A model generated the notes under the pieces. That model saw only the letters and a program-made list of their open reading frames with translations. It did no database searches and was not told where the DNA came from. From contig JAXDQU010000012.1 in assembly GCA_034667685.1 (NCBI GenBank), positions 11,770 to 75,769 of the forward strand: a stretch of 64,000 bases of DNA, given 5' to 3'. Numbering within the stretch: position 1 is the stretch's first letter; every line of letters begins with the position of its first letter. The translations under genes and the position numbers were made by a program. The DNA is from Thermoplasmata archaeon. Lineage in GTDB: Archaea > Thermoplasmatota > SW-10-69-26 > JACQPN01 > JAJPHT01. Positions 1 through 64,000 of this stretch are shown piece by piece.

Positions 1-143
1 TGGGCGCGGTGGCCGCGCGCGAGCGCCTCGCGCTCACCACGCTCGCGGGCGGTGCGCTGGTGCTCGCGGGCGTCGCGATGGCGCTGCTCAGGGCACGCAG
101 GCTGGACCGGCGGACACGGGCTCCGCATGCGGAGGCGCGGTGA
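1..143 (+). CDS. 3' end of probable EamA/DMT-family transporter (partial)
   Basis: Frame 3 reads ...ARERLALTTLAGGALVLAGVAMALL...* , a typical DMT C-terminal helix; truncated by window edge. Confidence 0.55.
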   Translation, partial: GAVAARERLALTTLAGGALVLAGVAMALLRARRLDRRTRAPHAEAR

Positions 144-210
144 GCGCGGAGGCCGCGGAGTCCCAGAACGCCGCGCGCCCCGCGTCCTCCGCGTCTCCGC
201 ATGCGGAGCC
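119..210. repeat. Palindromic element built from ~9-nt CGCGGAGG-like units
   Basis: ggctccgcatgcggag at 119 and its reverse complement ctccgcatgcggagcc ending at 210; lies between convergent genes. Confidence 0.8.
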
Positions 211-229
211 GCGAAGCGCGCGGGCAGGC

Positions 230-1564
230 TCAGACAACCCAGGGCTGGATCGTCGTCGCGTCGTCCACGAGCTTCGGCCCGTCGGTCATGCGCGCGAACG
301 TGATGCGTCCGCCCTCGTCGGCGCTGAGCACGGTGACGTAGCTCACCACGAGCGAGCCGTCGGGGGCGATGGCGCACTGCTGGAAGTCGCCCAGCTCGCG
401 GCCGCTCGTGCACGAGACGCCGCCCTGGCAGGGCTCGCCCACGCGCGCGGGCGCGTCGCTCACGCGGCCGCTGACCTCGGTGGGCGTGGCGGTGTCCGCC
501 CCGACGATCGCGCCGGCCGTCTCGTACCATTCCTTCGCCGGGTCGGGCGCGTGGTACCACGAGAGGCCGAGCTTGCCGGGCGCGCCGGCGGCGACCCACA
601 GGAAGAGCGAAAGGCCCGCCTCGTGGAACGCGGTCCGCGGCTCGCTCCACGTCTTGCCCATGTCGTGGCTGTAGACGTACGCGACGTGGCTCGCGCTCTC
701 GCCGGCGCTCTCGGTCCACGCGACGTAGACCGTGCCCGCGGTGTCGGCGACGGTCTGCGGGAAGCTGTCGGTGAGCTTGCGCTCCTTCACGATGATGTCG
801 TCCTTCCACGTCTTGCCCGCGTCGTGGCTCTGCACGAAGTGGAGGTTGCCGCCCTCGGCGATGCTGAAGGCGACGAAGCCGCCCTTCGTCGCGACGATGG
901 GGCCCGGGTCGCCGCCCACGGGGCTCGCGGTCACGGGGGTCCACGACGCGCCGTTGTCGGTCGTCTTGGCGACCTGCACGCCGGGCTGCCCCGAGTAGTC
1001 GAGGTAGAACGTGCCCGCGTGCTCCGGGTCTGGCCAGAGCCACTGGCGGTCGGTGTCGACGTCGCCCGTCGCGCTGCCGGCCTGCCACGTCTCGCCCTTG
1101 TCGGTGCTGTACGACACGCTCTCAGTTGCGAGGCCGAGCTGGTCCGCGACGACGATCGTGCCCTTGCTATCAATGGCGATGTCGCTGTCGGAGCCGCCCG
1201 GGAGATAGCTGTGGTAGGGCGCGGGGCCGAGGCCCGCCTTGAAGGCGAACGTCTTGCCGCCGTCCTTGGACGTCCAGATGGCGCCCTGGAAGAGGCCCTT
1301 GTCCACCATCTTCGTCGCGTCGAGCGGCCGGGTCGCGTACTTGATGAGGCCGGTGGGCGCGGCGACGATGACCATGCCGTCGGCGGCGACCTTGATCGAG
1401 GGCTCGGACGCGATGCGGTCGGCGTCGACGCGCACCGACTTGGCGAACGTGAGGTTCGTGCCCAGCGTGAGGCCGCCCTGCGAGGCGGGACCGACGTCGG
1501 GCGTCTTGACGCAGCCCGCGAGCGAGGCGCCCAGCACGACGAGGACGAGCAGCGCGGCGCGCAC
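230..1564 (-). CDS. Lipoprotein with BNR/Asp-box repeats (sialidase-like beta-propeller)
   Basis: Lipobox LAGC; repeated SxDxGxTW motifs (SKDGGKTF, STDKGETW, SHDAGKTW, SHDMGKTW). Confidence 0.85.
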   Translation of the reverse strand: MRAALLVLVVLGASLAGCVKTPDVGPASQGGLTLGTNLTFAKSVRVDADRIASEPSIKVAADGMVIVAAPTGLIKYATRPLDATKMVDKGLFQGAIWTSKDGGKTFAFKAGLGPAPYHSYLPGGSDSDIAIDSKGTIVVADQLGLATESVSYSTDKGETWQAGSATGDVDTDRQWLWPDPEHAGTFYLDYSGQPGVQVAKTTDNGASWTPVTASPVGGDPGPIVATKGGFVAFSIAEGGNLHFVQSHDAGKTWKDDIIVKERKLTDSFPQTVADTAGTVYVAWTESAGESASHVAYVYSHDMGKTWSEPRTAFHEAGLSLFLWVAAGAPGKLGLSWYHAPDPAKEWYETAGAIVGADTATPTEVSGRVSDAPARVGEPCQGGVSCTSGRELGDFQQCAIAPDGSLVVSYVTVLSADEGGRITFARMTDGPKLVDDATTIQPWVV

Positions 1565-2899
1565 TCAGACCACCCAGGGCTCGGGCGTGCTGTCCAGGAG
1601 CTTCGGGCCCTCGTCGACGCGGGCGAAGGCGACGTGGCCGCCGCTCATGGCGTCCTTGACGATGACGTAGCTCATGACGAGCGTGCCGTCGGGGGCGATG
1701 GCGCACTGCTGGAAGTCGCCCAATTCGCGGCCGCTGGTGCACGTGGTGCCGCTCTCGCAGGGCGGGTAGGGGAGCGCGGCGTCGCCGCCCACGCGCTCGT
1801 CCCACGTCTGGGGGCTGGGCGCGTCCGCGCCGATGACCTCGCCGGCGTGCTCGTAGAACTTCGCGTTGTCGGGCGACTCGTACCACGAGAGGCCCAGCTT
1901 CCCCGGCGAGCCCGCGGCGGCCCAGAGGAAGAGCGCCTTGCCCGTCTCCGAGAACGCGATGACCTTGGGGCTCCACGTCTTGCCCGCGTCGTGGCTGGAG
2001 ACATACGCCGTGTTCGTCTTGTCGCCGTCGTGCTCCTGCCAGAGGACGTAGAGCGTGCCGGCGGTGTCGGCGACGGTGATCGGGAAGTGGTCGAAGAGAC
2101 CCTTGTGGTCCTTGGCGATGACGTCGCTCTTCCACGTCATGCCCTTGTCCTCGCTGTGCGTGTAGAGGATGTCCTGCCCCTGGAAGCTCGTGAACGCCAC
2201 CGTCTGGTTCGTGGCGACGATCGGGCCGGGGCTCGTGCTGGGCGCGTCCGTCTCCACGGCGCTCCACGTCTTGCCCGCGTCGGTCGTCTTGGCGACGTTG
2301 ATCGACACGGCGTTGTGGTCGTAGTTCATGTAGACCGTGCCCGCGGTCGCGGGGTCGGGCCACATCCACATGCGGTCGACGTCAGGCACGCCGCTGCCCA
2401 GGGGCGTCGCCTCCGTCCACGTCGCGCCATTGTCGTTGCTCGTGCTGACCACTTCGAGCGCGAGGCCGAGCTGGTCGGCCATGTAGATCGTGCCCTTGCT
2501 ATCAATGGCGAGGTCCGCGTCCCCCGCGCCCGGCAGCGCGTCGTGGTAGGGGAGCGGCGCCATCTGCGCGAAGCTCCACGTCTTGCCGTTGTCCTTCGAG
2601 GTCCAGATGGCGCTCTGCGCCGCGCCGTTGGGCGCCTCGACCGCGAGGTCCTGCGGGCGCGTCGCGTACTTGACCGAGCCCGTGGGCGCGGCGACGAGGA
2701 TGACGCCCGTCTTCGTGACCTTGATCGAGGGCTCGCTCGCGATGCGCGTCGCGTCGACGACCACCGGCTTGCTCAGGTTGAGCGCCGAGGGAAGGCTCGC
2801 GGCGGGCGCGGAGGCGGGCGCGCCGTTGGGCGCCTGCACGCAGCCCGCAAGGGTGGCGCCCAAGAGTAGGAGGGCCACGACGAAAGGGCGGGGGGACAT
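1565..2899 (-). CDS. Lipoprotein with BNR/Asp-box repeats, tandem paralog of 230..1564
   Basis: Lipobox LAGC, Asp boxes, shared blocks RIASEPSIKV, CTSGRELGDFQQCAIAPDG and C-terminal PWVV. Confidence 0.85.
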   Translation of the reverse strand: MSPRPFVVALLLLGATLAGCVQAPNGAPASAPAASLPSALNLSKPVVVDATRIASEPSIKVTKTGVILVAAPTGSVKYATRPQDLAVEAPNGAAQSAIWTSKDNGKTWSFAQMAPLPYHDALPGAGDADLAIDSKGTIYMADQLGLALEVVSTSNDNGATWTEATPLGSGVPDVDRMWMWPDPATAGTVYMNYDHNAVSINVAKTTDAGKTWSAVETDAPSTSPGPIVATNQTVAFTSFQGQDILYTHSEDKGMTWKSDVIAKDHKGLFDHFPITVADTAGTLYVLWQEHDGDKTNTAYVSSHDAGKTWSPKVIAFSETGKALFLWAAAGSPGKLGLSWYESPDNAKFYEHAGEVIGADAPSPQTWDERVGGDAALPYPPCESGTTCTSGRELGDFQQCAIAPDGTLVMSYVIVKDAMSGGHVAFARVDEGPKLLDSTPEPWVV

Positions 2900-2958
2900 C
2901 GCGCTCCCGAACCGGGGAGGGGGTTATAGACCGCATGGCACGGGGATTGTACATGCCC

Positions 2959-3028
2959 GGGCTCTGGGCTCTGGACTCCGGGCTCAAGGCTCCGGAGCCC
3001 TGAGCCCGGAGTCCAGAGCCCAGAGCCC
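2959..3028. repeat. 70-bp near-perfect palindrome of 7-nt units (GGGCTCT/GGACTCC)
   Basis: 2959-2986 is the exact reverse complement of 3001-3028; inner ggctccggagcc is also palindromic. Confidence 0.95.
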
Positions 3029-3082
3029 CCGCGAAGGATTCTGCAGCAACGCCTATCCGCCCGTGGATGCTGGTGCGGCCCG

Positions 3083-4168
3083 ATGCGCATCCCGCTCGTG
3101 ACAATGGCCGTCCTCTGCCTGGCTTTCGCGGGGTGCATCGGCGCCAAGCCCGCCCCCGAGACGCCGGCGGCCGTGAACGCCAGCGCGGAGGGGGGCCTGA
3201 ACCTCCAGGCGATGGCGACCGGCGCGCCCACCTCGCCCGTGGCCGCGACGCTGGACGCGCCGCCCGAGTGGCGCCAGGGCGAGTGGTGGACGGTCACCGT
3301 GCACGACGGGTTCGACAGCGCGACCTACACCGGGACGCGCGTCGTCGCCGGCGCGGAGCCCGACGCCTACCTCGTGGGGATGCCGGCCGACAAGTTCAGC
3401 ACGGAGCTGATGGTGCTCCACATCCCAGGCTTCGGCCAGGTGGCGAAGAAGGACCTCAGCTTCGACGTGCACAACGTCAACTTCGCGCCGGTCAGCTTCC
3501 CGCTCACGGAGGGCAAGACCTGGAAGACCGCCTTCGAGGGGCGCCCGATCACCGCGGTCGCGCACGTCAAGAGCCCCACGGAGGCGCTCGTGCAGCTCGA
3601 CGGCCCCAACGACCACATGAACGTCACCTACGACGCGACGATCGGCGAGGTCCGCAAGATCGACTACGCCAACTACGCCACCGTCGAGGTCACGGGCCAC
3701 GGCTACGGCTACCAGGGCCTCGTCACCGTCCCCCACATGTTCAAGCTCGTCTTCCAGCAGTTCCGCCTCGGCGGCGTCGTGGGCCCGGGCAACGCGCCCG
3801 CCGCGCCCGACGAGACCGTGAACGTGGACAACACGTACGACCGCGTCAGCTTCGTCGAGATCCTCGCGGGCGCCAGCGCGCTCACCGGCCAGGCGGCGCC
3901 CACGGGCGGCGGCTACTTCGACGAGCAGGTCACCGGCCCCGACGGCAAGGTCTACGAGACGACGCTCATGCCCACCGAGGGAGGCTCGTCCCCCTACAAG
4001 CTGGCCTTCTTCAGCGTCGACAAGCCCGGTGGCGTCTGGAAGTTCCACCACGTCGCCGCCGGCCCCGGCGTCGCCGAGGCCGAGGGCATCGCGTACCACG
4101 TGTACGACATCGAGCTTCCCTCCGGGCGCGTCCTTCCGAGCACGGGGCAGCACCACCACGGGGGCTGA
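3083..4168 (+). CDS. Hypothetical lipoprotein
   Basis: Signal peptide with FAGC lipobox, host-like codon usage, His-rich tail. Confidence 0.8.
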   Translation: MRIPLVTMAVLCLAFAGCIGAKPAPETPAAVNASAEGGLNLQAMATGAPTSPVAATLDAPPEWRQGEWWTVTVHDGFDSATYTGTRVVAGAEPDAYLVGMPADKFSTELMVLHIPGFGQVAKKDLSFDVHNVNFAPVSFPLTEGKTWKTAFEGRPITAVAHVKSPTEALVQLDGPNDHMNVTYDATIGEVRKIDYANYATVEVTGHGYGYQGLVTVPHMFKLVFQQFRLGGVVGPGNAPAAPDETVNVDNTYDRVSFVEILAGASALTGQAAPTGGGYFDEQVTGPDGKVYETTLMPTEGGSSPYKLAFFSVDKPGGVWKFHHVAAGPGVAEAEGIAYHVYDIELPSGRVLPSTGQHHHGG

Positions 4169-4181
4169 CGAACGTCCGAAG

Positions 4182-4262
4182 GGGCTGTGGACTCAGGACT
4201 CTGGGCTCCCGCCTGCCATGCGCCCGGAGAGCCCAGAGTCCCGAGTCCAGAGCCCGAGTCCC
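4182..4262. repeat. Palindromic element of 7-nt units, same family as 2959..3028
   Basis: gggctgt-ggactca-ggactct-gggctc ... gagccca-gagtccc-gagtcca-gagcccg-agtccc. Confidence 0.9.
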
Positions 4263-4405
4263 TCGTTTCGTAGAGCAGCGGACTAGAGTTGCCCTCCAGA
4301 GAGCTTCTTCCCACGCGAGCCTACGGGCCGGAGGGGGGTCGGGCAAGGCCCGTACCTCAAGTGGCAACCCTGGCGCCTCGGAGGCCAGGCGTGCTGGGAC
4401 CGAAC

Positions 4406-5539
4406 ATGAGGGCCATCATTCTCGCAGCCGGTGAAGGGTCGCGCCTGCGCCCGCTCACGGCCGACCGCCCGAAGCCCATGATCCGGGTGGCGAACAAGCC
4501 GATCGCCCAGCACGTCGTCGAGGCGCTCGTCGCGCACGGCGTCAAGGACATCACCTTCGTGGTGGGCTACCAGAAGGAGAAGGTCCAGTCCCACTTCCAG
4601 GACGGCCGCCGCTTCGGCGCGCGCGTCTCCTACGCCTTCCAGCCCGTCCTGTCGGGCACGGCCGACGCGCTCCTCGCGGCGCCCCGGCCCACCGAGCCTT
4701 TCCTGGTGCTGGGCGCCGACAACCTCGTGGACGGCGCGCTCGTCAAGCGCATCCTCGGAGCGCCGGGCGAGGGCGCCGCGCTCGCAGTCCACGCCTGCGG
4801 GACGCCCGGCCGCTACGGCGTCGTCACGCTCGAAGGCGACCGCATCGCCAGCATCGAGGAGAAGCCCGCGCAGCCCCGCTCCGGCTGGGTCAGCACCGGC
4901 GTCTACCGCTTCGCGCCCGAGGACTACGACCGCCTGCGCAAGCTGCGCGCGGCCGGCGCCGACGGGCTTCCCGACCTCATCCAGAGCCTCCTCTCGCGGG
5001 GCGCGCCCGTCGAGGCCGTGCGCACCGAAGACCTGTGGGCCGACGCGGTCTACCCGTGGGACCTGCTGCGCGTGCAGGCCGAGGTCGTGCGGCGGACCTC
5101 GCCCGCGACGCCCGTCGTCGAGAACGTGAGCATCGAGCGCGGCGTGATGCTCGGCGACGAGGTCAGCGTCGGCGCCTACACCACGCTGGGCCGCAACACC
5201 TGCGTGGGCAGCAACGTCGTCATCGGCGGCCACTCCACGCTGGAGAACTGCATCGTGCTCGACGACGCGCAGATCGGGCCGTACAGCTACCTGAAGAACA
5301 CGGTCATCGGCGCGGGCGCCATCGTGGGCCCGCGCTTCACGGCGGTGTCGGGCGCCTGCGAGCCCCGCACCGCGGACGGGCACCACGCGCTGGCCGACTT
5401 CGGCAGCGTCGTCGGACAGGACGCGCGGGTCGGCGCGTGCGTGACGCTGGCACCCGGGACCATCCTGGGCAACCGCGTCCGCGTCGCGCTGGGGAAGACG
5501 CTCGCGGGCACCGTCGAGGACGGGGCTATCATTCTCTAA
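4406..5539 (+). CDS. glmU: Bifunctional sugar-1-phosphate nucleotidyl/acetyltransferase (archaeal GlmU-like)
   Basis: MRAIILAAGEGSRLRPLT..PKPM motif, EEKP, C-terminal hexapeptide repeats; directly upstream of glmS. Confidence 0.8.
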   Translation: MRAIILAAGEGSRLRPLTADRPKPMIRVANKPIAQHVVEALVAHGVKDITFVVGYQKEKVQSHFQDGRRFGARVSYAFQPVLSGTADALLAAPRPTEPFLVLGADNLVDGALVKRILGAPGEGAALAVHACGTPGRYGVVTLEGDRIASIEEKPAQPRSGWVSTGVYRFAPEDYDRLRKLRAAGADGLPDLIQSLLSRGAPVEAVRTEDLWADAVYPWDLLRVQAEVVRRTSPATPVVENVSIERGVMLGDEVSVGAYTTLGRNTCVGSNVVIGGHSTLENCIVLDDAQIGPYSYLKNTVIGAGAIVGPRFTAVSGACEPRTADGHHALADFGSVVGQDARVGACVTLAPGTILGNRVRVALGKTLAGTVEDGAIIL

Positions 5540-5554
5540 GGAGACGGGAACCAC

Positions 5555-7378
5555 ATGTGCGGAATCATCGGGGTTGTCGGAGTCGAAGGGGCCGCGAAGA
5601 CGCTCGTGCAGGGCCTCAAGCGCCTGGAGTACCGCGGCTACGACTCGGCCGGCATCGCCGTCGTCTCGGGCAACGAGCTCGCCATCCAGCGCGCCGTGGG
5701 CCAGGTCGCGAACCTGGAGAAGCAGGTCGCGCCCGCGGGCACCGTCGGGATCGGCCACACGCGCTGGGCCACGCACGGCGCGCCCACCGAGCACAACTCG
5801 CACCCGCACCGCGACTGCACGGGCCGCCTCGCCGTCGTCCACAACGGCATCGTCGAGAACTACCAGGAGCTGCGCGAGGAGCTGGAGGCGCGCGGCCACA
5901 AGTTCCGCTCGCAGACCGACACGGAGGTCCTCGCGCACCTCGTCGAGGAGCGCAACCGGGGCGACCTCCTGGCCGCCGTGCAGGAGATCCTTCCGCTCGT
6001 GCGCGGGAGCTACGCGCTCGTCGTCGTCAGCGCCGACGCGCCCGACCGCATCGTGTGCGCGCGCATGAAGAGCCCGCTGCTGATCGGCGTGGGCGCCGAC
6101 CGCATGTTCCTCGCCTCCGACGCGACCGCGATCCTGGAGCACACGCGCAGCGTCGTCTTCCTGGAGGACGGCGAGGTCGCCGAGCTGACGCGCGACCACG
6201 TGAAGCTCCTGGACGCCGAAGGCAAGCCCAAGATCCCCGTCGTGCGCGAGCTTCCGTGGAACCTCGAGGCGGCCGAGAAGGGCGGCTTCGACCACTTCAT
6301 GCTCAAGGAGATCCACGAGATCCCCGACGCGCTCCACGAGGTCTTCCGCGGCCGCGTGGGCCTCATCGGCGAGCGCTTCGACGTCGAGGGCGCGCTCTCC
6401 GAGGGCGCCATCCGCCAGGCCAAGCGCATCGTCATCCTCGCGTGCGGCACGAGCTACTACGCCGGCATGGTGGGCCGCTCGATCCTGGAGCAGACCGCGG
6501 GCGTCCCCGTCGAGGTGCACCTCGCCAGCGAGTACCGCTACGCGCCGCAGGTGCGCCAGGAGAACACGCTCGCGATCCTCGTGAGCCAGAGCGGCGAGAC
6601 CGCCGACACGCTCGAGGCGCTGCGCCGCGCAAGACAGAGCGGCGCCCGTACTCTCGCCATGGTCAACGTCGTGGGCTCGACGCTCGCGCGCGAGGCCGAG
6701 GGCGTCTTCTACCTGCGCGCCGGCCCCGAGATCGGCGTCGCCAGCACGAAGGCCTTCGCCAACATGGTGGGCGGCTTCTACCTCCTGGGCCTGCACCTGG
6801 GCACCGTGCTCGGGCACCTCACGCCCGACGAGAGCAAGCGCCTCGCCAGCGAGCTGCGCACGCTCCCCCGCCTCGCCCAGCGCGCGCTGGAGAGCGCCGA
6901 CGAGATGCGCGGCATCGCGGGCGGCTTCTTCCACGGCGCCGAGCACGCCTTCTACCTGGGCCGCCAGATCAACCACGGCCTCGCCATGGAAGGCGCGCTC
7001 AAGATCAAGGAGATCAGCTACCTCCACGCGGAAGGCTACGCGGCCGGCGAGCTCAAGCACGGCCCGCTCGCCCTCCTCACGCCCGACTTCCCCGTGGTGG
7101 TCTGCCTCAACGACCACGAGCCCACGTACGGCGTCATGGTCAGCAACATCGGCGAGGTGCGCGCCCGCGGCGCCAAGGTCCTCGCGGTGGCGACGGAGAC
7201 CGACGCGAACATCCACAAGTACGTGGACCACGTCGTGCGCGTCCCCGCCAGCGACCCGCTCTTCTTCCCGATCCCCGCGTGCGTGCAGCTCTACCTCATG
7301 GCGTACCACGCGGCCCACGCGCGCGGCTGCTCGATCGACCGGCCGCGCAACCTGGCGAAGAGCGTGACGGTCGAGTAG
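5555..7378 (+). CDS. glmS: Glutamine--fructose-6-phosphate aminotransferase
   Basis: MCGIIG, LEYRGYDSAG, GHTRWATHG, SQSGETADT, PRNLAKSVTVE. Confidence 0.98.
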   Translation: MCGIIGVVGVEGAAKTLVQGLKRLEYRGYDSAGIAVVSGNELAIQRAVGQVANLEKQVAPAGTVGIGHTRWATHGAPTEHNSHPHRDCTGRLAVVHNGIVENYQELREELEARGHKFRSQTDTEVLAHLVEERNRGDLLAAVQEILPLVRGSYALVVVSADAPDRIVCARMKSPLLIGVGADRMFLASDATAILEHTRSVVFLEDGEVAELTRDHVKLLDAEGKPKIPVVRELPWNLEAAEKGGFDHFMLKEIHEIPDALHEVFRGRVGLIGERFDVEGALSEGAIRQAKRIVILACGTSYYAGMVGRSILEQTAGVPVEVHLASEYRYAPQVRQENTLAILVSQSGETADTLEALRRARQSGARTLAMVNVVGSTLAREAEGVFYLRAGPEIGVASTKAFANMVGGFYLLGLHLGTVLGHLTPDESKRLASELRTLPRLAQRALESADEMRGIAGGFFHGAEHAFYLGRQINHGLAMEGALKIKEISYLHAEGYAAGELKHGPLALLTPDFPVVVCLNDHEPTYGVMVSNIGEVRARGAKVLAVATETDANIHKYVDHVVRVPASDPLFFPIPACVQLYLMAYHAAHARGCSIDRPRNLAKSVTVE

Positions 7379-7389
7379 GACGCGATCCC

Positions 7390-7962
7390 GTGGAGCCGCG
7401 CTTCTTCGCCAACCCGGAGAGATTCCGCGCGTGGCTTGCGAAGAACCATGCGAACAGGGCCGAGCTTCTCGTGGGCTTCTGGAAGGTCGGCAGCGGCAAG
7501 CGCAGCATGACGTGGGCGGAGGCGGTGGACGAGGCGCTCGCGTTCGGCTGGATCGACGGCGTGCGGAAGCGCATCGACGACGAAAGCTATCAGATCCGGT
7601 TCACGCCGCGCAAGGCGGGGAGCCACTGGTCGAAGGTGAACGTCGCGCACGTGGCGCGGCTCCGGGCGGAGGGCCGGATGACGCCCGCGGGCGAGGCGGC
7701 GTTCGCGGCGCGCGCCGAGGCCAAGACCGCGCGGGCGAGCTACGAGAACCGCGACGCGGCGAAGCTCCCGCCCGCGATGGCGAAGCGGCTGAGGGCGGAC
7801 GCCGCGGCGTGGGCGTACTGGTCCGCGCGTCCGCCCAGCTACCGGCGCGCGGCGGCGTGGTGGGTCGTCTCCGCCAAGCGGGAGGAGACGCGCGAGCGCC
7901 GGTTCGCGACGCTGCTGGCCGACTGCGCGGCGGGGCGGCCGATCAAGCCGCTCTCGTACTGA
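7390..7962 (+). CDS. YdeI/OmpD-associated family protein
   Basis: FRAWLAKNH, EAVDEALAFGWIDG, FTPRK..S.WSKVN, SAKREETRERR; GTG start inferred. Confidence 0.85.
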   Translation: MEPRFFANPERFRAWLAKNHANRAELLVGFWKVGSGKRSMTWAEAVDEALAFGWIDGVRKRIDDESYQIRFTPRKAGSHWSKVNVAHVARLRAEGRMTPAGEAAFAARAEAKTARASYENRDAAKLPPAMAKRLRADAAAWAYWSARPPSYRRAAAWWVVSAKREETRERRFATLLADCAAGRPIKPLSY

Positions 7963-8001
7963 GGGGGAAGTCTCATGCCGCCGGCGGGCTAAGCCGCGCG
8001 C

Positions 8002-9294
8002 ATGGCCTCGTTCGGAAGCTCGGGCGTCCGTGGACCGTTCGCCACGGTGGCGACGCCGGAGTTCGCGCTGCGGATCGGCCGCGCGGTGGGCGCGATGCGC
8101 AGGCGCGTGGTCGTCGGGCGGGACGCGCGCGTGACGGGGCCGCTGCTGGAGCGCGCGCTCGTGGCGGGCCTTCTCGCGCAGGGCGCCGAGGTGGCGACGT
8201 GCGGCGTGCTGCCCACGCCCGCGCTCGCGTACGCCGCGCGCCGGCACGAGGCGGGCATCGTCGTCACGGCGAGCCACAACCCCGCGCCGGACAACGGCTT
8301 CAAGCTCTGGGAGCCAACCGGGAAAGCCTTCGGCAAGGCGGAGCGCGCGCACGTCGAGCGCCTGCTCGCCGCGCCGCCCGAGAGCGCCGCGTGGGACGCG
8401 GTGGGCCGCGCCGAGGAGGAGCCCGGCGCCATCGAGGCGCACGTCGCGCGCATCCTGGATATCACGGGGCCGCTGCCGCGGCCCCTGCGCGTCGTGCTGG
8501 ATTGCGGCAACGGCGCCGCCAGCCGCGAGTCGCCGCTCCTGCTGCGCAAGCTGGGCTGCGACGTCGTGACGCTCAACGCGCAGCCCGATGGCCACTTTCC
8601 GGGCAGGCCCAGCGAGCCCAGCGAGGAGAACCTCGCCGCGCTGCGCCAGGCGGTCGTCGCGGCCGGCGCGGACCTCGGCCTCGCGCACGACGGCGACGCC
8701 GACCGCTGCATGGCCGTCACCGCCTCGGGCCGCTACGTGCAGGGCGACGAGCTGCTCCTGCTCTTCGCGCAGGAGCAGAAGGGCAAGACGATCGCGTGCC
8801 CGGTCGACGCGAGCCGCACGATCGAGGACGCCAGCGGGTGCCGCGTCGTGCGCACGCGCGTGGGCGACGCCTACGTGAGCGAGGCGCTGGCCGAGGCGCG
8901 CGGCGCGTTCGGCGGCGAGGCGAGCGGCGCGTGGATCTTCCCCGAGATGTCGTACTGCCCGGACGGCCCGCTCGCCGCCGCGCTCGCGTGCCGCATGGTG
9001 GCGGCGCGCGGGCCGTTGGACGCGCTCGTCGAGGCGCTGCCGCGCTACCCGTTGTGGCGCCACAGCTGGCGCATGCGGCCCGAGGAGATCGCGCCCACGA
9101 TGCAGCGCTTCGCCGAGGGGCTCGCGGAGGGCAAGGTCACGACGCTCGACGGCGTCAAGGCCGACTACGACGAAGGCTGGGTCCTCGTGCGGCCCAGCGG
9201 CACCGAGCCCAAGGTGCGCGTCACCGTCGAGGCGCGCGACGCCGCCGGGCTGGAGCGGCTGAAGGCGAAGGTCGCGCGCGTCAAGGCGCTCTGA
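8002..9294 (+). CDS. glmM: Phosphoglucosamine mutase / alpha-phosphohexomutase
   Basis: FGSSGVRG, TASHNP, DGDADR, GGEASG, RPSGTEPK; lies in glm cluster. Confidence 0.9.
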   Translation: MASFGSSGVRGPFATVATPEFALRIGRAVGAMRRRVVVGRDARVTGPLLERALVAGLLAQGAEVATCGVLPTPALAYAARRHEAGIVVTASHNPAPDNGFKLWEPTGKAFGKAERAHVERLLAAPPESAAWDAVGRAEEEPGAIEAHVARILDITGPLPRPLRVVLDCGNGAASRESPLLLRKLGCDVVTLNAQPDGHFPGRPSEPSEENLAALRQAVVAAGADLGLAHDGDADRCMAVTASGRYVQGDELLLLFAQEQKGKTIACPVDASRTIEDASGCRVVRTRVGDAYVSEALAEARGAFGGEASGAWIFPEMSYCPDGPLAAALACRMVAARGPLDALVEALPRYPLWRHSWRMRPEEIAPTMQRFAEGLAEGKVTTLDGVKADYDEGWVLVRPSGTEPKVRVTVEARDAAGLERLKAKVARVKAL

Positions 9295-10303
9295 ACGAGA
9301 GCGCGCGCCGCGCCAGCGCGGGGACGCCCGTCTCCATGCGCGCGAAGAACGGATCGTCCGTCGCGCCCTGGAGGTGCCGCGCGTAGCTCCCCTCCAGCAG
9401 GATCGCGAGCTTCCACGTGGCGAGCGCGCGGTAGAAGGGGAGGTGCGCGGCCTTGATCCCGGTGGCGGCCTCGTAGCGCTCGATGAGCTCGCTGCGCGTG
9501 GCGAAGCCCGGCGCCTCGGTCACGCGCGGCTCGAAGGGCAGGGCCGGAGGGTCTCCGCGCTCGCGCCAGAACGATAGCATCCAGCCGAGGTCGGCCAGCG
9601 GGTCGCCCAGCGTGCTCATCTCCCAGTCGAGGACCGCGACGAGCCGGCCCTCCGGGCTGAAGACCACGTTGTCCAGCTTGGAGTCGCCATGCACGAGCGT
9701 GGTGCGCGGGCTCTTGGGGACGTGCGCGGCGAGCCACGCGCCGGCCTCGCGAAGCTCCGGCACGGGGCGCTTCTTCTCGGTCCAGGGGAGCGTCATCTCC
9801 ATCTGGCCGGTCCAGCGCTTGACCTGCCGCTCCAGGTAGCCCTCGGGCTTTCCGAGCTGCGCGAGCGGCGTCCCTTCCCACGAGAGATTGTGGATCTCGG
9901 CGAGGGCGTCGACGAGCTCGAAGCCGAGCCTCCTTCGCGTGGGGGCGTCGTCGAGGGCGGGCGGGAGCGCGTTGCGCACGACGAAGCCTTCGACCTTCTC
10001 CATGAGGTAGAAGGGCGCGCCCAGGACGTCGGCGTCCTCGCACGCGGCGACGGGCCGCGGCGCGCGGACCGGGGTGTCGGCGAGCGCGGCGAGGATGCGG
10101 TGCTCGCGGAGCACGTCGTGCGCGGTGGGGAGGAACGCGCCCGCGGGGGGCCGGCGCAGCACGAGGTCGCGCCCGCCCCAGCGCAGGAAGAACGTCTCGT
10201 TGCTGTGCCCGGCCTGGTGGCGCTCCAGGGAGAAGTCGTCCGCCGCGCCCAGCGTCGCCGCGAGCCACGCGCGCAGCCTGCTTTCGTCGACGAGGGCGCT
10301 CAC
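9281..10303 (-). CDS. Phosphotransferase (APH / ACAD10-11 N-terminal-like)
   Basis: GHSNET, VLRRPP, AHDVLRE, LVHGDSKLDN, VLDWEMSTLGDPLADLG; coupled to acyl-CoA dehydrogenase. Confidence 0.9.
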   Translation of the reverse strand: MSALVDESRLRAWLAATLGAADDFSLERHQAGHSNETFFLRWGGRDLVLRRPPAGAFLPTAHDVLREHRILAALADTPVRAPRPVAACEDADVLGAPFYLMEKVEGFVVRNALPPALDDAPTRRRLGFELVDALAEIHNLSWEGTPLAQLGKPEGYLERQVKRWTGQMEMTLPWTEKKRPVPELREAGAWLAAHVPKSPRTTLVHGDSKLDNVVFSPEGRLVAVLDWEMSTLGDPLADLGWMLSFWRERGDPPALPFEPRVTEAPGFATRSELIERYEAATGIKAAHLPFYRALATWKLAILLEGSYARHLQGATDDPFFARMETGVPALARRALSFRAP

Positions 10304-11484
10304 GCGATCGACCCCGGCGCGGGGCGGCTCGATCCGCGCTCGCGCGTCGCATTCAGCACGCCGCGGGCGATGCTCATCTGGTGGACCTCGTCGGGCCCGT
10401 CGTAGATGCGGGCGGCGCGCGCGTCGCGCCAGAGCCGGGCGAGCGGCGTGTCCTCGCTGTAGCCCAGCGCGCCGTGGATCTGGATCGCGCGGTCGGCGAT
10501 GCGTTGCAGCGCGTTGGCGACGTGGACCTTCAGCATCGCGATCTCCTGGCGGTGCGGCAGGCCCTGGTCGATCTTCCACGCGGCGTGCATCACGACGAGG
10601 CGCGCGAGGTGCAGCTCGGTGGCCGAGTCCGCGATCATCCACTGGACGGCCTCCTTCTCCGCGAGCGGCCCGCCGAACGCCTCGCGCTCCAGCGCGCGCC
10701 GGCTCGCGAGGTCCAGCGCGCGCTGCGCCGCGCCGATCCAGCGCATGGCGTGCGCGATGCGGCCGCCGCCGAGCCGGTGCTGCGCGTGCTCCAGCCCGTG
10801 CCCTTCGACGCCGAGCAGTTCGCCGCGCGCGCCATCCAGCGCGACCTCGCCGTGGCCGCCGGGCGCGTGCGTTCCCATGACGGGCACGTCGCGCACGAGC
10901 TTCCAGCCAGGGTCCTGTGCGTCCACGAGGAAGAGGCTGAATCCTTCGCCCGTGCGCGCGACCGTGATCGCAAATGCGGCGCCGCGCGCGCCGGTGATGA
11001 ACCACTTCTCGCCGCGGAGGCGCCACGCGTCCCCGTCGCGCGTCGCGGTGGTGCGCAGCCCGCGCGGGTCGGCGCCGGCCGCCTTCTCCGTCATGGCGAA
11101 GCACGAGCGGATGCGCCCCTCGGCGAGCGGCTTGAGCCAGCGCTGCTGCTGGGCCGGCGTCCCGAACGATAGCAGCGTGTGCATGTTGCCCTCGTCGGGC
11201 GCGCTGCAGTTGAGCGCCAGGGGCGCCAGGGAGGAGGCGCCAAGCTCCTGCGAGACGAGCGCCATCCCGACGGTGGAGAGACCCAGCCCGCCCCATTCGC
11301 GCGGCAGGTGCGGCGTCCAGAGCCCGGCGGCGCGCGCCTTGGCCCGCAGCGCCTCCACGACGCGCGCGTCCGGCTCGCGGTCCAGGTCCATCTGCGCCTC
11401 CGCGGGGATCGCCTCGCGCGCGACGAACGCGGCGACGCGCTGGCGCAGCGCCTCCAGGTCGTCGGGCACCGCGAAGTCGATCAC
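10300..11484 (-). CDS. Acyl-CoA dehydrogenase
   Basis: NCSAPDEGNM, SCFAMTE, GEKWFITGA, AIQIHGALG, RIYDGPDEVH. Confidence 0.95.
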   Translation of the reverse strand: MIDFAVPDDLEALRQRVAAFVAREAIPAEAQMDLDREPDARVVEALRAKARAAGLWTPHLPREWGGLGLSTVGMALVSQELGASSLAPLALNCSAPDEGNMHTLLSFGTPAQQQRWLKPLAEGRIRSCFAMTEKAAGADPRGLRTTATRDGDAWRLRGEKWFITGARGAAFAITVARTGEGFSLFLVDAQDPGWKLVRDVPVMGTHAPGGHGEVALDGARGELLGVEGHGLEHAQHRLGGGRIAHAMRWIGAAQRALDLASRRALEREAFGGPLAEKEAVQWMIADSATELHLARLVVMHAAWKIDQGLPHRQEIAMLKVHVANALQRIADRAIQIHGALGYSEDTPLARLWRDARAARIYDGPDEVHQMSIARGVLNATRERGSSRPAPGSIA

Positions 11485-12521
11485 GCGCCGCCCCCGCGCT
11501 GCTGCGCCTCGAACCAGCGCACGGCATCGCGCTGCACCAGGAAGACGATGGCGAGGACGTTGAGCGCGGGGATCACGAGCGTCGTGATGGCGAACGCCGC
11601 GCCCACCCCGAAGAGCGCGACCATGGCCCAGCGCGTCCACGCGACGCCGCGCAGGCCTTGTGTCCCGGCGACGATGCCCATCACGCCGAACGCCGCGAGC
11701 GCGAGGGCGGCCAGCGCGCCAAGCTCCGCGGTGGGTGGCCCCGGGTAGGGCAGGGCTCCGGCGAAGCTCGCGTAGATGAGGAGCGCGAACGCGCTGACGC
11801 AGCCGATGGCGCCCAGCACGATCGAGAGCACGCACGCGAAGGTGACGCCGCCCGGCCGCGTCGTCGGCGCGGGATGCGCGGCGACGGGCGGCGCGAGGGC
11901 CCAGGAGGGGGCGCGCGCCGCCGTCCCGCATTGCGTGCAGAACGCCGCGCCGGGCGGCAACGGCGCGCCACACGAGGCGCAGAACGCCGACGCGGGGGAG
12001 GCGGGGGGAGGCGCGGGGGCGGCGGGGGCGCCGGTCTGGTAGGTCGCGAGCGGCCGGCCGTAGTGCGTCTCGGTGCCGCGGTACGCGAGGCCGAGGCGCG
12101 CCAGGACGGCGAGGCTGCGCGCGTTGCCCGGATCGACCACGGCCACGATGCGCGGCAGGCCGATCTCCTCGAAGCCCCAGCGCACGACGCGCCGCGCCGC
12201 CTCCGTCGCGTACCCCTTGCCCCAGGCGGCGCGCGCGAGGCCATAGTAGACCTCCACCTCCTGCGAGTCCTCCAGCGGCATGAGCCCCACCCAGCCCACG
12301 ACCTCGCCGCTGGCCTTCTCCACGATGGCGAAGTGGCGCCGCTGCGGATCCGCGCCCGAAAGCCGCCGCTGGAACGCCGCGCGCGCCTGCTCCGTCGTGA
12401 GCGGCTGGCCGCCGGGCAGATGGCGCATGACCTCGGCGTCCTGCACCAGCCGCAGGTAGGCGGGCTCGTCCTGCGGCTCGTAGGGACGCAGGAGCAGGCG
12501 CTCGGTCTCCAGGGTGGTCAT
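11481..12521 (-). CDS. RimJ/RimL-type GNAT acetyltransferase fused to zinc-ribbon and membrane domain
   Basis: LETERLLLRP, WGKGYATEAA, NARSLAVLARLG; then CASCG..CTQCG and 3-4 hydrophobic helices. Confidence 0.8.
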   Translation of the reverse strand: MTTLETERLLLRPYEPQDEPAYLRLVQDAEVMRHLPGGQPLTTEQARAAFQRRLSGADPQRRHFAIVEKASGEVVGWVGLMPLEDSQEVEVYYGLARAAWGKGYATEAARRVVRWGFEEIGLPRIVAVVDPGNARSLAVLARLGLAYRGTETHYGRPLATYQTGAPAAPAPPPASPASAFCASCGAPLPPGAAFCTQCGTAARAPSWALAPPVAAHPAPTTRPGGVTFACVLSIVLGAIGCVSAFALLIYASFAGALPYPGPPTAELGALAALALAAFGVMGIVAGTQGLRGVAWTRWAMVALFGVGAAFAITTLVIPALNVLAIVFLVQRDAVRWFEAQQRGGGA

Positions 12522-12536
12522 TGACCCCGAGGAGGC

Positions 12537-13454
12537 TCAACCGTATGTGAAGGTAGTGCAATGGCTCGTGTAGCCGTCATCGAAGCACAGCTTCGTCGGA
12601 TACGCGCTCGCAGGGATCTCAAAAGCGAGTTCCCCTTCGAGCGCACCTCCGGCATCCACGTCTCCATCCTGCATCGCACGCGGAAGGGAGTACGTCGCGC
12701 TGTCGTAGTCCCGGCTGACGCCGTCCGACGAGGAGAGCTTGAAGTCAAAGGGATTGACGTTGAACGTCTTCTGCCCGGCGTTCTTGACGGTCAGGTCCAC
12801 GGTCACGAACTTGTGCCCGGTCTGGGCGCAACTGTAGCCGATGCAGTCTCGGTGGTCGGATCCAAGGCTCTCGAACATGGCGCAGTACCGGGCGCCCGCG
12901 CAATCGTCCTGATGATAACTTGAGGGGTTCTGATTGGGGGAAGCGGGCGTGGGGGATCCGCCGGGGGGGCTTGCGGGCGTCGAGCTCACGGGCGACGCGC
13001 TTGAGTCTCCCGGCGCCGGAGACGTCGGGCTCCCCACCGATGCGCCTTGGGCCTGGACGGCTGAGGACGTGCCGGAATCGCCGGTGCTCCCGGGACGGGA
13101 AGGCGCGCTCCCCGCGATGGCGAGGAGCACAAGACTGACGGCGAGCGCGCCGGAGAGGTGCTTGGCCCACGGCCGCGTTGCCTTTGGAAGGAGAAGACAC
13201 ACCGCGACAATGAGGCCGAGGAGCGCGAAAGGACCGAGCACGTCCGCGGTCGCGGTATCGTGGCTCGCCAGCCCTGCCAACATGATGATGCCGGCCCCGG
13301 CGACCATGAGCCAAAGAAACTTCGCCCAGCGAGGAGTCGGCCGTTTGCTCGGCGCTGGTTCCGGGGGCACGACGAGGGGAAGTTGGGCACCGCAGCGACC
13401 ACAGAACCGTTCGCCAGGCTGGCCTTGGGCCCCGCAGTTACCGCATTGGGTCAT
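12537..13454 (-). CDS. Zinc-ribbon + transmembrane + DUF4352-like Ig domain protein
   Basis: CGNCG..FCGRCG, 3 TM helices, S/P linker, FVTVDLTVKN..NPFDFKL..GELAFEIP; codon usage more AT-rich than neighbours. Confidence 0.75.
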   Translation of the reverse strand: MTQCGNCGAQGQPGERFCGRCGAQLPLVVPPEPAPSKRPTPRWAKFLWLMVAGAGIIMLAGLASHDTATADVLGPFALLGLIVAVCLLLPKATRPWAKHLSGALAVSLVLLAIAGSAPSRPGSTGDSGTSSAVQAQGASVGSPTSPAPGDSSASPVSSTPASPPGGSPTPASPNQNPSSYHQDDCAGARYCAMFESLGSDHRDCIGYSCAQTGHKFVTVDLTVKNAGQKTFNVNPFDFKLSSSDGVSRDYDSATYSLPRAMQDGDVDAGGALEGELAFEIPASAYPTKLCFDDGYTSHCTTFTYG

Positions 13455-13499
13455 GGGAGGAAGAGGGTCGCAGAGGTAACATGATTTCTGGAGTTGTCC

Positions 13500-15932
13500 T
13501 CAGGAGAGGGATTCAAGAACCACCTGAGAGGTCCCATCCTCCAAAGCTTCGACGCGCAGCACGGTCTCCGCGGCGTCCTTCACGTCGCCCACGTGCGTGA
13601 TGATGAGGATCTGGCGGAAGTGCCCCGTGAGCCCCTTGAGGGCGAGGAGGATGTTCTGCTTGCGGATCTCGTCCTGGCTGCCGAAGATCTCGTCGAGCGC
13701 GAGGAAGCCGAAGCCCTCGGTGCCGGCGCGCTCGGCGACGACCTGCGAGACGGCGAGGCGCAGGCACAGGTTCGCCAGGTCGCCCTCGCCGCCGCTGAAG
13801 CGCGCCAGCTCGAAGTGCTGCCCTTCGTCGAGGACGCGCAGGCCGTAGTCCTCCGCGACCTCGAGGTCGGCGTAGCGCCCCTCGGTCATCTCGCGGAAGA
13901 GGCGGCCCGCGTGGTTCGACAGCAGCGGCCGGAGCCGGCCGATGAGGTGGTCCTTGAACTCGGGCAGGAGCCCCTGCTCGCGGTCGCCCGCCAGCAGCTC
14001 GAGCAGCGTCACGCGCGCCGCGAGCGCCTCGGCCTGCTTCGCGAGCGCCTCCTGCTGCGCGATCTGCGCCTGCGCGGCGCGCGCCGTCTCCGCGAGGCGC
14101 GCCAGCTCGCCCTGGACGCGCTCGCGGGTGACGCGCGCCTCGGTCAACCGCCCCTCGGCCGACGCGGCCGCCGTCTCCGCCGCGGCGTGCGCGGCCTCGT
14201 CGAAGCCCAGCGCGTCGCGAGCCTGCGTGGCGGCCGCGCGCTGGGCCTCGGCCTCGGCCGCCGAGAGCGCAAGCTCGCCCAGGAGCGCCACGAGGTCCGT
14301 CTCGCGCTCGGCCTGCGCGCAGAGCGCCGCGTGCCGGCGCGCGTCCGCGTCGAGCGCCTGCGCCAGCGCGCGGGCGGCCTGCTCGGCGGCCGCGTCGTAG
14401 GGCTCCTCGCCCAGCGCCGCGGCCTGGCCCGCGAGGCGCTCGTGGCGCGCGCGGGCATCGACGACGCGCGCCTGGAGCCCGGCGAGGCGCGTCTCGTCGG
14501 CCACCAGCTTGTCGAGCTTGACGCGCAGCTCCTTCTCGCGCTCCGCGAGCGCCGCGAGGCCGGCGCGCCCCTTCGCCTCGTCGTCGCGCAGCTTCGCCAG
14601 CGCGAGGCCCATCTCGGTGAGCGCGGCGCGGTGCGCGTCGATCTCGACGCCGAAGCCGTGGAGCAGCTCGCCGTGGTGCTCGCGCAGCGGCCGCGTGCAG
14701 GTGGGGCAGGGCGTCTCGGGGCCCATCTCGCGGATGCGCTTCGCCTTGGCCTCCGCCTCGTTCAGCTGGCGCGCGCGCTCCTTCCGCGAGGCCTCGACCC
14801 CGCTGGCCTGCTGCACGGCGGCGTCGTACGCGGCCTGCGTCTGCGGGCGCTGCGTCGCGACGCGGTCGGCCAGCGCGCGCACGGTGCCCAGCGCGGCGAG
14901 ACGCTCCTGGGCCTGCGCGATCTCCGTCTCGGCGGCCTGCGCGTCGGCCAGGGCGCGCGTCATCTCCGCGCGCACCCGCGCGAGCTCCTCGTGCTTGACG
15001 CGCCGCGCCGCGAGCGCTTCGAGCCGCGCCTTGGCCTCGGGGATCTGCGCCAGGCGCGGGGCGAGCGCGTCGGCCTGCGCGGCGGCCTCGCGCGCCTTGG
15101 CGAGCTCCGCGGCGCGCGTCTGCTGCTGGGCGGCCAGGTGCCCCACGCGCTGCTCGGCGAGCCGGATCGCCGCGAGGACGAGCTTGTGCTCCTCCGCGCG
15201 CTTCCGGCCGGCGTCGCGGACTTCGCGGAGCGACTCGACCTCCTCGACGAGCTGCGCGATGCGCGCCTCCGCTTCCGCGACGCGCGCGCGGGCGGCCTCG
15301 CTTTCGATCTGCGCGCGCTGGACCGACTCGGCGAGCGCGGCCGGGTCGACCAGCGCGCTGCGCACGCCCGCCAGGTGCGCGCGGGCCTCGCGGCGCTGCG
15401 TGCGCGCGAGCTGGATCGCGCCGTCCACCGCGTCGAGGCGCAGCAGGCCGATGAGCAGCCGCTTGCGGTCGGAGGCCTTGGCGTCCGTGAGCGCGGAAAG
15501 CTCGCGCTGCCTTGCCACGAGCGTCGTGAAGAACGCCTCGCGGTCCATGTGGAAGAGGCGCTCCACGTAGGCCGTCGCCTCCTTGCTCGACGCGGCGCCG
15601 GGCGGCACGACGAGCTTGCCGTCCACCTTCACGGAGGCGACGTGCGCCTCGGACTTCCCGAGCAATTCGCGCACGACCTCGTAGGTGTGCGCGCCGAAGC
15701 GGAACTGGAGCAGCACGCGCACGTCGTCGCCCGGCGCGGCCCCCCGGCGCTTGATGAGGTCCTTGCCCGTCCTCGCGGCGTCGTGCCCGTAGAGGCACCA
15801 GCCCACGCTCTCCAGCAGCGTGCTCTTGCCCGCGCCATTGCGGCCCACGAGCGCGATGACGCCGTCGGGCAGCTCGAGGTCGACGAACTTGAACCGCCGG
15901 AAGTTCTGGATGCGGAGGCGGTCGATCCTCAT
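13500..15932 (-). CDS. rad50: DNA double-strand break repair ATPase Rad50/SbcC
   Basis: Walker A GRNGAGKS, coiled coils, CPTC zinc hook, FSGGE signature, LALDE Walker B; start MRIDRL. Confidence 0.95.
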   Translation of the reverse strand: MRIDRLRIQNFRRFKFVDLELPDGVIALVGRNGAGKSTLLESVGWCLYGHDAARTGKDLIKRRGAAPGDDVRVLLQFRFGAHTYEVVRELLGKSEAHVASVKVDGKLVVPPGAASSKEATAYVERLFHMDREAFFTTLVARQRELSALTDAKASDRKRLLIGLLRLDAVDGAIQLARTQRREARAHLAGVRSALVDPAALAESVQRAQIESEAARARVAEAEARIAQLVEEVESLREVRDAGRKRAEEHKLVLAAIRLAEQRVGHLAAQQQTRAAELAKAREAAAQADALAPRLAQIPEAKARLEALAARRVKHEELARVRAEMTRALADAQAAETEIAQAQERLAALGTVRALADRVATQRPQTQAAYDAAVQQASGVEASRKERARQLNEAEAKAKRIREMGPETPCPTCTRPLREHHGELLHGFGVEIDAHRAALTEMGLALAKLRDDEAKGRAGLAALAEREKELRVKLDKLVADETRLAGLQARVVDARARHERLAGQAAALGEEPYDAAAEQAARALAQALDADARRHAALCAQAERETDLVALLGELALSAAEAEAQRAAATQARDALGFDEAAHAAAETAAASAEGRLTEARVTRERVQGELARLAETARAAQAQIAQQEALAKQAEALAARVTLLELLAGDREQGLLPEFKDHLIGRLRPLLSNHAGRLFREMTEGRYADLEVAEDYGLRVLDEGQHFELARFSGGEGDLANLCLRLAVSQVVAERAGTEGFGFLALDEIFGSQDEIRKQNILLALKGLTGHFRQILIITHVGDVKDAAETVLRVEALEDGTSQVVLESLS

Positions 15933-15957
15933 CCGCGACACTCCTCCCAGCGTCTTG

Positions 15958-16039
15958 CTCCAGCCACAGAGGACACAGAGGCCACAGAGGATGATTTGTC
16001 TCTCGTCCTCTGTGGCCTCTGTGTCCTCTGTGGCTGGAG
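15958..16039. repeat. Palindrome of 9-nt CACAGAGG(A/C) units between mre11 and rad50
   Basis: 15958-15991 is the exact 34-bp reverse complement of 16006-16039. Confidence 0.95.
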
Positions 16040-16056
16040 GGAGACAGGCCATGCCA

Positions 16057-17175
16057 TCATTTGGGATCCCCGCCTGCCGCGCTCGCCAGCAATGCCTTCG
16101 CCTCGCGGAGCACCGCGTCCCGGTCCGCGCCGAGCGTCCGCTGGGAGAGGAAGCCTTCGAACTCGTCTTCGAGCGAGCCCAGCGCGGCGGAGACGACGCC
16201 CGCGTTCTCGCGGCGCACGATCTCGGGCTGGAGGTCGAAGTGGAACGCGCCCTGCGTGAGCTGCTTGACGCGGCGGAAGTCCAGCGTGGCGTGGACGTGC
16301 GCCGGGATGCCGGTGACGCGCAGCCGCGCGATGGCGTCCTGGAGGTCGGCGGCCCCGAGCGCGTCGTACACCGCGCCGGGGGCGTCGGCCTCGGCCATGC
16401 CCTCGCAGCGCACCGGGGGCAGCATCTCCATGCGGCGCGCGGGGAGCGAGAGCGGCGTCACGGTGCCGCGCGCCAGGTCGACGAGGTTGACGCTCTTCGT
16501 CTCGCCGCATTCCTTGAACGTGCAGCGCTCCGTGCTGCCCGCGTACCAGACCTTGGGCGCCACCTCGACCGCGCGGTGGTAGTGCCCGAGCGCCACGTAG
16601 TCCATCCCCGGGGGAATCTCGTTCTGCGGGACGACCTGCTCGTGGAACTCGCCCGTCCTGAAGTCGCCCACGCCCACGACGCCCGCGTGCAGCGCGGCCA
16701 CGTTCCAGCGCGCGCCCTCCGCCGGGCGCACGGCGCGCAGCTGCGCCAGGAGCGCGTCGTTGTCCGCGGCGTGCGGGGTCGCGTGGATCGCCAGGTCGCC
16801 GACGCGCACCACCTCGGTCTTGCCCTTGTAGACCGCGCGCACGCCCGGGATGAACTCCAGGAGGCGCAGCACCGCGCCCGTCTCGCGCAGCCTCGGGGCC
16901 TCGTGGTTTCCCGAGATCACGACGAAGGGAATGCCCGCCTCATGCAGCCGGCGGCACTGGTCCATGACGTGGTGCAGGGCGCGGTTCGTGGGGCGCACGC
17001 TATCAAACAGGTCGCCGCTGTGGAGCACGACGTCGACGCGCTTCTCGAGCGCGACGTCGATGGCGCGGCGGAAGGCGTCGAAGAAGTCCTGCTCGCGGGC
17101 GTTCAGTCCCTCTGGTGTTACCCGGCTGTAGGCCGCGAATCCGACGTGGGTGTCGCTGACGTGGAGGAGCTTCAT
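16057..17175 (-). CDS. mre11: Mre11/SbcD nuclease
   Basis: HVSDTHVG, HSGDLFD, ISGNHE, YVALGHYH, YAGS. Confidence 0.95.
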   Translation of the reverse strand: MKLLHVSDTHVGFAAYSRVTPEGLNAREQDFFDAFRRAIDVALEKRVDVVLHSGDLFDSVRPTNRALHHVMDQCRRLHEAGIPFVVISGNHEAPRLRETGAVLRLLEFIPGVRAVYKGKTEVVRVGDLAIHATPHAADNDALLAQLRAVRPAEGARWNVAALHAGVVGVGDFRTGEFHEQVVPQNEIPPGMDYVALGHYHRAVEVAPKVWYAGSTERCTFKECGETKSVNLVDLARGTVTPLSLPARRMEMLPPVRCEGMAEADAPGAVYDALGAADLQDAIARLRVTGIPAHVHATLDFRRVKQLTQGAFHFDLQPEIVRRENAGVVSAALGSLEDEFEGFLSQRTLGADRDAVLREAKALLASAAGGDPK

Positions 17176-17195
17176 GGTGCGGCCTTCCCGTCCGG

Positions 17196-17291
17196 GCCGC
17201 CTCTGGCGGGGAAACCGCGGAATCTCCGAATCTCCGAATCACGCGGAGATTCTGGGATGCCGAGATTCCGTCCTTTTCCGCCGGAGGCGGC
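17196..17291. repeat. Palindromic element of 8-nt GAATCTCC units between herA and mre11
   Basis: gccgcctctggcgg / ccgccggaggcggc outer arms; inner (gaatctcc)n against (gagattc)n. Confidence 0.85.
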
Positions 17292-17299
17292 TGGAAGCG

Positions 17300-18874
17300 T
17301 CAGTAGAAGTCCTCCCCCACCTTCTCGCGCACGGGCACCGCGGCCTCGACCACCACGGGCGTCTTGGCGAGCCGCTCCACGTAGTCCTCGAAGAGGTGGA
17401 CCTGCGCGGGGATCGCGAAGGGCGCGTAGGGGCTCGTGATCAGCACCTCGCCGGGCATCAGCGTCTGGATCTCGTTCTCCAGGGACGCGACGTCCTGCTT
17501 GGCGCTGTCCTTGAGCGTCTGGCGGTCCTGGGCGTCGGCGAGGCCCATGATGAAGAGCGTGTTGAACTGGCTCAGGCATTCGCGGTCGACGAGCTTGGGC
17601 TGCTGCGTGATGGCGCAGAGGCCGGTCTTGAACTTCCTGCCTTCGCGCGCGATCTGGGCGAAGACGTTGGACGCGCTGGCCTTGCCGAGGACGCGTTGCG
17701 CCTCTTCGAGCGTGATGAGGATCGGCGGCACGTCGTCGAAGCCGTCCTCCGCGAAGAGGCGCTTGTTCTCCTCGAAGACGGCCCGCGCGAGCACGCTGTT
17801 GACGAGAAGCTCTTCGGCCTCGGAGAGGCCGCCGGTGTCCACGAGGACGACCTTGCCTTCGTGGAGCTCGCGGATGACGTTCTTCGTGACGCTGACCTTC
17901 TCGTCGCGGTGGACGAGGCCGCTGCGGAAGAGGCGCGCGATGCGGCGCTTCACGACGCTGATGCTGCCCTCGTGGAAGTTGGGCAGGTCGTTCTTGAGGT
18001 CGGCCGGACTGCGGTCGTGGATGTCGGCGAGCCAGCTCCCGCCGTAGCGCCAGCGCGCGGCGTCGAGCAGCTCGCCCTGGGGGCCGGAGAACTCGAAGAG
18101 TTGCTTGAGGTCGGGGATCTCGATCTCGTGCGCGCTCACCTGGAGCTTGGTGTAGCTGCCCTTGAGCGGTCGCGTGGCGTAGACGCGCAGGTTGCGCGCG
18201 GCGAGCGGGTGGTGCTTGAGGCCGAGTTGGCTCGCGCGCCCCGCGCCGTCGTAGTACTCGCCGTGCGGGTCCACGATGAGGAGGCCGTAGCGCCCCGTGT
18301 TCATGACGCTGGCCGCGAGCACGCGCATGAGGTTCGACTTGCCCATGCCGGTGGTGGCGAAGACGCCGACGTGGTACGGGAAGCTCACGTGCCCCTTGAT
18401 GCCCACGGGGAACGGCACGGTCGTCTCGCCGCTGCGGAGATAGCCGACCTCGACGTCGCCCATGTCCTCGCGCAGGAAGGCGTAGTCCGTCTCGTTGGCG
18501 CGGCGGACCTTGGCGAAGTGCGCGGGGAGCGTCTTGGCCTTGCGGAAGCGGCCCCCCTTGACGTAGCCGAGCGGGACGGCGACGCCCACCCGGTAGAGGC
18601 GCGTGGTCTCGTCCCAGAAGTTGGCGGGGTCCCAGCGGCCGGCCTCCTCCAGCGTCATCATGCGGCCGGCCATGCGGGCGGCCAATTCGGGCTCGCCTTC
18701 GAGGCCGAAGCGCACGTCGGTGACGCGCATCAGGAGGGGGACGCTCTGCGCCGGGTCTTCCGCGACGAGCAGGTCGCCGACGCAGACCTCGGCGTCGTGC
18801 GGGCAGCGGAACGTCAGCTCCAGGACGCTGTTGCCGGTGATCCTGCCCTGGACGTCGTTCAGGCGCGACCCCAT
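17300..18874 (-). CDS. herA: HerA-type helicase/ATPase
   Basis: N-terminal HAS-like region, ATTGMGKS, IVDPHGEY, ITLEEAQR, IAREGRKF, TQQP; upstream of mre11-rad50. Confidence 0.9.
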   Translation of the reverse strand: MGSRLNDVQGRITGNSVLELTFRCPHDAEVCVGDLLVAEDPAQSVPLLMRVTDVRFGLEGEPELAARMAGRMMTLEEAGRWDPANFWDETTRLYRVGVAVPLGYVKGGRFRKAKTLPAHFAKVRRANETDYAFLREDMGDVEVGYLRSGETTVPFPVGIKGHVSFPYHVGVFATTGMGKSNLMRVLAASVMNTGRYGLLIVDPHGEYYDGAGRASQLGLKHHPLAARNLRVYATRPLKGSYTKLQVSAHEIEIPDLKQLFEFSGPQGELLDAARWRYGGSWLADIHDRSPADLKNDLPNFHEGSISVVKRRIARLFRSGLVHRDEKVSVTKNVIRELHEGKVVLVDTGGLSEAEELLVNSVLARAVFEENKRLFAEDGFDDVPPILITLEEAQRVLGKASASNVFAQIAREGRKFKTGLCAITQQPKLVDRECLSQFNTLFIMGLADAQDRQTLKDSAKQDVASLENEIQTLMPGEVLITSPYAPFAIPAQVHLFEDYVERLAKTPVVVEAAVPVREKVGEDFY

Positions 18875-18956
18875 GCGGCAGGCTAAGCCGCTTCACATCT
18901 TCATGATGGAGGGCTGGCCGAAACGAAGGTGGGTTGCGCGTGGAGCGCGTGGAGCC

Positions 18957-19886
18957 TCAGGCGACGTGCGCGCGGATCGCCTCGTCGGCCCACGCGCCGT
19001 AGGATCGGAAGCGGCGCGGGAAGAGGACCTCGACCTCGCGGACGCCGCCGATCTCCAGCGCGGCGCATTCCGCCTCCTCGGCGTCGGCGAGCGCGCCCAG
19101 GTGGACGAGCACCGCGAGCGCGGCGTGCCCTTCGAAGAGGTCGGCGGAGTCGGTCAGGACGAGCACGTCGGGCAGGCGCGCCCGCACCGCGCGGGCGACC
19201 TCGCGCGAGTCGGTCTTGGGGTCGAGGTAGAGGTTGAGGAGCGCGAGGCCCGCGCCGCGCCAGCGCCCGAAGTCCAGCTCGGGCACGAACCAGAGGGCGC
19301 GGCCCGCGACGAGCCGCTCGTAGCGGCGCGCGGCCGTCTTCGTCGAGACGCCCAGCTCGCGCGCGACGCCGCCCAGGCTCGCGCCCGGCGCGTGGCGGAG
19401 GGCCGCGAGGAGCCGCCAGTCGAGCGGCGAGGGCGCCATCGTCGGGGCGGGCGCGCGCACCGGCACGCACGGCAGCGTCTCCGCGACGCCGGGCAGGCGT
19501 TCGAGGAGCTTGAGGCGGCGCGCCAGCGACTCGGGGCCGTGGGCGAGGAACGTCGTCGTCATCCAGCCGCCGAGGTTGTCCTGCGCGGAGACGGTGCCCT
19601 CCAGGAGCGCGAGGTCTTCGAACGCCTGCGGCTTGTGGCGCGGGTCGGCCACGCGGAAGTTGCCAGCACCCAGCGACGCGCCCACGAGCGCCGGGTTGGG
19701 CAGCACGTCGTAGCGCGCGAGGAAGCCCGCGTCGTGCCACGCGGCGAGCCGCGCGCGCACCGTGCTTCCCGCGACGCCGACCTTGCGCGCGATGGCGTCG
19801 GTCGACACGCGCGGGTCGAGGCTGCCCCAGAAGAGGACGCGCTCGCGGAACATCTCGCGCAGGATGGCGAGGTCCACGGCGTCCAT
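18957..19886 (-). CDS. Lrp/AsnC-type regulator with two HTH modules
   Basis: MDAVDLAIL..IARKVGVAGSTVRARL and LDWRLLAAL..VARELGVSTKTAARR. Confidence 0.8.
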   Translation of the reverse strand: MDAVDLAILREMFRERVLFWGSLDPRVSTDAIARKVGVAGSTVRARLAAWHDAGFLARYDVLPNPALVGASLGAGNFRVADPRHKPQAFEDLALLEGTVSAQDNLGGWMTTTFLAHGPESLARRLKLLERLPGVAETLPCVPVRAPAPTMAPSPLDWRLLAALRHAPGASLGGVARELGVSTKTAARRYERLVAGRALWFVPELDFGRWRGAGLALLNLYLDPKTDSREVARAVRARLPDVLVLTDSADLFEGHAALAVLVHLGALADAEEAECAALEIGGVREVEVLFPRRFRSYGAWADEAIRAHVA

Positions 19887-20037
19887 GCCGGGCCGATCCG
19901 CGCCGCGCGCCAAGAAGGTGCGTGTCCGATCGCGTCGGCCGCGCGCGCGGAACCGGACACGCGGATGCGCCACGGGGGCGAAAACGCGCGCCGCGCCGGC
20001 GGAGGGGTGGTGAGGCCGCGCCGCGTCCGTCTCTTGC

Positions 20038-20844
20038 ATGCCCTACACGACCTCCGATGGCATCCGCATCGCGTACGACGACCTCGGCAGCGGAGAGACC
20101 GCGCTGCTGCTCATGCCGGGCTGGTGCGGCACGCGCGCCGCCTTCAACCGGGTGGCGCCCCTTCTCGCGCGCCCCCACCGCGTGCTGGCGATGGACTGGC
20201 GCGGGCACGGCGGCTCCGGCGCGGCCGCGGGCGACTTCGGCGAGAAGGAGCTCCTCGACGACGCGCTCGCGGTCGTGCGCGCGAGCGGCGCGAAGCGCGT
20301 CGTGCCCGTCGCGACGGCGCACGCGGGCTGGGTCGCGCTGGCGCTGCGCCAGGCCTTGGGCGCGCGCGTCCCGCAGATCGTGCTGCTCGACTGGATCGTG
20401 ACCGAGGCGCCTCCGCCGTTCCTCGCGGCGCTCGCCGCCATGCAGGACCCCGCGAAGGTGGAGGCGACGCTCGCGCAGGTGTTCGCCATGTGGCGCGACG
20501 GCACGCAGACGCCCGACGTCGAGGCGTTCCTCCAGGTCATGGCGTCGTTCGGCCCTGCGATGTGGGCGCGCGCGGGACGCGAGATCGCCGCCTCGTACGC
20601 GAAGGAGGGGAGCCCGCTCGCCGCGCTGGCGCGCCTGCGCGACGCGCCGCCCGTGCTGCACGCCTACGCACAGCCCAGGGACGCGGGCTTCCTCGCGCTC
20701 CAGGAGGCCTACGCGCGCGAGCACCCCTTCTACCGCGCGAAGGTGCTGCCCGGGCGCACGCACTTCCCGACGATCGAGACGCCCGAGGCGACGGCGGAGG
20801 CGATCGAGGCGTTCCTCGCGCGGCCGCTCACGGCTCCGCCATGA
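20038..20844 (+). CDS. Alpha/beta-hydrolase-fold protein, Hod/Qdo/AqdC-like cofactor-free dioxygenase
   Basis: LLMPGWC, WRGHG, AHAGW, LLDW, WARAGREI, GSP, EHP, THFP are collinear with Hod as I recall it. Confidence 0.7.
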   Translation: MPYTTSDGIRIAYDDLGSGETALLLMPGWCGTRAAFNRVAPLLARPHRVLAMDWRGHGGSGAAAGDFGEKELLDDALAVVRASGAKRVVPVATAHAGWVALALRQALGARVPQIVLLDWIVTEAPPPFLAALAAMQDPAKVEATLAQVFAMWRDGTQTPDVEAFLQVMASFGPAMWARAGREIAASYAKEGSPLAALARLRDAPPVLHAYAQPRDAGFLALQEAYAREHPFYRAKVLPGRTHFPTIETPEATAEAIEAFLARPLTAPP

Positions 20845-21442
20845 ACCGGCGGAACGCGTCGAGCGTCCGCGGCCGCATCGTGTGGTTCGTGCGCTTCTCG
20901 TCGCCCAAGGTGCTCGTGGGCGTCTTGCCGTAGTCGTGGCCCGGCAGCACGATCAGGCCGTCCGGGAGCGCGGGCAGGATCTGCGTGAGCGCGCGATGCA
21001 TGGCGTCCACGTCGGACCCGGGAAGGTCGACGCGGCCGCACTCGCCCACGAAGAGCGTGTCGCCCGTGAGCAGCCATTCGCCGGCGACCTCGTAGCACAT
21101 GCTATCAAAGCGGTGGCCGGGCGTGTGGAGGGCGCGGACGCGGGTCGGGCCGAAGGCGAGGATCTGCCCGTCGCGCAGCTTCACGTCCACGGGATGGTCG
21201 GCGGACTCGTGGGCGACGACGCGCGCGTTCGTCAGCGCCTTCACCCGGGGAATGCCCTTGACGTGGTCCGGGTGGCCGTGCGTCGCCCAGACCTCGGTGA
21301 CGCGCAGGCCGCGCGCCTTCGCCTCCTCCACGAGCCGGTCGGGCTCGAAGCCCGGATCGACCAGCGCGGCCTCGCCGTTCCCCGGATCGACCAGGTAGGC
21401 GAAGTTCTGCATCGGGCCGACGCGGAGCTGGTGGATTTGCAT
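20828..21442 (-). CDS. Metallo-beta-lactamase fold hydrolase (glyoxalase II-like)
   Basis: THGHPDH, HTPGH, TGDTLF, PGHDYG. Confidence 0.9.
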   Translation of the reverse strand: MQIHQLRVGPMQNFAYLVDPGNGEAALVDPGFEPDRLVEEAKARGLRVTEVWATHGHPDHVKGIPRVKALTNARVVAHESADHPVDVKLRDGQILAFGPTRVRALHTPGHRFDSMCYEVAGEWLLTGDTLFVGECGRVDLPGSDVDAMHRALTQILPALPDGLIVLPGHDYGKTPTSTLGDEKRTNHTMRPRTLDAFRRFMAEP

Positions 21443-21502
21443 GCGGGCCTCAGCCTCAGCCTGAGCCTTAGCCCTAAGCCTCCGGCCACGCTGCGCGGCC
21501 TG

Positions 21503-22305
21503 CTCCCGTGGCGCCCGGGGGACCCGAGGATGGTGAATCGGGGCGGCGCATGCGGTTCCAATTCGCACGCTGAGCGTCGGGCTGAACGCGCGGATTGTGC
21601 CACGAGGCCGCCACAAGATGAGCGTCATGCGAATCCGACGCGACACCCCCTCCCCTTGGGTTCGGATCCACGTGCCGCTGGCCTGGCGCATCGGATCCGG
21701 CCCGAGAACTGCTGCTCCTTGGCGCTTTCAAGCCGCTTCCGGTGGAGAGAGAATAACTTCCGATGGGATTCAAGCCGTGCAGCGCCATGCTGTGAGCGGA
21801 TGCGCATGAGCCGACCGACGCTGATCGCCGGTACGTCGCCCCGGTGGATGATCAGGCTCTGGGATGAGTTGGGTCGCGGCGACCGCAGCGTTGGGATGAG
21901 AGAGGTGATCGATCGGTCCATGCAGGCCCCCATGGCCTCGCACAGTTCTGGCCCCCTATCGGTTTCCTGGCAGTCGGGGACCGAAGAATGGATCCAGGTC
22001 CTCCCTGCATCCTTCACTCGCAAGATTCCAGTCTGCAACGACTCGCGCGAGCGCATGACGCTCGCCACGGCGCTTGCGCTGGATTCGTTGCCGCAGCGCC
22101 TCGTCGAGGCAGCGAAGAAAGGACGTCCTTGGAAGCGAAGGTTCCCAGCCGTGGCGTCCCGGTCGCAAACCTACCAATTGCGCTTCCCCGAACTTGAGAT
22201 CCGCGTCATCGCGGGCCGATAAGCGGGTCGGACCCAAGGATCCACGCCGCCGCTCCGACCATGTGCCCGCCTCGGGTCCCCCGGGTCCCTCGGGCGCCAC
22301 GGGAG
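21503..22305. mobile_element. Putative cassette: inverted 9-nt-unit repeats enclosing atypical DNA
   Basis: Left arm 21503-21529 is the reverse complement of right arm 22270-22305 except for one extra 9-nt unit; interior is lower in GC. Confidence 0.6.
21530..22222 (+). CDS. Orphan ORF (230 aa) inside the inverted repeats; true start uncertain (alternative 21806)
   Basis: ATG directly follows the left arm and the frame is open to 22222; no recognisable motif, atypical codons. Confidence 0.35.
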   Translation: MVNRGGACGSNSHAERRAERADCATRPPQDERHANPTRHPLPLGSDPRAAGLAHRIRPENCCSLALSSRFRWRENNFRWDSSRAAPCCERMRMSRPTLIAGTSPRWMIRLWDELGRGDRSVGMREVIDRSMQAPMASHSSGPLSVSWQSGTEEWIQVLPASFTRKIPVCNDSRERMTLATALALDSLPQRLVEAAKKGRPWKRRFPAVASRSQTYQLRFPELEIRVIAGR

Positions 22306-22428
22306 TGGCCCGCCGCAGGCGTCCTCCGAAACACCCAAACGCGATCATCGGGTTCGACGTCTCAGCGCCTGGAGGAGGATTGGCTCCCGCCACGGATGCG
22401 GGGTAGATGCCGGCGCGGTCGTGCAGTC

Positions 22429-23640
22429 ATGGCTGTCGAACTCGGCCTCGTCCTCCTCAAGCTCCTCGTGCTTCTCGTCGCGGCCAAGCTCGCGGGCGAA
22501 GCGGCCGAGCGTCTGCGCCAGCCCGCCGTGCTCGGGGAATTGCTCGCGGGCGTGCTCCTGGGCCCCACGGTGCTGCGCGCGGCCTACTTCACGGGGGACG
22601 CGCCGGGGGCCGACATCATCGCCTTCGTCGCGGAGCTGGGCGTGATCCTGCTCCTCTTCGAGGTGGGGCTCCAGACGAAGCTCCGCGACATGCTGAAGGT
22701 GGGCGCCTCCAGCGTGCTCGTCGCGCTCGTGGGGATCGTGGGCAGCTTCGCGGCGGGCTTTGGCGTCTCGTGGGCGATGGGCGCGCTGCACGTCTGGAGC
22801 GACGCGCTTCTCTTCCACGTCTTCGTGGGCGCGACGTTCACCGCGACGAGCGTGGGCATCACGGCGCGCGTGCTGGGCGACATGGGGCGGCTCGACACCG
22901 CCGAGGCGCGCATCATCCTGGGCGCCGCGGTCCTCGACGACGTCGGAGGCTTGCTCGTCCTCGCGTTCGTCACCGCGCTGGCGGCGGGCGCCGTCTCGCT
23001 CGTCGGGCTCGGCCTCACCGTCGCGCTCGCGCTGGGCTTCCTCGCCGTCGCGGTCAGCCTGGGCCTCTGGATCATGCCGCCCGTCATGGGCTGGCTCGCC
23101 GACCGGCGCGTGCGCGGCGCGGTCCTCACCGGCGCCGTCGCGTTCTGCCTCCTCCTGGCGTGGGGCGCGCAGGCCGCGAGCCTCGCCCCGATCGTGGGCG
23201 CCTTCGCCGCGGGCCTTGTCCTCGCCACGACGCGCCAGCAGGGCGCCCTCGCCGAGCGCGCGCGCCACGTCGCCGACGTCTTCGTCCCCTTCTTCTTCGT
23301 CTACGTCGGCCTCCAGGTCGACCTGCGCGGCGCCGGGGGCGACGTCGGGCGCATCGCGCTGGCCGTCGTCGTGCTGCTCGTCGCCGCCATCGTCGGCAAG
23401 CTCGTGTGCGCGTGGGCCGTCCCGCGCGGGCTCAACCGTTACGCCGTGGGCGTGGGCATGGTGCCGCGCGGCGAGGTCGGGCTCATCTTCGCGCTCGTGG
23501 GCGTGACGACCTTCGTGGGTGGCGCGCCGCTGATGGAGCCCTGGCAATACACCGCAATCCTGCTCGTGGTGGCGCTCTCGACCTTCATCACGCCATTGTG
23601 GCTGAAGCGGGCGTTGCGGCGCGGCGCGCCCACCGGGTAG
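22429..23640 (+). CDS. Cation:proton antiporter (CPA2/NapA-like)
   Basis: LRQPAVLGELLAG, ATSVGITARVL, GAAVLDD, GMVPRGEVGLI; about 12 TM helices. Confidence 0.95.
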   Translation: MAVELGLVLLKLLVLLVAAKLAGEAAERLRQPAVLGELLAGVLLGPTVLRAAYFTGDAPGADIIAFVAELGVILLLFEVGLQTKLRDMLKVGASSVLVALVGIVGSFAAGFGVSWAMGALHVWSDALLFHVFVGATFTATSVGITARVLGDMGRLDTAEARIILGAAVLDDVGGLLVLAFVTALAAGAVSLVGLGLTVALALGFLAVAVSLGLWIMPPVMGWLADRRVRGAVLTGAVAFCLLLAWGAQAASLAPIVGAFAAGLVLATTRQQGALAERARHVADVFVPFFFVYVGLQVDLRGAGGDVGRIALAVVVLLVAAIVGKLVCAWAVPRGLNRYAVGVGMVPRGEVGLIFALVGVTTFVGGAPLMEPWQYTAILLVVALSTFITPLWLKRALRRGAPTG

Positions 23641-23645
23641 CGTGC

Positions 23646-23936
23646 TCACCCGAAGATCGAGCCCAATCCGCTCGCGGCGGCCTCGTCCTCGGCCACGAGC
23701 ATGTCGTGCAGCTTGTCGGCGTCGGGCGCGCGCTCGGCGAAGCCCAGGAGCACGGCGTCCGCGCGCGTGATGCCGGCCTCGCCGCCGTCCACGAAGAGGT
23801 AGACCCAGTCGCCGGGGATGCCGAAGTGGCGCGCGTCGCGGATCTGGAGGCTCTGGCGCGAGAGGATGTCGTCGCCGAGGGCCTCTTCGAGCTGCGCGCG
23901 CTGGCTGCTCTTCACGCGGTAGACCTGCCACGCCAT
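23646..23936 (-). CDS. Small hypothetical protein, likely conserved in archaea
   Basis: Host-like codons; DDILSRQS..RDA and C-terminal GLGSIFG resemble an archaeal family I recall. Confidence 0.7.
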   Translation of the reverse strand: MAWQVYRVKSSQRAQLEEALGDDILSRQSLQIRDARHFGIPGDWVYLFVDGGEAGITRADAVLLGFAERAPDADKLHDMLVAEDEAAASGLGSIFG

Positions 23937-23989
23937 GAGGATCAGGACGCGCCGGGCGCGGCTTGAGGCTTCGCCAGCGGGATCGTGAG

Positions 23990-24150
23990 CCAGAAGCGCG
24001 GCCTGCACGAGCCGCTCGTGGGTCTCGCGCAGCGCGTCCCGTGCCGTGCGGAGCGCGGTGAGATCACGGAAGGACCAGACGCGGGCGCGCGTGCCCTCGG
24101 TCGTGCGGATGGGCGCCCTGTGGCGATCGAGCACGCGCCCGTCGTTGAGC
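23990..24150 (-). pseudogene. Remnant of PAS/PAC C-terminal half plus linker
   Basis: LNDGRVLDRHRAPIR..RVWSFRDLT..ARDALRETHERL. Confidence 0.45.
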
Positions 24151-24314
24151 GACCTCCTCGCGGCCCTCCTCGTTGGGCGCGCGTGGAGCTGGGCCATGCG
24201 GCGGCGGGGCCCGGGACCAGGATTCGGGCGCCGGACGGGGGCCTCCGCCCGTTCCGGAAGACGGGCCTCGTTTTGCCAAAGCTCATCATCCCCGCGCGGC
24301 CCATCCGCCCCTCG

Positions 24315-24697
24315 TGTCCGTCGCGGCTTGGGTCGAGTTCGTGAACCACGAGGCCGAGAACCTGGCCGGGCTTGGCAACCTTCCGCGCGCCGCGCTGCGC
24401 GGCCACATGCGCGACCGCCTCGCCGAGGCTTTTCCCTCCCCCTTCGTGTTGGAGGCGCGCTGCCTCGTCGTGGGCGAGCGCGAGCCGCACCTCCTGGAAT
24501 TGGTCCCCGAGGGCATCACGCGCGAGGCCGCGGCGCTGACCGGGCCTCTCCTGGCGTCCACGGGGCGCGAGCTGCACCCGGGCTCCGTCGTGCGCGTACG
24601 CTTCGCCATGGAAGACCCGCGCCGCCGCGACCCCGAGGTGCCGGGCCTGGCGGGCGCGCTCCTCGACTTCGTCGTGGACGTTCCCGTCGAGGCGTGA
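24315..24697 (+). CDS. Hypothetical protein
   Basis: Host-like codon usage from VSVAAWVEFV to the stop; start inferred. Confidence 0.55.
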
Positions 24698-24729
24698 GGG
24701 CCCCCGCGGCGCGTCCCCGACCCGCCCTT

Positions 24730-24820
24730 GTCTTCGTGGCGCCCCTTTCTCAACACCGAGAATCCCGAAATCCGCGGATGCCTCGGATGCGCGGTGTCAG
24801 GAAGGGAGCGCCACGAAGAC
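24730..24820. repeat. MITE/REP-like palindromic element, copy 1
   Basis: 13-bp perfect terminal IR gtcttcgtggcgc/gcgccacgaagac; 45-bp core 24753-24797 matches 47658-47702 (reverse strand) at 44/45. Confidence 0.9.
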
Positions 24821-24838
24821 GAACATGGGTCAGGAACG

Positions 24839-26275
24839 CTACTCCGGCAGCCCGTCGTGCCGCGCCACGGTGCGCAGCCTCGCCTCGTGCCGCTTCTTGG
24901 CGATCCACCACGCCAGCCGCGCGAAGATGCCTTCGCCCCGCGAGAGCACGGTCTGCGCGGTGGGGTGGCGGTGCAGCAGCTCGTGGCGCCGGCCGTGGTG
25001 GCGGCGGCGCGGCGCGTAGAGCTGGAAGAGCGGGAAGCCCAGGAGCGCGAGGGGCGCGCCCACGAGGATCGCGCGCCAGCCGCAGGCGGCGACGAGGAGG
25101 AGCGCGGCCGCGGCGCCGAGGATCGGCAGGAGCGGCGTGCGGATCGGGCGGAACGGGTCCTTGCGCGCGAGGACCCACGCCGCGCCCGCGGTCGCGAGGA
25201 AGGAGAGCGCCACGAAGAAGACGGTGGCGCCGATGAGGAGCGTGAGGCCGCCGGCGAGCGTGGCGAGGAGCGAGAGGCCGCTGATGGCGAGGAGCGCGCG
25301 CAGCGGGACGCCGGAGCGCGTGAGCTTGCCGAGCGCGGGCGGGAGGTAGCCGTCGGCCGCGAGGGCGTGCGTGAGGCGCGAGGCGCCCAGGAGGTTCGCC
25401 TGGTCCGCGCCCAGGATCGAGACGAGCGCGCCCAACCCGAGGAAGGCGCCGGCCACTGGACCGGCCACGCGCGCGGCGGCCACGACGAGGGGCGCGCTGG
25501 TCGCGGCGATGTCGCCCTGCGGCAGGATGGCGAGGAGCGCGCCGTTCACGAGAAGGTAGGCGAGAAGGCTGAACGCGAGGCCCACGGCGATGGCGATCGG
25601 GATGCTGCGGCGCGGGTTGCGCACCTCGGCCGCGGGGAGCGTGGCGACCTCGAAGCCGGTGTAGGCCCAGAAGATGACCATGAACGCCGTCGCGAAGGCG
25701 AGCGGGCCGCCCGTGGCGAGCGGCTGGAGGTGAGAGGCGGACCCGGCGGGGGCGTGCCACGCGGCGGCGATGCCCAGCGCGACGAGGAGCGCGAGGGGCG
25801 CGAGCTTCAGGAACGAGAGCGCGGCGCCCAGGCGCGAGGCGGTCTTGGCGGGGACGAGGTTCGTCACGAGGACGAGGAGGACGAAGGCGCCCTTCACGAG
25901 GTCGTCCTGCCACCACGTCATGAAGGGGAGGAAGCCGTGGAGGTACTGCACGAACGCGGCGGGGAAGACGGCGGCGCCCAGGAGCTGCGCGAGCAGGATG
26001 CACCAGCCCACGAGGAAGCCGGCGCGCTCGCCGAACGCATCGCGGGCGTAGGCGTACGCACCCCCCTCGCTGGGCGCCATCTGGGCGCACGCGCTGAAGT
26101 TGAGGGCGATGACGAACGCCACGACGCCGGCCAGCAGCCAGAGCGCCAGCGAGGCCGCGCCCACGAGCGGCGTGGTCAGGCTCGCCGCGACGTAGATGTC
26201 CGCGCCCACCACCGCGCCCACGACGAGGGCGGTCAGGTCGAAGGCGGAGAGCGTGCGGGCGCGAAGCTCGGGCAT
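24839..26275 (-). CDS. APC-family amino acid permease
   Basis: GAVVGADIY, EGGAYAYAR.AFG, FWAYTGFE, EVRNPRRSIP. Confidence 0.92.
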   Translation of the reverse strand: MPELRARTLSAFDLTALVVGAVVGADIYVAASLTTPLVGAASLALWLLAGVVAFVIALNFSACAQMAPSEGGAYAYARDAFGERAGFLVGWCILLAQLLGAAVFPAAFVQYLHGFLPFMTWWQDDLVKGAFVLLVLVTNLVPAKTASRLGAALSFLKLAPLALLVALGIAAAWHAPAGSASHLQPLATGGPLAFATAFMVIFWAYTGFEVATLPAAEVRNPRRSIPIAIAVGLAFSLLAYLLVNGALLAILPQGDIAATSAPLVVAAARVAGPVAGAFLGLGALVSILGADQANLLGASRLTHALAADGYLPPALGKLTRSGVPLRALLAISGLSLLATLAGGLTLLIGATVFFVALSFLATAGAAWVLARKDPFRPIRTPLLPILGAAAALLLVAACGWRAILVGAPLALLGFPLFQLYAPRRRHHGRRHELLHRHPTAQTVLSRGEGIFARLAWWIAKKRHEARLRTVARHDGLPE

Positions 26276-26327
26276 CCCGACTGCCGCAGGGGTCGCGGGC
26301 GATATATGAACTGCACGGATCGTGATT

Positions 26328-26519
26328 CTACGGGGGCAGGCCGCCATCGGGCGTGCAGACGTAGGCGCGCCCGGCCCAGTCGTTCCCGACGACCTGGCCG
26401 TTGGGACAGCAGGACGGGTACGACAGGGCGTCGCACTTGTAGTCCAGGATGGCCTGCGCCTCGCCCACGAAGGCCGTGGCGAAGATCAGGAGCGCGGCGA
26501 CGAAGGCAAGACGCGACAT
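26328..26519 (-). CDS. Small secreted Cys-containing peptide (63 aa)
   Basis: Signal peptide ending AQA; 40-aa mature part with 4 Cys; host-like codons. Confidence 0.65.
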   Translation of the reverse strand: MSRLAFVAALLIFATAFVGEAQAILDYKCDALSYPSCCPNGQVVGNDWAGRAYVCTPDGGLPP

Positions 26520-26572
26520 GCGCCCCCGGCATGCGCGGCGCGGAGCAAATCGACATGGGTCGCCGCGTAGCC

Positions 26573-26722
26573 ATGGAAAGGCATACGCGGGGCGCGCGCG
26601 TGCGGCCCCACGTGGGCGGCGGGCCTCGCTTCTGCGACCTCTGCGGCGCGCCCTTCCTCGACCTCCACTGCAAGCTCACGTGCACGCGGTGCGGGTACCG
26701 GCGCGACTGCTCCGACCCGTAG
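26573..26722 (+). CDS. Small zinc-finger microprotein (HVO_2523-like)
   Basis: CDLCG...HCKLTCTRCGYRRDCSDP. Confidence 0.75.
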   Translation: MERHTRGARVRPHVGGGPRFCDLCGAPFLDLHCKLTCTRCGYRRDCSDP

Positions 26723-26974
26723 GCGCGGGTCAGGTGACTAGACACGTTGGCGCCGCGCGATCCGCTCGTGTATAGTCACCTGACCCTCGACGCGCGCCAC
26801 CCGTCCCACCCGAAAGCGCCCCCACGGGGGTACCTTCGGGGTCCCCTCTGATAACGACTAAGCTTGGGAGCGCGCTGGGACGGCCAACCAGGCCCCCTTG
26901 GCGAGCACCCCGGGCCTCTGCATGCGCATCCGCGCCAGAGCCCCTGCTTGTCGACCGCCTGGCGAGGAAGAACC

Positions 26975-28351
26975 ATGCAACAGACCGAGAACCTCGCGCC
27001 CCATGTCCAGGAGATTGCCCGGGCGCTTCAGAACCGCATGGAGCCGGACGCCATCGAGGACGAGCTTCGCCGCTACCTCGACTACGGTGTGCCGCTGGCC
27101 CAGGCCAAGAAGGACATCGTGCGCATGCACGGCGGCACGCTCGTCGCCGGCGCCAAGAAGCTCGCGGAAGTCCAGCCCGAGGAGAAGGGGCTGGAGTTCA
27201 CCGCGCGCGTGCTCACGGTGAACCCCAAGGAGATCACCGTCAAGGGGCAGCAGAAACAGATCTTCTACGGCTACCTCGCGGACGCGACCGCCAAGGTCCC
27301 GTACACGGCGTGGAAGCCCTTCGAGACGATGCAGAAGGGCGCGACCGTCCACGTGGAGAACGCGTATGCCAAGAAGGGCTTCCGCGACCCGGTCGAGATC
27401 AGCCTGGGCGACTACACGACCGTCGCCGTCTCGAACGAGCAGATCGCCGTGAAGGACGACTTCGTGCCCAGCGCCGCGCAGGCCGAGGGCGGCCGCATCA
27501 GCGGCGCGGAGCGCAAGCTCGCCGACCTCGTCGACGGCCTCACGAGCGTCACGCTCACCGCGCGCGTGCTCTCGCTGCGCGAGAAGACCATCAGCACGGC
27601 CAACGGCCAGAAGACGCTCGTCGAGGGCGAGCTGGCCGACGAGACGGGCCGCGCGCCGTTCAGCGCGTGGGAGCCCGAGCGCGTCAAGGACGTGAAGGAG
27701 GGCAGCGTCGTGCGCGTGCGCGGCGCCTACGTGCGCGCGTTCCGCGGCATCCCGCAGGTCAACTTCGGCCAGTACGCCACGCTGGAGGTCCTGCCCGACC
27801 GCACGCTCCCCAACCTCGCCGAGCTGGAGCGCCCGGCCGCGATGGACCTGGGCAAGCTCGAGGCCCGCGGCGGCGCCACCGGCGTCGCGGTCGAGGGCAT
27901 CGTGCTGGAGGTCAAGAAGGGCAGCGGTCTCATCTTCCGCTGCGCGCAGGAGGGGTGCAACCGCGTGCTCCAGAACCGCCAGTGCGCGATCCACCCGCAG
28001 AAGCAGGAGGGCATCCCCGACCTGCGCATCAAGGCCGTCCTGGACGACGGGCGCGGCGCGGCGACGTTCTTCGCCAACCGCGAGGCCACCGAGAAGCTCC
28101 TGGGCAAGACGCTCGCCCAGTGCCAGCAGCAGGCGCGCGACGCGATGACGATGGACGTCGTCCACGAGGACCTCGACCGGCTGCTCACCGCGCACCGCGT
28201 GGTCGTCACGGGCCGCGCCACCTCGGGCGAGTACGGCCTCCAGATCCTCGCCGACGCCGTGGACTTCGCCCCCGCGCCCGACGCGGAAGCGGAGGCCGAG
28301 AAGCTCCTTGGCGCCGTGGCCGAGATCCTCCAGGGGGTGGCGCCCCAATGA
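26975..28351 (+). CDS. rpa: Replication protein A (multi-OB-fold, Zn finger)
   Basis: Repeated OB folds (G.LADATAKVPYTAW, GELADETGRAPFSAW), GSGLIFRC..C.RVL..C.IH, DLRIKAVLDDG. Confidence 0.92.
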   Translation: MQQTENLAPHVQEIARALQNRMEPDAIEDELRRYLDYGVPLAQAKKDIVRMHGGTLVAGAKKLAEVQPEEKGLEFTARVLTVNPKEITVKGQQKQIFYGYLADATAKVPYTAWKPFETMQKGATVHVENAYAKKGFRDPVEISLGDYTTVAVSNEQIAVKDDFVPSAAQAEGGRISGAERKLADLVDGLTSVTLTARVLSLREKTISTANGQKTLVEGELADETGRAPFSAWEPERVKDVKEGSVVRVRGAYVRAFRGIPQVNFGQYATLEVLPDRTLPNLAELERPAAMDLGKLEARGGATGVAVEGIVLEVKKGSGLIFRCAQEGCNRVLQNRQCAIHPQKQEGIPDLRIKAVLDDGRGAATFFANREATEKLLGKTLAQCQQQARDAMTMDVVHEDLDRLLTAHRVVVTGRATSGEYGLQILADAVDFAPAPDAEAEAEKLLGAVAEILQGVAPQ

Positions 28352-29322
28352 GCGCCCCCGTCCCGGGCGCCGAGGGCGAGGCGGGCGACGCGCGCTTCCA
28401 GCGCGAGGTCGCGCACCGCGTCTTCGCGGCCGAGTTCAACCAGTCGAAGTTCTCCTACAAGGAGAGCGGCGACCGCAGCCCCACGTTCGTCGTCTCGCCC
28501 TACGGCGCGAAGGTCAACCGCCTCTTCCTCGTGGGCGTCCTCACGAGCGTCGAGACCAGCGGCGCCACCGGCACCAACTACCGCGGCCAGATCGTCGACC
28601 CCACCGGGCTCGTGACCATCTGGGCCGGGCAGTACGAGCCCGAGGCGATGGCGCAGCTCGCGGAGATCCACCCGCCGGCCGTCGTCGCGGTCGTGGGCAA
28701 GGGGCGCACGCGCGAGCCCGAGCCCGGCGTCACGTACGTGAGCATCCGCCCCGAGAGCATCCATCAGGTCGACAAGGCCGACCGCGACGCCTGGATCCTC
28801 GACACGGCGCGGCAGAGCCTCCAGCGCCTCGACGCCATGCGCGAGGCGCAGAAGATGGAGACGCCCACGCCCAAGGCGCTCGAGGACCTCGGCTTCCCCC
28901 AGGACGTCGCCGAGGGCGTCTGCAAGGCCATCGAGCACTACGGCAAGGCCGACCTCGCGCGCTACGCCGCGCTCGTGCGCGACGCGCTGGAGAGCCTGCT
29001 CCCGGGCGGCGCCGAGAAGATGGCCGCGGTCCCGGAGTTCGCGCCGGCGGCGCCGCGGAGCGGCGCGGCCCCCCCGCCCCAGCGCCAGCCCTCGCCCCAG
29101 CCCGTCCCGCAGCCGAAGGCGCCCGAGGCCAACGCCCACGAGGACGCCGTGCTGGCGCTCTGCGAGAAGCTGGACGACGGCAAGGGCGCCCCGTGGGAGG
29201 ACGTCGTCGCCGAGGCCGCCAAGAAGGGCATCGGCGAGGCCGCCGTCGAGGAGTGCCTCAACGCGCTCATGGACAAGGGCCAGATCTACGAGCCGGTGCT
29301 CGGCCGCCTGAAGCGCACGTGA
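28348..29322 (+). CDS. RPA-associated protein (RPA32-like OB fold + C-terminal winged helix)
   Basis: REVAHRVFAAEF, GAKVNRLFLVGVLT, DPTG..AGQY.PEA, SIRPE, LMDKGQIYEP. Confidence 0.9.
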   Translation: MSAPVPGAEGEAGDARFQREVAHRVFAAEFNQSKFSYKESGDRSPTFVVSPYGAKVNRLFLVGVLTSVETSGATGTNYRGQIVDPTGLVTIWAGQYEPEAMAQLAEIHPPAVVAVVGKGRTREPEPGVTYVSIRPESIHQVDKADRDAWILDTARQSLQRLDAMREAQKMETPTPKALEDLGFPQDVAEGVCKAIEHYGKADLARYAALVRDALESLLPGGAEKMAAVPEFAPAAPRSGAAPPPQRQPSPQPVPQPKAPEANAHEDAVLALCEKLDDGKGAPWEDVVAEAAKKGIGEAAVEECLNALMDKGQIYEPVLGRLKRT

Positions 29323-29609
29323 GGTGATCGCACGAAGCGACCTCACATGGTCCACGAGCGCGCCGAGAGGCCCCGCAAGCCGCGCGCGAGATAGGGCGGG
29401 CGCGCATCGAAGCGCGCGGGCGTGGCCGTCACGCCGCTGGCGGGCTTGCCCCCCAGACCCCCCATTTGGCGCTCGGCAATCGAGATTCCACGCCAACGAC
29501 CGCTTGCAGAGCGGTGTCCGTTCCGTGATGTCTCGTCATCGCGCCGCGCCCTCCAACCCGCGCCTGGCATATGGCGCTTCGGGCACTCGGCTCACACGAA
29601 GAGCGACGG

Positions 29610-29700
29610 CCGACGCCTCCGGATTCGCCGGCTGGCCGCGGGCGCGCTCCGCGCGGAAAGCATGGAATCTCGGAATCCCGCCTTTCCCGCCGGAGGCGGC
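29610..29700. repeat. Degenerate copy of the 8-nt-unit element at 17196..17291
   Basis: Shares ggaatctcggaatc units and the terminal ccgccggaggcggc; more 8-nt-like units at about 29465-29595. Confidence 0.6.
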
Positions 29701-29780
29701 GCAGACCATCGTGATCCAGTGCCGGAAGCTCCGGCCCCGCGAGGAGCGAACGCTCAAATCCCAGGGCGCCCTCGCCGCGT

Positions 29781-29854
29781 TCGCCGCGATGACGTGGGAT
29801 CAACCACCTGAGGTCAGCAACCGGTGATGGATTACCGTTTTTCAGCTGAGCGGC
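29781..29854 (+). ncRNA. Probable box C/D guide sRNA
   Basis: Box C-like GCGATGA 29786, D' CTGA 29808, C' GTGATGG 29824, D CTGA 29846; terminal stem and internal ggt/acc stem; TATA-like ctcaaat about 25 nt upstream. Confidence 0.7.
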
Positions 29855-29870
29855 TTTGCTATCAATACGA

Positions 29871-29996
29871 ACCGTTCCCGTTCTCGTTCACGTTCACGGC
29901 GTTCGTTCCACGTTCACGTTGCACGTTCCGCGTTCGTGCAACGTGCAACGACAACGTGAACGTGGAACGACGCCCGAGAACGTGAACGAGAACGGT
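29871..29996. repeat. Palindromic element of 6-nt CGTTCA/TGAACG units, copy 1
   Basis: (cgttcN)n left arm, (Ngaacg)n right arm; shares tgcaacgacaacgtgaacgtg with 32860..32983. Confidence 0.92.
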
Positions 29997-30007
29997 GGAC
30001 GCCCGCC

Positions 30008-31603
30008 TCATTCTTCTGGCGCGACGTACTCGACGACGTACTTCGCGCGGCTGGCGCGGAACGCGAGCCAGAGGCGCACGAGGACGATGATGAGGATCGC
30101 CAGGCCGATGACGAGCACGACGTAGGAGGCGGGGTTCGTCACGATGAACTGGTTGAAGGCGCCCAGCACGCGCGCGCTGTGGAACTGCTGGCCGGCCTGG
30201 CCCACGTCGACGGTGGCGGCGGGCGAGGGGACCTGGAGCGTGAGGCTCGCGCTCACGGGCGGGCCCTCGCGGAACGTGGCGCGGAAGGTGACGCGGTGCG
30301 CGCCGGCGGCCTGCTCGGCGTTGTCGAGCGTGACGCGCCAGGCGGCGCTGGGCGGGACGGCGATGGGCGGCGCGCCGTCGACCTGGTAGGTGAAGGTGAC
30401 GGGCTCGCTCCAGCCGGGGCCGGTGGCGAGCAGGCCGGTCACGACGACGGGGCGCAGCCACGGGTAGAGCGCGCCGGGGCTCGTGATCGTGAGGCTGGGC
30501 GGCTTGCCGAAGGCGAAGGGGCTCACGTCGAGCGCGAGGAGGCTCGTGCCGTTGGCCGTGTGGAGGGCCATGTAGGCCGTGGTGCCGGCGAGGTAGGGCG
30601 CGCCGATGAGCGCGAGGTCGCCGCTGACGTGCGTCGTGGTGCCGGTCGTGACGTTGCGCGCGACGAGCTGCGCGTACGAGGCGTCGTGCACGACCTGGAG
30701 CATGCGGTCGTCGGAGAGCGGCGTGGGCGCGGCGTCCTGCAGGTGGATCGAGGTCTCCATCGGCTGGCCCGCGGAGGCGTCGTAGCGCGCCAGCGTCCAC
30801 GTGTAGTCGAGGTACTGGTCGAGGAAGTAGACGCCGCGGCCGTTGGTGAACGGCGCGCCCTGGATGCGGCTGTCGGCCGTGACCTGGAAGACGCCCGTGC
30901 CGTTGGGCGAGACGTCCGCGCCCATGACGTCCCAGACGTCGAAGCGGAACGTGCGGAAGTAGACGTCATGCCCCACCACGAGCGGGTCCTGCGCCTTGTC
31001 GGTGGTGACGTAGACGGGGAACGTCGTGTCGTTGGCGAAGTCGTACGCGAAGATGCGCGTCGTGCCGTTCGCCTCGTCCTCGTAGGCCACGAGCGTCCCG
31101 TCGATGCTCGGGTTGGCGTGGTTGCGCCCGCCGCGCGTCACCTGGCGCAGCTCGCCCGTCGCCAGGTCGTAGGACCAGATCTGGCCGCTCTCGCGCGGAC
31201 GGTACTCCTCCCAGACGACGGTCGTGCCGCTGATGGCCGGGTTGCGCTGGATCGCGGTGCCGTTGCCCAGGTAGAAGCCGCTGCCCGCGCCCACGTTGTA
31301 GGCGTAGATGCGGCCACGCGCCGCGTCCTCCCAGACGAGCCAGTCGCCGCTGCCGAAGATCTGGCGCGGCTGCTGCTTGCCGATGGGCGTCGAGGACGAC
31401 TGGCCGTAGAGCCACGTCCCGTCGAAGAACGAGAGGTAGGGCACCTTGCCCGGGCCCGTGTAGCCCGCGGTCGGAGGCGCCAGCTCGGACTCCTGCGTGG
31501 CCGTGCCGCCCGGCGGAGGCGAGGGCGCGATGACGTGCGCGCCGGCCACCGGGGCCATCACGAGCAGGGCCACGAGCAGGCCCAGGGCAAGCTGTCGGGA
31601 CAC
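30008..31603 (-). CDS. Membrane-anchored surface protein with TolB-like beta-propeller repeats and Ig-like domain
   Basis: Signal peptide; NPAISGTTVVWEE and NPSIDGTLVAYED repeats; C-terminal TM helix. Confidence 0.8.
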   Translation of the reverse strand: MSRQLALGLLVALLVMAPVAGAHVIAPSPPPGGTATQESELAPPTAGYTGPGKVPYLSFFDGTWLYGQSSSTPIGKQQPRQIFGSGDWLVWEDAARGRIYAYNVGAGSGFYLGNGTAIQRNPAISGTTVVWEEYRPRESGQIWSYDLATGELRQVTRGGRNHANPSIDGTLVAYEDEANGTTRIFAYDFANDTTFPVYVTTDKAQDPLVVGHDVYFRTFRFDVWDVMGADVSPNGTGVFQVTADSRIQGAPFTNGRGVYFLDQYLDYTWTLARYDASAGQPMETSIHLQDAAPTPLSDDRMLQVVHDASYAQLVARNVTTGTTTHVSGDLALIGAPYLAGTTAYMALHTANGTSLLALDVSPFAFGKPPSLTITSPGALYPWLRPVVVTGLLATGPGWSEPVTFTYQVDGAPPIAVPPSAAWRVTLDNAEQAAGAHRVTFRATFREGPPVSASLTLQVPSPAATVDVGQAGQQFHSARVLGAFNQFIVTNPASYVVLVIGLAILIIVLVRLWLAFRASRAKYVVEYVAPEE

Positions 31604-31649
31604 CGGAGCGCCCCTCCCTTGGAGCGGATATAAGACTTGTTGTGCACCC

Positions 31650-32810
<1,161 letters not shown>

Positions 32811-32859
32811 GCGCCGGGCATCCCGCGCGCCGGGCATGAAGGCATCCTTGAGCGCGCGT

Positions 32860-32983
32860 CGTTCACGTTCACGTTCTCGTTCACGGAAATCGTTGCGCGT
32901 TCACGTTCCACGTTTCTCGTGCAACCTGCAACGACAACGTGAACGTGCAACGTTGTCCGTGAACGAGAACGTGAACGTGAACG
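32860..32983. repeat. Palindromic element of 6-nt units, copy 2
   Basis: 32860-32887 is the exact 28-bp reverse complement of 32956-32983. Confidence 0.95.
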
Positions 32984-33050
32984 GTTCTTGTCCAAGTTGA
33001 GATGGTGCGTACAACAAGCAGCAAAGAGGACCGCCTGGGAGCGCGGTTGC

Positions 33051-33164
33051 ATGCACCCCGACATCCCCCGCAGCAACCTGGCCGGCTTCGCGCAGACCAC
33101 CGCGGTCCTGGCGTTCCTGGCGAACAAGAACCTCGCCGTGGGCGGCGGCTACGCCCTCCGCTGA
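33051..33164 (+). CDS. Possible 37-aa small ORF
   Basis: MHPDIPRSNLAGFAQTTAVLAFLANKNLAVGGGYALR; all sense codons end in G/C; followed by a hairpin at 33166-33198. Confidence 0.4.
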   Translation: MHPDIPRSNLAGFAQTTAVLAFLANKNLAVGGGYALR

Positions 33165-33218
33165 GGGCGCCGACGAACCCGCAGGTTCGTTGAGCGTCGT
33201 CCGCTGAATTCCCCTTCA

Positions 33219-33362
33219 CGATTCTGGTTGGTCACTCCGGCTCGCGCGCTGGTTCGCTCCGCGCGCGGGTCGTTCCTCCGGACTGCATCCCCGGAGGACA
33301 GGTTCGCAAGATTGGTCCCAGCCCCCGCGCGCGTTCGCTCGCGCTCGGGGGAATCAGAACCG
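33219..33362. other. Multi-hairpin structured segment (candidate ncRNA or composite repeat)
   Basis: Closing helix cgattctggtt/aatcagaaccg encloses three hairpins; GTTCGC recurs in loops. Confidence 0.45.
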
Positions 33363-34220
33363 CAAGAAGAGTGCGGAGCTCGGAGGCGCGTGGCGTCGCC
33401 GCGTGATCCGGCCGGTCCGTGCCTCTTGCGAGGCCGCCCGCTTTCCCGCGACACGGGGGCGCTACGGGCGTTCTCCCGGGGCGTGGGGCCCCGAGGCGGC
33501 CGGCCGCGACCCCGTTGCCGGGGCCGGGACCTTCACCGATCGCGATGGGCTGGCCAGCCCGCGTGCGATCCCCCGCCGTCCACGTCGTGCACGTGGCGGG
33601 GCCGCCGGGGCTTGCGCCGCCGGCGTGGCGCCACGACCCCGTCAGGCCGTGGCTGGGCAGCAGACTCCACACGTCCAGCTGCATGGCGCAGGCGCGTGGC
33701 GCGCTTGCGCTTCGGTCCGATCTTCGGCCCCGAGGCCGCGGGTGGTGTCCGGGCTGGTTCGGGGCGTTGCGGCGGATCGTCCTGCGTGTCCTTGCGGACG
33801 CGCGGGCGAGGATGCCCGTGAGGGCGTCCCGGTCCCGGGGGCGACCCGGAGCCGCGGCCGTCGCTTTCGCTTCGGCCGTGCTGGGCGGTCTCGTGAGCTC
33901 ATGTCGCGCAAGGCGACGACGAGTGTCGCGACCGTCACGATCCACGGCCGCGCGCGCCGGATCCCTTGCGGGTCCCGTCTCGCGCAGCCGCGCGTTCTGC
34001 GCCTCCAAGGCGCATGCCTCACTACACGCGCGCCATGCAAATCGTTGTCGGCGGCAGGTTCTAAATAAGTCGAAACCGCGCAGCAAGGCTTGATAGCACG
34101 GGCGCTTCGCCTAAAGGGCAAAGCCTCATGCATCGTGTGTTTCCGCTGCGCGGTTTGCATCCTCGGCATCCAAAGTTGCAGAAGTTGTAGCGTTTCTTCC
34201 GATGGAGCCGGTGCATTGGG

Positions 34221-34658
34221 TCATGACGCTTCGAGGATGCGCTTCAGTTGCGCGAGATCCTTCTGGTTGGCGCGGCGCATCGCGGCCGCCATCATGGGCG
34301 CCGCGACCTTGGAGAAGCCGCGCGGCTCGCCGCGGTTGCGCAGGCTCATCCGCGTCGCGCCCGGGCCGGCATCGGACCAGGCGTACGTCGTCTCCATCGG
34401 GAAGGGCCCCTCCGCGGTGCGCATCACGAGGCGCTCGCCCGGCACGAGCTCCACGACCTCGTAGGTGTAGGCCAGCGTACGGCCCAGGAAGCGCGCCTCG
34501 AACGCAACGCGCGATCCGACGCGCAGCGGGCGCTCGGTCTCCCACGTCGCGCCGCGGATGTTGGCGTACCACGTGGGCGCGTTCGACGGATCGGCGGCGT
34601 ACGCGGCGACCGCCTCGCGCGGCCGCGCGATCACCGTCTCGGTGAGCACGTCGACCAT
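34221..34658 (-). CDS. SRPBCC family protein
   Basis: VAAYAADPSNAPTWY, EGPFPMETTY, RANQKDLAQLKRILE. Confidence 0.9.
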   Translation of the reverse strand: MVDVLTETVIARPREAVAAYAADPSNAPTWYANIRGATWETERPLRVGSRVAFEARFLGRTLAYTYEVVELVPGERLVMRTAEGPFPMETTYAWSDAGPGATRMSLRNRGEPRGFSKVAAPMMAAAMRRANQKDLAQLKRILEAS

Positions 34659-34665
34659 GCGCGCC

Positions 34666-35073
34666 TCAGATCTTCGCCAGCTCGCGGTGCGTCTTCACGA
34701 CGCTCTCCACCGCGCTGCGCCCCACGTCCACGCGCGCCTCGGCCTGCAGGCGCGACATGCCGGGCCCGGTGATGGCGAGGCCGACCGGCTTCTCGAACTC
34801 GACGGCGAGGTCCGCGGCCTTGCGGCTGCTGTGCCCCGCGACGATCTGGTCGTGCCCCGTCTCGCCCTGGATGACGCAGCCGATGACGACGACGGCATCC
34901 ACGTCCTTGCGCTTCAGGAGCTTCTTGATCGGAAGGCTGGTGTCGAACACGCCGGCCGTCCACACGACGGGGCCGTTCTCCTCACCGAGGAACTCGGCGT
35001 GCGCCTTGGCGCGCTCCAGCATCCGGCTCGTGATATCATAGTTGAACTCGGCGACCACGTATGCGATCCTCAT
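34666..35073 (-). CDS. ribH: 6,7-dimethyl-8-ribityllumazine synthase
   Basis: VVAEFNYDIT, IGCVIQGETGHD, KPVGLAITGPGM. Confidence 0.95.
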   Translation of the reverse strand: MRIAYVVAEFNYDITSRMLERAKAHAEFLGEENGPVVWTAGVFDTSLPIKKLLKRKDVDAVVVIGCVIQGETGHDQIVAGHSSRKAADLAVEFEKPVGLAITGPGMSRLQAEARVDVGRSAVESVVKTHRELAKI

Positions 35074-35074
35074 G

Positions 35075-35653
35075 TCAATGCTTCCCCACGTTGGAGCCTG
35101 AGAACTTGCTGCCCGTCTCGCTGCGCGCGCCCACGCCCGGACCCTTGGACGCCGCGTGGCGCGCCTCGAACGGATTGACGCCCGGCCGCAGCGCCTCCGC
35201 GCCGCCCACGTCGGCATAGCCTTGGCGCTGCCCCGTCCCCGCGCGCGGCGTGAGCGCCGTGGGGCCCTTGAGCAGGGCGAGCGCATTGAGCGCGTGCTCG
35301 CTGGCGCGGTTCGCGCAGAGCGCCTCCAATTCCTTCGGAGACTTGGCCTCGTCGAGGTGCACGAAGACCTCCACGATGTGCCGGCCCGCGCCGACCTGCG
35401 CCCACTGGAGGCCCATGCTCGCGACGTGCGCGCTCTGCTTGTCCACGGCCTCGGGGCCGGGCATGCCGCACGCGACCACGATCTCGCAGCCCGCGTCGAA
35501 GAGACGCTTGCACGCGACGGCCAGGTCCTTGATGCCGGGCACCGTGTAGCGCTCGATGCGGAGGCCCGTCGCGTTCGCCTGGAGCGTGCGCACGACGATG
35601 CCGCCCATGTCCACGCTCGCGAACGTCGTGTCGACGACGCCCACCTTCGTCAT
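35075..35653 (-). CDS. ribC: Archaeal riboflavin synthase
   Basis: VGVVDTTFA.VDMG, YTVPGIKDL, GMPG, IVEVFVHLDE, AGTGQRQG. Confidence 0.95.
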   Translation of the reverse strand: MTKVGVVDTTFASVDMGGIVVRTLQANATGLRIERYTVPGIKDLAVACKRLFDAGCEIVVACGMPGPEAVDKQSAHVASMGLQWAQVGAGRHIVEVFVHLDEAKSPKELEALCANRASEHALNALALLKGPTALTPRAGTGQRQGYADVGGAEALRPGVNPFEARHAASKGPGVGARSETGSKFSGSNVGKH

Positions 35654-36111
35654 GGCGCGTCCTCCGTCGCGCGCGGATCGTAGAGCTCCAGGATGCGCTT
35701 CACGATCTTGCGCGTGCCGTTGAGGTCGTGCTCGTCGAAACGCGGGCAGCGCGCCACCTCGATGTGGCCCATCCCACGTTTTGATAGCTCGGCGCGGAGC
35801 TGGTCCGCCTGGTGATAGTCGTCGTAGCCCAGCGCGATCACGTCGGGCTTCACGGCCGCGACCGTCGCGTACTGGTCGACCGGGCTCCCGAGGATCGCGC
35901 TGTCGACCGGCTTGAGCGCCGCCACCAGCGCGAGACGCTGCTCCTGGGGCACGATGGGCTGGTGCTTCCGCTTCGCCACCATGACGTCCGTCGCCACGAC
36001 CACGACAAGCTCGTCCCCCATCTTCTTCGCCTCCGAGAGATAGTGCACGTGGCCCAGATGCAGCAAGTCAAAGACTCCCGCTGCCATCACCCGCTTGGCC
36101 ATTGCATTCAC
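35650..36111 (-). CDS. ribL: Archaeal FAD synthetase
   Basis: VMAAGVFDLLHLGH (HxGH), KPDVIALGYD; in rib operon. Confidence 0.9.
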   Translation of the reverse strand: MNAMAKRVMAAGVFDLLHLGHVHYLSEAKKMGDELVVVVATDVMVAKRKHQPIVPQEQRLALVAALKPVDSAILGSPVDQYATVAAVKPDVIALGYDDYHQADQLRAELSKRGMGHIEVARCPRFDEHDLNGTRKIVKRILELYDPRATEDAP

Positions 36112-36800
36112 GCACGGGGCGCGGCGGCATCAAGCTTGACCCACGCGGCGATGACGTCCTTGCCTTCGACGAGGACGCCCTCGTGCTGCGCGGCCCACGC
36201 GCGCGCCTCGGCGACGCGCCGGGCCTTGCCGTCGTCCGCGAGCATCTCGGCGCCCACCACCACGGGCGTGACGCCGGCCAGACGCGCGAGCGCGACCGCG
36301 ATCTCGGTATGCCCCTGGCGCTGGTGGAGGAGCTTCTCGGCGCCCACGCAGAGGTGGACGTGCCCCGGCGCGCGGAACGCCTTGCCGAACGCCTCGACGT
36401 CGGGGCTGCGCGCGAGCCTGCCGAACTCGGAGACGGTCAGCGCGCGGTCGTCGTCCGTGATGCCGGTGAAGGTCTTCCGGTGGTTGATCGTCAGCGAGAA
36501 GCTGCTGCGCGTGTCGTACTTGATATCGTTCGGGATGAGCCGCCTGAGCACCGGGTGGCGCGCGGCGTCCTCGGCGTAGAGATCCTGCAGGAAGGGAAGC
36601 TCCAGCGCGGCGCCCACGCGCGGGTCGACGGCGAGGAAGACGAGCCCGCCCGCGTCCTGGCGGAGCATGCGGATCTGGCGGGGCGTGGCCGTCTCCGCGG
36701 CGAAGAAGAGGTCGACCTCCTCCTCGCGGCCGTCGGCGTCGTAGATCAGGACGGGACGGCCGGCGCGGAGGTTCGCGCAGGCCTGATCGAGGGGGGACAC
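36108..36800 (-). CDS. ribB: 3,4-dihydroxy-2-butanone 4-phosphate synthase
   Basis: IYDADGREEEVD, INHRKTFTGITD.DRALT, FRAPGHV, RQGHTE. Confidence 0.95.
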   Translation of the reverse strand: MSPLDQACANLRAGRPVLIYDADGREEEVDLFFAAETATPRQIRMLRQDAGGLVFLAVDPRVGAALELPFLQDLYAEDAARHPVLRRLIPNDIKYDTRSSFSLTINHRKTFTGITDDDRALTVSEFGRLARSPDVEAFGKAFRAPGHVHLCVGAEKLLHQRQGHTEIAVALARLAGVTPVVVGAEMLADDGKARRVAEARAWAAQHEGVLVEGKDVIAAWVKLDAAAPRA

Positions 36801-36829
36801 AAGGGGGCCACCCCGAGACAAGGAATCAA

Positions 36830-36849
36830 GCTTGGGTAGCTACCCAAGC
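36830..36849. promoter_or_regulatory. Perfect 20-bp palindrome upstream of ribB (operator or terminator)
   Basis: gcttgggtagctacccaagc is self-complementary; 30-49 nt upstream of the ribB start and just after the rps17e stop. Confidence 0.5.
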
Positions 36850-36854
36850 GGGAG

Positions 36855-37049
36855 TTACATCACGTCCTGCTGCTGGCGGTAGCGGGTGACGTACCCCGCG
36901 ACGCGGTTGCGCATGGCCTTGCCCTGGATGTCGGCCAGCTCGTCGACGGCCTTCTTGTTGTGCTCGAAGTCGGGCGTGAACTTCTCGGGGAAGCGCTCGA
37001 CGAGCTCGATCGCGACGCGCTTGATGTAGGTGGGACGGATGTTGCCCAT
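36855..37049 (-). CDS. rps17e: 30S ribosomal protein eS17
   Basis: [31 protein letters not shown]. Confidence 0.97.
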
Positions 37050-37167
37050 GGTGTCATCTCATCCAGGGGGCCGAGGCCCTGGCCTTCCCGCCGCAGAACG
37101 TCCGCGGCAGGCGCTCCTGGATACGCGGGCAAGCCCGCCCCCCCTCATGAAGCCTGCGGGCGGAGCC

Positions 37168-37929
37168 TCAGGGCAGGAGCGTGGCGCCCGCCCCGGGCGT
37201 GGGGTGCGGAGTGGCCGCCGCCGCGCCGGAGCTCGCGCAGGCCAGCTTGGTCTCCTGGCCGGACACGAACAGCGAAGCCTGGGAGCCATCCGACCCGTCC
37301 GGGCAGGTGGCGCTGTACACCTGGAGTCCCGAGCAGGAGGGGTTGACGAGGCTGACGTGGGCGCATGCTCCCCCGACGTCGCCGCTGGGGTTGGCACCGG
37401 CGCACGCGCTGCCCACGTTGAACGCCGTCTCGTAGCCGCAGACGCCGGCGAAGTCGTTGCTGGGGCAGACGACGTCCCGCCACGCCACCGACGTGCTCCC
37501 TTCCACTTCCCACCAGAGGCCAGCGCACCCTTGGTAGACGCCCGGCGAGAGGCACCAGAATGGGAAGCTGGTGGGCTCGTTGTTGGCCCCGACGCACGGT
37601 CCGGTCGTGGTGCCCGGTCCGTTCTGGACGAACGCGTACGGCGTCAGCCCCTGGGAGGCGCACCCGGCGCCCGCCCGCGTCTCCGTCCCTGCGGAGGCGA
37701 CGAGGCCGCAGGTGAAGGAGCCGCCTGCGTTCGCCTGCGGCGCCACGGTGCTGCTGATCGCATAGTCGAGGTGCACGGTGTCCGCGTTCGTGGTGCCCGG
37801 CGCGGCGGCATCGGCGCCGACGCAAAGCTCGCCGCTTCCGACGCAAAGCGAGGCGGCACCCACGGAGGGGACGAGCACGAGGAGCGGGACGAGGAGCATG
37901 CTGACGAGAAGCCTCCGGTTGACGCACAT
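37168..37929 (-). CDS. Secreted Cys-rich hypothetical protein
   Basis: Signal peptide ending VGA; many regularly spaced Cys; Gly/Ser/Thr rich. Confidence 0.7.
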   Translation of the reverse strand: MCVNRRLLVSMLLVPLLVLVPSVGAASLCVGSGELCVGADAAAPGTTNADTVHLDYAISSTVAPQANAGGSFTCGLVASAGTETRAGAGCASQGLTPYAFVQNGPGTTTGPCVGANNEPTSFPFWCLSPGVYQGCAGLWWEVEGSTSVAWRDVVCPSNDFAGVCGYETAFNVGSACAGANPSGDVGGACAHVSLVNPSCSGLQVYSATCPDGSDGSQASLFVSGQETKLACASSGAAAATPHPTPGAGATLLP

Positions 37930-37996
37930 CGAAGCGGCCAGCGGCGGTGGAGGCGATAAACCATGCGCCAAAGTGAGAGGTTTCCTCCAGTCGCTG

Positions 37997-38956
37997 TTAC
38001 CCCAGCGCCGCCGCCACCATCAAAGGAAGAATCACGGCCGCGTCGCCCTCGACGTTCACGATCCGCGCATCCTCCTTGACCTTGCCCCATGAGATGGCCT
38101 CTTCGAGCCGCGCGCCGGAGAGGGAGCCGTCGTGCTCGACGGCCGTGGTCACGTAGACCGCGTAGTCGAGCCCGCCGCGGAACTGGCTCCACCAGATGAC
38201 GTGGTGCTTGCTGATGCCGCCGCCGATCATGAGGGCGCCGAGCTCCTTCGCGCCGAACGCGAGGTCTGATAGCAGCTGCTCGTCGGCGAGGAGGTCGAAG
38301 CCGATCTGGCGGTCGTGCTGATATCTCGACCAGACCTGCGAGCCCACGCTGCCGTCGGTGGGGCCCGGGATGAAGATGGGGACGTCCTTCTCGTAGCAGG
38401 CGCGCAGCAGGCTCTCTTCGCTGCGCGGCTCCTGCGCGATCCGGCGGCCCAGCTCGCGGGTGAAGTCGCGCGTGCTCCAGCGCTTCTGCGTGGCGAACAT
38501 CTCGACGAGCCAGGGCTGGAGGCGCTCCTCCAGGATCTCGCCGTAGCTCTCGTTGGGCACGAGCACGTTGCCCAGGCGGTTGACCTCCTCCGCGTGGAGC
38601 GCGCGGTCGTCCAGGTCGAAGCTGCCATGATAGTACTCGCGCCACGTGCGCGCCAGGTCATGGTCCAGCGTGCCGCAGGTGGTCACGATGGCGTCCACCA
38701 TGCCGGCGCGCACCATGCCGGTGAAGACGCCGCGCACGCCCGTCGCGCACAGCGCGGCCGGGAAGCTGAGGATCGTGGTGACGCCCTCCCCGCGCATGCG
38801 GCCCAGGATCTCGGCGCCCAGCGCGAGCTTCTTGGCGCTGAACGCGGAGGCCTCGCCCATCTGCGAGACGAGGTCGGCCGCGCGCAGGCCCGGCGAGATC
38901 GCCATGTCCTTCACGGGCGTGAGGCGCGCGCGGATCCCCTTCGGGTCGCGGGTCAT
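37997..38956 (-). CDS. dys: Deoxyhypusine synthase
   Basis: VTTCGTLDHD, NRLGNVLVP, DGSVG, GGGISKHH, DGSLSGARLEEAISWGK. Confidence 0.96.
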   Translation of the reverse strand: MTRDPKGIRARLTPVKDMAISPGLRAADLVSQMGEASAFSAKKLALGAEILGRMRGEGVTTILSFPAALCATGVRGVFTGMVRAGMVDAIVTTCGTLDHDLARTWREYYHGSFDLDDRALHAEEVNRLGNVLVPNESYGEILEERLQPWLVEMFATQKRWSTRDFTRELGRRIAQEPRSEESLLRACYEKDVPIFIPGPTDGSVGSQVWSRYQHDRQIGFDLLADEQLLSDLAFGAKELGALMIGGGISKHHVIWWSQFRGGLDYAVYVTTAVEHDGSLSGARLEEAISWGKVKEDARIVNVEGDAAVILPLMVAAALG

Positions 38957-39046
38957 CGTGCGCGCACCGGGCGCGCGCCGGAAGAGCGTTTCCCATCGAC
39001 GCCCCGGCCACAAGCAGGAATCCTGCCGGCCAGCAGAGGCAAGCGC

Positions 39047-39379
39047 ATGGGAGCCACCCGCCTCGCGCTCTACCTCGTCGGCCTCGTGATCGTCGTCGTG
39101 GCCGCCTGGGTCTTCCTCACGCAGACGCCGGTGGGCCGCCAGGTCCCCTCGAGCCTCGCCCTCGTGCTGATCCTGCTGCTCGTGGGCATCGGCGTCATGG
39201 CCGCCGCGAGCAACATCAACGAGTCGCGCGTCACGCGGCGCGTGGTGCGCGAAGGCGCGCCCGGCTACGTCGCGCCCCCCGCCTACGAGCGCCGCGTCTA
39301 CGACACGCGCTACGCCCCCGGCTACGTCGAGCCGCCCGTTGACGGGGAAACCATCGTCGACGAGCGCCGGTTCGACTGA
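39047..39379 (+). CDS. Small membrane protein (2 TM)
   Basis: Two hydrophobic helices then a Pro/Tyr/Arg tail; host-like codons. Confidence 0.75.
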   Translation: MGATRLALYLVGLVIVVVAAWVFLTQTPVGRQVPSSLALVLILLLVGIGVMAAASNINESRVTRRVVREGAPGYVAPPAYERRVYDTRYAPGYVEPPVDGETIVDERRFD

Positions 39380-39413
39380 GGGTTCATAGGGGCTCCCTCC
39401 CCTTTTTCGGCCA

Positions 39414-41354
39414 GTGGTCCCCCTCGACGCCGAGCTGAAGGCGCTGGCCGCGCTGGTGTCGCTGGCCTTCGCCTCCATCGTGCTGATCGTGCCCGGCCGG
39501 AGCGCGCGCAACCTCTGGCTCGCGGCGTTCCTCCTCCTCATCGCGGGCAACCAGGGCGCCGAGACGATGCGCGCCTTGGGCGGCCCCCACGTGGAGGCGT
39601 GGTACCGCCTCGCGGCGATCTGCGCGGCGATCGACCCGCTCGCGCTCCTCATGTTCGTCTCGGCCGCGCTGGGCCCCGTCGCCCGGCCCTCGCGCCTCTT
39701 CCTGGGCTACGTCCTCCTCGCCAGCGGCGCCCTCGCGCTCTACGCGGGCTGGACGCTGCAGCTCAACCGCGCCACCAACGGCGACCCCGTGGCGTTCAGC
39801 CTGGCGGTCTCCGTCCACACGCTGCTCGTCTACGGCTGGTGCCTCGTCGTCTCCGTGCGCCGCCTCCGCGAAGATCCGACCGCCCCGTGGGGGATCATGA
39901 TCCCGGCCCTGGCCGTGGCGGTCATGCCGCGCGCGATCGACATGCTCAACGCCGTCTTCGCGATCGTCCTGCTGCCGCGGTTCGGCGGCGCGCACGATCC
40001 GCCGCCGTACTTCTACGGCCTGCTCGCGGCCAGCCTCGCCCTCATGGCGCTGATGGTGGGCCTCCTCGTCCGCGAGGCGCGCCGCGCGACGCACCCCGTC
40101 GCCAAGCGCCGGCTCGCGCAGGCCGCGCTGGCCGCGGGCCTCGTGCTTGCCCTCGTGAAGCTCCCCGGCGTCCTCCTGGGCACGCCGCTCATCGGCGAGA
40201 GCCCGCGCATCGATGCCGTGAACTCGTTCCTGGGCCGCTCGGGCGCCGCGGTGCGCTGGCTCGTGTTCGGCGCCTTCGCGTCGGCCATGGTCTTCACCGA
40301 CGAGACGCCGCGCTTCTCGCCGGCGCAGCGCCGCCTCGCCTCGCGCGGTCTCCTGGTCATCGCGTTCATGACGTTCGCGGCCACGCTCCTCGTCGCCATC
40401 TTCGGCACGCTGGGCTACTCCGCCTCGACGCTCGCCGCGGCCGTCTTCGTGGCGCTCGCGGCGCTGGCGCTCTCGCAGGGGTTCCGCGGCCTCGTCGACG
40501 CGACGGCGCGCACGCTCTACGGCGTGCCGCGCCAGGGCGAGGCGGAGGCGCTGCCCGAGACGCGCGTCGGCCCCGGCGCCACGCTGGCCTCGCGCTACCG
40601 CGTCGTGCGCGCGCTCGGGGGCGGCGGATCGGGCGAGACGTTCCTGGCGTGGGACGAGCACCTGCGCCGCGAGGTGGCGCTCAAGGTCGTCCCCGCCTCG
40701 GGCCCCGCGGCGCTGCGCGAGGCGCGCATCGCGGGCGCGGTCCACCACCCCTTCGTCGTCGCGGTCCACGACGTGCTCCAGCGGCGCGCCTCCGTCGTGC
40801 TCGTCATGGAGTACGTCTCGGGCGGCTCGCTCGCCGACCGGATCGAGCGCGAAGGCCCGCTCCCGCTGGCGCAGGGCGCGGCGCTCCTCGACGAGATCGC
40901 GCAGGGCGTCAGCGCCGTGCACGCGCTGGGCGTCGTGCACCGCGACCTGACGCCCGCGAACATCCTGCTCACGCCGGAGGGCCGCCCCAAGATCGCGGAC
41001 TTCGGCATCGCGGGCCGCGTCGGACGGCGCACGCTCGTCCTGGGCGACACGCTCCTGCGGATGGGCACGCCCGGCTTCGTGGCGCCCGAGCAGGCGCGCG
41101 GCGAGACGCCCACCGCGGCCGCGGACGTGTACGCGCTGGGCGTGATGCTGCGCGCGGCGGTGCGCGGCCCGCTCCCCGCGTCGCTGGAGGCCGTCGCCGC
41201 ACGCGCCACGCTGCCCGATCCCGCGAAGCGCTGGCCCGACGCGAAGGCGTTCCTCGACGCGCTGCGGCTAGCGCTCCCAGTACACGAGCGCGCTGCGTCC
41301 GACGTGGACGACGTCGCCGTGCGCGAGCGGCGCGGGCCCCTCGATCCGCCGTAG
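39414..41354 (+). CDS. Multi-TM Hanks-type Ser/Thr protein kinase
   Basis: About 10 N-terminal TM helices; LGGGGSG, VALK, HRDLTPAN, DFG, GTPGFVAPE, DVYALG. Confidence 0.9.
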   Translation: MVPLDAELKALAALVSLAFASIVLIVPGRSARNLWLAAFLLLIAGNQGAETMRALGGPHVEAWYRLAAICAAIDPLALLMFVSAALGPVARPSRLFLGYVLLASGALALYAGWTLQLNRATNGDPVAFSLAVSVHTLLVYGWCLVVSVRRLREDPTAPWGIMIPALAVAVMPRAIDMLNAVFAIVLLPRFGGAHDPPPYFYGLLAASLALMALMVGLLVREARRATHPVAKRRLAQAALAAGLVLALVKLPGVLLGTPLIGESPRIDAVNSFLGRSGAAVRWLVFGAFASAMVFTDETPRFSPAQRRLASRGLLVIAFMTFAATLLVAIFGTLGYSASTLAAAVFVALAALALSQGFRGLVDATARTLYGVPRQGEAEALPETRVGPGATLASRYRVVRALGGGGSGETFLAWDEHLRREVALKVVPASGPAALREARIAGAVHHPFVVAVHDVLQRRASVVLVMEYVSGGSLADRIEREGPLPLAQGAALLDEIAQGVSAVHALGVVHRDLTPANILLTPEGRPKIADFGIAGRVGRRTLVLGDTLLRMGTPGFVAPEQARGETPTAAADVYALGVMLRAAVRGPLPASLEAVAARATLPDPAKRWPDAKAFLDALRLALPVHERAASDVDDVAVRERRGPLDPP

Positions 41355-41963
41355 GTTGAGCCGCGTGCCGTTGCGGCTGCTGGGCACGTTCTCCAGCGTG
41401 AGGCGCCCCCGCGCGGCGCGCACGACGCTGTTCTCCATGCTCACGAACGGATCGTAGTCGAGCGAGATCGCCGCCTCGCGGCTGCGCCCCAGCGTCCAGG
41501 CCATCTCCTCGGGCGGATCGGGCGCGCGCAGCGGGAAGACGCGCTCCTCGTCGGCGCCCTTGAGCAGCACGAGGCGCGGCCCGCGCTGCTCGGGCTGGCC
41601 CGCGGCGTCGAGCGGCACGGTGCTCACGCGCGGCTCGACGATGCTGCGCGCCTGCGCCAGCTCGCGAAGCTCCTCGGAGAGCGAGAAGAACATCGGGTGG
41701 TTGAGGTGGTACTCCCGCGTCGGGCCCCCGGCGCGCAGCGCGTCGCGCGAGAGCGCCAAGCCCACGCGCTCCAGGCGATCGAGGTGCTCGCGCACGGTCT
41801 GCCGCGCCACGACGCGCTCCGCGTCCTTGCGGCTCCCCTGGATCTCGATCTCGCGCAGCGTGCGCGGCACGCGGATCTCGCGCAGGAGCGCCAGGCGCGG
41901 CAGGCTCCCGAGCGCGGCGAAGGTCGCGGCCAGCGTCTCGTCGTCGGGTCCGCCTTGCGGCAT
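41268..41963 (-). CDS. ArsR-like winged-HTH + FHA domain regulator
   Basis: FAALGSLPRLALL..TVREHLDRLERVGL; C-terminal WTLGRS..VS..SSRNGT..LAHGDVVHVG. Confidence 0.85.
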   Translation of the reverse strand: MPQGGPDDETLAATFAALGSLPRLALLREIRVPRTLREIEIQGSRKDAERVVARQTVREHLDRLERVGLALSRDALRAGGPTREYHLNHPMFFSLSEELRELAQARSIVEPRVSTVPLDAAGQPEQRGPRLVLLKGADEERVFPLRAPDPPEEMAWTLGRSREAAISLDYDPFVSMENSVVRAARGRLTLENVPSSRNGTRLNLRRIEGPAPLAHGDVVHVGRSALVYWER

Positions 41964-42078
41964 GCGGCGGCAATCGCGCTGGCGCACTTGGGCCTTCTGC
42001 CCGGCAGGATCGTTCCTGCCTTCTGGGGATGCGGCCCTGGATGGGAAACGTGAAGCGAGCGCGCGCGGTGCCGCACGC

Positions 42079-43377
42079 GTGAAGGCCTTCGCCGTCGCTG
42101 CGCTCCTTCTCCTCGCCGCGGGCGCCCTCGCCGGGTGCACGCAGCAGGACCAGGCCACTCTCTCGAGCGCCGCCACCGCGCTGCATTCGGCGCTGACCAA
42201 CACGTCCTTCGCCGGCGTCGAGCGCCCCAGCGACGCCTACTGCGGCAAGGACTCGCGCCCCGAAGGCGCAGGGTGCGTGCACGAGCCCGTCAAGGGTGAC
42301 CCCAACTCGCGCGCCGACCCGCCCGGCCTCGTCGAGCTGCGCGGCTGGGTCCTCGGCACGCCCGTCTGCAAGGAGTCCGGCACGCATGGTTGCTTCGAGT
42401 ACGGCGCCGAGATCCTCCTCGACACGAGCTGGGACTCGTCGCTGGATGCAGGCAGCGGCGTCACGCCCATCGACACGCCCGACAAGGTCGTCCACTTCCT
42501 GACGCCCGACGACGTGCTGATGTTCGGCCAGGGCTCCGCGGGCGGATCGCCCCAGGTCGACTCCGACGGCCTCTCCTTCGGCGGCTCGCAGGCGCTCGTG
42601 GTCCACGTCGAGATCGTCGGCTGGGCCGCGGACCACGCCGGGAAGCCCAACGACCGCGCCAGCGCGCCCTCCGGCTGGACGGAGCAGACCGCGTTCGGCG
42701 AGGGCCCCGGCGTCTTCTGGGCCTACCCGCCCCAGCGCCTCTGGACGGGCTCGACCTTCGTCCCCTGGCAGCAGGACGCCTACGTGCGCCTCGTGGGCTT
42801 GGGATGGGAGGACGAGCCACACGTCTCCTGCAACCCCGACGGCGCGTTCGGCGCGGGCACCTGCTCGGGCGAGAGCAGCGGCACCTCGGGCGAGGCCGGC
42901 GACCGCAGCCGCATCAACTGCTGGTTCGGCCAGACCATGTGGGGCATCCCCGCGCCGAGCTCCACCTCGAAGCGCGGCTGGATGGAGCTTCACCCGCCTG
43001 ACTACATGGTGCTCCTCGACGCGCAGAAGCCGCGCCCCAAGGACACGACGATGCAGTTCCAGACCTCGCTGGGCACGTTCCCCATCACCTTTGCGAAAGA
43101 GAACGCGATCCTCTCCATCTGCGCGGACGACCAGCGCTCCGGCGACGACGCCTCCGCCACGCTGCTGATCCACCCCGGCCCGCGCCCGAGCGCCACGTCC
43201 CAGCTGGCCTGCGGCGCGCTGGAGAACGGCGACTTCACCGTGCAGGCTTCGAAGAACGTGATCGTCACGGCGGAGACGTCGCCCATCCCGCACTGCCGCG
43301 TCGAGGCGCACATGAACGGCAGCAATTCGTTCAACGCGAAGCTCTTCGCGCTGTACGTCGCGCGCTGGGTGCCCTAG
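42079..43377 (+). CDS. Hypothetical lipoprotein, Cys/Trp-rich
   Basis: GTG start, lipobox LAGC, GWMELHPPD motif; divergent from the FHA regulator. Confidence 0.75.
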   Translation: MKAFAVAALLLLAAGALAGCTQQDQATLSSAATALHSALTNTSFAGVERPSDAYCGKDSRPEGAGCVHEPVKGDPNSRADPPGLVELRGWVLGTPVCKESGTHGCFEYGAEILLDTSWDSSLDAGSGVTPIDTPDKVVHFLTPDDVLMFGQGSAGGSPQVDSDGLSFGGSQALVVHVEIVGWAADHAGKPNDRASAPSGWTEQTAFGEGPGVFWAYPPQRLWTGSTFVPWQQDAYVRLVGLGWEDEPHVSCNPDGAFGAGTCSGESSGTSGEAGDRSRINCWFGQTMWGIPAPSSTSKRGWMELHPPDYMVLLDAQKPRPKDTTMQFQTSLGTFPITFAKENAILSICADDQRSGDDASATLLIHPGPRPSATSQLACGALENGDFTVQASKNVIVTAETSPIPHCRVEAHMNGSNSFNAKLFALYVARWVP

Positions 43378-43401
43378 GGCGGCCGGCGTTCGCGCGGCGG
43401 C

Positions 43402-43503
43402 CTACGTGACGACCTCGGCCAGCCGCCCTTCCTGGGCCGCGCGCTTGATCTCCATCGCGATCCGGCGGCCCGTGCTCGTCGGCTGGCGCCAGAGCGCGTT
43501 CCC
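43402..43503 (-). pseudogene. Orphan duplicate of the purP C-terminal 33 codons
   Basis: GNALWRQPTSTGRRIAMEIKRAAQEGRLAEVVT* versus the gene end, 26/33 aa identical. Confidence 0.85.
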
Positions 43504-43537
43504 CGGCCGCGCCCGATGGGCGAAATCCCTCCACGCG

Positions 43538-44701
43538 CTACGTCACAAGCTCGGCGAGGCGGCCTTCTTCGGCCCCGCGGCGGATCTCCATCGCGATCCG
43601 GCGACCGGTCGACATCGGGCGCCGCCATGTCGCGTTCCCGTAGGGGTGGCCGACGCCGACGTGGACGTTCGTCCCGCCGCCGATCCTGGGCGCGACGTCG
43701 TAGATGTAGAACTTCATGTCCTTGTCCACGCACGTCTGGAGGCAGAAGGGGCCGATGACGCCGGGCGCGTAGTGCTCCTTCGCGGCGGCGACGAACTTCT
43801 CGCCCAGCGCGAAGGCATCCTCGAGGAGCGACTCGCGCACCGTGGCCGTGTTGTGGCCGACCACCGTCATCTCGGGGATCTTCTGCTTGCCCTGGAGCGT
43901 CAATTGCTGCGCGGCGGGCAGGCGCACGTGGCCGTCCAGGCTCGACTCGAAGCGCCAGTCGACGCCCAACAGCTCCAGGGGCTCCTCGCCGTGGCGCGCG
44001 GCGAGCGGGCTGTGGAAGAAGTTGAAGTTGAACACGGGGCCGATGACGTAGCGCTCGATGCGCGCCTTGTCGAGCGACTCCTGGTCGATGACGCCCTGCG
44101 ATAGCAATTCGCCGCTCTTCTCCTGGTATTCCTGGTATGACGCGGCGGTGAAGAAGCCGCGCTCCAGCTTCTTCTTGGCGTGGTGGAGCTTGACGATGAC
44201 CAGCTCGTTGATATCACGCGGGTCGTTGATCTTCTCGGGGAAGGGGAGCCCGGCCTTCTCCAGGAGCCAGTAGTAGTCGCGCTGCTCGGTGCGCTCCTCG
44301 GTGCGCAGCATCCCGCGGTTGCCGAAGATCGGCACGCGCCACTTGTCCTCGACGTTGTCGATCCCGCAGTAGACGGTGAAGCTGCGGTTGGGCACCCAGA
44401 TGGTGCTCCGGTCGAGCAGGTGCTGCTGGCGCGCGTCCTGCACGACGTCGCCGAAGCGCGGGAGCACCATGCACTCGTCGATGGCGCCGCGCAGGAGCTT
44501 GCCGTGCGCGTCGCGCTGCGCCTTGAAGTAGCGCGCGTAGGTCTTCTCGCGCCCCTGCTGCGCCACCACGAGCGTGCGGAAGCCCTCGTCCGCCGCGCCG
44601 TCCGCGACGTCCAGCGCGCTGTGGCTGCCGATGGCGCCCACGGTGAGCTTGCGCGTATCGTACCGGGCCAACGCTTCCTGCACCGCGGCGCGGGGGATCA
44701 T
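43538..44701 (-). CDS. purP: PurP-family ATP-grasp protein (AICAR formyltransferase, formate-dependent)
   Basis: IGSHSAL, VPNRSF, PIFGNR, ERGFF, IGPFCLQ, DVAPRIGGGTN, MSTGRRIAMEI. Confidence 0.93.
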   Translation of the reverse strand: MIPRAAVQEALARYDTRKLTVGAIGSHSALDVADGAADEGFRTLVVAQQGREKTYARYFKAQRDAHGKLLRGAIDECMVLPRFGDVVQDARQQHLLDRSTIWVPNRSFTVYCGIDNVEDKWRVPIFGNRGMLRTEERTEQRDYYWLLEKAGLPFPEKINDPRDINELVIVKLHHAKKKLERGFFTAASYQEYQEKSGELLSQGVIDQESLDKARIERYVIGPVFNFNFFHSPLAARHGEEPLELLGVDWRFESSLDGHVRLPAAQQLTLQGKQKIPEMTVVGHNTATVRESLLEDAFALGEKFVAAAKEHYAPGVIGPFCLQTCVDKDMKFYIYDVAPRIGGGTNVHVGVGHPYGNATWRRPMSTGRRIAMEIRRGAEEGRLAELVT

Positions 44702-44811
44702 CGGCCCTGCGAGGCGGCGGGCCGGAAAAAGCCTTCCTCGCCCCGGTCCCTGCCAGCGGACTCGATCCGGGCGCCGGGGACGGGGGCCGGACCGGGACGG
44801 TAACAACGTTC

Positions 44812-46509
44812 ATGATGCCGCGTCCTCTCCGTCGTAACGTGGGAGACTCGGGTCGGGGAGCGAAGATCTTCATGGCCGTCGTGGTGGCCGCGCCCGTCCT
44901 GTTCGGGTTCTGGGTGGGGCTGAAGACGTCGGAGCGCACGATCCCCGCGGACGCCCTGATCCCCGAGGGCCAGTTCGGCGCCGGCGTCGCCGTGCTGCGC
45001 ACCGCCACCGACACCTACGTCGCAACCTTCGTCTACGCGCGGCTGCCCGACGTCGTGGTCGACTCCATCGTGCGCGACTACGGCGACCTGGCCAACCAGA
45101 CCGTGGGGCCCGTGCCCAGCGTCCCCTCTGGGCCGCCGCAGGTGCCGCCCAACGCGCCCTGCCTGCAGAACTGCCCGCCGGGGCAGGCGCCCCCGCCCAC
45201 TGGCGTCACCGCCCTCACGGGCGACCTGCGCAAGGCGCTCAACAGCACCCGCCTCTCCGCGCACGGCGCCTTCGCGGAGGTCTCCGACTTCCATTTCGTG
45301 GACCGCTCGCGCGAGGTGACCTACGTCGTGCTCGGACGCCTTCCCAACGCCTCGGTGCCCGACATCCGCCTCGACTCGCTCGGCTTGGGCGAGGTGGCGG
45401 AGAACCTCCTCCAGGCGTGCCGCGAGGCCACCGCCCGGGCCGACCTCGCCGACGTGGAGTGCCCCGCCAACCCCACGACGCTGCGTCTCGATGCGACGCT
45501 GGACCCGAGCCTCGTGGACCGCTTTGGCGCGCTGCCTTCGGGGACGTCCTCCGTGTTCGGCCCGCTGGTCTGGGACACGCACCAGCCCCTCGCGCCGCTC
45601 CCTTCCGGCTTCTGGGGGAAGCTGGGCAAGTTCGCGTCCGGCGACCCCGTGCCCCTTTACCTCCCCACCAGCATCGCCCTCCTCGCGCTGGGCATGATCC
45701 TCCCGGCCTTGGCATGGAACACGGTGGCCGGCATCGCCTTCCGCACGGCGCCCATCCTCCCCATGCCCGTGCTGGGGTGCGCCACCGTGGTCGGCTCCCT
45801 CGTGGCGGTGCGCTACGACCTCGTCCCCTGGCTGGGCGTGGGCCTCCTCGTCCTCGCGCCGGCCGCGCTCTACGCCTGGGCGGCGTTCGTGTACGCGACG
45901 AAGGAGCTTCCGTGGGCGGACTACCACTCCGGCCCCTACGTGGCGCTGGGCCTCGTGCTCGTGGCGGCGTTCGTCGCCGTGCGCCTTGGGCAGGTGCCCT
46001 GGAACGTCACCATCATCGCCTTCCTCGCCTCGGGCCAGGCGTCCGCGAACGCGGCGCTCCTCGTCCGCCAGGCGGGGTTCGTCTTCATCGGGACGCTCGT
46101 CCTGGGCCTCCTCCTGGCCTTCGGGCCCATCGCGGGGGGCGCGCTGGTCGGGTCGGGCCATCTCTGGAGCGACCGGAGGAGGCGCCTCAAGGCGATGGAG
46201 CGACCGAAGGACTTCGCGAAGCTCTCGCGCCGCGAGCGCCGAAAGCTGGAGGCCGAGCACCTGGCCAAGGCCAGCGCCGAAGCCCTCTGGAGAGACACCG
46301 GCGCGGAGGAGCTGGGGGCCGCCGCCCGGACCTTCATCGCCTGGCGGCTCTACGAGAGAAGCGAGAAGGACAAGAAGTTCCTGGAGCGCTACAAGCAGGC
46401 CGTTGCCAACCTGCGCGGCGAGACGTACGCTCCGGAGCCGTCCCTCCAGGAGCCGTTGCACAGCGTGCGCGTCCAGGTGGCGGATCAGGGCGGGCCCGAG
46501 GCCCGGTAG
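44812..46509 (+). CDS. Multi-pass membrane hypothetical protein
   Basis: N-terminal TM, soluble domain, about 5-6 TM helices, charged tail; start uncertain. Confidence 0.7.
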   Translation: MMPRPLRRNVGDSGRGAKIFMAVVVAAPVLFGFWVGLKTSERTIPADALIPEGQFGAGVAVLRTATDTYVATFVYARLPDVVVDSIVRDYGDLANQTVGPVPSVPSGPPQVPPNAPCLQNCPPGQAPPPTGVTALTGDLRKALNSTRLSAHGAFAEVSDFHFVDRSREVTYVVLGRLPNASVPDIRLDSLGLGEVAENLLQACREATARADLADVECPANPTTLRLDATLDPSLVDRFGALPSGTSSVFGPLVWDTHQPLAPLPSGFWGKLGKFASGDPVPLYLPTSIALLALGMILPALAWNTVAGIAFRTAPILPMPVLGCATVVGSLVAVRYDLVPWLGVGLLVLAPAALYAWAAFVYATKELPWADYHSGPYVALGLVLVAAFVAVRLGQVPWNVTIIAFLASGQASANAALLVRQAGFVFIGTLVLGLLLAFGPIAGGALVGSGHLWSDRRRRLKAMERPKDFAKLSRRERRKLEAEHLAKASAEALWRDTGAEELGAAARTFIAWRLYERSEKDKKFLERYKQAVANLRGETYAPEPSLQEPLHSVRVQVADQGGPEAR

Positions 46510-46718
46510 CCGGCCTGCTCCACGGCGGCCTGCATGTCCTCGATGCGCGCGGCCTTCGGGTCGTAGCTGACCGTGGCGCGGTGGAAGACGAGGTCGACGT
46601 TCGCGCTCGCGACGCCCGGCACGCTGCGCAGCGCGTCGCCGACGTGCTTCTGGCAGTTGGCGCACGTCATGCCCTGGATGCGCAGGACGACGGTCTCCTT
46701 CTGGCCGAAGAGGCCCAT
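46485..46718 (-). CDS. Heavy-metal-associated (CopZ-like) chaperone
   Basis: IQGMTCANC..VPGV..AVEQAGY. Confidence 0.92.
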   Translation of the reverse strand: MGLFGQKETVVLRIQGMTCANCQKHVGDALRSVPGVASANVDLVFHRATVSYDPKAARIEDMQAAVEQAGYRASGPP

Positions 46719-46752
46719 GGGCGGACCATCGTCGCGGCGCAGCTTGAAGCTG

Positions 46753-47586
46753 TCACCAGACGCGGCCCCAGTGCACGTCCAGGTCGTCGTGGAGCACCAT
46801 CTCCAGCGCCTCGACGAGCGCCTCGGACTCCGCCTTCTGCCCCTTGGCGCGGATCTCCTCGACCGTCTCGCCGCGGCGCACCGGGAAGGCGCGCTGCGCC
46901 AGGATCGGGCCCTGGTCGAGGTCGGGCGTCACGAAATGCGCGGTCGCGCCCGCCACGCGCACGCCGTGCTCCCACGCCTGGCGGTACGCCGACGCGCCCG
47001 GGAAGGCCGGCAGGAGGCTGGGGTGGACGTTCACGATGCGGTTGGGGTAGCGCCACACGAACGACGGGCTGAGGATGCGCATGAAGCGCGCCAGCACCAG
47101 GAGGTCGACCTCGGCCTTATCGAGGATCTTCAGCGCGCGCTGCTCGCCCAGCGCCGGCTTCGTCCAGGGCACGTGGTGGAACGGCAGCCCCCGCTGCGCG
47201 GCCAGCGGCGCCAGGTCCTTGCGGTTGGAGAGGACGAGCGTGGGCTCCATGCGCAGCCGGTCCGCGCCCACCGCGTCGAGCACCGCCTCCGGCGCGTGTG
47301 ATTCCTTCGTCACGAGGAGCGCGACCTTGCGCTTCGCCTTCGGGTCGTGCACCTGCACGCGCACGTCCATGCCCAGCGACTTGCCCACCGCGGCGAGGTC
47401 GCGTCGGAGCGCCTTCTCGTCGAGCTTCGCGAAGCTGGCCTGCACGAGCATGTGGAACTCGCCGCGGCGCACGCGCTCCTCCAACGCCTCGATGTTCGCG
47501 CCCCGCTCGAAGAGGAAGCTCGTGAAGCGCGCCACGACGCCGGTCCGGTCGGCGCCCGTGACGGTGAGGTTGACGACGCGGGGCAC
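46753..47586 (-). CDS. purU: Formyltetrahydrofolate deformylase
   Basis: N-terminal ACT domain (GADRTGVVA), LARFMRIL, NVHPSLLPAFPGA, GATAHFVT.DLDQGPI. Confidence 0.92.
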   Translation of the reverse strand: MPRVVNLTVTGADRTGVVARFTSFLFERGANIEALEERVRRGEFHMLVQASFAKLDEKALRRDLAAVGKSLGMDVRVQVHDPKAKRKVALLVTKESHAPEAVLDAVGADRLRMEPTLVLSNRKDLAPLAAQRGLPFHHVPWTKPALGEQRALKILDKAEVDLLVLARFMRILSPSFVWRYPNRIVNVHPSLLPAFPGASAYRQAWEHGVRVAGATAHFVTPDLDQGPILAQRAFPVRRGETVEEIRAKGQKAESEALVEALEMVLHDDLDVHWGRVW

Positions 47587-47639
47587 GGGCCGGCCGAGCG
47601 GGGTCGGCGCGCTTGACCCTTTGCGCGCGCATGCTCGGC

Positions 47640-47715
47640 TCGTGGCGCTTCTTTCCCACACCGCGCATCCGAGGCATCCGCGGATTCCGGGATTCTCGGT
47701 GTCGGAAAGGGAGCG
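47640..47715. repeat. MITE/REP-like palindromic element, copy 2
   Basis: Core 47658-47702 is 44/45 identical to the reverse complement of 24753-24797. Confidence 0.9.
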
Positions 47716-47775
47716 GCCGGCCAACGAACCTGGATGGCCCGAACGGCTTTATGCGGGGCCGCGGTTGGCGGACCC

Positions 47776-48012
47776 GTGTCCAAGAAGCGCCCGCTGGACG
47801 TCCTGAACGCCAGCCTCAACAAGCGCGTGATCGTCCACCTGCGCGGCAAGCGCGAGTACCGCGGGACGCTCGACGGCTACGACCACCCGCACCTCAACCT
47901 CGTGCTCAAGGGCGTCGAGGAGATCCACAACGTGGGCACGCCCGAGGAGAAGACCGCGATGCGGGACCTCGTCATCGTCCGCGGCGACAACATCATCTAC
48001 ATCAGTCCGTAG
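47776..48012 (+). CDS. Sm-like archaeal protein (SmAP/Lsm)
   Basis: [47 protein letters not shown]-like tttatg upstream. Confidence 0.95.
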
Positions 48013-48076
48013 TCGCCGCGGATGGCCGCCGGGAGGCGCCGAAGGCGCCGGTCGCCGCAGCGACCCGGCGAGCATG

Positions 48077-48109
48077 CGCGGCGACAACATCATCTACATC
48101 TCGCCGTAG
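48077..48109 (+). repeat. Direct duplicate of the Lsm 3' end
   Basis: 24 bp identical to 47980-48003, then TCG CCG TAG instead of AGT CCG TAG. Confidence 0.9.
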
Positions 48110-48115
48110 GCTCGC

Positions 48116-48442
48116 TCAGAGCCCGCGCCGGTAGACGTTGTCCATGAAGGCCTGCATGCGGTCGGACTCGCGGTCGATGCGCCGCATGCTCTCGAAGAGG
48201 AGCAGCACGACGAAGAGGACGACGACGTCGACGAGCGTCGAGACCGTCCCGCCCACGATGCCCACGACGCGGAAGGCGTCCTGCTGACCGGTGGCGGCGA
48301 AGACCTGCTGAAGCACGAACGCGACGATGCGCGCCAGGACGAGCAGCGCGACGACGAGGCTGACGGCGCCGTGGCTTCCCCGCGCCTCGATCGCGCGCGC
48401 CACCGCTCGCTCGCCCAGCCGCCCGCTTGCCGTCGTGCCCAT
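48116..48442 (-). CDS. Small membrane protein (2 TM)
   Basis: Two hydrophobic helices, host-like codons. Confidence 0.6.
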   Translation of the reverse strand: MGTTASGRLGERAVARAIEARGSHGAVSLVVALLVLARIVAFVLQQVFAATGQQDAFRVVGIVGGTVSTLVDVVVLFVVLLLFESMRRIDRESDRMQAFMDNVYRRGL

Positions 48443-48532
48443 GCCTGCTGCTCGGCCGCGCGGGCTCTTGGGTCGTCTCGCCGCGCCCTCGATGCGCGCA
48501 GGTTCAAGACGCGGCACGGCCGATGCGGAGGC

Positions 48533-48991
48533 GTGAGCAAGCGCGAGCAGGAGAAGAAGACGAGCCTCGACGCCCTCGCGCGCGTCGCGTACGCCGTCGG
48601 GGGCGGCAATCCCCACCCCGCGCCCCCGCCGAAGCCCAAGGCGAAAGCCCCTCAGCCTCGGCCTCAGCCTCAGCCCCAGCCTCGGCCCCTCGCGAAGCCC
48701 GCGGAGCCCGCGCTCGATCGGGCCCGCCGCGCGCAGCTCGCGGACCGCAAGGCGAAGCTCGAGGAGGAGCGCGCGCTGCGGGAGCGGCGCGAGCGCGAGC
48801 TGGCGGGCGGCTCGAACCTCGCGTGGCGCGGCGCGTGGACCGCGGGCAACCTGCCCGGCGTGCACCGCACCGCGTTCGACCGCGTCGAGCCCTCGCTGGC
48901 CGACAAGATCCACGGCGTGCTGGGCGACGCGAAGGAGAAGGACGGGCGCGCGAAGAATCGCGACAAGGGGCGCAGGCAGGGCGGGCGCTGA
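48533..48991 (+). CDS. Basic low-complexity hypothetical protein
   Basis: Host-like codons, PQ linker, charged helix; GTG start inferred. Confidence 0.55.
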   Translation: MSKREQEKKTSLDALARVAYAVGGGNPHPAPPPKPKAKAPQPRPQPQPQPRPLAKPAEPALDRARRAQLADRKAKLEEERALRERRERELAGGSNLAWRGAWTAGNLPGVHRTAFDRVEPSLADKIHGVLGDAKEKDGRAKNRDKGRRQGGR

Positions 48992-49023
48992 GTTCAAGCC
49001 CCGGGCGCACGTCACCCGCGTTC

Positions 49024-49827
49024 GTGCAAGAGCGCCCGTTGGGCCGCAGCGGCATCCACGTCCCCGTCGTGGGCATGGGCACCTGGAAGACGTTCGACGT
49101 CGAGGGCGCGGCCCGGAACGCGCGGCGCCGGCTCGTGCGCGAGTCGCTGGACCTGGGCGTCTCGCTCTTCGACAGCAGCCCCATGTACGGCGCGGCGGAG
49201 GAGGTCCTCGCCGACGCGCTGAAGAACGACCGCGAGGAGGCGATCGTGGCGACCAAGGTCTGGGCCGCGAGCGCGGAGGAGGGGCGCCGCCAGATCGACC
49301 GCGCGCTCCAGTGGTACGAGGGCGTCGTCGAGATCTACCAGGTGCACAACCTGCGCCTCTGGCAGGAGCACCTCAAGGAGCTGGAGCAGCGCAAGAAGCG
49401 CGACGAGGTGCGCGCGATCGGCGCCACGCACTACAACAGCGCGGCGTTCCACGAGCTCGAGGAGGTCATGCGCACCGGCCGCCTCGACATGATCCAGGTC
49501 CCGTACAACCTCATCGACCGCAAGGTGGAGGAGAAGGTCCTCCCGCTCGCCGAGAAGATGGGGCTGGGCGTGCTCGTCATGGAGCCGCTGGGCACGGGCG
49601 TCCTGGCGCGCAAGGCTCCGCCCGAGGAGACGTGGCAGCCCTTCGCCGACGAGGAGGTCGCCACGTGGGCGCAGGTCTGCCTGAAGTGGATCCTCTCGGA
49701 CCCGCGCGTCTCGTCCATCATCCCGGCGACCTCCTCGTCCGAGCACCTGCAGGAGAACGCGGCCGTGGGCGGCGGCACGTGGTACGACGAGAAGGAGCGC
49801 GCGGCCATCGCGGATCTGCTGCGGTGA
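49024..49827 (+). CDS. Aldo/keto reductase
   Basis: VGMGTW, FDSSPMYG, VATKV, YQVHN, IQVPYN, PLGTG. Confidence 0.93.
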   Translation: MQERPLGRSGIHVPVVGMGTWKTFDVEGAARNARRRLVRESLDLGVSLFDSSPMYGAAEEVLADALKNDREEAIVATKVWAASAEEGRRQIDRALQWYEGVVEIYQVHNLRLWQEHLKELEQRKKRDEVRAIGATHYNSAAFHELEEVMRTGRLDMIQVPYNLIDRKVEEKVLPLAEKMGLGVLVMEPLGTGVLARKAPPEETWQPFADEEVATWAQVCLKWILSDPRVSSIIPATSSSEHLQENAAVGGGTWYDEKERAAIADLLR

Positions 49828-49901
49828 CCGCCATCATCCGAAGGCCGACGATCGGAAGCTCCGACGATTGCATGCCTCGTGTCTGGGCGCGCTCGCGCGG
49901 A

Positions 49902-50043
49902 AAACGACGGAACCTCCGCCCGTGACCCCCGTTGGAAACCCGAGAACCCGCGGACCCGACGACCCGAATCCAAAGATCGGGTTTCTCGGGTCCGCGGGTC
50001 CGCGGGTTTTCGCCCAGGTCACGAGGCGGAGATTCCGTCGTTT
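49902..50043. repeat. Long palindromic element with internal ACCCGNGG-type units
   Basis: aaacgacggaacctccgcc-cgtgacc / ggtcacgaggcggagattccgtcgttt outer arms; tandem acccgaga/acccgcgg against ccgcgggt units. Confidence 0.88.
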
Positions 50044-50111
50044 GCCGCCGGCCTTCGCGGGGCCCCCGCCGATCCGAAATCGCATTACCCGAAGCGCGCT
50101 CTCCCGGCGGC

Positions 50112-50888
50112 GTGGCCCCCAAGGAGCCCTCCACGCTCCCCGAACTGCAGGCGACGCACAAGTCCGCGCCGCGCAGCCGGCTCTCGAAGCCCGCGGGCGA
50201 GGCGGACGAGCACTCGGCCGTGCGCAACTACGTGCGCGACCTCATCCTCGGCTTCAACGACGGCCTCGTCTCGGTCTACGCGATCACCGCGGGCGTCGCG
50301 GGCGCGGCGCTGGGCACGCGCGAGATCGCCATCGCGGGCACCGCGGCGGGCGTGGCGGGGGCGCTTTCGATGGGCCTCGGTGAATACCTCTCCACGAAGT
50401 CGCAGGGCGAGTATTACGCGAGCGAGGCGAAGCGGGAGCGCGACCACATCGCCAAGTATCCCAAGCTCGAGCGCGAGGAGCTCCACGACATGCTCGCGAA
50501 GAAGGATTACCCGCCCGAGATGATCCCGCGCCTCGTCGACCACATCGCGGGAGACGCCGACCGCTTCGTGGACTTCATGATGCGCGAGGAGTTCGGCGTG
50601 GGCCAGGAGAGCGACCGCAGCCCGTTCGTCGCGATGGGGCTCGTCATGCTCGCGTTCGTCGTGGGCGCGCTGATCCCGCTTGCCCCCTACTTCCTCGTCC
50701 GCTCGGCGGGCGCGGGCCTCGCCGTGAGCACCGTCCTGGCGCTCGCGGGCCTCTTCGTCGCGGGCAGCGTGAAGAACGTGACCGCGGGCCTGCGCTGGTG
50801 GAAGGGCGGGATCGAGATGCTGGCCCTGGGCGCGCTCGCGGCGCTCATCACGTACGGCGTGGGCCTGCTCTTCCACGTGACCGCCTAA
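50112..50888 (+). CDS. VIT1/CCC1 iron/manganese transporter
   Basis: RDLILGFNDGLVS, AGALSMGLGEYLSTKSQ, AFVVGALIPLAPY. Confidence 0.93.
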   Translation: MAPKEPSTLPELQATHKSAPRSRLSKPAGEADEHSAVRNYVRDLILGFNDGLVSVYAITAGVAGAALGTREIAIAGTAAGVAGALSMGLGEYLSTKSQGEYYASEAKRERDHIAKYPKLEREELHDMLAKKDYPPEMIPRLVDHIAGDADRFVDFMMREEFGVGQESDRSPFVAMGLVMLAFVVGALIPLAPYFLVRSAGAGLAVSTVLALAGLFVAGSVKNVTAGLRWWKGGIEMLALGALAALITYGVGLLFHVTA

Positions 50889-50929
50889 GGTGATATCACG
50901 GACGACGACCTGCTCTCCGACCGACGCTC

Positions 50930-51085
50930 GCGCGCGCCCTGCTGGAGAGCGCGGCGGGCGCCACGGCGCTTGTCGACGAGCGCGGCGTCATCGTGCTGGT
51001 CAACCAGCGGGCCGAGCGCCTCTTCGGCCATCCGCGGGACGAGATGCTCGGCAAGCCCATCGAGGCGCTGATGCCGGCGCGTGCG
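50930..51085 (+). pseudogene. Remnant of PAS domain N-terminal half
   Basis: ALLESA..LVDERGVIVLVNQRAERLFGHPRDEMLGKPIEALMP; no in-frame upstream start; ends just before a repeat element. Confidence 0.65.
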
Positions 51086-51108
51086 GGCGGGTGGAGCGTT
51101 GACGACGA

Positions 51109-51190
51109 GGCTCTGGGCTCAGGGCTCGGGGCTCCCGGTTTGCTCTGCCCCCGGAGAGCCCCGAGCCCTGAGTCCTGAGCCCAGAGCCCT
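51109..51190. repeat. Palindromic element of 7-nt units, third copy
   Basis: ggctct-gggctca-gggctcg-gggctc ... gagcccc-gagccct-gagtcct-gagccca-gagccc. Confidence 0.9.
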
Positions 51191-51272
51191 GAAGTCTCTC
51201 CAGCGCCCCGCCCCACCCAATGGTTAAATAGGAGGCTTTCATTCGGCGCGCTATCCGCCCGGGTGAAATTCC

Positions 51273-51440
51273 ATGTCCAAGGGAACCTCCTCGAAGGGCA
51301 AGTTCCACACGCCCAACCACATCCGCTGCCGCCGCTGCGGGCGCCACGCGTACCACATCCAGAAGCACCGCTGCGCTTCGTGCGGCTTCGGCGCCACCGC
51401 GAAGCTGCGCTCCTACGCCTGGGCGAAGCTGAAGAAGTGA
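51273..51440 (+). CDS. rpl37e: 50S ribosomal protein eL37 (not in the ORF track)
   Basis: MSKGTSSKGK..HIRCRRCGRHAYH....CASCGFG; TATA-like gttaaata at about 51223. Confidence 0.97.
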   Translation: MSKGTSSKGKFHTPNHIRCRRCGRHAYHIQKHRCASCGFGATAKLRSYAWAKLKK

Positions 51441-51453
51441 GGCGGACGGGCCC

Positions 51454-52986
51454 ATGGCCCGCAAGCCCCGGCGGAAGGCGGCGCTGCGAAGCGCCAGCAA
51501 GACACGCGAGGCCGACCTGCTCGCCAGCGCGCGCGCCCTCGCGGAGGACCCCTCGCTCGCCATTCCCATTTGCGAGGGGCCCTGCGTCCTGTTCTCGCCC
51601 GTGAAGGCGGCGCAGCGCGCGATTCCGAAGATCCACGCCGCGCGCGACGACGAGGCGAAGCTCCTCGCGTACGCCAAGCGCGGCAACGACCTCGCGCGCG
51701 CCTACGCCGCCACGCTCCTCCTGGCCAAGGGCGAGAGCGTCCCCTACCTGGCCGAGCTTCGCGTGCCGATGGGCAACGCGCCGTACGTGGTGCGCGGCAA
51801 GGCCAAGCCGTTCTTCGTCGCGGGACTCCAGAACCACCAGGACCGCGCGCTGCGCCTGCTGGCGCTCATGCCGTGGGTGAAGAAGCGCGGGCTCCACGTC
51901 TTCAGCGCCGACCGCGGCCTGGTCTGCACGGGCCGCCGCGCCGCGCCACCGAAGGACTTCGTCGAGGAGGAGATGGACGAGCTGGGCCTCCTGGAGACGA
52001 ATCCCGCGGCGTGGACGTGCGGACACCAGGGCCGCGACGCGCTCAAGCTCACGTGGCGCGACGCCGGCCTTGCGCTGACGCGCTGCCAGGAGTGCTGCGC
52101 CGAGGGCTCGACGCTGGAGCGCCTGCTGCGCCACATGGCGGGGCCGAAGCTCCTCGCGGGCTTCGAGGTGGGCGCCGAGCTGGCTCCGCTCGAAGGCGCG
52201 CAGGCCGAGGCCGTCGCGCTCGACGAGGCCACGCGCAAGGCGTACACCTCGGGCTCGCTCACCGACGCGCAGCTCCTGGAGGCGGCCCGCGCCTCGCGCG
52301 TCGCGTCGCTCAAGGCGCACGGCGCGCGGCTCTACGTCGCGGGCTCGCGCTCCTTCGGCGCGGACGCGGAAGGATTCCTCGCGGCGCTCTCGCCCACGCC
52401 CGCGGAGGCCCGCGCGCTGCGCGCCGCCATCGCCGCCCACGAGGGGCCCGTGGTCCTCGACAAGCCGACCACGGCCCGCGCGCTCGCGGAGCTTTGGCCC
52501 CAGCACGGCCTCGCGATGCTCGAAGCCGCGGCGCAGAGCGCGGACGTGGCGCGCGAGCTGCACAAGCCCAGCGCCGGCCCCGACGAGGCCTCCGACCTCG
52601 TGCGCCGCGCCGGGCGCGAGGGCGCCAGCCGCGCGGGCCTCGCCGCGCTGCCACGCTATCAGAGTCTGCCGCCTGCGGCGGCCACGGCCGACGCGATCGC
52701 GCGCGCCTTCCGCGGCGAGGGGCAGGAGGCCGCCGTCCGCCTTGCGCTGGAGCGCGCCGCGAGCGGCAGGCAGAAGGGCATCTGCCTCGCCGCGCTCGCC
52801 GCGCTCGGGGGGCTCAAGGGGCACGAGTGGCGCTTCAACCAGGCCGAGCGCGACGTCGCCGCGGGCGCGGGCCCCGCGATGGAGCGCCTGCTGCGCGGCG
52901 AGCCGCAAAGCTATCACGACGCGCTGCGCGAGGCGAGCTTGAGGACGGGGGAGACGACGGGCTTCGCGCCAGAGGCGCCCCGATGA
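51454..52986 (+). CDS. Hypothetical protein with Cys motifs
   Basis: 510 aa, host-like codons; CEGPC, CGH and CQECC motifs. Confidence 0.8.
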   Translation: MARKPRRKAALRSASKTREADLLASARALAEDPSLAIPICEGPCVLFSPVKAAQRAIPKIHAARDDEAKLLAYAKRGNDLARAYAATLLLAKGESVPYLAELRVPMGNAPYVVRGKAKPFFVAGLQNHQDRALRLLALMPWVKKRGLHVFSADRGLVCTGRRAAPPKDFVEEEMDELGLLETNPAAWTCGHQGRDALKLTWRDAGLALTRCQECCAEGSTLERLLRHMAGPKLLAGFEVGAELAPLEGAQAEAVALDEATRKAYTSGSLTDAQLLEAARASRVASLKAHGARLYVAGSRSFGADAEGFLAALSPTPAEARALRAAIAAHEGPVVLDKPTTARALAELWPQHGLAMLEAAAQSADVARELHKPSAGPDEASDLVRRAGREGASRAGLAALPRYQSLPPAAATADAIARAFRGEGQEAAVRLALERAASGRQKGICLAALAALGGLKGHEWRFNQAERDVAAGAGPAMERLLRGEPQSYHDALREASLRTGETTGFAPEAPR

Positions 52987-53981
52987 GGGTCGGCCTCACC
53001 TTCGAGCGCAAGTCGGACTTCCGGCCGCCGCCCGGAGCGCCGCCCGACGCCTCGGCCGAGATGGAGATGGACTACACCATCGACGAGCTGGGCGACGCGA
53101 TCCGCGCCGCGGGGCACGAGCTCGTCCCGCTGGGCTCCGCCGCGCGGCTGCTCGCGCTCGGGCCCTCGCTCCGCAAGGAGGTGGACCTCGTGTTCAACTA
53201 CAGCGTCGGGTTCGGCGGCCGCGCGCGCGAGACGTGGATCCCCGCGATCCTCGACGTCGCGGGCGTCCCCTTCGTGGGCGGCGACGCGATCTGCCTCGGG
53301 ATCGCCAGCGACAAGCACGCGACGAAGGCGCTCGCCGCGCGCCTGGGCATCCCGACCCCCGACTCGGTCCTCGTGCTCGACGAGGCGGACCTCGCGAGCG
53401 CGGCGTTCCCCCCGTTCCCGCTCATCGTGAAGCCCAACCTGGAGGGGAGCAGCATCGGGCTCACCGAGTCCTCCGTGGTGCGCGATGCGGTGGCGCTGCG
53501 CGCGCGGGTGCGCGAGTGCCTCGCCATCTACCGGCAGCCCGTGCTCGTCGAACGGTTCATCGCGGGCGCCGAGGCGACCGTGTGCCTGCTGGGCGATCCG
53601 CTGGAGCCCTTCGGCGTCGTGGGCGTCGCCATCGACGGAACGGGCGAGCTGGGCGAGCGCTTCCTCCACGGCGCGCTCAAGGGCCACATCGAGCGCACGG
53701 CCGGGCTCGTCCCCTCGGGGCTCCCGCCCGCGACGGAGGACGCGCTGGCGCGGCACGCGACGCGCCTCGCGCGGGCGTTGGGCGCGCGGGACTTCTGCCG
53801 GTGCGACTTCCGCATCAGCACGCAGGGCGAGCCGTATCTCCTGGAGGCGAACCCCATCCCGCAGCTCCAGCGCATCCGCGGCGAGTTCAGCCTCGTCGCC
53901 GAGTCGCGCGGCGGCACGTTCCAGGACGTCGTCGCGCGCATCCTCGCGAGCGCCATCACGCGCGCGGGCTTGCGAGCATGA
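52983..53981 (+). CDS. D-Ala-D-Ala-ligase-like ATP-grasp protein
   Basis: VDLVFN, GRARE, DKHATK, FPLIVKPNLEGSSIG, LVERFIAG.E, RCDFR, LEANP. Confidence 0.88.
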   Translation: MRVGLTFERKSDFRPPPGAPPDASAEMEMDYTIDELGDAIRAAGHELVPLGSAARLLALGPSLRKEVDLVFNYSVGFGGRARETWIPAILDVAGVPFVGGDAICLGIASDKHATKALAARLGIPTPDSVLVLDEADLASAAFPPFPLIVKPNLEGSSIGLTESSVVRDAVALRARVRECLAIYRQPVLVERFIAGAEATVCLLGDPLEPFGVVGVAIDGTGELGERFLHGALKGHIERTAGLVPSGLPPATEDALARHATRLARALGARDFCRCDFRISTQGEPYLLEANPIPQLQRIRGEFSLVAESRGGTFQDVVARILASAITRAGLRA

Positions 53982-54414
53982 GCACGTGGTCCTCGCGCCG
54001 CTGCGCCACCTCGAAGCCGAGCGCCGCGTAGAACGCCACGAGGTCGACGCCCTCGTCGGTCACGGGCTCGCACGTCACGGAGACCTGCGAGAAGCCTGCC
54101 CCGCGCGCGTGGGCGAAGCAGCGGCGCACCAGCGCCCCCGCGATGCCCCGCCGGCGCCGGTCCGGACGCACCGCCAGCACGTCGAGGAAGAGGCGCGAGG
54201 CGTCCTCCGCGTCCGGGGCGGCGAGGCAGAACGCGACGACGTCCGCGCCCTCCTCCGCGAGCGCCACCCACGCGCCGGGCTGCGCGCCCCGCGCCACGTA
54301 CTCGGCTTCCGGGTACTGGAGGCGCGGCGGGAACGCGAGCCGGTCGAGGGCGGCCAGGCGCGCGGCGAGCTTCGCGTCCACCGATCCCCGCTCGCGCACG
54401 CGCACGTCGGCCAT
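53956..54414 (-). CDS. GNAT acetyltransferase
   Basis: LAVRPDRRRRGIAGALV, FYAALGF. Confidence 0.88.
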   Translation of the reverse strand: MADVRVRERGSVDAKLAARLAALDRLAFPPRLQYPEAEYVARGAQPGAWVALAEEGADVVAFCLAAPDAEDASRLFLDVLAVRPDRRRRGIAGALVRRCFAHARGAGFSQVSVTCEPVTDEGVDLVAFYAALGFEVAQRREDHVLMLASPRA

Positions 54415-54491
54415 CGCGGCCGCACTCCCGCGCCGAGCCTTAGCCCCTCCCAAGCGATGGGTCCAAGGATGGCGGCGCGCTGCCCGCGTCC

Positions 54492-55241
54492 ATGCTCCTT
54501 CGGGACCACGTCGTCATCGTCACCGGCGCCGCGCAGCCCGGCAGCATCGGCGAGGCCATCGCGCAGCGCATCGCGGACGAGGGCGGCCATCCCGTGGTCA
54601 CGTCGCGCAAGCTCGCCGACGCGCAGGCCGCGGCGAAGCGCATCGGCGCGGGGTCGGGGCTTGCGTGCGACCTCACGAAGGAGCCGGACTGCGAGCGCCT
54701 CGTCGCGGACGTGCTCGCGGCGCGCGGGCGGCTCGACGGCGTCGTCCACAACGCGGGCGCCCCCATCGAGGACTGGGACCGCCCCTTCCTGGAGACGCCG
54801 GTCGAGGCCTACGCGAAGGTGTTCGACCTCGACGTGCTCGGCGCCGTGCGCCTCACCCGCCACGCGCTGAAGCCCATGCTCGCCAAGAAGCGCGGCGCGC
54901 TGGTCTTCACCTCCAGCACCGCGGCGCTCGCCGGCTACCAGCACCTCCACGAGTTCTCTCCCGCCAAGGCCGGCGCCCTGGGCCTCATGAAGGGGCTCGC
55001 GATGGAGGTGGCGCACCAGGGCGTCCGCGCCAACGCGGTCGCGTATGGCAACATCGGCTCGCCCGCCACGCTGGAGGCGCTGACACCCGAGCAGAAGGAG
55101 GCCCTGGCCCACGAGAGCCCCATGATGCGCTGGGGCGCGCCGCGCGAGGCCGCGGGGGGCGCGGTGTTCCTGCTCTCGGAGCTGGCCTCGTTCGTGAACG
55201 GCCAGACGCTGGTCATCGACGGCGGCACCGTGATGCGGTGA
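54492..55241 (+). CDS. Short-chain dehydrogenase/reductase
   Basis: VIVTGAA..SIG, HNAG, F(Y)xxxK variant FSPAK, GVRANAV, NGQTLVIDGG. Confidence 0.9.
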   Translation: MLLRDHVVIVTGAAQPGSIGEAIAQRIADEGGHPVVTSRKLADAQAAAKRIGAGSGLACDLTKEPDCERLVADVLAARGRLDGVVHNAGAPIEDWDRPFLETPVEAYAKVFDLDVLGAVRLTRHALKPMLAKKRGALVFTSSTAALAGYQHLHEFSPAKAGALGLMKGLAMEVAHQGVRANAVAYGNIGSPATLEALTPEQKEALAHESPMMRWGAPREAAGGAVFLLSELASFVNGQTLVIDGGTVMR

Positions 55242-55293
55242 TTACCCCCGCGTGCCCGCAACCTCCAAGTCCAGGCAGGCGCTCGCATGGGCG

Positions 55294-55920
55294 ATGCGTC
55301 GCGCGCTCGTGCTGGTCTCGGGCGGCCTGGACAGCACGGTCGCGCTCTGGTGGGCGCGCCAGGCGTGCTCCGAGGTCGTGCCGCTGACCTTCCACTATCC
55401 CGGGCGGCCGCGCGGCGAGAAGAAGGCCACGCGCGAGATCGCGGCGCTGGCGGGCCTGAAGCCCATCGAGGCCGAGCTGCCCTTCCTGCACGAGGCGGCG
55501 GACGTGGACGCGTCGCGCAAGCAGGCGCGCTTCGCCGCCGCGCCGCCCGGCTACATCCCCGCGCGCAACGCGCTCTTCTACGCGGCCGCGTGCTATCAGG
55601 CGAGCGTGCTGGGCTGCGAGATGGTCGTGGGCGGGCACAACGCGGAGGACGCGGCGCGCTTCCCCGACGCCAGCCGCGCGTTCTTCGCCGACCTGCAGGC
55701 GCTGCTCCACCGCGGGCTCTGGAGCGGCCCGGGCGTCCCCGCGCCACGCCTGGAGATGCCGCTGATCGGACTGGACCGCGACGGCGTCGTGACGCTGGGC
55801 GTGGGCCTGGGCGCGCCCATCGACGCGACGTGGTCCTGCTACGAGGACGGCGAGGGTCCCTGCGGCGCGTGCCCGGCGTGCGTGCGGCGCGGCGACCTCA
55901 TCTCGCGCGCGACCGCGTGA
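55294..55920 (+). CDS. queC: 7-cyano-7-deazaguanine synthase-like
   Basis: LVSGGLDST, YIPARN, FPDAS, TWSCY...CGACPACVRR. Confidence 0.85.
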   Translation: MRRALVLVSGGLDSTVALWWARQACSEVVPLTFHYPGRPRGEKKATREIAALAGLKPIEAELPFLHEAADVDASRKQARFAAAPPGYIPARNALFYAAACYQASVLGCEMVVGGHNAEDAARFPDASRAFFADLQALLHRGLWSGPGVPAPRLEMPLIGLDRDGVVTLGVGLGAPIDATWSCYEDGEGPCGACPACVRRGDLISRATA

Positions 55921-56692
55921 AGGCGCTCAACGCGAGCACGGCGAACGCGAGCGCAAGCTCCGGGCCGGGCGTCCGGGCGGGCGTCGAGGCGGCCGGCGTC
56001 GCCGTCGGCTCCGGCGTCGAGGTCGCGGTGGGCGGCAGCGCGGCGTCCGCGAAGAAGAACGATTCCTCGGTGGAAAGGACCGCGCCCGAGGCGTTGACGA
56101 GCGCGACCTGGACGAGATGGTCGCGCTGCGCGAGGCCGACCAGCGGAAGCGTGGCGCCCGTCGCGTTCGGGACGACCGCGCCATCGAGCGTCCAGCGCAG
56201 CGCGAGGCCCGGCCCGAGCGTGCCGTTCTCGACGACCGCCCGCGCCTCGGCAGCGCCGTGGATCGTCGTGCCGTTCGCCGGCGCCGCGAGCCGGACGGTG
56301 GGCGCGGGCGCCTGGACGCGCAGCGCGCCGCGCATGCCCTGCGCGCCGTGCAGCGGGCACGAGTAGGTGATATCACCGACGAAGCCGGCGGGCAGCGTCA
56401 CGGTGAGGTTCGTCTCCCCGCCCGGCGCGATGCAGCAGGGGGCGGCCTCCGAGACCGGCGTCTCGAGCTGCACGCCATGCCGCAGCGCGCCGTGGTTCAC
56501 CAGATGGATCGTGATCGTCGCGCCCGGGAACGCGTGGAGGAGCGGCGCCTGCTGGCCCGCGGCGTCGAGGAAGACGGGCTTGCCGTCGACCTCCGTCGCG
56601 ACGAGCTCCAGCGTGGCGGGCGGCGCGTCGGCGCGCGCGGCGGGCAGGAGCGGCAAGAGAAGGAGCAGGGCGAGGAGCGGCGCGCCGCGCAT
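55898..56692 (-). CDS. Surface cupredoxin + Ig-like domain with PGF-CTERM-like tail
   Basis: Signal peptide; His..YSCPLHGAQGM type-1 Cu motif; T/P linker; TPGP-hydrophobic-RSRAR tail. Confidence 0.78.
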   Translation of the reverse strand: MRGAPLLALLLLLPLLPAARADAPPATLELVATEVDGKPVFLDAAGQQAPLLHAFPGATITIHLVNHGALRHGVQLETPVSEAAPCCIAPGGETNLTVTLPAGFVGDITYSCPLHGAQGMRGALRVQAPAPTVRLAAPANGTTIHGAAEARAVVENGTLGPGLALRWTLDGAVVPNATGATLPLVGLAQRDHLVQVALVNASGAVLSTEESFFFADAALPPTATSTPEPTATPAASTPARTPGPELALAFAVLALSAFTRSRAR

Positions 56693-56718
56693 CGGCGCGG
56701 CCAACGCCCGGGCCTCGT

Positions 56719-57588
56719 TTAGCCGTAGCCGTCGAGCGCGTCGCCGGGCCGCCGCTCGCGCGTGGGCGGGGTGCGGCCGCTCCTGCGCGCGCGGGCCGCC
56801 TCGGAGGCCGCCTTCGCCGCCTCCGCCCGGAGCGCCTCGGCGCGCGGCTGGAGCGCGCGCAGGGCGTCGACGTCGCGGGCGGCCTCGATCTCCTTCGCGA
56901 GCGCGCGCTTCGACTCGCCGCGCCACGCGCCCACCTCCGGCGCGCGCAGGGGCGCCATCGCCGCGTCGCGCGCCGCCGCGAGCCGCTCGGCGGCGTCGAG
57001 CCGCGCTTCGAGCGCATCGAGATCGACGTCCGGGTCCTCACCCAAGGCGGGCATCGCCACGCCGTGACGCTCCGCGCGGCGCCGCGCCTGGACGATGCGC
57101 GACTCAAGACGCGCCTCGCGGGCCGCCGCGCGCCGCCGCGACTCCGCCTCGGCCTCCAGCGGCGAAAGCGCGTCCCACGGCGCCGCTTCGAGCGGCACGT
57201 CCTCGGGAAGCGCGCGTTCGCGCAGCGAGGCGCGATGCAGCGCCGCCTCGGCGAGCGCATCGCGGATCGCGCGGGCACGGCGCAGCGCGGCCGTCGCCCA
57301 GCGGATCTCGCGGTCGATCTCGCGCTGGCCCATGCCGCGCACCTCGTCGGGCGGCACGTCGCGCACGAACGCGAAGCCGCGCAGCGCGTGGAGAAGCTCC
57401 GCCCGCCGCGTCACGGCGAGGTCGCGCCGGAGCGCCACGAAGCGCGCGTGCGCCTCCTTGACGTCGCGCCCCTCCAACGCCGCGAGGGCATGGACGTCTG
57501 CGGCGCGCGCGGTCGGATCGGTCCCGTACTCGCGGCAAAGCTGCGCGAACCGCTCCGAAAGCTGGCCCACGGAACGCGAACGCGCCAA
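56719..57588 (-). CDS. Hypothetical alpha-helical protein
   Basis: Ala/Arg/Glu-rich frame with host-like codons; start uncertain. Confidence 0.6.
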   Translation of the reverse strand: MARSRSVGQLSERFAQLCREYGTDPTARAADVHALAALEGRDVKEAHARFVALRRDLAVTRRAELLHALRGFAFVRDVPPDEVRGMGQREIDREIRWATAALRRARAIRDALAEAALHRASLRERALPEDVPLEAAPWDALSPLEAEAESRRRAAAREARLESRIVQARRRAERHGVAMPALGEDPDVDLDALEARLDAAERLAAARDAAMAPLRAPEVGAWRGESKRALAKEIEAARDVDALRALQPRAEALRAEAAKAASEAARARRSGRTPPTRERRPGDALDGYG

Positions 57589-57600
57589 CGCGCGAAAAGG

Positions 57601-57801
57601 CTAGTGCGTCAAGCCCCCGCCATAGGGAAGCTGGTCCGCGTCATCCTGCTTGCGCGTCTGGAACTCGTCGCGCGCCTTCACGCCATACAGGAACGTGGCG
57701 AGCTGCACCGCCGCCACCTGATCGACCTGCCCGAAGCGGCCTTCCAGGGCGGCGTACGCTTCCTCGATGGCATCGTCGAGCGTGTAGGAATGGGCGGCCA
57801 T
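57601..57801 (-). CDS. Small hypothetical protein (66 aa)
   Basis: ATG start, protein-like composition, host-like codons. Confidence 0.6.
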   Translation of the reverse strand: MAAHSYTLDDAIEEAYAALEGRFGQVDQVAAVQLATFLYGVKARDEFQTRKQDDADQLPYGGGLTH

Positions 57802-57879
57802 GCGTCTTGGCTCAGAGACGCAGGCTATGCGGGTTGTGGCGGCAAGAACGATGGAACGGCGAGCAAACGGAGAAAAAAG

Positions 57880-57952
57880 TGGGTCCGCTCAGATTTGAAC
57901 TGAGGTCAAGTGCACCCCAAGCACCAAGGATACCAAGCTACCCCACGGACCC
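57880..57952 (-). tRNA. tRNA-Pro (GGG)
   Basis: Acceptor GGGTCCG/CGGACCC-A, anticodon loop TTGGGGT, T arm CTCAG-TTCAAAT-CTGAG; T-tract downstream; TTAAATAT upstream. Confidence 0.95.
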
Positions 57953-58013
57953 GTGGAGAATTCTTCGGCGGCGCGACCCGCCAGGGGTGGCGCCCCCATC
58001 CTGCTCGCCATAT

Positions 58014-58769
58014 TTAACGATTCGGCGGCGTGGGCGTCGAGGCTTGGCAGGCGAGCGCGGCGCTCGGGACGGTGGCACCGAGGGCGAGGGCGCCGTCGGT
58101 GGCGAGGCCGGCGCGGGGAGGCTGGCGCGTCAGCTCGCCCGGGCTCGCGGTGGAAGGGCTGGTCCAGGCGAACGCGCAGCCGCCCGCACCCGCGGTGCCG
58201 TCTGGAGCGCGGGCCTGTACGCCCGCATCGAGCGCGCCATGGACGACGGGCACGCTGGCCTCGCAGTCTGCCACGGCTGCGCCCTGCGCTTGGGCCACGC
58301 CGCCCGAGCCGGCGGGCGTAGCGCTGGGAACGCTCTGGGTGAGGGTCGCCGAGTCCGCGATTACGGCGGCCTGCGCGCCGACGGGATGGTCGGGGCAGGG
58401 CGGGTTCGGCTCCGCCGCGAGAGGCGCGTCGCACGTGCCCTGCGAGAGGGGGCCACTGCCGCCCAGCAGGAAGCAGTCGCCCAAGCCCGTGACGGGGGCG
58501 ACGCCCGAGGCGGAACAGGCGTGGTCGGCGTCGCAGTACGTGACGAGGCCCGAGTCGCGGCATTTGACCGCAACGCCCACCTCGGGGTGGTCGATGGCGG
58601 GGTTCCAGGCGGAGACGTCGATCGTCTGGCCCGTCACGCAGCGGACCTCGCAGACGGGCGCGGAGACGCTCAGCTGGCACGTGGAGGGGCCCGCTTCGAC
58701 CAGCGGCGGGAGGGAGGCGCCTAGGACGAGGAGCGTGAGCATGGGGAGGATGGCGCGGCGGAGCGGCAT
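58014..58769 (-). CDS. Secreted Cys-rich hypothetical protein
   Basis: Signal peptide ending VEA; more than 10 Cys. Confidence 0.65.
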   Translation of the reverse strand: MPLRRAILPMLTLLVLGASLPPLVEAGPSTCQLSVSAPVCEVRCVTGQTIDVSAWNPAIDHPEVGVAVKCRDSGLVTYCDADHACSASGVAPVTGLGDCFLLGGSGPLSQGTCDAPLAAEPNPPCPDHPVGAQAAVIADSATLTQSVPSATPAGSGGVAQAQGAAVADCEASVPVVHGALDAGVQARAPDGTAGAGGCAFAWTSPSTASPGELTRQPPRAGLATDGALALGATVPSAALACQASTPTPPNR

Positions 58770-58901
58770 GCGGAGGCTTCAGCGACCTGGAGGACTTCGC
58801 GCTTTGCAGGATCTTCCCTGCAAATCGCCATCACGTCGCACCGCGGTGGCGCTGCGCCGGGTCCGCGTCCTGCGATGGCGGGCCGGCGAGAAGGACTTCC
58901 C

Positions 58902-59462
58902 ATGAGATCATTGAGACTAACAGCTGTGCTCCTGAGCGCGCTTCTGATGATGGCCTCGTCGGCCACGGCCACGGCGACGACCGCGATGAACGGCGGCGCC
59001 GCGGTCTGCGACACCCGCACCGGCGCCAGCGCGAGCGCGCAGACGCCCAACTTCCCGCAGAACTTCAGCGTGGTCCACGAGGCGACCGGGATCCTCTGGA
59101 TCAACGTCACGCCCACGCTCCTGGGCGGCCCGTCGGACAGCTGCGTGCTCACGCTCTCGTTCAACGGCGCTCGCTATGGCACGGCGCTGGGCGCGGGCAG
59201 CGGAACCGCCGTGGCGCCCCAGACGACGAGCACGTGCACGGTCGTGGGCGGCGGCGCGACGTGCGCGACGCCCGCGAGCCTTGAAGTGGACTGGACACTG
59301 AATTTCCCGCCGACCATCTACCTCTGGGTGGATTACACCATTACGCTGACCGCCATCAGCGCGTCCACTGGCACCAGCAGCACCACGTCCCAGACCGGGA
59401 CGATGTGGCTTTGGGAGCCCTCGGTCCCGTCGCACCTGCCGGACCCGGGCGAGCTTGTCTGA
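58902..59462 (+). CDS. Secreted Thr/Ser-rich hypothetical protein
   Basis: Signal peptide, 4 Cys, beta-rich composition. Confidence 0.7.
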   Translation: MRSLRLTAVLLSALLMMASSATATATTAMNGGAAVCDTRTGASASAQTPNFPQNFSVVHEATGILWINVTPTLLGGPSDSCVLTLSFNGARYGTALGAGSGTAVAPQTTSTCTVVGGGATCATPASLEVDWTLNFPPTIYLWVDYTITLTAISASTGTSSTTSQTGTMWLWEPSVPSHLPDPGELV

Positions 59463-59468
59463 GACGGC

Positions 59469-60767
59469 TCACGTCTCCTCCCTCCGCACCAGGACCACGA
59501 CGACGTCGCGGACGTTCGTCCCGGTGGGCCCGGTGCGGATGGTATCCTCCAACGCCACGAAGACAGGGTGGCTGTCGTTCTCCTCCAGGTGGGCGTGCGG
59601 GTCGAGGCCGAGCGCCTGGACGCGGGCGAGGCTGCGGCCGTCCACGAGGGCGCCGGCGGCGTCGGTGGGCCCGTCGCGTCCGTCGGTGCCCAGGGCGGCG
59701 AGGAGCGCGTCGTGGCCGGAGAGGCCGTCCATGGCGGCGAGGGCCAGCTCCTGGTTGCGGCCGCCGGTGCCTTGGCCCATGACGCGGACGACGGTCTCGC
59801 CGCCCGCGAGGATCGCCAGCGGGGGCCCGGGCTCCTGGGAGGCGGCGCGGGCGAGGAGGGCCAGCTCGCGGCCGCGCTCGCGCGCCTCGCCGCGGAGCCA
59901 ACCCGGGAGGAGCTTCGTCTCATAGCCTCGGCGCGCGGCTTCGCGGGCCGCGGCGCGCAGCGCGGTCTCGTTGTCGGCGAGCACGTGGGCGCGCACGCGG
60001 GCGAGCGCCGGGTCGCCGGGCTTCGCGGTCTCGGCCTGCGCGGCCTGGAGGTGGCGGCGCACGCTCGCGGGGACGGCGTCGAGGAGGCCGTGCCGCGCGA
60101 GGACGTCGCGCGCGTCGGCGAAGGTCGTCGGGTCGGCGCTCACGGGGCCGGAGCCGAGGCTCGCGAGGTCGCCCGGCTCGACGTCGCTGATCGCGAGCAG
60201 GAGGATCTCGCCGCGGCAGGCGCGCGCCAGGCCGCCCCCCTTGAGGCGCGAGAGGTGGCGGCGCACCGTGTTCACCTCCTCGATGGGCGCGTCGGCGCGC
60301 AGCAGCAGGTCGTTGACGCGCGCGAGGTCGGCGAGGGGGACGGCTGGCGCCTCGCAGAGCGCGCTCGCGCCGCCCGATAGCAAAACCAGGAGCAGGTCGT
60401 CCGGCCCGCACGCTTGCGCCAGGGCGAGCGCGCGCTCGCCGGCCTCGACGCTTCCCGCGGTGGGCGTCGGGTGGCCCCCGACGATGCACGCGAAGCCGGG
60501 CACGTCGACCTCGTGCGGCGCGACCACGAGCGCGTCGGCGAAGGGCCCCCACGGCTGCGCGTGCGCGGCCATGCCTCCGGCCGCCTTGCCGATCGCCAGG
60601 CACCTCACGGCGCGCCCCCGGATCTTCACGCGCGCGCCCTCCGGCAGGACGAGGTCGTCCCCGTCGCGGCGGATCGCGCGCAGGAGCTTCTGCGGGGTGG
60701 CATCCATCAGCGCGGCGCCCAGGATGGCGCGCACGTCGTCACGGGCGGCGTCGAGCCACGTCCTCAT
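59469..60767 (-). CDS. Glycerate 2-kinase (DUF4147/MOFRL)
   Basis: IGKAA, GHPTP, LSGGASAL, LKGGGL, GGETVV, GGRNQE, GTDGRDGPT, TGPTGTNV. Confidence 0.95.
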   Translation of the reverse strand: MRTWLDAARDDVRAILGAALMDATPQKLLRAIRRDGDDLVLPEGARVKIRGRAVRCLAIGKAAGGMAAHAQPWGPFADALVVAPHEVDVPGFACIVGGHPTPTAGSVEAGERALALAQACGPDDLLLVLLSGGASALCEAPAVPLADLARVNDLLLRADAPIEEVNTVRRHLSRLKGGGLARACRGEILLLAISDVEPGDLASLGSGPVSADPTTFADARDVLARHGLLDAVPASVRRHLQAAQAETAKPGDPALARVRAHVLADNETALRAAAREAARRGYETKLLPGWLRGEARERGRELALLARAASQEPGPPLAILAGGETVVRVMGQGTGGRNQELALAAMDGLSGHDALLAALGTDGRDGPTDAAGALVDGRSLARVQALGLDPHAHLEENDSHPVFVALEDTIRTGPTGTNVRDVVVVLVRREET

Positions 60768-61978
60768 GCGCGGCGCTTCCACCGCTTCACGTCGCGGCCC
60801 GAGAGGCGCAGCCCCCCGCGCGCCTCGACGCGATCGAGGATCTCCTGCTCGTCGAGGTCGCGCAGCCCGCGCGGCCCCTCGACGCCCGCCGCCACGAGCG
60901 CCACCGCGCTGTCGATGGGCACGCCGACCTCCTGCACAAGGTTCGCGACGTGGAGCCACGAGGCGAGCGCGTCCGCGGCGAGGCCGGTGCGCGAGGCGAG
61001 GTCGTGCGGGTCGTGGCCGGCCAGCGACGCGAGGCCGTCGACGCCCGCGTCGCGCAGCGCCTGCTCCTCCGCGGGGCCCACGCCGCGCAGCCGGCGCAGG
61101 TCGGTCTCCCCGGTCTCCTCGCCGAGCACCTCGGCCTCGATGGGCTCGTCCTCGACGATCGTCGCCTCGAGGATCTCCTCGTCCGGCAGGACCTCCATCT
61201 CGACGACCTCCTCCTCGACTGGCTGGGGCTGAGGCTCGGGTGGGGGCTCGTCCGCGAAGATCTCCTCCGGGGGCGCCCAGGGCGAGGCGGGCTCCTCCTC
61301 CACGAGGGGCTCGACGGGCACCTCCTCCACGGGCTCCGGCTCGGGCTGCTCGTCCGGCTGCGGCTCGGGCTCCGGCTCCGCGGGCGGGCGGAAGATGTAG
61401 TCGGACTCCGTCTCGGGCTCGACGAAGGGCTGCGGCTCCGCGACGGGCTCGGGCTCGCGGCGCGCCACCTCGAACCCCTCGTCCTCCACGACCGTCTCGC
61501 CGCGCGAGACCTCGAAGAGATCGTCCGTGGGCTCCACGGCCGCCACCTCGTCGTCGAACGTGGGCTCCGGTTCCGGCTCCGGCTCACGGACGGGCATCAC
61601 GGCCTCGGCGGGCTCGTCCTGCGCGTCCGCCATCAGCGGGACCGGCGGCGCCTCGACCAGGGGCTCGGTGATGATATCATAGAGCGGCAGCGGCGCGGGC
61701 TGGGGCTCGGGCTGAGGCTGAGGCTGAGGCTGAGGCTGGGGGGCTGCGGGCGGGATGACGACCGGCGCCGCGGCGGGCGGGAGCGAGGGGCGCTCCAGGA
61801 TGACCGAAGTGCGCGTGGCGACGCGGACCGCGACCTGGCGGTGGAGGCGCGCGCAGACGCCGCACAGGAGGTCCTGGTCCTTCACCGGCTGCGCGAGGCA
61901 CGCCTCGCAGGGCAGGTAGTCGAGCACGAGGCGGAGCTTCGAGCTGGCGTCAGGAAGGTCGCCGGCCATCGCAGCCAT
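60764..61978 (-). CDS. Zn-finger + Pro/Glu-rich linker + helix-hairpin-helix (DUF4332-like) protein
   Basis: CEAC..CGVC; long PEPE/PQPQ region; DLRRLRGVGP..ALRDAGV. Confidence 0.75.
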   Translation of the reverse strand: MAAMAGDLPDASSKLRLVLDYLPCEACLAQPVKDQDLLCGVCARLHRQVAVRVATRTSVILERPSLPPAAAPVVIPPAAPQPQPQPQPQPEPQPAPLPLYDIITEPLVEAPPVPLMADAQDEPAEAVMPVREPEPEPEPTFDDEVAAVEPTDDLFEVSRGETVVEDEGFEVARREPEPVAEPQPFVEPETESDYIFRPPAEPEPEPQPDEQPEPEPVEEVPVEPLVEEEPASPWAPPEEIFADEPPPEPQPQPVEEEVVEMEVLPDEEILEATIVEDEPIEAEVLGEETGETDLRRLRGVGPAEEQALRDAGVDGLASLAGHDPHDLASRTGLAADALASWLHVANLVQEVGVPIDSAVALVAAGVEGPRGLRDLDEQEILDRVEARGGLRLSGRDVKRWKRRA

Positions 61979-62005
61979 GACGGGCGCGCACCGGGAGGCG
62001 CCGCC

Positions 62006-62905
62006 TTAACCCTTGCTGGGCGCGCCGCGCGAGCCGGGCGGCCCGCTCGCGTCATCCTCGGGCTCCACGTGCACGAACGTCTCCTTCACGCCCAGCCGCT
62101 CCGCCAGGCGCCGCTCGACCTCGTCCGCGATCGCGTGCGCGCCCGCCACGTCCTCCTTGTCGACCACGAGGTGCATCTGCACGTACGGCTCGCGCGGCGG
62201 ACCCCGGCTGCGGATGTCGTGCACGCTGCGCACGCCGGGCACCTCCATCACGATCGCCGCCACGTCGGCCGGATCGAACGCGATGCGGTCCGTGAGCACC
62301 GGCAGCACGTCGCGGAACACCGAGTACGCCGCGTACGCAATGAAGAACGCCACGCCCAGCGCGAGAAGCGGGTCGAGCCCCGGCACCCCCAAGCGGTGCA
62401 AGCCCAGACCCACGAGCACGGCCGCCGAGACCGCGATGTCGGCCCGCGCCTGGCGCGAATCCGCCAGCAGCACGTCGCTCCCGTGCCGCCGCGCCTCGCG
62501 CCCCTCCAGCCACGAGACGAGCACGTTCGCCACCAGGCTCGCCACCATCACGCCCAGCGTGAGCAGGTCGACCGCCGTGGCCTGCGGATGCACGACGCGA
62601 TCCACCGCCTGCCGCCCCAGCTCGAAGGCCGTGAGCAGCAGCAGCGCCGAGATGACGAACGCCGCCAGCGTCTCGTACTTCGTGTGCCCGTACGGATGGT
62701 CCTCGTCCGGCGGCCGCGTGGAATATCGCAGGACGAGAAGGGCCACACCGTTCGCCAGCGCATCCACGCCCGAGTGCAACCCATCGCCCACCACCGCCAG
62801 GCTGTTGGCGAGGCTCCCCACGACGATCTTCGCCACCGCGATGAGCAGGTTCGCCACGAGCACCGCGACGATGACCATCTGCACGCGGCGCGCGTAGCCC
62901 TTCAT
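62006..62905 (-). CDS. Cation diffusion facilitator (FieF-like)
   Basis: DGLHSGVD, PPDEDHPYGHTKYE, VHDIRSR, VHVEP. Confidence 0.95.
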   Translation of the reverse strand: MKGYARRVQMVIVAVLVANLLIAVAKIVVGSLANSLAVVGDGLHSGVDALANGVALLVLRYSTRPPDEDHPYGHTKYETLAAFVISALLLLTAFELGRQAVDRVVHPQATAVDLLTLGVMVASLVANVLVSWLEGREARRHGSDVLLADSRQARADIAVSAAVLVGLGLHRLGVPGLDPLLALGVAFFIAYAAYSVFRDVLPVLTDRIAFDPADVAAIVMEVPGVRSVHDIRSRGPPREPYVQMHLVVDKEDVAGAHAIADEVERRLAERLGVKETFVHVEPEDDASGPPGSRGAPSKG

Positions 62906-63133
62906 TCTCCGACGTTATGCCTGGTCGAGGGGATGAGACTGACGGATGCGGGGCGCTAGGAGAGTTGCAGCGGGGCAAACTGGGGGCGGTCGGGGCGCTC
63001 CGGCTCCCGCGTCGCGCGGACCGCCAACACGCGGACACGCCAACACGCCACGCGGGGCAGGGCGGCGGCAGGCCCGGGGGGCCCGCACGCGGCAGCAACT
63101 TGAAATGGCGCCGACGATTTGCGCCACGCAGCC

Positions 63134-63266
63134 GCGCCCGTGATGAAGCGGTATCATCGCGCGGGAAGGGCCCGCCACAGGCGGGAGGGCCCCGCGCGAG
63201 AGCCCTGACGCGCCGCTTGCGGCGCGTGCGGGCGGATGGAAGCCTTCCAAGCCGCGCCCGGGTTCG
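63134..63266 (+). pseudogene. Interrupted partial copy of tRNA-Gly
   Basis: 5' arm 63134-63157, ~78-nt two-hairpin insert, anticodon/T-arm part 63236-63266; no 3' acceptor strand. Confidence 0.75.
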
Positions 63267-63327
63267 GGAAAGGAGTCACGGCTCCGGCATCAGGTTCAAG
63301 CGGCGAGGCCCGTGTGCGCCCATACGC

Positions 63328-63398
63328 GCACCCGTGATGAAGCGGTATCATGGAAGCCTTCCAAGCTTCTCGCCCGGGTTCGAATCCCGGCGGGTGCA
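63328..63398 (+). tRNA. tRNA-Gly (TCC)
   Basis: Acceptor GCACCCG/CGGGTGC-A, anticodon arm GAAGC-CTTCCAA-GCTTC, T arm CCGGG-TTCGAAT-CCCGG. Confidence 0.96.
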
Positions 63399-63406
63399 TT
63401 CGAAAC

Positions 63407-63898
63407 TCATGCCGAGTCTACATCGGTAAGCACCAAAGTCGCTTCCAAGCGATGCGTTACTGCGTTCCCCTGGTCTTCGTGAACGTGCTCATGAGCCAGT
63501 CGCCGCCGCACACGGCTTCCTGCTGGCGCGCGCTCCGCTCGTACGCGTTCGTTCTTCGTCATGTTCACGCTCTCGTGGCTGTGCCAAGCCGCCACCCGGG
63601 CGTAGTCGAACTCCCACTCGATCAGGCGCGCGTTCACGCTTCCATCCACTTCTACGTCAGCCGGGTACAGCACAAACAATGCGTGCCATGTCTTCCTCAA
63701 AGAAACAGAACGCAAAAACCGCCCCACCGTACTCCTCATCCACGACCGAGGAAGCTGGGACCGAAGCCAACCACGACTCCTCGACTTGCGCCACAAGACC
63801 ATCCGCGAGGATTCCGTAGCCGAATCGAATGCCGGAAGCGCCAACTCAAACACCGATTCGACTGCTACCTGGCAAGCCTTCCCACCCAATAGCCGCAA
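63407..63898 (-). CDS. Possible hypothetical protein in lower-GC DNA
   Basis: Open frame ending 9 nt from the tRNA; no recognisable motif. Confidence 0.25.
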   Translation of the reverse strand: MRLLGGKACQVAVESVFELALPAFDSATESSRMVLWRKSRSRGWLRSQLPRSWMRSTVGRFLRSVSLRKTWHALFVLYPADVEVDGSVNARLIEWEFDYARVAAWHSHESVNMTKNERVRAERAPAGSRVRRRLAHEHVHEDQGNAVTHRLEATLVLTDVDSA

Positions 63899-64000
63899 GA
63901 AAACTATGCTCCGCTAGCTCGAAGCCTACGCGATCGTCTGGAACGCCACCCCACCCCAAGTGGGCAGTGCCGGACGCGGGGGGGGGGGGGGGGGGGGGGG

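What the first reader, a model, noticed from the sequence alone, without database searches (positions are those of the whole stretch)
119..63056. Window-wide family of palindromes built from tandem microsatellite units (6-9 nt) in an archaeon
Seen: at least 12 intergenic elements share one design, a few tandem short units, a short spacer, then the same units inverted, although unit sequences differ. 7-nt: 2959, 4182, 51109. 6-nt: 29871, 32860. 8-9 nt: 119, 15958, 17196, 24730, 29610, 47640, 49902, and a one-armed copy at about 63006-63056. Arms match perfectly over 28-34 bp even where neighbouring units differ, so symmetry is maintained or recently copied. Inference: non-autonomous members of several related mobile families, or a DNA/RNA hairpin code. 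I recall similar inverted microsatellites flanking bacterial GxxExxY and four-helix-bundle genes, but this is unverified and no such gene is in this window.
Basis: partly seen in the sequence, partly recalled or inferred. Interest (0 to 1): 0.8.

Follow-up and report, generated by a model that had tools for sequence, protein, structure and literature searches.

The report
Gene-less hairpin relics of IVS-type cassettes
The window's odd intergenic palindromes are real and belong to hundreds of hairpin elements in this soil archaeon that look like stripped-down copies of small cassettes carrying a nuclease or a four-helix-bundle gene, a probably mobile element type that I did not find described in print.

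Summary
Observation confirmed. Ten of the 13 listed places are strong palindromes built from tandem 6-9 nt units. Genome-wide I found 411 such hairpins against 2 in a shuffled genome. Of these, 375 fall into ten families, and 371 of the 375 are intergenic.

This archaeal genome has 4 four-helix-bundle (PF05635) and 3 GxxExxY (PD-(D/E)XK nuclease) genes. Six of the seven are enclosed by half-arms of the same unit types as the gene-less hairpins. One further cassette, on contig C60, holds an internally deleted GxxExxY gene and so is an intermediate form.

The families are lineage-specific. The heptamer pattern gives 326 hits here and 0 in four congeners. In 23 comparisons of syntenic spacers, the same family was present once, another family three times, and no palindrome 19 times.

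Unit type goes with gene type, polarity is fixed, and elements nest in each other's tips. No HUH transposase or reverse transcriptase gene was found.

Best reading: these are MITE-like deletion derivatives of cassettes of the 23S-rRNA "intervening sequence" (IVS) type. How they move is inferred, not shown.

The scan had noted these hairpins before in this genome, and the cassette design in other genomes.

The parts
119..210 (.). Palindrome of the family with 8-9 nt GCGGAG-type units and a conserved foot. It lies between convergent genes.
   Evidence: Arms 43 nt, 81% complementary. DNA fold -51.2 kcal/mol, z -8.0. Assigned to family 7 of my clustering. The same family's arms enclose the GxxExxY gene on C21. 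No palindrome in the syntenic spacer of congener G003.
2959..3028 (.). Zero-loop palindrome of heptamer units (GGRCTCN), in a divergent spacer.
   Evidence: Arms 35 nt, 97%. z -10.3. Family A, 71 copies. Not found at the syntenic place in G003.
4182..4262 (.). Heptamer (GGRCTCN) hairpin with the family's conserved loop of about 20 nt. It starts just after the stop codon of the gene at 3083-4168.
   Evidence: Arms 27 nt, 93%. z -7.2. The loop is shared with other copies in both orientations. G003 carries an element of a different unit type at the same place.
15952..16045 (.). Hairpin of 9-nt units (CACRGAGGN) between the rad50 and mre11 homologues.
   Evidence: Arms 43 nt, 93%, of which 34 nt are perfect. 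z -14.4. Family B, 53 copies. The spacer has no palindrome in G003 and holds a hairpin of another family in G004.
17196..17291 (.). Hairpin of 8-nt GAATCNC-type units with a 14-nt foot, between the mre11 and herA homologues.
   Evidence: Arms 32 nt, 75%; feet 14 nt, 93%. z -5.8. The same foot and units enclose the deleted GxxExxY gene on C60. A degenerate copy of the same type lies at the same site in G003; G004 has another family there.
24711..24839 (.). Long imperfect palindrome of 'family 8'. Its arms are only partly tandem units.
   Evidence: Arms 55 nt, 75%. z -5.9. 20 copies genome-wide.
29609..29701 (.). Decayed remnant of a GAATCNC-type element.
   Evidence: Only the 12-nt feet pair, at 92%. 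A few units can be seen in the sequence.
29878..29995 (.). Hairpin of 6-nt units (CGTTCN), abutting the 3' end of the gene at 30008-31603.
   Evidence: Arms 44 nt, 91%. z -10.7. In G003 the conserved block upstream of the hairpin runs almost straight into the gene end, with no hairpin.
32860..32983 (.). Hairpin of 6-nt units (CGTTCN), downstream of the aminotransferase gene.
   Evidence: Arms 48 nt, 94%. z -10.8. No palindrome downstream of the orthologous gene in G001-G004.
47651..47709 (.). Short 'family 8' palindrome in a divergent spacer. This is the weakest member.
   Evidence: Arms 20 nt, 85%. z -2.3.
49902..50030 (.). Hairpin of 8-nt ACCCGA-type units (49936-50009) nested inside remnants of an outer GAATCNC-type element.
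   Evidence: Arms 35 nt, 80%. z -5.8. My flank test found the outer flanks complementary. The orthologous spacers are 16 nt in G001 and 49 nt in G004, with no palindrome.
51109..51192 (.). Heptamer (GGRCTCN) hairpin with the conserved loop, upstream of a small 55-aa ORF at 51273-51440.
   Evidence: Arms 26 nt, 92%. z -7.9. No family-A element in the orthologous spacers of G001, G002 or G003.
63006..63056 (.). One-armed array of 8-nt CGCCAACA-type units (family D) with no partner arm.
   Evidence: TRF finds 2.2 copies of a 16-nt period. Direct repeat at 63022-63048. Does not fold beyond chance, z -1.4.

Best explanation
The window's palindromes are gene-less, MITE-like derivatives of small 'IVS-type' cassettes.

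A full cassette is two inverted arms around one small gene. Each arm is a foot plus 3 to about 19 tandem 6-9 nt units. The gene encodes either a four-helix-bundle protein (PF05635/TIGR02436, the family first seen in 23S rRNA intervening sequences) or a GxxExxY PD-(D/E)XK nuclease (PF13366/TIGR04256). Internal deletion of the gene leaves foot, units, a short loop, and the mirror image. As single-stranded DNA or as RNA this folds into a long hairpin.

Shown:
- The anatomy of the elements.
- At least 375 copies in ten families.
- Near-exclusive intergenic location.
- Fixed arm polarity.
- Shared arm types between the gene-bearing and gene-less forms, in three congeneric genomes.
- A half-deleted intermediate.
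- Lineage-specific families, and turnover at syntenic spacers.
- Nesting of one element in the tip of another.
- An association between unit type and gene type.

Inferred:
- The elements spread by a hairpin- or cruciform-dependent, DNA-level route with no classical transposase.
- The cassette protein binds the repeated units on both arms. This is most plausible for the GxxExxY nuclease, whose D, E and K catalytic residues are invariant.
- Existing hairpin tips and gene-end spacers are preferred landing sites.
- The two arms are kept alike by copying or mismatch correction within the folded-back element.

Any use by the host, such as transcript-end stabilisation, would be secondary.
For: **Reality and scale.** The genome has 411 hairpins against 2 in a shuffled genome. 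375 fall into ten families of 71, 53, 43, 42, 42, 33, 31, 29, 20 and 11 copies. 371 of the 375 are intergenic, covering 30,828 bp or 0.89% of the genome. 36 hairpins lie within 100 nt of the 248 contig ends, so the count is a minimum.

**Link to genes.**
- The genome has 4 PF05635 and 3 TIGR04256 genes.
- 6 of the 7 are enclosed by half-arms. One pair is 43 nt and 100% complementary.
- The seventh gene abuts a complete hairpin.
- The arm types are those of the gene-less families A, C, J, K and G.
- C60:1211-1579 has arms of the window's GAATCNC-type family around 275 nt. That interior holds a GxxExxY gene lacking profile positions 37-98.
- In G003 and G004 too, gene-less hairpins share arm type with that genome's own GxxExxY cassette.

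**Common descent within families.** Conserved feet, and conserved loops in both orientations, are visible in the copy listings.

**Polarity.** Strict parses give 49 clusters for family A, 19 for B, 16 for G and 13 for C, all in one arm order and 0 in the reverse order. Family H gives 9 against 3.

**Turnover.**
- The heptamer pattern gives 326 hits here (14 for the reversed control). It gives 0 in 19 of the 20 other genomes of the class, including 4 congeners, and 1 in G013.
- In 23 site-by-genome comparisons of syntenic spacers, the same family was present once, another family 3 times, and no palindrome 19 times.

**Nesting.** 21 composite arms, with several outer-inner combinations.

**Unit type goes with gene type.**
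- Enclosing arms were found for 41 of 59 assessable PF05635 genes and 19 of 27 GxxExxY genes.
- At least two CRCN[GA]A units occur in the 5' arm of 13 of 19 GxxExxY cassettes against 0 of 41 PF05635 cassettes. The complement has them in 0 of 19 and 1 of 41.
- 113 of the 375 gene-less hairpins carry this motif, always in the 5' arm.

**Arms co-vary.**
- Within-copy mismatch is 0.05-0.12 per nt, against 0.11-0.37 between copies.
- A copy's own partner arm is the best or tied match in 127 of 316 copies.

**The design is wider.** 29 of 45 assessable bacterial loci encoding the nearest relatives of these proteins have enclosing arms.

**Nuclease.** D79, E89 and K91 are invariant in 28 sequences. 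The predicted fold (pLDDT 85.5) matches PD-(D/E)XK nucleases only.
Against: - No movement was observed, and I saw no target-site duplication in the flanks (by eye).
- Only 6 of the 375 copies are identical over the whole element, so there is no sign of a very recent burst.
- Five families (B, D, E/F, H, I) have no intact gene-bearing copy in this assembly.
- 18 of 59 PF05635 genes and 8 of 27 GxxExxY genes have no arms detectable by my ungapped method.
- The CRCN[GA]A motif was defined after I had looked at the GxxExxY arms. Many of the cassettes come from related genomes, so 13/19 against 0/41 overstates independence.
- Hairpins were found by arm complementarity, so the low within-copy mismatch is partly built in. 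In 189 of 316 copies, some other copy's arm matches as well or better.
- At the 29878 site, the insertion goes with a changed gene end rather than a clean insertion. That also fits recombinational flank replacement.
- Gene calls are my own crude codon-bias calls.
Confidence: 0.6

Rival explanations
1. They are REP/REPIN-type elements: intergenic palindromes copied by a domesticated HUH (RAYT, IS200-like) transposase that acts on single-stranded hairpins.
For: Same general look: short, GC-rich, intergenic, multi-family palindromes with no target duplication.
Against: The Y1_Tnp family (PF01797) has no match in this 99% complete genome, while the same search rings in 6 of 14 control genomes. The arms are tandem unit arrays, not a single conserved palindrome. 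The genes found between arms are PF05635 and GxxExxY, not RAYTs.
Confidence: 0.05
2. They are host-function hairpins: transcription terminators, transcript-end stabilisers or a regulatory 'hairpin code', kept by selection at each site.
For: Very stable folds. Many sit just after stop codons, for example 4182 and 29878. Family D copies carry a conserved tail with a T-rich run that abuts the stop of convergent genes.
Against: Of 331 placed hairpins, 88 lie in divergent, 84 in convergent and 159 in tandem spacers. That is close to the shares of spacer length, 26%, 21% and 53%. Sites are not conserved in congeners: 19 of 23 comparisons have no palindrome and 3 have another family. Arm mismatches show no sense-strand G-U preference, 71 against 84. 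No Rfam family reaches its threshold.
Confidence: 0.12
3. They grow in place. Replication slippage and fold-back synthesis at small seed palindromes build symmetric unit arrays locally, without any transfer between sites. The small genes land in them secondarily.
For: Unit order differs between almost all copies; 51 distinct left arms among 65 in family A. Arm length ranges from 16 to 103 nt. CCTCAG arrays reach about 19 units. Few copies are identical.
Against: Dozens of copies in unrelated spacers share the same non-repetitive foot and loop, which implies descent from one source. The deleted gene on C60 shows the direction cassette to hairpin. The same arm type with the same gene family recurs across phyla, for example the hexamer arms in Planctomycetota, Myxococcota and Chlamydiae loci.
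Confidence: 0.1
4. They spread mainly by homologous recombination of gene ends with their hairpin-bearing flanks between related lineages (flank swapping), not by transposition.
For: At the 29878 site the last codons of the adjacent gene differ from G003 together with the hairpin's presence. Family D elements come with a conserved tail that starts at the stop codon of different genes.
Against: It does not explain the same element next to unrelated genes within one genome. It also does not explain nesting in hairpin tips, or 326 heptamer-pattern hits in one species against none in four congeners.
Confidence: 0.08

Closest known systems
ORF-bearing intervening sequences (IVS) of bacterial 23S rRNA (Coxiella burnetii, Leptospira; S23p ORF)
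   Same: A small gene of the PF05635 family sits in the loop of a long stem formed by terminal inverted repeats. In Coxiella the stem is 28 bp and the element is called selfish, with origin and mobility unknown (PMC4990558, passages read). This genome's four PF05635 genes match the profile and the solved relative 2gsc.
   Different: Here the elements lie between protein genes, not in rRNA. This genome's 23S gene has no insertion: 2930 nt against a 2987-position model. The arms are tandem 6-9 nt unit arrays. A second gene family (GxxExxY) uses the same design. Gene-less copies outnumber gene-bearing ones by about 50 to 1. The host is an archaeon. RNase III excision, which defines an IVS functionally, could not be tested.
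MITEs (miniature inverted-repeat transposable elements) of bacteria and archaea
   Same: Short, non-coding, multi-copy, inverted-repeat-bounded, lineage-specific, and derived from gene-bearing relatives by internal deletion. An intermediate was found.
   Different: No recognisable transposase in the parent element. No target-site duplication seen. The 'terminal repeats' are the whole element and are built from tandem microsatellite units.
REP/BIME/REPIN elements with RAYT transposases
   Same: Intergenic GC-rich palindromes in hundreds of copies. A 2025 survey reports REP-like palindromes in archaea too (PMC12306157, passages read). That text has no occurrence of 'tandem' or 'RAYT'.
   Different: No Y1/HUH gene in the genome. 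Different internal architecture and different associated genes.
Subterminal repeat arrays of eukaryotic hAT/CACTA transposons (recalled from general knowledge, not tested)
   Same: Short protein-binding motifs repeated in both ends in inverted orientation. This is a model for how a cassette protein could recognise the arms.
   Different: A different domain of life, and no homology. The comparison is one of working principle only.

Membership tests
IVS-type cassette (ORF-bearing 23S rRNA intervening sequence) | Encodes a PF05635/TIGR02436 four-helix-bundle protein. | tested here: met
   4 genes in the genome score over the Pfam cut-off. Pfam 57.4 bits and TIGR02436 56.1 bits for the C124 copy. 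None lies in the window itself; the window holds only gene-less copies.
IVS-type cassette (ORF-bearing 23S rRNA intervening sequence) | Terminal inverted repeats form a long stem that encloses the ORF. | tested here: met
   3 of the 4 PF05635 genes and 3 of the 3 GxxExxY genes are enclosed by complementary arms of 23-46 nt at 85-100%. Across all loci examined, 41 of 59 and 19 of 27.
IVS-type cassette (ORF-bearing 23S rRNA intervening sequence) | Inserted in a helix tip of the 23S rRNA gene. | tested here: not met
   The 23S gene at C89:71156-74085 is 2930 nt and matches model positions 1-2987 with no large insertion. All elements lie between protein or tRNA genes.
IVS-type cassette (ORF-bearing 23S rRNA intervening sequence) | Excised from the transcript by RNase III. 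| not testable with these tools
   An RNase III-like domain gene exists at C78:55583-55942, 45.5 bits. By eye it lacks two of the usual acidic residues. No usable RNA reads: contigs only.
MITE | Short, non-coding, multi-copy element bounded by inverted repeats. | tested here: met
   375 copies in ten families, median arms 27-43 nt.
MITE | Internal-deletion derivative of a gene-bearing element with the same ends. | tested here: met
   Arm types are shared with 6 gene-bearing cassettes. C60:1211-1579 holds a GxxExxY gene missing profile positions 37-98. Five families have no intact parent in this assembly.
MITE | Target-site duplication and a transposase acting in trans. | tested here: inconclusive
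   No duplication seen by eye in the flanks of 71 + 42 + 33 listed copies. No transposase identified. The GxxExxY nuclease is a candidate only.
REP/REPIN-RAYT | A RAYT (Y1 HUH transposase) gene in the same genome. | tested here: not met
   PF01797: 0 matches in the 99% complete genome. The control rings in 6 of 14 genomes.
Hairpin terminator | Placed downstream of genes and absent from divergent promoter spacers. | tested here: not met
   88 of 331 placed hairpins lie in divergent spacers, about the share of spacer length, 26%.

The most novel reading that the evidence does not exclude
These hairpins and their parent cassettes are a distinct, undescribed class of mobile element, shared by bacteria and archaea, that needs no transposase, integrase or reverse transcriptase.

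In this reading, a small PD-(D/E)XK nuclease (GxxExxY) or a pentameric four-helix-bundle protein reads a 'barcode' of tandem 6-9 nt units on two inverted arms. The folded-back element invades hairpin tips and gene-end spacers. The long-unexplained intervening sequences of 23S rRNA are just the subset that landed in rRNA helix tips.
Probability: 0.3. Interest if true: 0.85.

Novelty: new variant of a known kind. Interest (0 to 1): 0.7.

Why it matters
The origin and mobility of 23S rRNA intervening sequences have been open since the 1990s (PMC4990558). The two small gene families involved are widespread 'hypothetical' genes.

This genome offers the whole life cycle in one place:
- Intact cassettes of both gene types.
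- A half-deleted cassette.
- Hundreds of gene-less hairpins in about ten arm types.
- Nesting of one element inside another.
- Species-level turnover.

It also gives a concrete, testable rule: unit type goes with gene type, and polarity is fixed. That turns a vague 'selfish element' idea into bench experiments, namely binding and cleavage of cognate against non-cognate arms.

It also extends the system to archaea. The nearest relatives of the archaeal proteins found outside this genome were all bacterial, which points to transfer between the two domains.

Practically, these hairpins break short-read assemblies. 36 of them lie within 100 nt of the 248 contig ends.

Tried and rejected
**Public reads.** Two near-identical soil-metagenome holders were laid on 15001-35000. 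Their contigs simply break at the palindromes, and no contig joins across an element. Nothing can be said about empty sites or transcription.

**Family-A pattern of four units in other collections.** There were 26 viral stretches, and at least 122 metagenome stretches (80 held as loci). I examined all 106 loci held. 101 are solo arrays, 4 are hairpins, 1 has arms apart, and 2 have a PF05635-like ORF nearby. The degenerate pattern is not specific enough to trace donors.

**Rfam.** The gathering search of the window gave only one tRNA. The permissive search of 29320-30010 gave only sub-threshold microRNA-precursor matches on the hairpin itself, which is generic hairpin likeness.

**RNA-level selection.** G:T against A:C arm mismatches are 174 against 189. 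G-U on the sense strand against the antisense strand is 71 against 84. No bias.

**RNase III idea.** A domain match occurs in only 2 of the 21 class genomes, G000 and G013. The G000 protein looks degenerate. I did not pursue it.

**Reverse transcriptase.** None found, so an Avd-like retro-route has no support here.

**GxxExxY fold.** No solved homologue by sequence. The best Foldseek matches are Cas4, lambda-type exonucleases and archaeal Hjc, at E about 1e-3 and TM 0.3-0.47. This is a generic PD-(D/E)XK fold, and no specific subfamily can be named.

**Target-site duplication.** None seen by eye. I ran no formal test.

**Naming the organism.** The genome-collection scan leaves out the window's own records.

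**Literature searches.**
- 'GxxExxY': 3 papers, none on this subject (listing only).
- 'intervening sequence protein' + 'inverted repeats' + 'tandem': 0 papers.
- TIGR02436/PF05635/four helix bundle protein/S23p: 74 papers, 25 listed.
- PDDEXK_3/PF13366: 2 papers.
- 'archaea' + 'intergenic' + 'palindromic' + 'heptanucleotide repeats', at least 3 of the 4 terms: 1,093 papers, 15 listed.
- IVS + 23S rRNA + four-helix bundle + mobile: 71 papers, 12 listed.

None that I saw describes repeat-armed cassettes outside rRNA or their gene-less hairpins. The library is open-access only. The family notes of the TIGRFAM curators, which I recall as mentioning flanking repeats, could not be consulted.

Full report
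**1. What is there**

The window comes from a 3.48-Mb, 71% G+C, 124-contig genome rated 99% complete. It is archaeal. The window encodes S17e, deoxyhypusine synthase, an LSM protein, a Rad50-Mre11-HerA cluster and PurP-type domains. The large rRNA scores 2703 bits on the archaeal model.

Ten of them pair as inverted repeats of 26-55 nt at 75-97% complementarity.

Folded as single-stranded DNA, 10 of the 12 stretches tested have z-scores from -5.8 to -14.4, and 0 of 200 shuffles fold as well. Three members are weaker:
- 47651-47709 is weak (z -2.3).
- 29609-29701 is a decayed remnant.

All lie between my rough, codon-bias gene calls.

**2. Scale and anatomy**

My own ungapped palindrome scan of the whole genome finds 411 hairpins (score >=16, loop <=70 nt), against 2 in a first-order Markov reshuffle of the genome.

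Clustering by shared 7-mers puts 375 of them into ten families of 71 to 11 copies. I label the families by their unit:

| Family | Unit |
|---|---|
| A | GGRCTCN |
| B | CACRGAGGN |
| C | GGGAAGNN |
| D | CGCCAACA |
| E/F | GAATCNC and ACCCGA types |
| G | CACGAAGN |
| H | CCGATT type |
| K | GCGGAG/GCGACG type with a conserved foot |
| 'Family 8' | only partly tandem units |
| I | CGTTCN |

A CCTCAG type (J) occurs mostly as outer arms.

Location and amount:
- 371 of the 375 are intergenic.
- Together they cover 30,828 bp, or 0.89% of the genome.
- 36 hairpins lie within 100 nt of the 248 contig ends, so the true number is higher.
- Of 331 hairpins with a gene on each side, 159 are in tandem, 88 in divergent and 84 in convergent spacers.
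- That is close to the shares of spacer length, 53%, 26% and 21%. It is not what dedicated terminators would show.

Each family has its own non-repetitive foot. In families A and B there is also a conserved loop that occurs in both orientations. Family D carries a conserved tail of about 75 nt. These features mean descent from common sources, not independent growth.

Arm order is fixed. In strict parses, families A, B, G and C give 49, 19, 16 and 13 clusters in one order and 0 in the reverse order. Family H gives 9 against 3.

Twenty-one hairpins have composite arms, with one family outside another. The outer > inner combinations are J > B in 7, J > G in 3, H/A mixes in 6, E > F in 2, F > E in 1, and 2 others. 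The window's 49902-50030 is such a case.

**3. The link to genes**

Searching the whole genome gives 4 PF05635 genes and 3 TIGR04256 genes, all over the curated cut-offs. GxxExxY is Pfam PDDEXK_3.

Six of the seven genes sit between half-arms of unit arrays:

| Gene | Contig | Arm type | Arm match |
|---|---|---|---|
| PF05635 | C124 | C | 43 nt, 100% complementary |
| PF05635 | C49 | A | |
| PF05635 | C115 | J | |
| GxxExxY | C21 | K | 46 nt, 91% |
| GxxExxY | C55 | G | 30 nt, 97% |
| GxxExxY | C11 | a rare type | 23 nt, 96% |

The fourth PF05635 gene, on C40, abuts a complete C-type hairpin.

A relaxed profile search of the six-frame translation adds one more locus, C60:1211-1579. There, arms with the same foot and units as the window's 17196-17291 enclose 275 nt. 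That interior encodes GxxExxY profile positions 3-36 fused to positions 99-120, so the catalytic core is deleted. This is the expected intermediate between a cassette and a hairpin.

The same relation holds in two congeners:
- A G003 hairpin shares foot and units with G003's own GxxExxY cassette.
- The G004 hairpins in the rad50-mre11-herA spacers share units with G004's own cassette.

**4. Turnover**

The heptamer pattern (three units) has 326 matches in this genome, against 14 for the reversed control. It has 0 in 19 of the 20 other genomes of the class, including four congeners at 86-94% completeness, and 1 in G013.

I compared syntenic spacers in the congeners. 'None' means no ungapped palindrome of score >=13 or 14 in the stretch fetched. 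In 23 site-by-genome comparisons covering 11 of the window's elements:
- The same family was present once: the mre11-herA element in G003, degenerate.
- A different family was present 3 times: the 4182 site in G003, and both rad50-mre11-herA spacers in G004.
- None was present 19 times.

The 24711 site could not be assessed because of a rearrangement.

In G001 the spacers orthologous to the 49936 and 51109 sites are only 16 and 52 nt long.

At the 29878 site, G003 aligns up to the hairpin and resumes in the adjacent gene. However, the gene's last codons differ, so this is not a clean insertion footprint.

Repeated occupation of the same spacers by different families, together with the nesting, suggests preferred landing sites.

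**5. Beyond this genome**

PF05635 genes occur in 9 of the 21 genomes of the class, and one of those genomes has 13. GxxExxY genes occur in 22 of 201 sampled genomes of the phylum, concentrated in two families.

The nearest relatives of this genome's PF05635 proteins in the genome collection are 55 loci, all bacterial, at 33-70% identity over the best matched segment. They come from Myxococcota, Planctomycetota, Longimicrobiales, Acidobacteriota, Chlamydiae and others. The window's own records are left out by the tool. Of the 45 assessable loci, 29 have enclosing arms, and 14 of those are clearly periodic over the whole arm. One hexamer arm type recurs in several phyla.

Pooling all loci, 41 of 59 assessable PF05635 genes and 19 of 27 GxxExxY genes have enclosing arms.

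Unit type goes with gene type:
- At least two CRCN[GA]A units lie in the 5' arm of 13 of 19 GxxExxY cassettes and 0 of 41 PF05635 cassettes.
- On the complement the counts are 0 of 19 and 1 of 41.
- Among the gene-less hairpins, 113 of 375 carry the motif, all in the 5' arm: B 44 of 53, D 30 of 42, G 33 of 33.

Caveats: I defined the motif after seeing the arms, and the cassettes are not independent.

**6. Symmetry**

- Within-copy arm mismatch is 0.05-0.12 per nt, against 0.11-0.37 between copies of one family.
- A copy's own partner arm is the best or tied match among all right arms of its family in 127 of 316 copies, and strictly best in 70.
- 82 of the 375 have perfect arms.
- Only 6 of the 375 are identical over the whole element.

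Detection by complementarity also inflates the effect.

Mismatch types are symmetric (174 G:T against 189 A:C) and show no sense-strand G-U excess (71 against 84). This favours a DNA-level process, such as copying or mismatch correction within a folded-back element, over selection on an RNA stem.

**7. Mechanism**

What is shown is listed in sections 1-6.

What I infer is this:
- The cassette protein reads the repeated units on both arms. The GxxExxY nuclease keeps D79, E89 and K91, as well as the G, E and Y of its name motif, in all 28 aligned sequences. Its predicted fold (pLDDT 85.5) matches only PD-(D/E)XK nucleases: Cas4, lambda-type exonucleases and Hjc, all weakly.
- The element moves as, or through, a hairpin or cruciform.
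- Gene-less copies are mobilised in trans, or simply persist.

No HUH transposase and no reverse transcriptase gene was found. That removes the REP/RAYT route and an Avd-like retro-route in this genome.

**8. Comparison with what is known**

The closest described thing is the ORF-bearing IVS of 23S rRNA. It has the same gene family in the loop of a stem made by terminal inverted repeats, and its origin and mobility are unknown (PMC4990558, passages read).

Here the rRNA is intact. The arms are microsatellite arrays, a second gene family shares the design, and gene-less copies dominate.

The elements work like MITEs, but there is no known transposase and no target duplication.

A 2013 survey noted PF05635 genes in cas loci next to nucleases (PMC3936711, passages read).

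My six literature searches found no description of repeat-armed cassettes outside rRNA or of their hairpin derivatives. The library is open-access only.

**9. Earlier notes of this scan**

An earlier agent on another piece of this genome read the hairpins as REP/MITE-like insertion families spread in one soil archaeal lineage. Eight notes on other genomes describe the repeat-armed cassettes in bacteria. I reached the gene link independently, before the first look-up.

This report adds:
- The link between the two sets of notes, within a single genome.
- The deleted intermediate.
- The rule that unit type goes with gene type, and the fixed polarity.
- The absence of a RAYT.
- The site-by-site turnover table.

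**10. Verdict**

I rate it a new variant of a known kind. The mechanism is open but testable.

Noticed in passing
G000 contig C78:55583-55942 (locus L029:1438-1911): A 157-aa ORF with an RNase III-type domain (45.5 bits). Such a match occurs in only 2 of the 21 genomes of the class, G000 and G013, and in none of the archaeal control genomes. By eye it lacks two of the usual acidic residues of the signature motif.
   Followed up: partly
Family D copies, e.g. C33:1711-1870, C79:101659-101820, C55:6165-6330; the window's contig starts in one (C12:1-65): The CGCCAACA-type hairpin is followed by a conserved tail of about 75 nt that includes an A/T-rich run. The tail ends exactly at the stop codon of different convergent genes, so it looks like a portable 3' end module. 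11 tails were found with a short motif.
   Followed up: partly
window 29432-29561 and 29776-29866: Two non-coding blocks in the 686-nt spacer are conserved in congeners. The second is 89% identical to G003. The first has hits of 88-93% on several G002 contigs. No Rfam family matches. They may be small RNA genes or another repeat.
   Followed up: partly
window 32988-33165 (and the uncalled stretch 32810-34221): The sequence just after the 32860 hairpin matches several contig ends in G003, and also places in G001 and G004, at 70-74% identity. It is probably another multi-copy element. I called no gene in this 1.4-kb stretch.
   Followed up: no
window 26724-26789: A palindrome that is not unit-built: 23-nt arms at 91%, 20-nt loop. 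It belongs to a small separate family of 5 copies genome-wide.
   Followed up: no
window 21447-21482, 48650-48687, 61698-61738: CCTCAG-type hexamer arrays, the same unit as the J arms. The latter two lie inside my gene calls, so they would read as dipeptide repeats; the first lies just past the end of a call (20828-21442). They are one-armed.
   Followed up: no
window 15952-17291 and the orthologous spacers G004:C232:2757-2816 and 3975-4035: Both spacers of the rad50-mre11-herA cluster, the hairpin-processing machinery itself, hold hairpin elements. They belong to different families in G000 and G004. G003 has one empty spacer and one with a degenerate copy.
   Followed up: partly
upstream of the ORFs in C124:75964-76465, C21:30986-31544 and C55:18831-19401: A 15-nt leader is shared just inside the arm, a few tens of nt upstream of the start codon, in one PF05635 cassette and two GxxExxY cassettes. 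A similar stretch precedes the deleted gene on C60. It may be a promoter or ribosome-binding module common to both cassette types.
   Followed up: no
window 50960-51090 and 51273-51440: A stretch that reads like a PAS-domain fragment, judged by eye only, lies upstream of the 51109 hairpin. A 55-aa zinc-ribbon-like ORF that my gene caller missed lies downstream; from memory it looks like ribosomal protein L37e, which I did not test. Its TATA-like box is conserved in G001.
   Followed up: no
window 63978-64000: A run of 23 G at the very end of the window.
   Followed up: no

Follow-up and report, generated by a model that had tools for sequence, protein, structure and literature searches.

The cyanobacterial HIP1 (GCGATCGC), uptake sequences and Chi are among the clearest cases of coding sequence being shaped by forces other than the encoded protein, and the cause of HIP1 has been open for some three decades. 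Word- or core-specific methyltransferases are reportedly present where HIP1 is abundant, as Elhai described in 2015, and HIP1 sites are said, after Xu et al. in 2018, to be conserved between genomes beyond neutral expectation. Uptake sequences are thought to accumulate by drive; the DUS of Neisseria and the USS of Pasteurellaceae are 9-12-mers that lack palindromic symmetry, have a flanking context and belong to bacteria with natural competence, and we know of no such uptake system in the archaeal lineage described here, nor of sequence-specific DNA uptake in any archaeon, of which no report was found in the literature searched. Chi is asymmetric, co-oriented with replication and read by RecBCD/AddAB, and the word skews left by very-short-patch repair in E. 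coli (CCWGG/CTAG) are modest and tied to Dcm/Vsr. The over-representation of HIP1 is put at 15-300x in PMC5861425, and its density at 300-2700 per Mb in PMC4390886, which also gives one-off variants at the outer letters as common.

Here, the octamer TGATATCA and its one-sided variant TGCTATCA are described from an uncultured Thermoplasmatota archaeon, and together they probably form a genus-specific iterated word of the HIP1/uptake-sequence kind, read by a putative lineage-specific reader. As with HIP1 and the alternate highly iterated palindromes of cyanobacteria, the word is an 8-bp palindrome and the most over-represented octamer (94x over base composition), it is dispersed by substitution inside unrelated genes, outer-letter one-offs are common and the variant word differs by lineage. 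Unlike HIP1, it is AT-rich in a 71% GC archaeal genome, it is sparser (109 palindromes per Mb, or 203 sites per Mb once the variant is counted in), its origin is recent and at genus level, searches found no cognate methyltransferase, sites are only weakly conserved in position, and an asymmetric variant, with A or C as the third letter, is enriched alongside the palindrome. It shares with uptake sequences a short length, presence on both strands at about one per few kb, the use of permissive frames and lineage specificity. Likewise it resembles Chi as an octamer-scale word that marks self DNA and recurs roughly once in 5 kb, although it is mainly palindromic and has no clear orientation bias. 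Very-short-patch repair offers a parallel for DNA-level, sequence-directed over-representation, and CTAG-containing TGCTAGCA is depleted here, but the archaeal effect is ~40-90x and Vsr is absent from the host genome.

Abundance of the word in the window and the genome

The window is the whole stretch of 64,000 nucleotides analysed. It contains 13 exact matches to TGMTAKCA against 0.47±0.63 by chance, and at least 13 were seen in 0 of 100 dinucleotide shuffles. An earlier sequence-only reading of this DNA had placed all 13 correctly and had put the chance level well under one exact match per window. The sites are:

1165..1172, + strand: TGCTATCA in gene 233-1564 (- strand), BNR-repeat protein, as ATT GAT AGC AAG (I-D-S-K)
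2497..2504, + strand: TGCTATCA in the tandem paralogue 1568-2899 (- strand), at the same position as in 233-1564, as ATT GAT AGC AAG
21100..21107, + strand: TGCTATCA in gene 20831-21691 (- strand), as TTT GAT AGC ATG (F-D-S-M)
29857..29864, + strand: TGCTATCA outside called genes, in the spacer between 27730-29496 and 30011-31603
31910..31917, no strand: TGATATCA in aminotransferase gene 31653-32837 (- strand), as CGT GAT ATC ATC (R-D-I-I)
34091..34098, - strand: TGATAGCA (which is TGCTATCA on the - strand), outside called genes
35031..35038, no strand: TGATATCA in lumazine synthase gene 34669-35286 (- strand), as TAT GAT ATC ACG (Y-D-I-T)
38267..38274, - strand: TGATAGCA in deoxyhypusine-synthase ORF 37997-39652 (- strand), as CTG CTA TCA (L-L-S)
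44209..44216, no strand: TGATATCA in purP-like gene 43541-44806 (- strand), as CGT GAT ATC AAC (R-D-I-N)
50891..50898, no strand: TGATATCA outside called genes, directly past gene 49932-50885
55591..55598, + strand: TGCTATCA in gene 55252-55917 (+ strand), as TGC TAT CAG (C-Y-Q)
56368..56375, no strand: TGATATCA in gene 55901-56926 (- strand), as GGT GAT ATC ACC (G-D-I-T)
61672..61679, no strand: TGATATCA in gene 60950-62956 (+ strand), as GAT GAT ATC ATA (D-D-I-I)

The one-mismatch class is at chance in the window (25 against ~22.8 expected; 38 against 23.2±5.0 for up to one mismatch), and the density is therefore that of the exact matches, one per 4.9 kb rather than the one per 2.5 kb first proposed. 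The 13 one-mismatch sites listed earlier all exist, each with its mismatch at letter 1 or 8, but 12 more with an internal mismatch had been overlooked. The codon contexts ATT GAT AGC (1165 and 2497), TTT GAT AGC (21100), CGT GAT ATC (31910 and 44209) and TAT GAT ATC (35031) are as quoted, whereas 'CTA TCA AAA' is the 21100 site misread from the wrong strand.

The host genome (G000) comprises 3.48 Mb in 124 contigs, the longest of 167 kb, is 99% complete, and its genes were called with a crude GC3-based set. It has 378 sites of TGATATCA (756 when both strands are counted, where 8.0 are expected). No other 8-mer counted 100 times or more is as enriched, as is characteristic of a highly iterated palindrome; the next unrelated 8-mers reach ~20x. 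In the closest congener (G003) it is likewise the most over-represented 8-mer, at 73x. TGCTATCA/TGATAGCA occurs at 329 sites (16.7x), the remaining one-letter variants of TGATATCA reach at most 8.3x, and its one-offs are commonest at letters 1 and 8. The pattern TG(A/C)TA(G/T)CA of the sequence-only reading thus captures both enriched forms but is slightly too wide, since TGCTAGCA is depleted, with 6 both-strand counts against 48.5 expected.

The word against codon and amino-acid choice

The proposal that the word overrides codon bias holds genome-wide against both synonymous-shuffle and dicodon nulls, the comparison on which it might have failed. In 20 synonymous shuffles, 6.7±2.6 copies of TGATATCA were found against 286 observed, with 8.4±2.0 against 195 and 1.8±1.3 against 68 in the other two counts, and a dicodon chain predicts 9.9 copies where 256 are observed and 3.0 where 63 are observed. 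The word does so using the rarest codons (ATA 1.1%, CTA 1.0%, TCA 2.0%). It occupies 45% (256/566) of the positions synonymously accessible as nnT-GAT-ATC-Ann, and 157/976, 63/498 and 29/30 of other accessible positions, the last being the TGC TAT CAG frame of the 55591 site, counted genome-wide. Where seven of eight letters match and the eighth is synonymous, the palindrome is completed in 65-89% of cases and the variant in 26-97%, while codon usage predicts at most 12%, letters already at the preferred codon excepted; the rare ATA codon is chosen in 30 of 37 such cases. A census of YGAYRTCR is U-shaped: sites with 0, 1, 2, 3 and 4 transitions number 1058, 840, 291, 220 and 378, respectively. 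All eight letters are under the pull, which grows stronger the closer a site is to the full word. The occupancy of TGCTATCA depends on the free letters, being 13-16% with letters 5 and 8 free and ~1% with letters 1 and 4 free, a difference not predicted by a simple additive binding-energy model.

A protein-, RNA- or codon-level cause, whether a favoured peptide, a codon-pair effect, a promoter box or a structured RNA, is barely credible and is already contradicted by the frame and strand data. It would account for 256 of the 286 coding copies of TGATATCA lying in one frame, as Asp-Ile, but the Asp-Ile dipeptide is not enriched (0.91 of expectation), the word is enriched in three frames and the non-palindromic variant is enriched in both orientations (23x sense, 38x antisense). 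As had been argued, it is the DNA word that the signal works on and not protein or codon usage. Nine copies fall between -30 and -21 relative to predicted starts, where the neighbouring bins have 2-4, as a promoter box would have it; however, the regions upstream of 48 tRNA genes show AAATAGGG-type boxes, with TATCA in 2. The archaeal promoter element (BRE/TATA) was rejected on these differing tRNA boxes and on the 560 of 707 sites inside called genes.

Amino-acid usage is also touched. The share of A-starting codons after Asp-Ile is 39.8% in the host and 35.6% in the closest congener against 18.9% in an outgroup (G007), and Val/Ile differences are present at word sites, while amino-acid differences in motif codons (48/169) do not significantly exceed those in flanks (190/825, P=0.14). 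At the 38267 place, three of five aligned relatives (G001, G004 and the outgroup G007) have a TCN/AGY Ser codon together with Lys, as in AAG CTC AGC of G001, which implies that the serine codon family was switched and an amino acid replaced as well. The word is placed wherever the protein permits it, apparently with some cost to that protein. Such a force is able to turn 45% of the permissive Asp-Ile positions into a rare codon pair and to raise the share of A-starting codons that follow twofold, with a bearing on codon-usage models, binning, taxonomic signatures and the spotting of foreign DNA in these genomes.

Origin by substitution in one genus and the forces that may drive it

Point substitutions, and not the spread of mobile repeats, placed the copies in hundreds of genes and spacers that have no relation to one another, on either strand. 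Flanks are unconserved and copies unique, the 705 sites falling into 696 flank clusters, which bears out the earlier contention that no single mutational hotspot is responsible and also speaks against a repeat family; 45 of 60 alignments to the closest congener are gap-free around the site. Relatives have TGAGGTCG, TGATGTCG, CGAGGTCG or CAAGGTCG at the 31910 place, and the closest congener has TGATATCG at the 35031 place and CGC GAC ATC ACC at the 44209 place. The word arose at the base of one genus, whose five species have reached differing densities (17 to 109 per Mb for the palindrome): TGATATCA numbers 378, 210, 141, 111 and 53 and TGCTATCA 329, 151, 229, 72 and 63, against 0-7 and 1-10, respectively, in the other ten genomes of the order. 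Conservation among orthologues, the other expectation of the sequence-only reading, largely failed: only 8 of 60 alignable host sites are identical in the closest congener, and 8 of 23 in the reverse comparison. Sharing at accessible positions is in marginal excess (2x2 test, odds ratio 12.8, P=0.053, n=25), and since 45% of accessible positions are occupied, conservation cannot separate function from drive.

A HIP1-type word would be expected to recur with a period of 10-90 kb; at short range, in contigs of up to 167 kb, the 707 sites are Poisson-spaced (CV 1.0; mean 4.16 and variance 4.05 in 20-kb bins), with no hint of an architectural period or of a rule of coverage. Close pairs are scarce, with none within 50 bp against 4.2 simulated (P=0.01). 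The word is weaker in low-GC contigs that look foreign, with 3 sites against 12.7 expected in C42 (P=0.0013) and 7 against 16.5 in C118 (P=0.007). C42 also holds an extra orc1/cdc6 gene.

These data narrow the possible functions without settling them, and readings like an uptake sequence or a nucleoid-protein site still stand. The ParB-like site suggested earlier is disfavoured, as is a parS/centromere or origin element: such an element would have few copies, clustered near partition or origin genes, whereas the sites are dispersed and do not cluster at the four orc1/cdc6 loci, and the single array lies in a translation/RNA-processing operon. The suggested Chi-like repair signal fares no better, the main form being palindromic, the variant split 173:156 by orientation and its link to GC skew weak (chi-square 5.0, P=0.025), with gene strand (75:18 and 24:55) as a confounder.

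Biased DNA transfer, in which the word would be an uptake, packaging or transfer signal accumulating by drive without benefit to the cell, is rather unlikely, though HIP1 itself has recently been proposed to act in this way, according to PMC13756078 (see also 10.1101/2024.09.10.611283). The archaeal word has the pattern of an uptake sequence: both strands, permissive frames, enrichment in native and not foreign DNA, a lineage-specific word and species-specific positions. The scarcity of close pairs would also be expected if one site per fragment suffices. Set against this, the core here is 8 bp with no flank signal, whereas known uptake sequences are longer, non-palindromic and have flanking preferences, and the spacer array is left unexplained. 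ComEC was found in 0 of the 15 genomes of the order, which is uninformative as the family was also undetected in archaeal control genomes.

Methylation-linked biased mismatch repair, the ratchet of Elhai for HIP1, in which a methyltransferase marks the word and a repair step, short-patch or methyl-directed, converts near-matches to it, is less probable again. An 8-bp palindrome is a typical type II enzyme target, completion of seven-of-eight matches runs far above codon expectation with one-offs commonest at the outer letters, and two DNA methyltransferases (C5 and N6/N4) are conserved in the lineage. Both, however, have orthologues of 57-68% identity in same-family outgroup genera that do not carry the word. 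The modification site suggested earlier is likewise unsupported, as no methyltransferase with the genus pattern was found with PF02086, PF01555, PF00145, PF02384 or PF07669 (PF05063 matched nowhere and is uninformative). The D12/EcoRV class is missing from the other four congeners (G001-G004), its sole match in the host being a DUF1156 enzyme on a low-GC contig, and neither the N6_Mtase nor the Eco57I family follows the genus; one of the conserved methyltransferases could have changed its specificity. The genomes searched yielded no methylase, Vsr or mismatch-repair gene specific to the genus: Vsr was found in neither the host nor G001, and NucS and a weak MutS-like gene occur throughout the order or the family. 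Furthermore, the changes reach all four bases, including the transversions CTC>CTA and ATC>ATA, and this ratchet would predict neither the scarcity of close pairs nor the array.

The spacer array and a candidate reader

One intergenic spacer carries an array of 5-7 copies of the word in the host, G003, G004 and G001, and a single copy in G002. The array is missing from three readable outgroup spacers, and an Rfam search there found nothing, contrary to a structured RNA. As the array recurs in four of five species while close pairs are otherwise avoided, we lean toward a bound protein over a pure repair ratchet. The word would be what a lineage-specific reader, likely a dimer, recognises on double-stranded DNA, with either A or C accepted as the third letter of one half-site. 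Each site may confer a small advantage, whether through fitness or by favouring its own transmission in gene conversion or transfer, so that sites would accumulate until the positions left free by coding are nearly saturated; the log-odds shift of ~4-4.5 at the last step would then measure the per-site advantage.

More tentatively, and with the balance against it, the word could be a 'self-DNA watermark', the first in Archaea and a counterpart of HIP1, in which an 8-bp word and a new dedicated reader spread by drive in one genus. If so, the word would be independent of HIP1 and much younger, a drive resembling gene conversion or transfer would override codon choice and shift amino-acid usage genome-wide, and the reader would possibly be a duplicate of a domesticated serine recombinase. 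The causal gene should then be findable by comparing the five species with their graded site densities. No earlier report of the phenomenon was found in the literature searched; of the 925 papers containing the string, the best 25 did not deal with an enrichment of the word across a genome. As a case, the archaeal word is useful in being young, restricted to one genus, graded over five species and set against the clean background of sister genera (0-7 copies), so that its causal factor can be sought by phyletic profiling and its force measured.

A conserved pair of serine-recombinase-like (Pin-like invertase) genes provides a lead only: one of the pair, paralogue B, is a genus-specific duplicate and a candidate reader. 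It lies 3.6-7.8 kb from the array and is present in 5/5 congeners, whereas G007 and G006 each have one family member and the rest of the order's families none (0/6). The lead draws on this phyletic pattern and proximity, and was found through attention to that neighbourhood. The same gene pair, together with synteny between the host and the closest congener that is broken into 38-39 chains per 200 kb, could be taken to mean that the words are recombination sites of a genome-scrambling site-specific recombinase. This is very improbable, as block ends fall within 100 bp of the word no more often than at random (2/123 against 2.0% in the closest congener, 3/123 against 4.3% in the host), and many of the synteny breaks are contig ends of the fragmented host assembly. 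A diverged paralogue of gene 60950-62956, on contig C61, carries the word at the same place as the 61672 site.

Over-representation of an eight-letter word in coding DNA

The degenerate pattern TGMTAKCA, put forward by the sequence-only reading as a recurrent octamer, has 13 exact matches in the window (70-76% G+C), every one at the position claimed for it, against 0.47±0.63 expected, and none of 100 dinucleotide-preserving shuffles reached 13. The 13 one-mismatch positions listed with them also exist, each with its mismatch at letter 1 or 8; 12 with internal mismatches had been left out, and within the window the one-mismatch class is at chance (38 matches with at most one mismatch, exact matches included, against 23.2±5.0). 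The window is C12:11770-75769 of the source assembly, G000 (3,481,428 bp in 124 contigs, 71.1% G+C). Across G000 the palindrome TGATATCA has 378 sites, giving 756 counts over both strands where base composition predicts 8.0 (94x), and is the most enriched of all 8-mers with at least 100 counts; the next unrelated 8-mers, codon-driven GAAGAA types, reach about 20x. The one-sided variant TGCTATCA/TGATAGCA has 329 sites (16.7x) and CGATATCA/TGATATCG has 164 (8.3x), the remaining single-letter variants of TGATATCA all lying at 0.1-3.6x. Letter preferences run T>C at letter 1 and A>C at letter 3, with none at letter 2. The degenerate pattern is slightly too wide, in that it takes in the enriched TGATATCA and TGCTATCA/TGATAGCA but also the CTAG-containing TGCTAGCA, which falls far below expectation (6 counts where 48.5 would be due). 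This depletion fits general CTAG avoidance, and an order-wide N6/N4 methylase might be related to it.

GATATC is found at 745 sites in G000, with the T and A flanks both present at 378. No conservation of flanks was seen outside the eight letters at G000 sites, and because the 705 testable sites fall into 696 flank clusters, the word is not a repeat family; its unique, unconserved flanks also rule out a mobile element as the origin. The iterated word is a real, strong and unusual finding.

Coding-aware nulls were applied to a set of 2984 ORFs, taking up 82% of the genome, that came from a crude GC3-based picker and has unreliable start codons. In these ORFs TGATATCA occurs 286 times against 6.7±2.6 (maximum 11) in 20 within-gene synonymous codon shuffles, and under the same null TGCTATCA and TGATAGCA occur 195 and 68 times against 8.4±2.0 and 1.8±1.3. 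A first-order codon chain, which keeps all dicodon counts and hence absorbs part of the signal, still left nnT GAT ATC Ann at 256 against 9.9 expected and nnT GAT AGC Ann at 63 against 3.0. Within their families, the codons concerned are those least used (GAT 11.8%, ATA 1.1%, CTA 1.0%, TCA 2.0%), and 196 of all 911 CTA codons in the G000 ORFs are followed by TCA. Enrichment therefore survives both nulls, confirming that the word overrides codon bias. Whichever way it faces relative to the gene, the non-palindromic variant is over-represented (23x in one orientation, 38x in the other), and the words are found in three reading frames, so the force acts on double-stranded DNA; peptides, codon pairs and mRNA are not its target. 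With the unique flanks, these observations bear out the earlier view that it is the DNA word that is acted on and that no single hotspot is responsible. A promoter or TATA element reading was rejected; copies do peak at -10 to -1 relative to predicted starts, but only as an artefact of ORF calling, in which starts are defined by TGA, a triplet present in the word.

Saturation, completion and effects on proteins

A position in the G000 ORFs is termed accessible if synonymous changes suffice to produce the word there. Occupancy of such positions differs widely between frames and forms, and for TGCTAGCA it is 1 of 5409.

Occupied and accessible coding positions in G000
nnT GAT ATC Ann: 256/566 (45%)
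nTG ATA TCA: 30/293 (10%)
TGC TAT CAn: 29/30 (97%)
nTG CTA TCA: 157/976 (16%)
nnT GAT AGC Ann: 63/498 (13%)
nnT GCT ATC Ann: 9/903 (1%)
nTG ATA GCA: 5/707 (0.7%)

Where seven letters are in place and the eighth is a synonymous site, the word is complete in 65-89% of TGATATCA cases and in 26-97% of those for the variant, with the lowest shares for letters 1 and 4 in the C-carrying half-site; from codon usage the prediction for those letters is no more than 12%. The G at letter 2 and the C at letter 7 are present in all seven-letter cases, letter 2 well above codon usage, so the pull is also on letters besides A and T. Under a simple mutation-selection-drift reading, the odds of the last step would be shifted by about e^4 to e^4.5. 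Site counts along the YGAYRTCR series trace a U, from 1058 with no transition toward the word through 840, 291 and 220 to 378 for the full word, which acts as an attractor. A deamination sink, in which YGAYRTCR becomes TGATATCA by C>T alone, was rejected as the sole cause because transversions are frequent and the pull extends to G and C at letters 2 and 7; it also misfits the variant, as TGCTATCA requires C>A changes. Occupancy by TGCTATCA is 13-16% with letters 5 and 8 free and about 1% with letters 1 and 4 free, a dependence for which an additive binding model does not account.

The composition of codons around Asp-Ile also differs between genomes. The codon after Asp-Ile starts with A in 564/1416 cases in G000 (39.8%) and 48/135 in its congener G003 (35.6%), against 30/159 in the outgroup genus G007 (18.9%), a value no different from the overall frequency of such codons (17-19%); the codon before Asp-Ile ends in T in 25.5%, 14.1% and 0%, respectively. 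Of 47 coding G000 sites aligned gap-free to G003, 8 are identical, 11 differ synonymously only and 28 carry an amino-acid difference in the codons that the site overlaps, 6 of these being Asp-Val versus Asp-Ile in an unpolarised comparison. Word codons show no significant excess of amino-acid differences over flanks (48/169 against 190/825, P=0.14). At window site 38267, which reads CTG CTA TCA, three of five aligned relatives (G001, G004 and G007) have a serine codon of the other family together with Lys (AAG CTC AGC in G001), implying a serine codon-family switch and a Lys/Leu change.

Host range, turnover and genomic distribution

The host is an archaeon. Genes in the window encode PurP (DUF1297/DUF1246), deoxyhypusine synthase and a Rad50-like ATPase, an operon elsewhere in G000 carries Csl4, RpoL and TruD, NucS is also present, and the closest public purP loci are labelled Thermoplasmatota or Thermoplasmata archaeon in seven of eight cases. 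In the 551-aa deoxyhypusine synthase ORF (window 37997-39652, - strand) the DS domain occupies residues 260-548 only, and the long stretch N-terminal to it may come from an over-called start or form an additional domain.

The word is confined to one genus, with 378 copies of TGATATCA in G000 and 210, 141, 111 and 53 in the other four species, against 2-5 in four other genera of the family and 0-9 in the remaining order and class. Counts of TGCTATCA in the five congeners are 329, 151, 229, 72 and 63, against 1-10 elsewhere, and the ratio of variant to palindrome ranges from 0.65 to 1.6 across the genus. Palindrome density spans 17-109 per Mb in these species, which share only about 70-87% DNA identity over orthologous genes. 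The word also ranks first among 8-mers in 400 kb of G003 (73x). The public label of contig G003:C33, 'Proteobacteria bacterium', disagrees with its archaeal genes (purP and others) and relatives, and it is probably a mislabelled bin.

Individual sites turn over. No identical copy was found in any relative at the four alignable window sites. When 698 G000 sites were queried against the 400 kb of G003, 60 were alignable and 8 identical; 42 G003 sites queried against G000 gave 23 alignable and 8 identical. At positions accessible in both genomes the 2x2 table (3, 1, 4, 17) has an odds ratio of 12.8 with P=0.053. Conservation of sites among relatives is not established; at 31-45% occupancy, parallel gain could account for much of what is shared. 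An origin by insertion was rejected; gaps lie near 15/60 sites against a 13.2% background (P=0.019), a weak signal that is maybe alignment noise. The tandem 444-aa paralogues at window 233-1564 and 1568-2899 (- strand), the first with BNR/Asp-box repeats, have TGCTATCA at the same codon despite diverged flanks, and other paralogue pairs and one triple likewise have sites in common.

Spacing in G000 is Poisson (inter-site gaps CV 1.0; 20-kb bins mean 4.16, variance 4.05), and density increases with G+C (r=0.45) despite the AT-rich word. Close pairs are scarce relative to occupancy randomised among accessible positions, with none within 50 bp against 4.2 (P=0.01) and 12 within 200 bp against 18.9 (P=0.037). 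Two contigs are poor in sites: C42 (62.6 kb, 66.4% GC, with an extra orc1/cdc6 gene) has 3 against 12.7 expected (P=0.0013) and C118 (81.5 kb, 67.4% GC, with a DUF1156 methylase) has 7 against 16.5 (P=0.007). Both are likely foreign or mobile DNA, integrated or plasmid-like, or mis-binned contigs. Replichore bias was rejected, the GC-skew association being weak and confounded by gene strand, as was a reading as an origin or ORB element. Between G000 and G003 (C33, C15), which are about 80% identical in DNA, gene order is broken into 38-39 collinear chains per 200 kb, in part where G000 contigs end; the synteny breakpoints are unmarked by the word, and a role at rearrangement breakpoints was rejected. 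(CTCAGC)n hexanucleotide microsatellites of about 18-20 units each lie at G000:C8:~89930-90070 and on C106, C32, C52, C13, C99 and C115; the 10-mer CTCAGCCTCA/TGAGGCTGAG has 228 matches across the G000 genome.

Comparison with HIP1 and candidate readers

The closest analogue is HIP1, the cyanobacterial iterated palindrome described as an 8-bp palindrome that is 15-300x over-represented, lies inside genes and has lineage-specific alternates (PMC5861425; PMC4390886). It has been attributed variously to selection on chromosome structure, a methyl-directed repair ratchet and, lately, DNA uptake (PMC13756078). The archaeal word has the same anatomy, but it fails the methyltransferase association, its positions lack clear conservation, its host is an archaeon, it is AT-rich in a GC-rich genome and it includes a one-sided variant. 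No earlier report of it was found in the literature searched. The word adds to the known genome-wide iterated words.

Methylation was weighed as a cause. A C5 DNA methyltransferase (G000:C63:5378-6319, 314 aa) has a single orthologue in 14/15 genomes of the order at 44-91% identity, which suggests that it is old and vertically kept. Both this enzyme and the N6/N4 methylase (G000:C106:108905-109960) have 57-68% identical orthologues in the outgroup genera of the family, and more across the order, so both predate the word. No genus pattern was seen in the D12 class, N6_Mtase or Eco57I families, MT-A70 had no match in any genome searched (which is uninformative), and comparison with solved structures gave only generic similarity, to M.HaeIII/M.HhaI and a Thermus methylase. 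Among repair genes, G000 and G001 lack Vsr, NucS occurs throughout the order, and the range of a weak MutS-like gene reaches past the genus to the whole family and one further family. The absence of ComEC was set aside as uninformative because the host is archaeal.

The best hint that a protein may bind the word is a spacer array, the single place in G000 where at least three relaxed 7-mers (GMTATCA) cluster. It lies outside the window, between a 144-aa gene and an MTS-type (METTL5-like) methylase gene that heads the Csl4-RpoL-TruD cluster.

Motif array spacers in the genus
G000:C106:96040-96110 (limits approximate)
G003:C33:188576-188670
G004:C109:~2950-3060
G001:C109:~12330-12440

Copies of GCTATCA/TGATAGC number about 5 in G000 and G003, 6-7 in G004, 6 in G001 and 1 in G002; four in G004 are direct repeats at 11-15 bp steps, and in three species the ATG of the methylase gene shares bases with TGATAGC. 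In the three readable outgroup spacers (G005, G010 and G016), which are short and GC-rich, the word is absent. No structured RNA was matched at the array in Rfam up to E=1. Two neighbouring genes were rejected as the reader, a supposed lineage-specific DNA-binding protein: the upstream 144-aa gene is in 19/21 genomes of the class, hence not genus-specific, and a 172-aa gene is in only 2/4 congeners.

Adjoining the array operon, also outside the window, is a serine-recombinase-like pair.

Recombinase-like genes
G000:C106:91489-92493, - strand: copy A, 335 aa, Resolvase and Recombinase domains
G000:C106:90610-91470, + strand: copy B, 287 aa, Resolvase and Recombinase domains

The Arg-Ile-Ser motif is intact by eye in both, and relatives in public sources are named 'recombinase family' or 'Pin-like DNA invertase'. 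Copy A is 82-92% identical in the four congeners and 54% in G007; copy B is 64-77% identical and adjoins A in all four. Among outgroups, one A-like copy is present in each of G007 and G006, only weak matches in G008 and none in G005 (72% complete), and the family was found in 0/6 genomes from other families of the order. On this distribution B is a genus-specific duplicate that matches the occurrence of the word. Copy B is an unlikely reader all the same, and only a lead, since many other genes could have the same phyletic pattern. The pair appears to be vertically inherited, not mobile.
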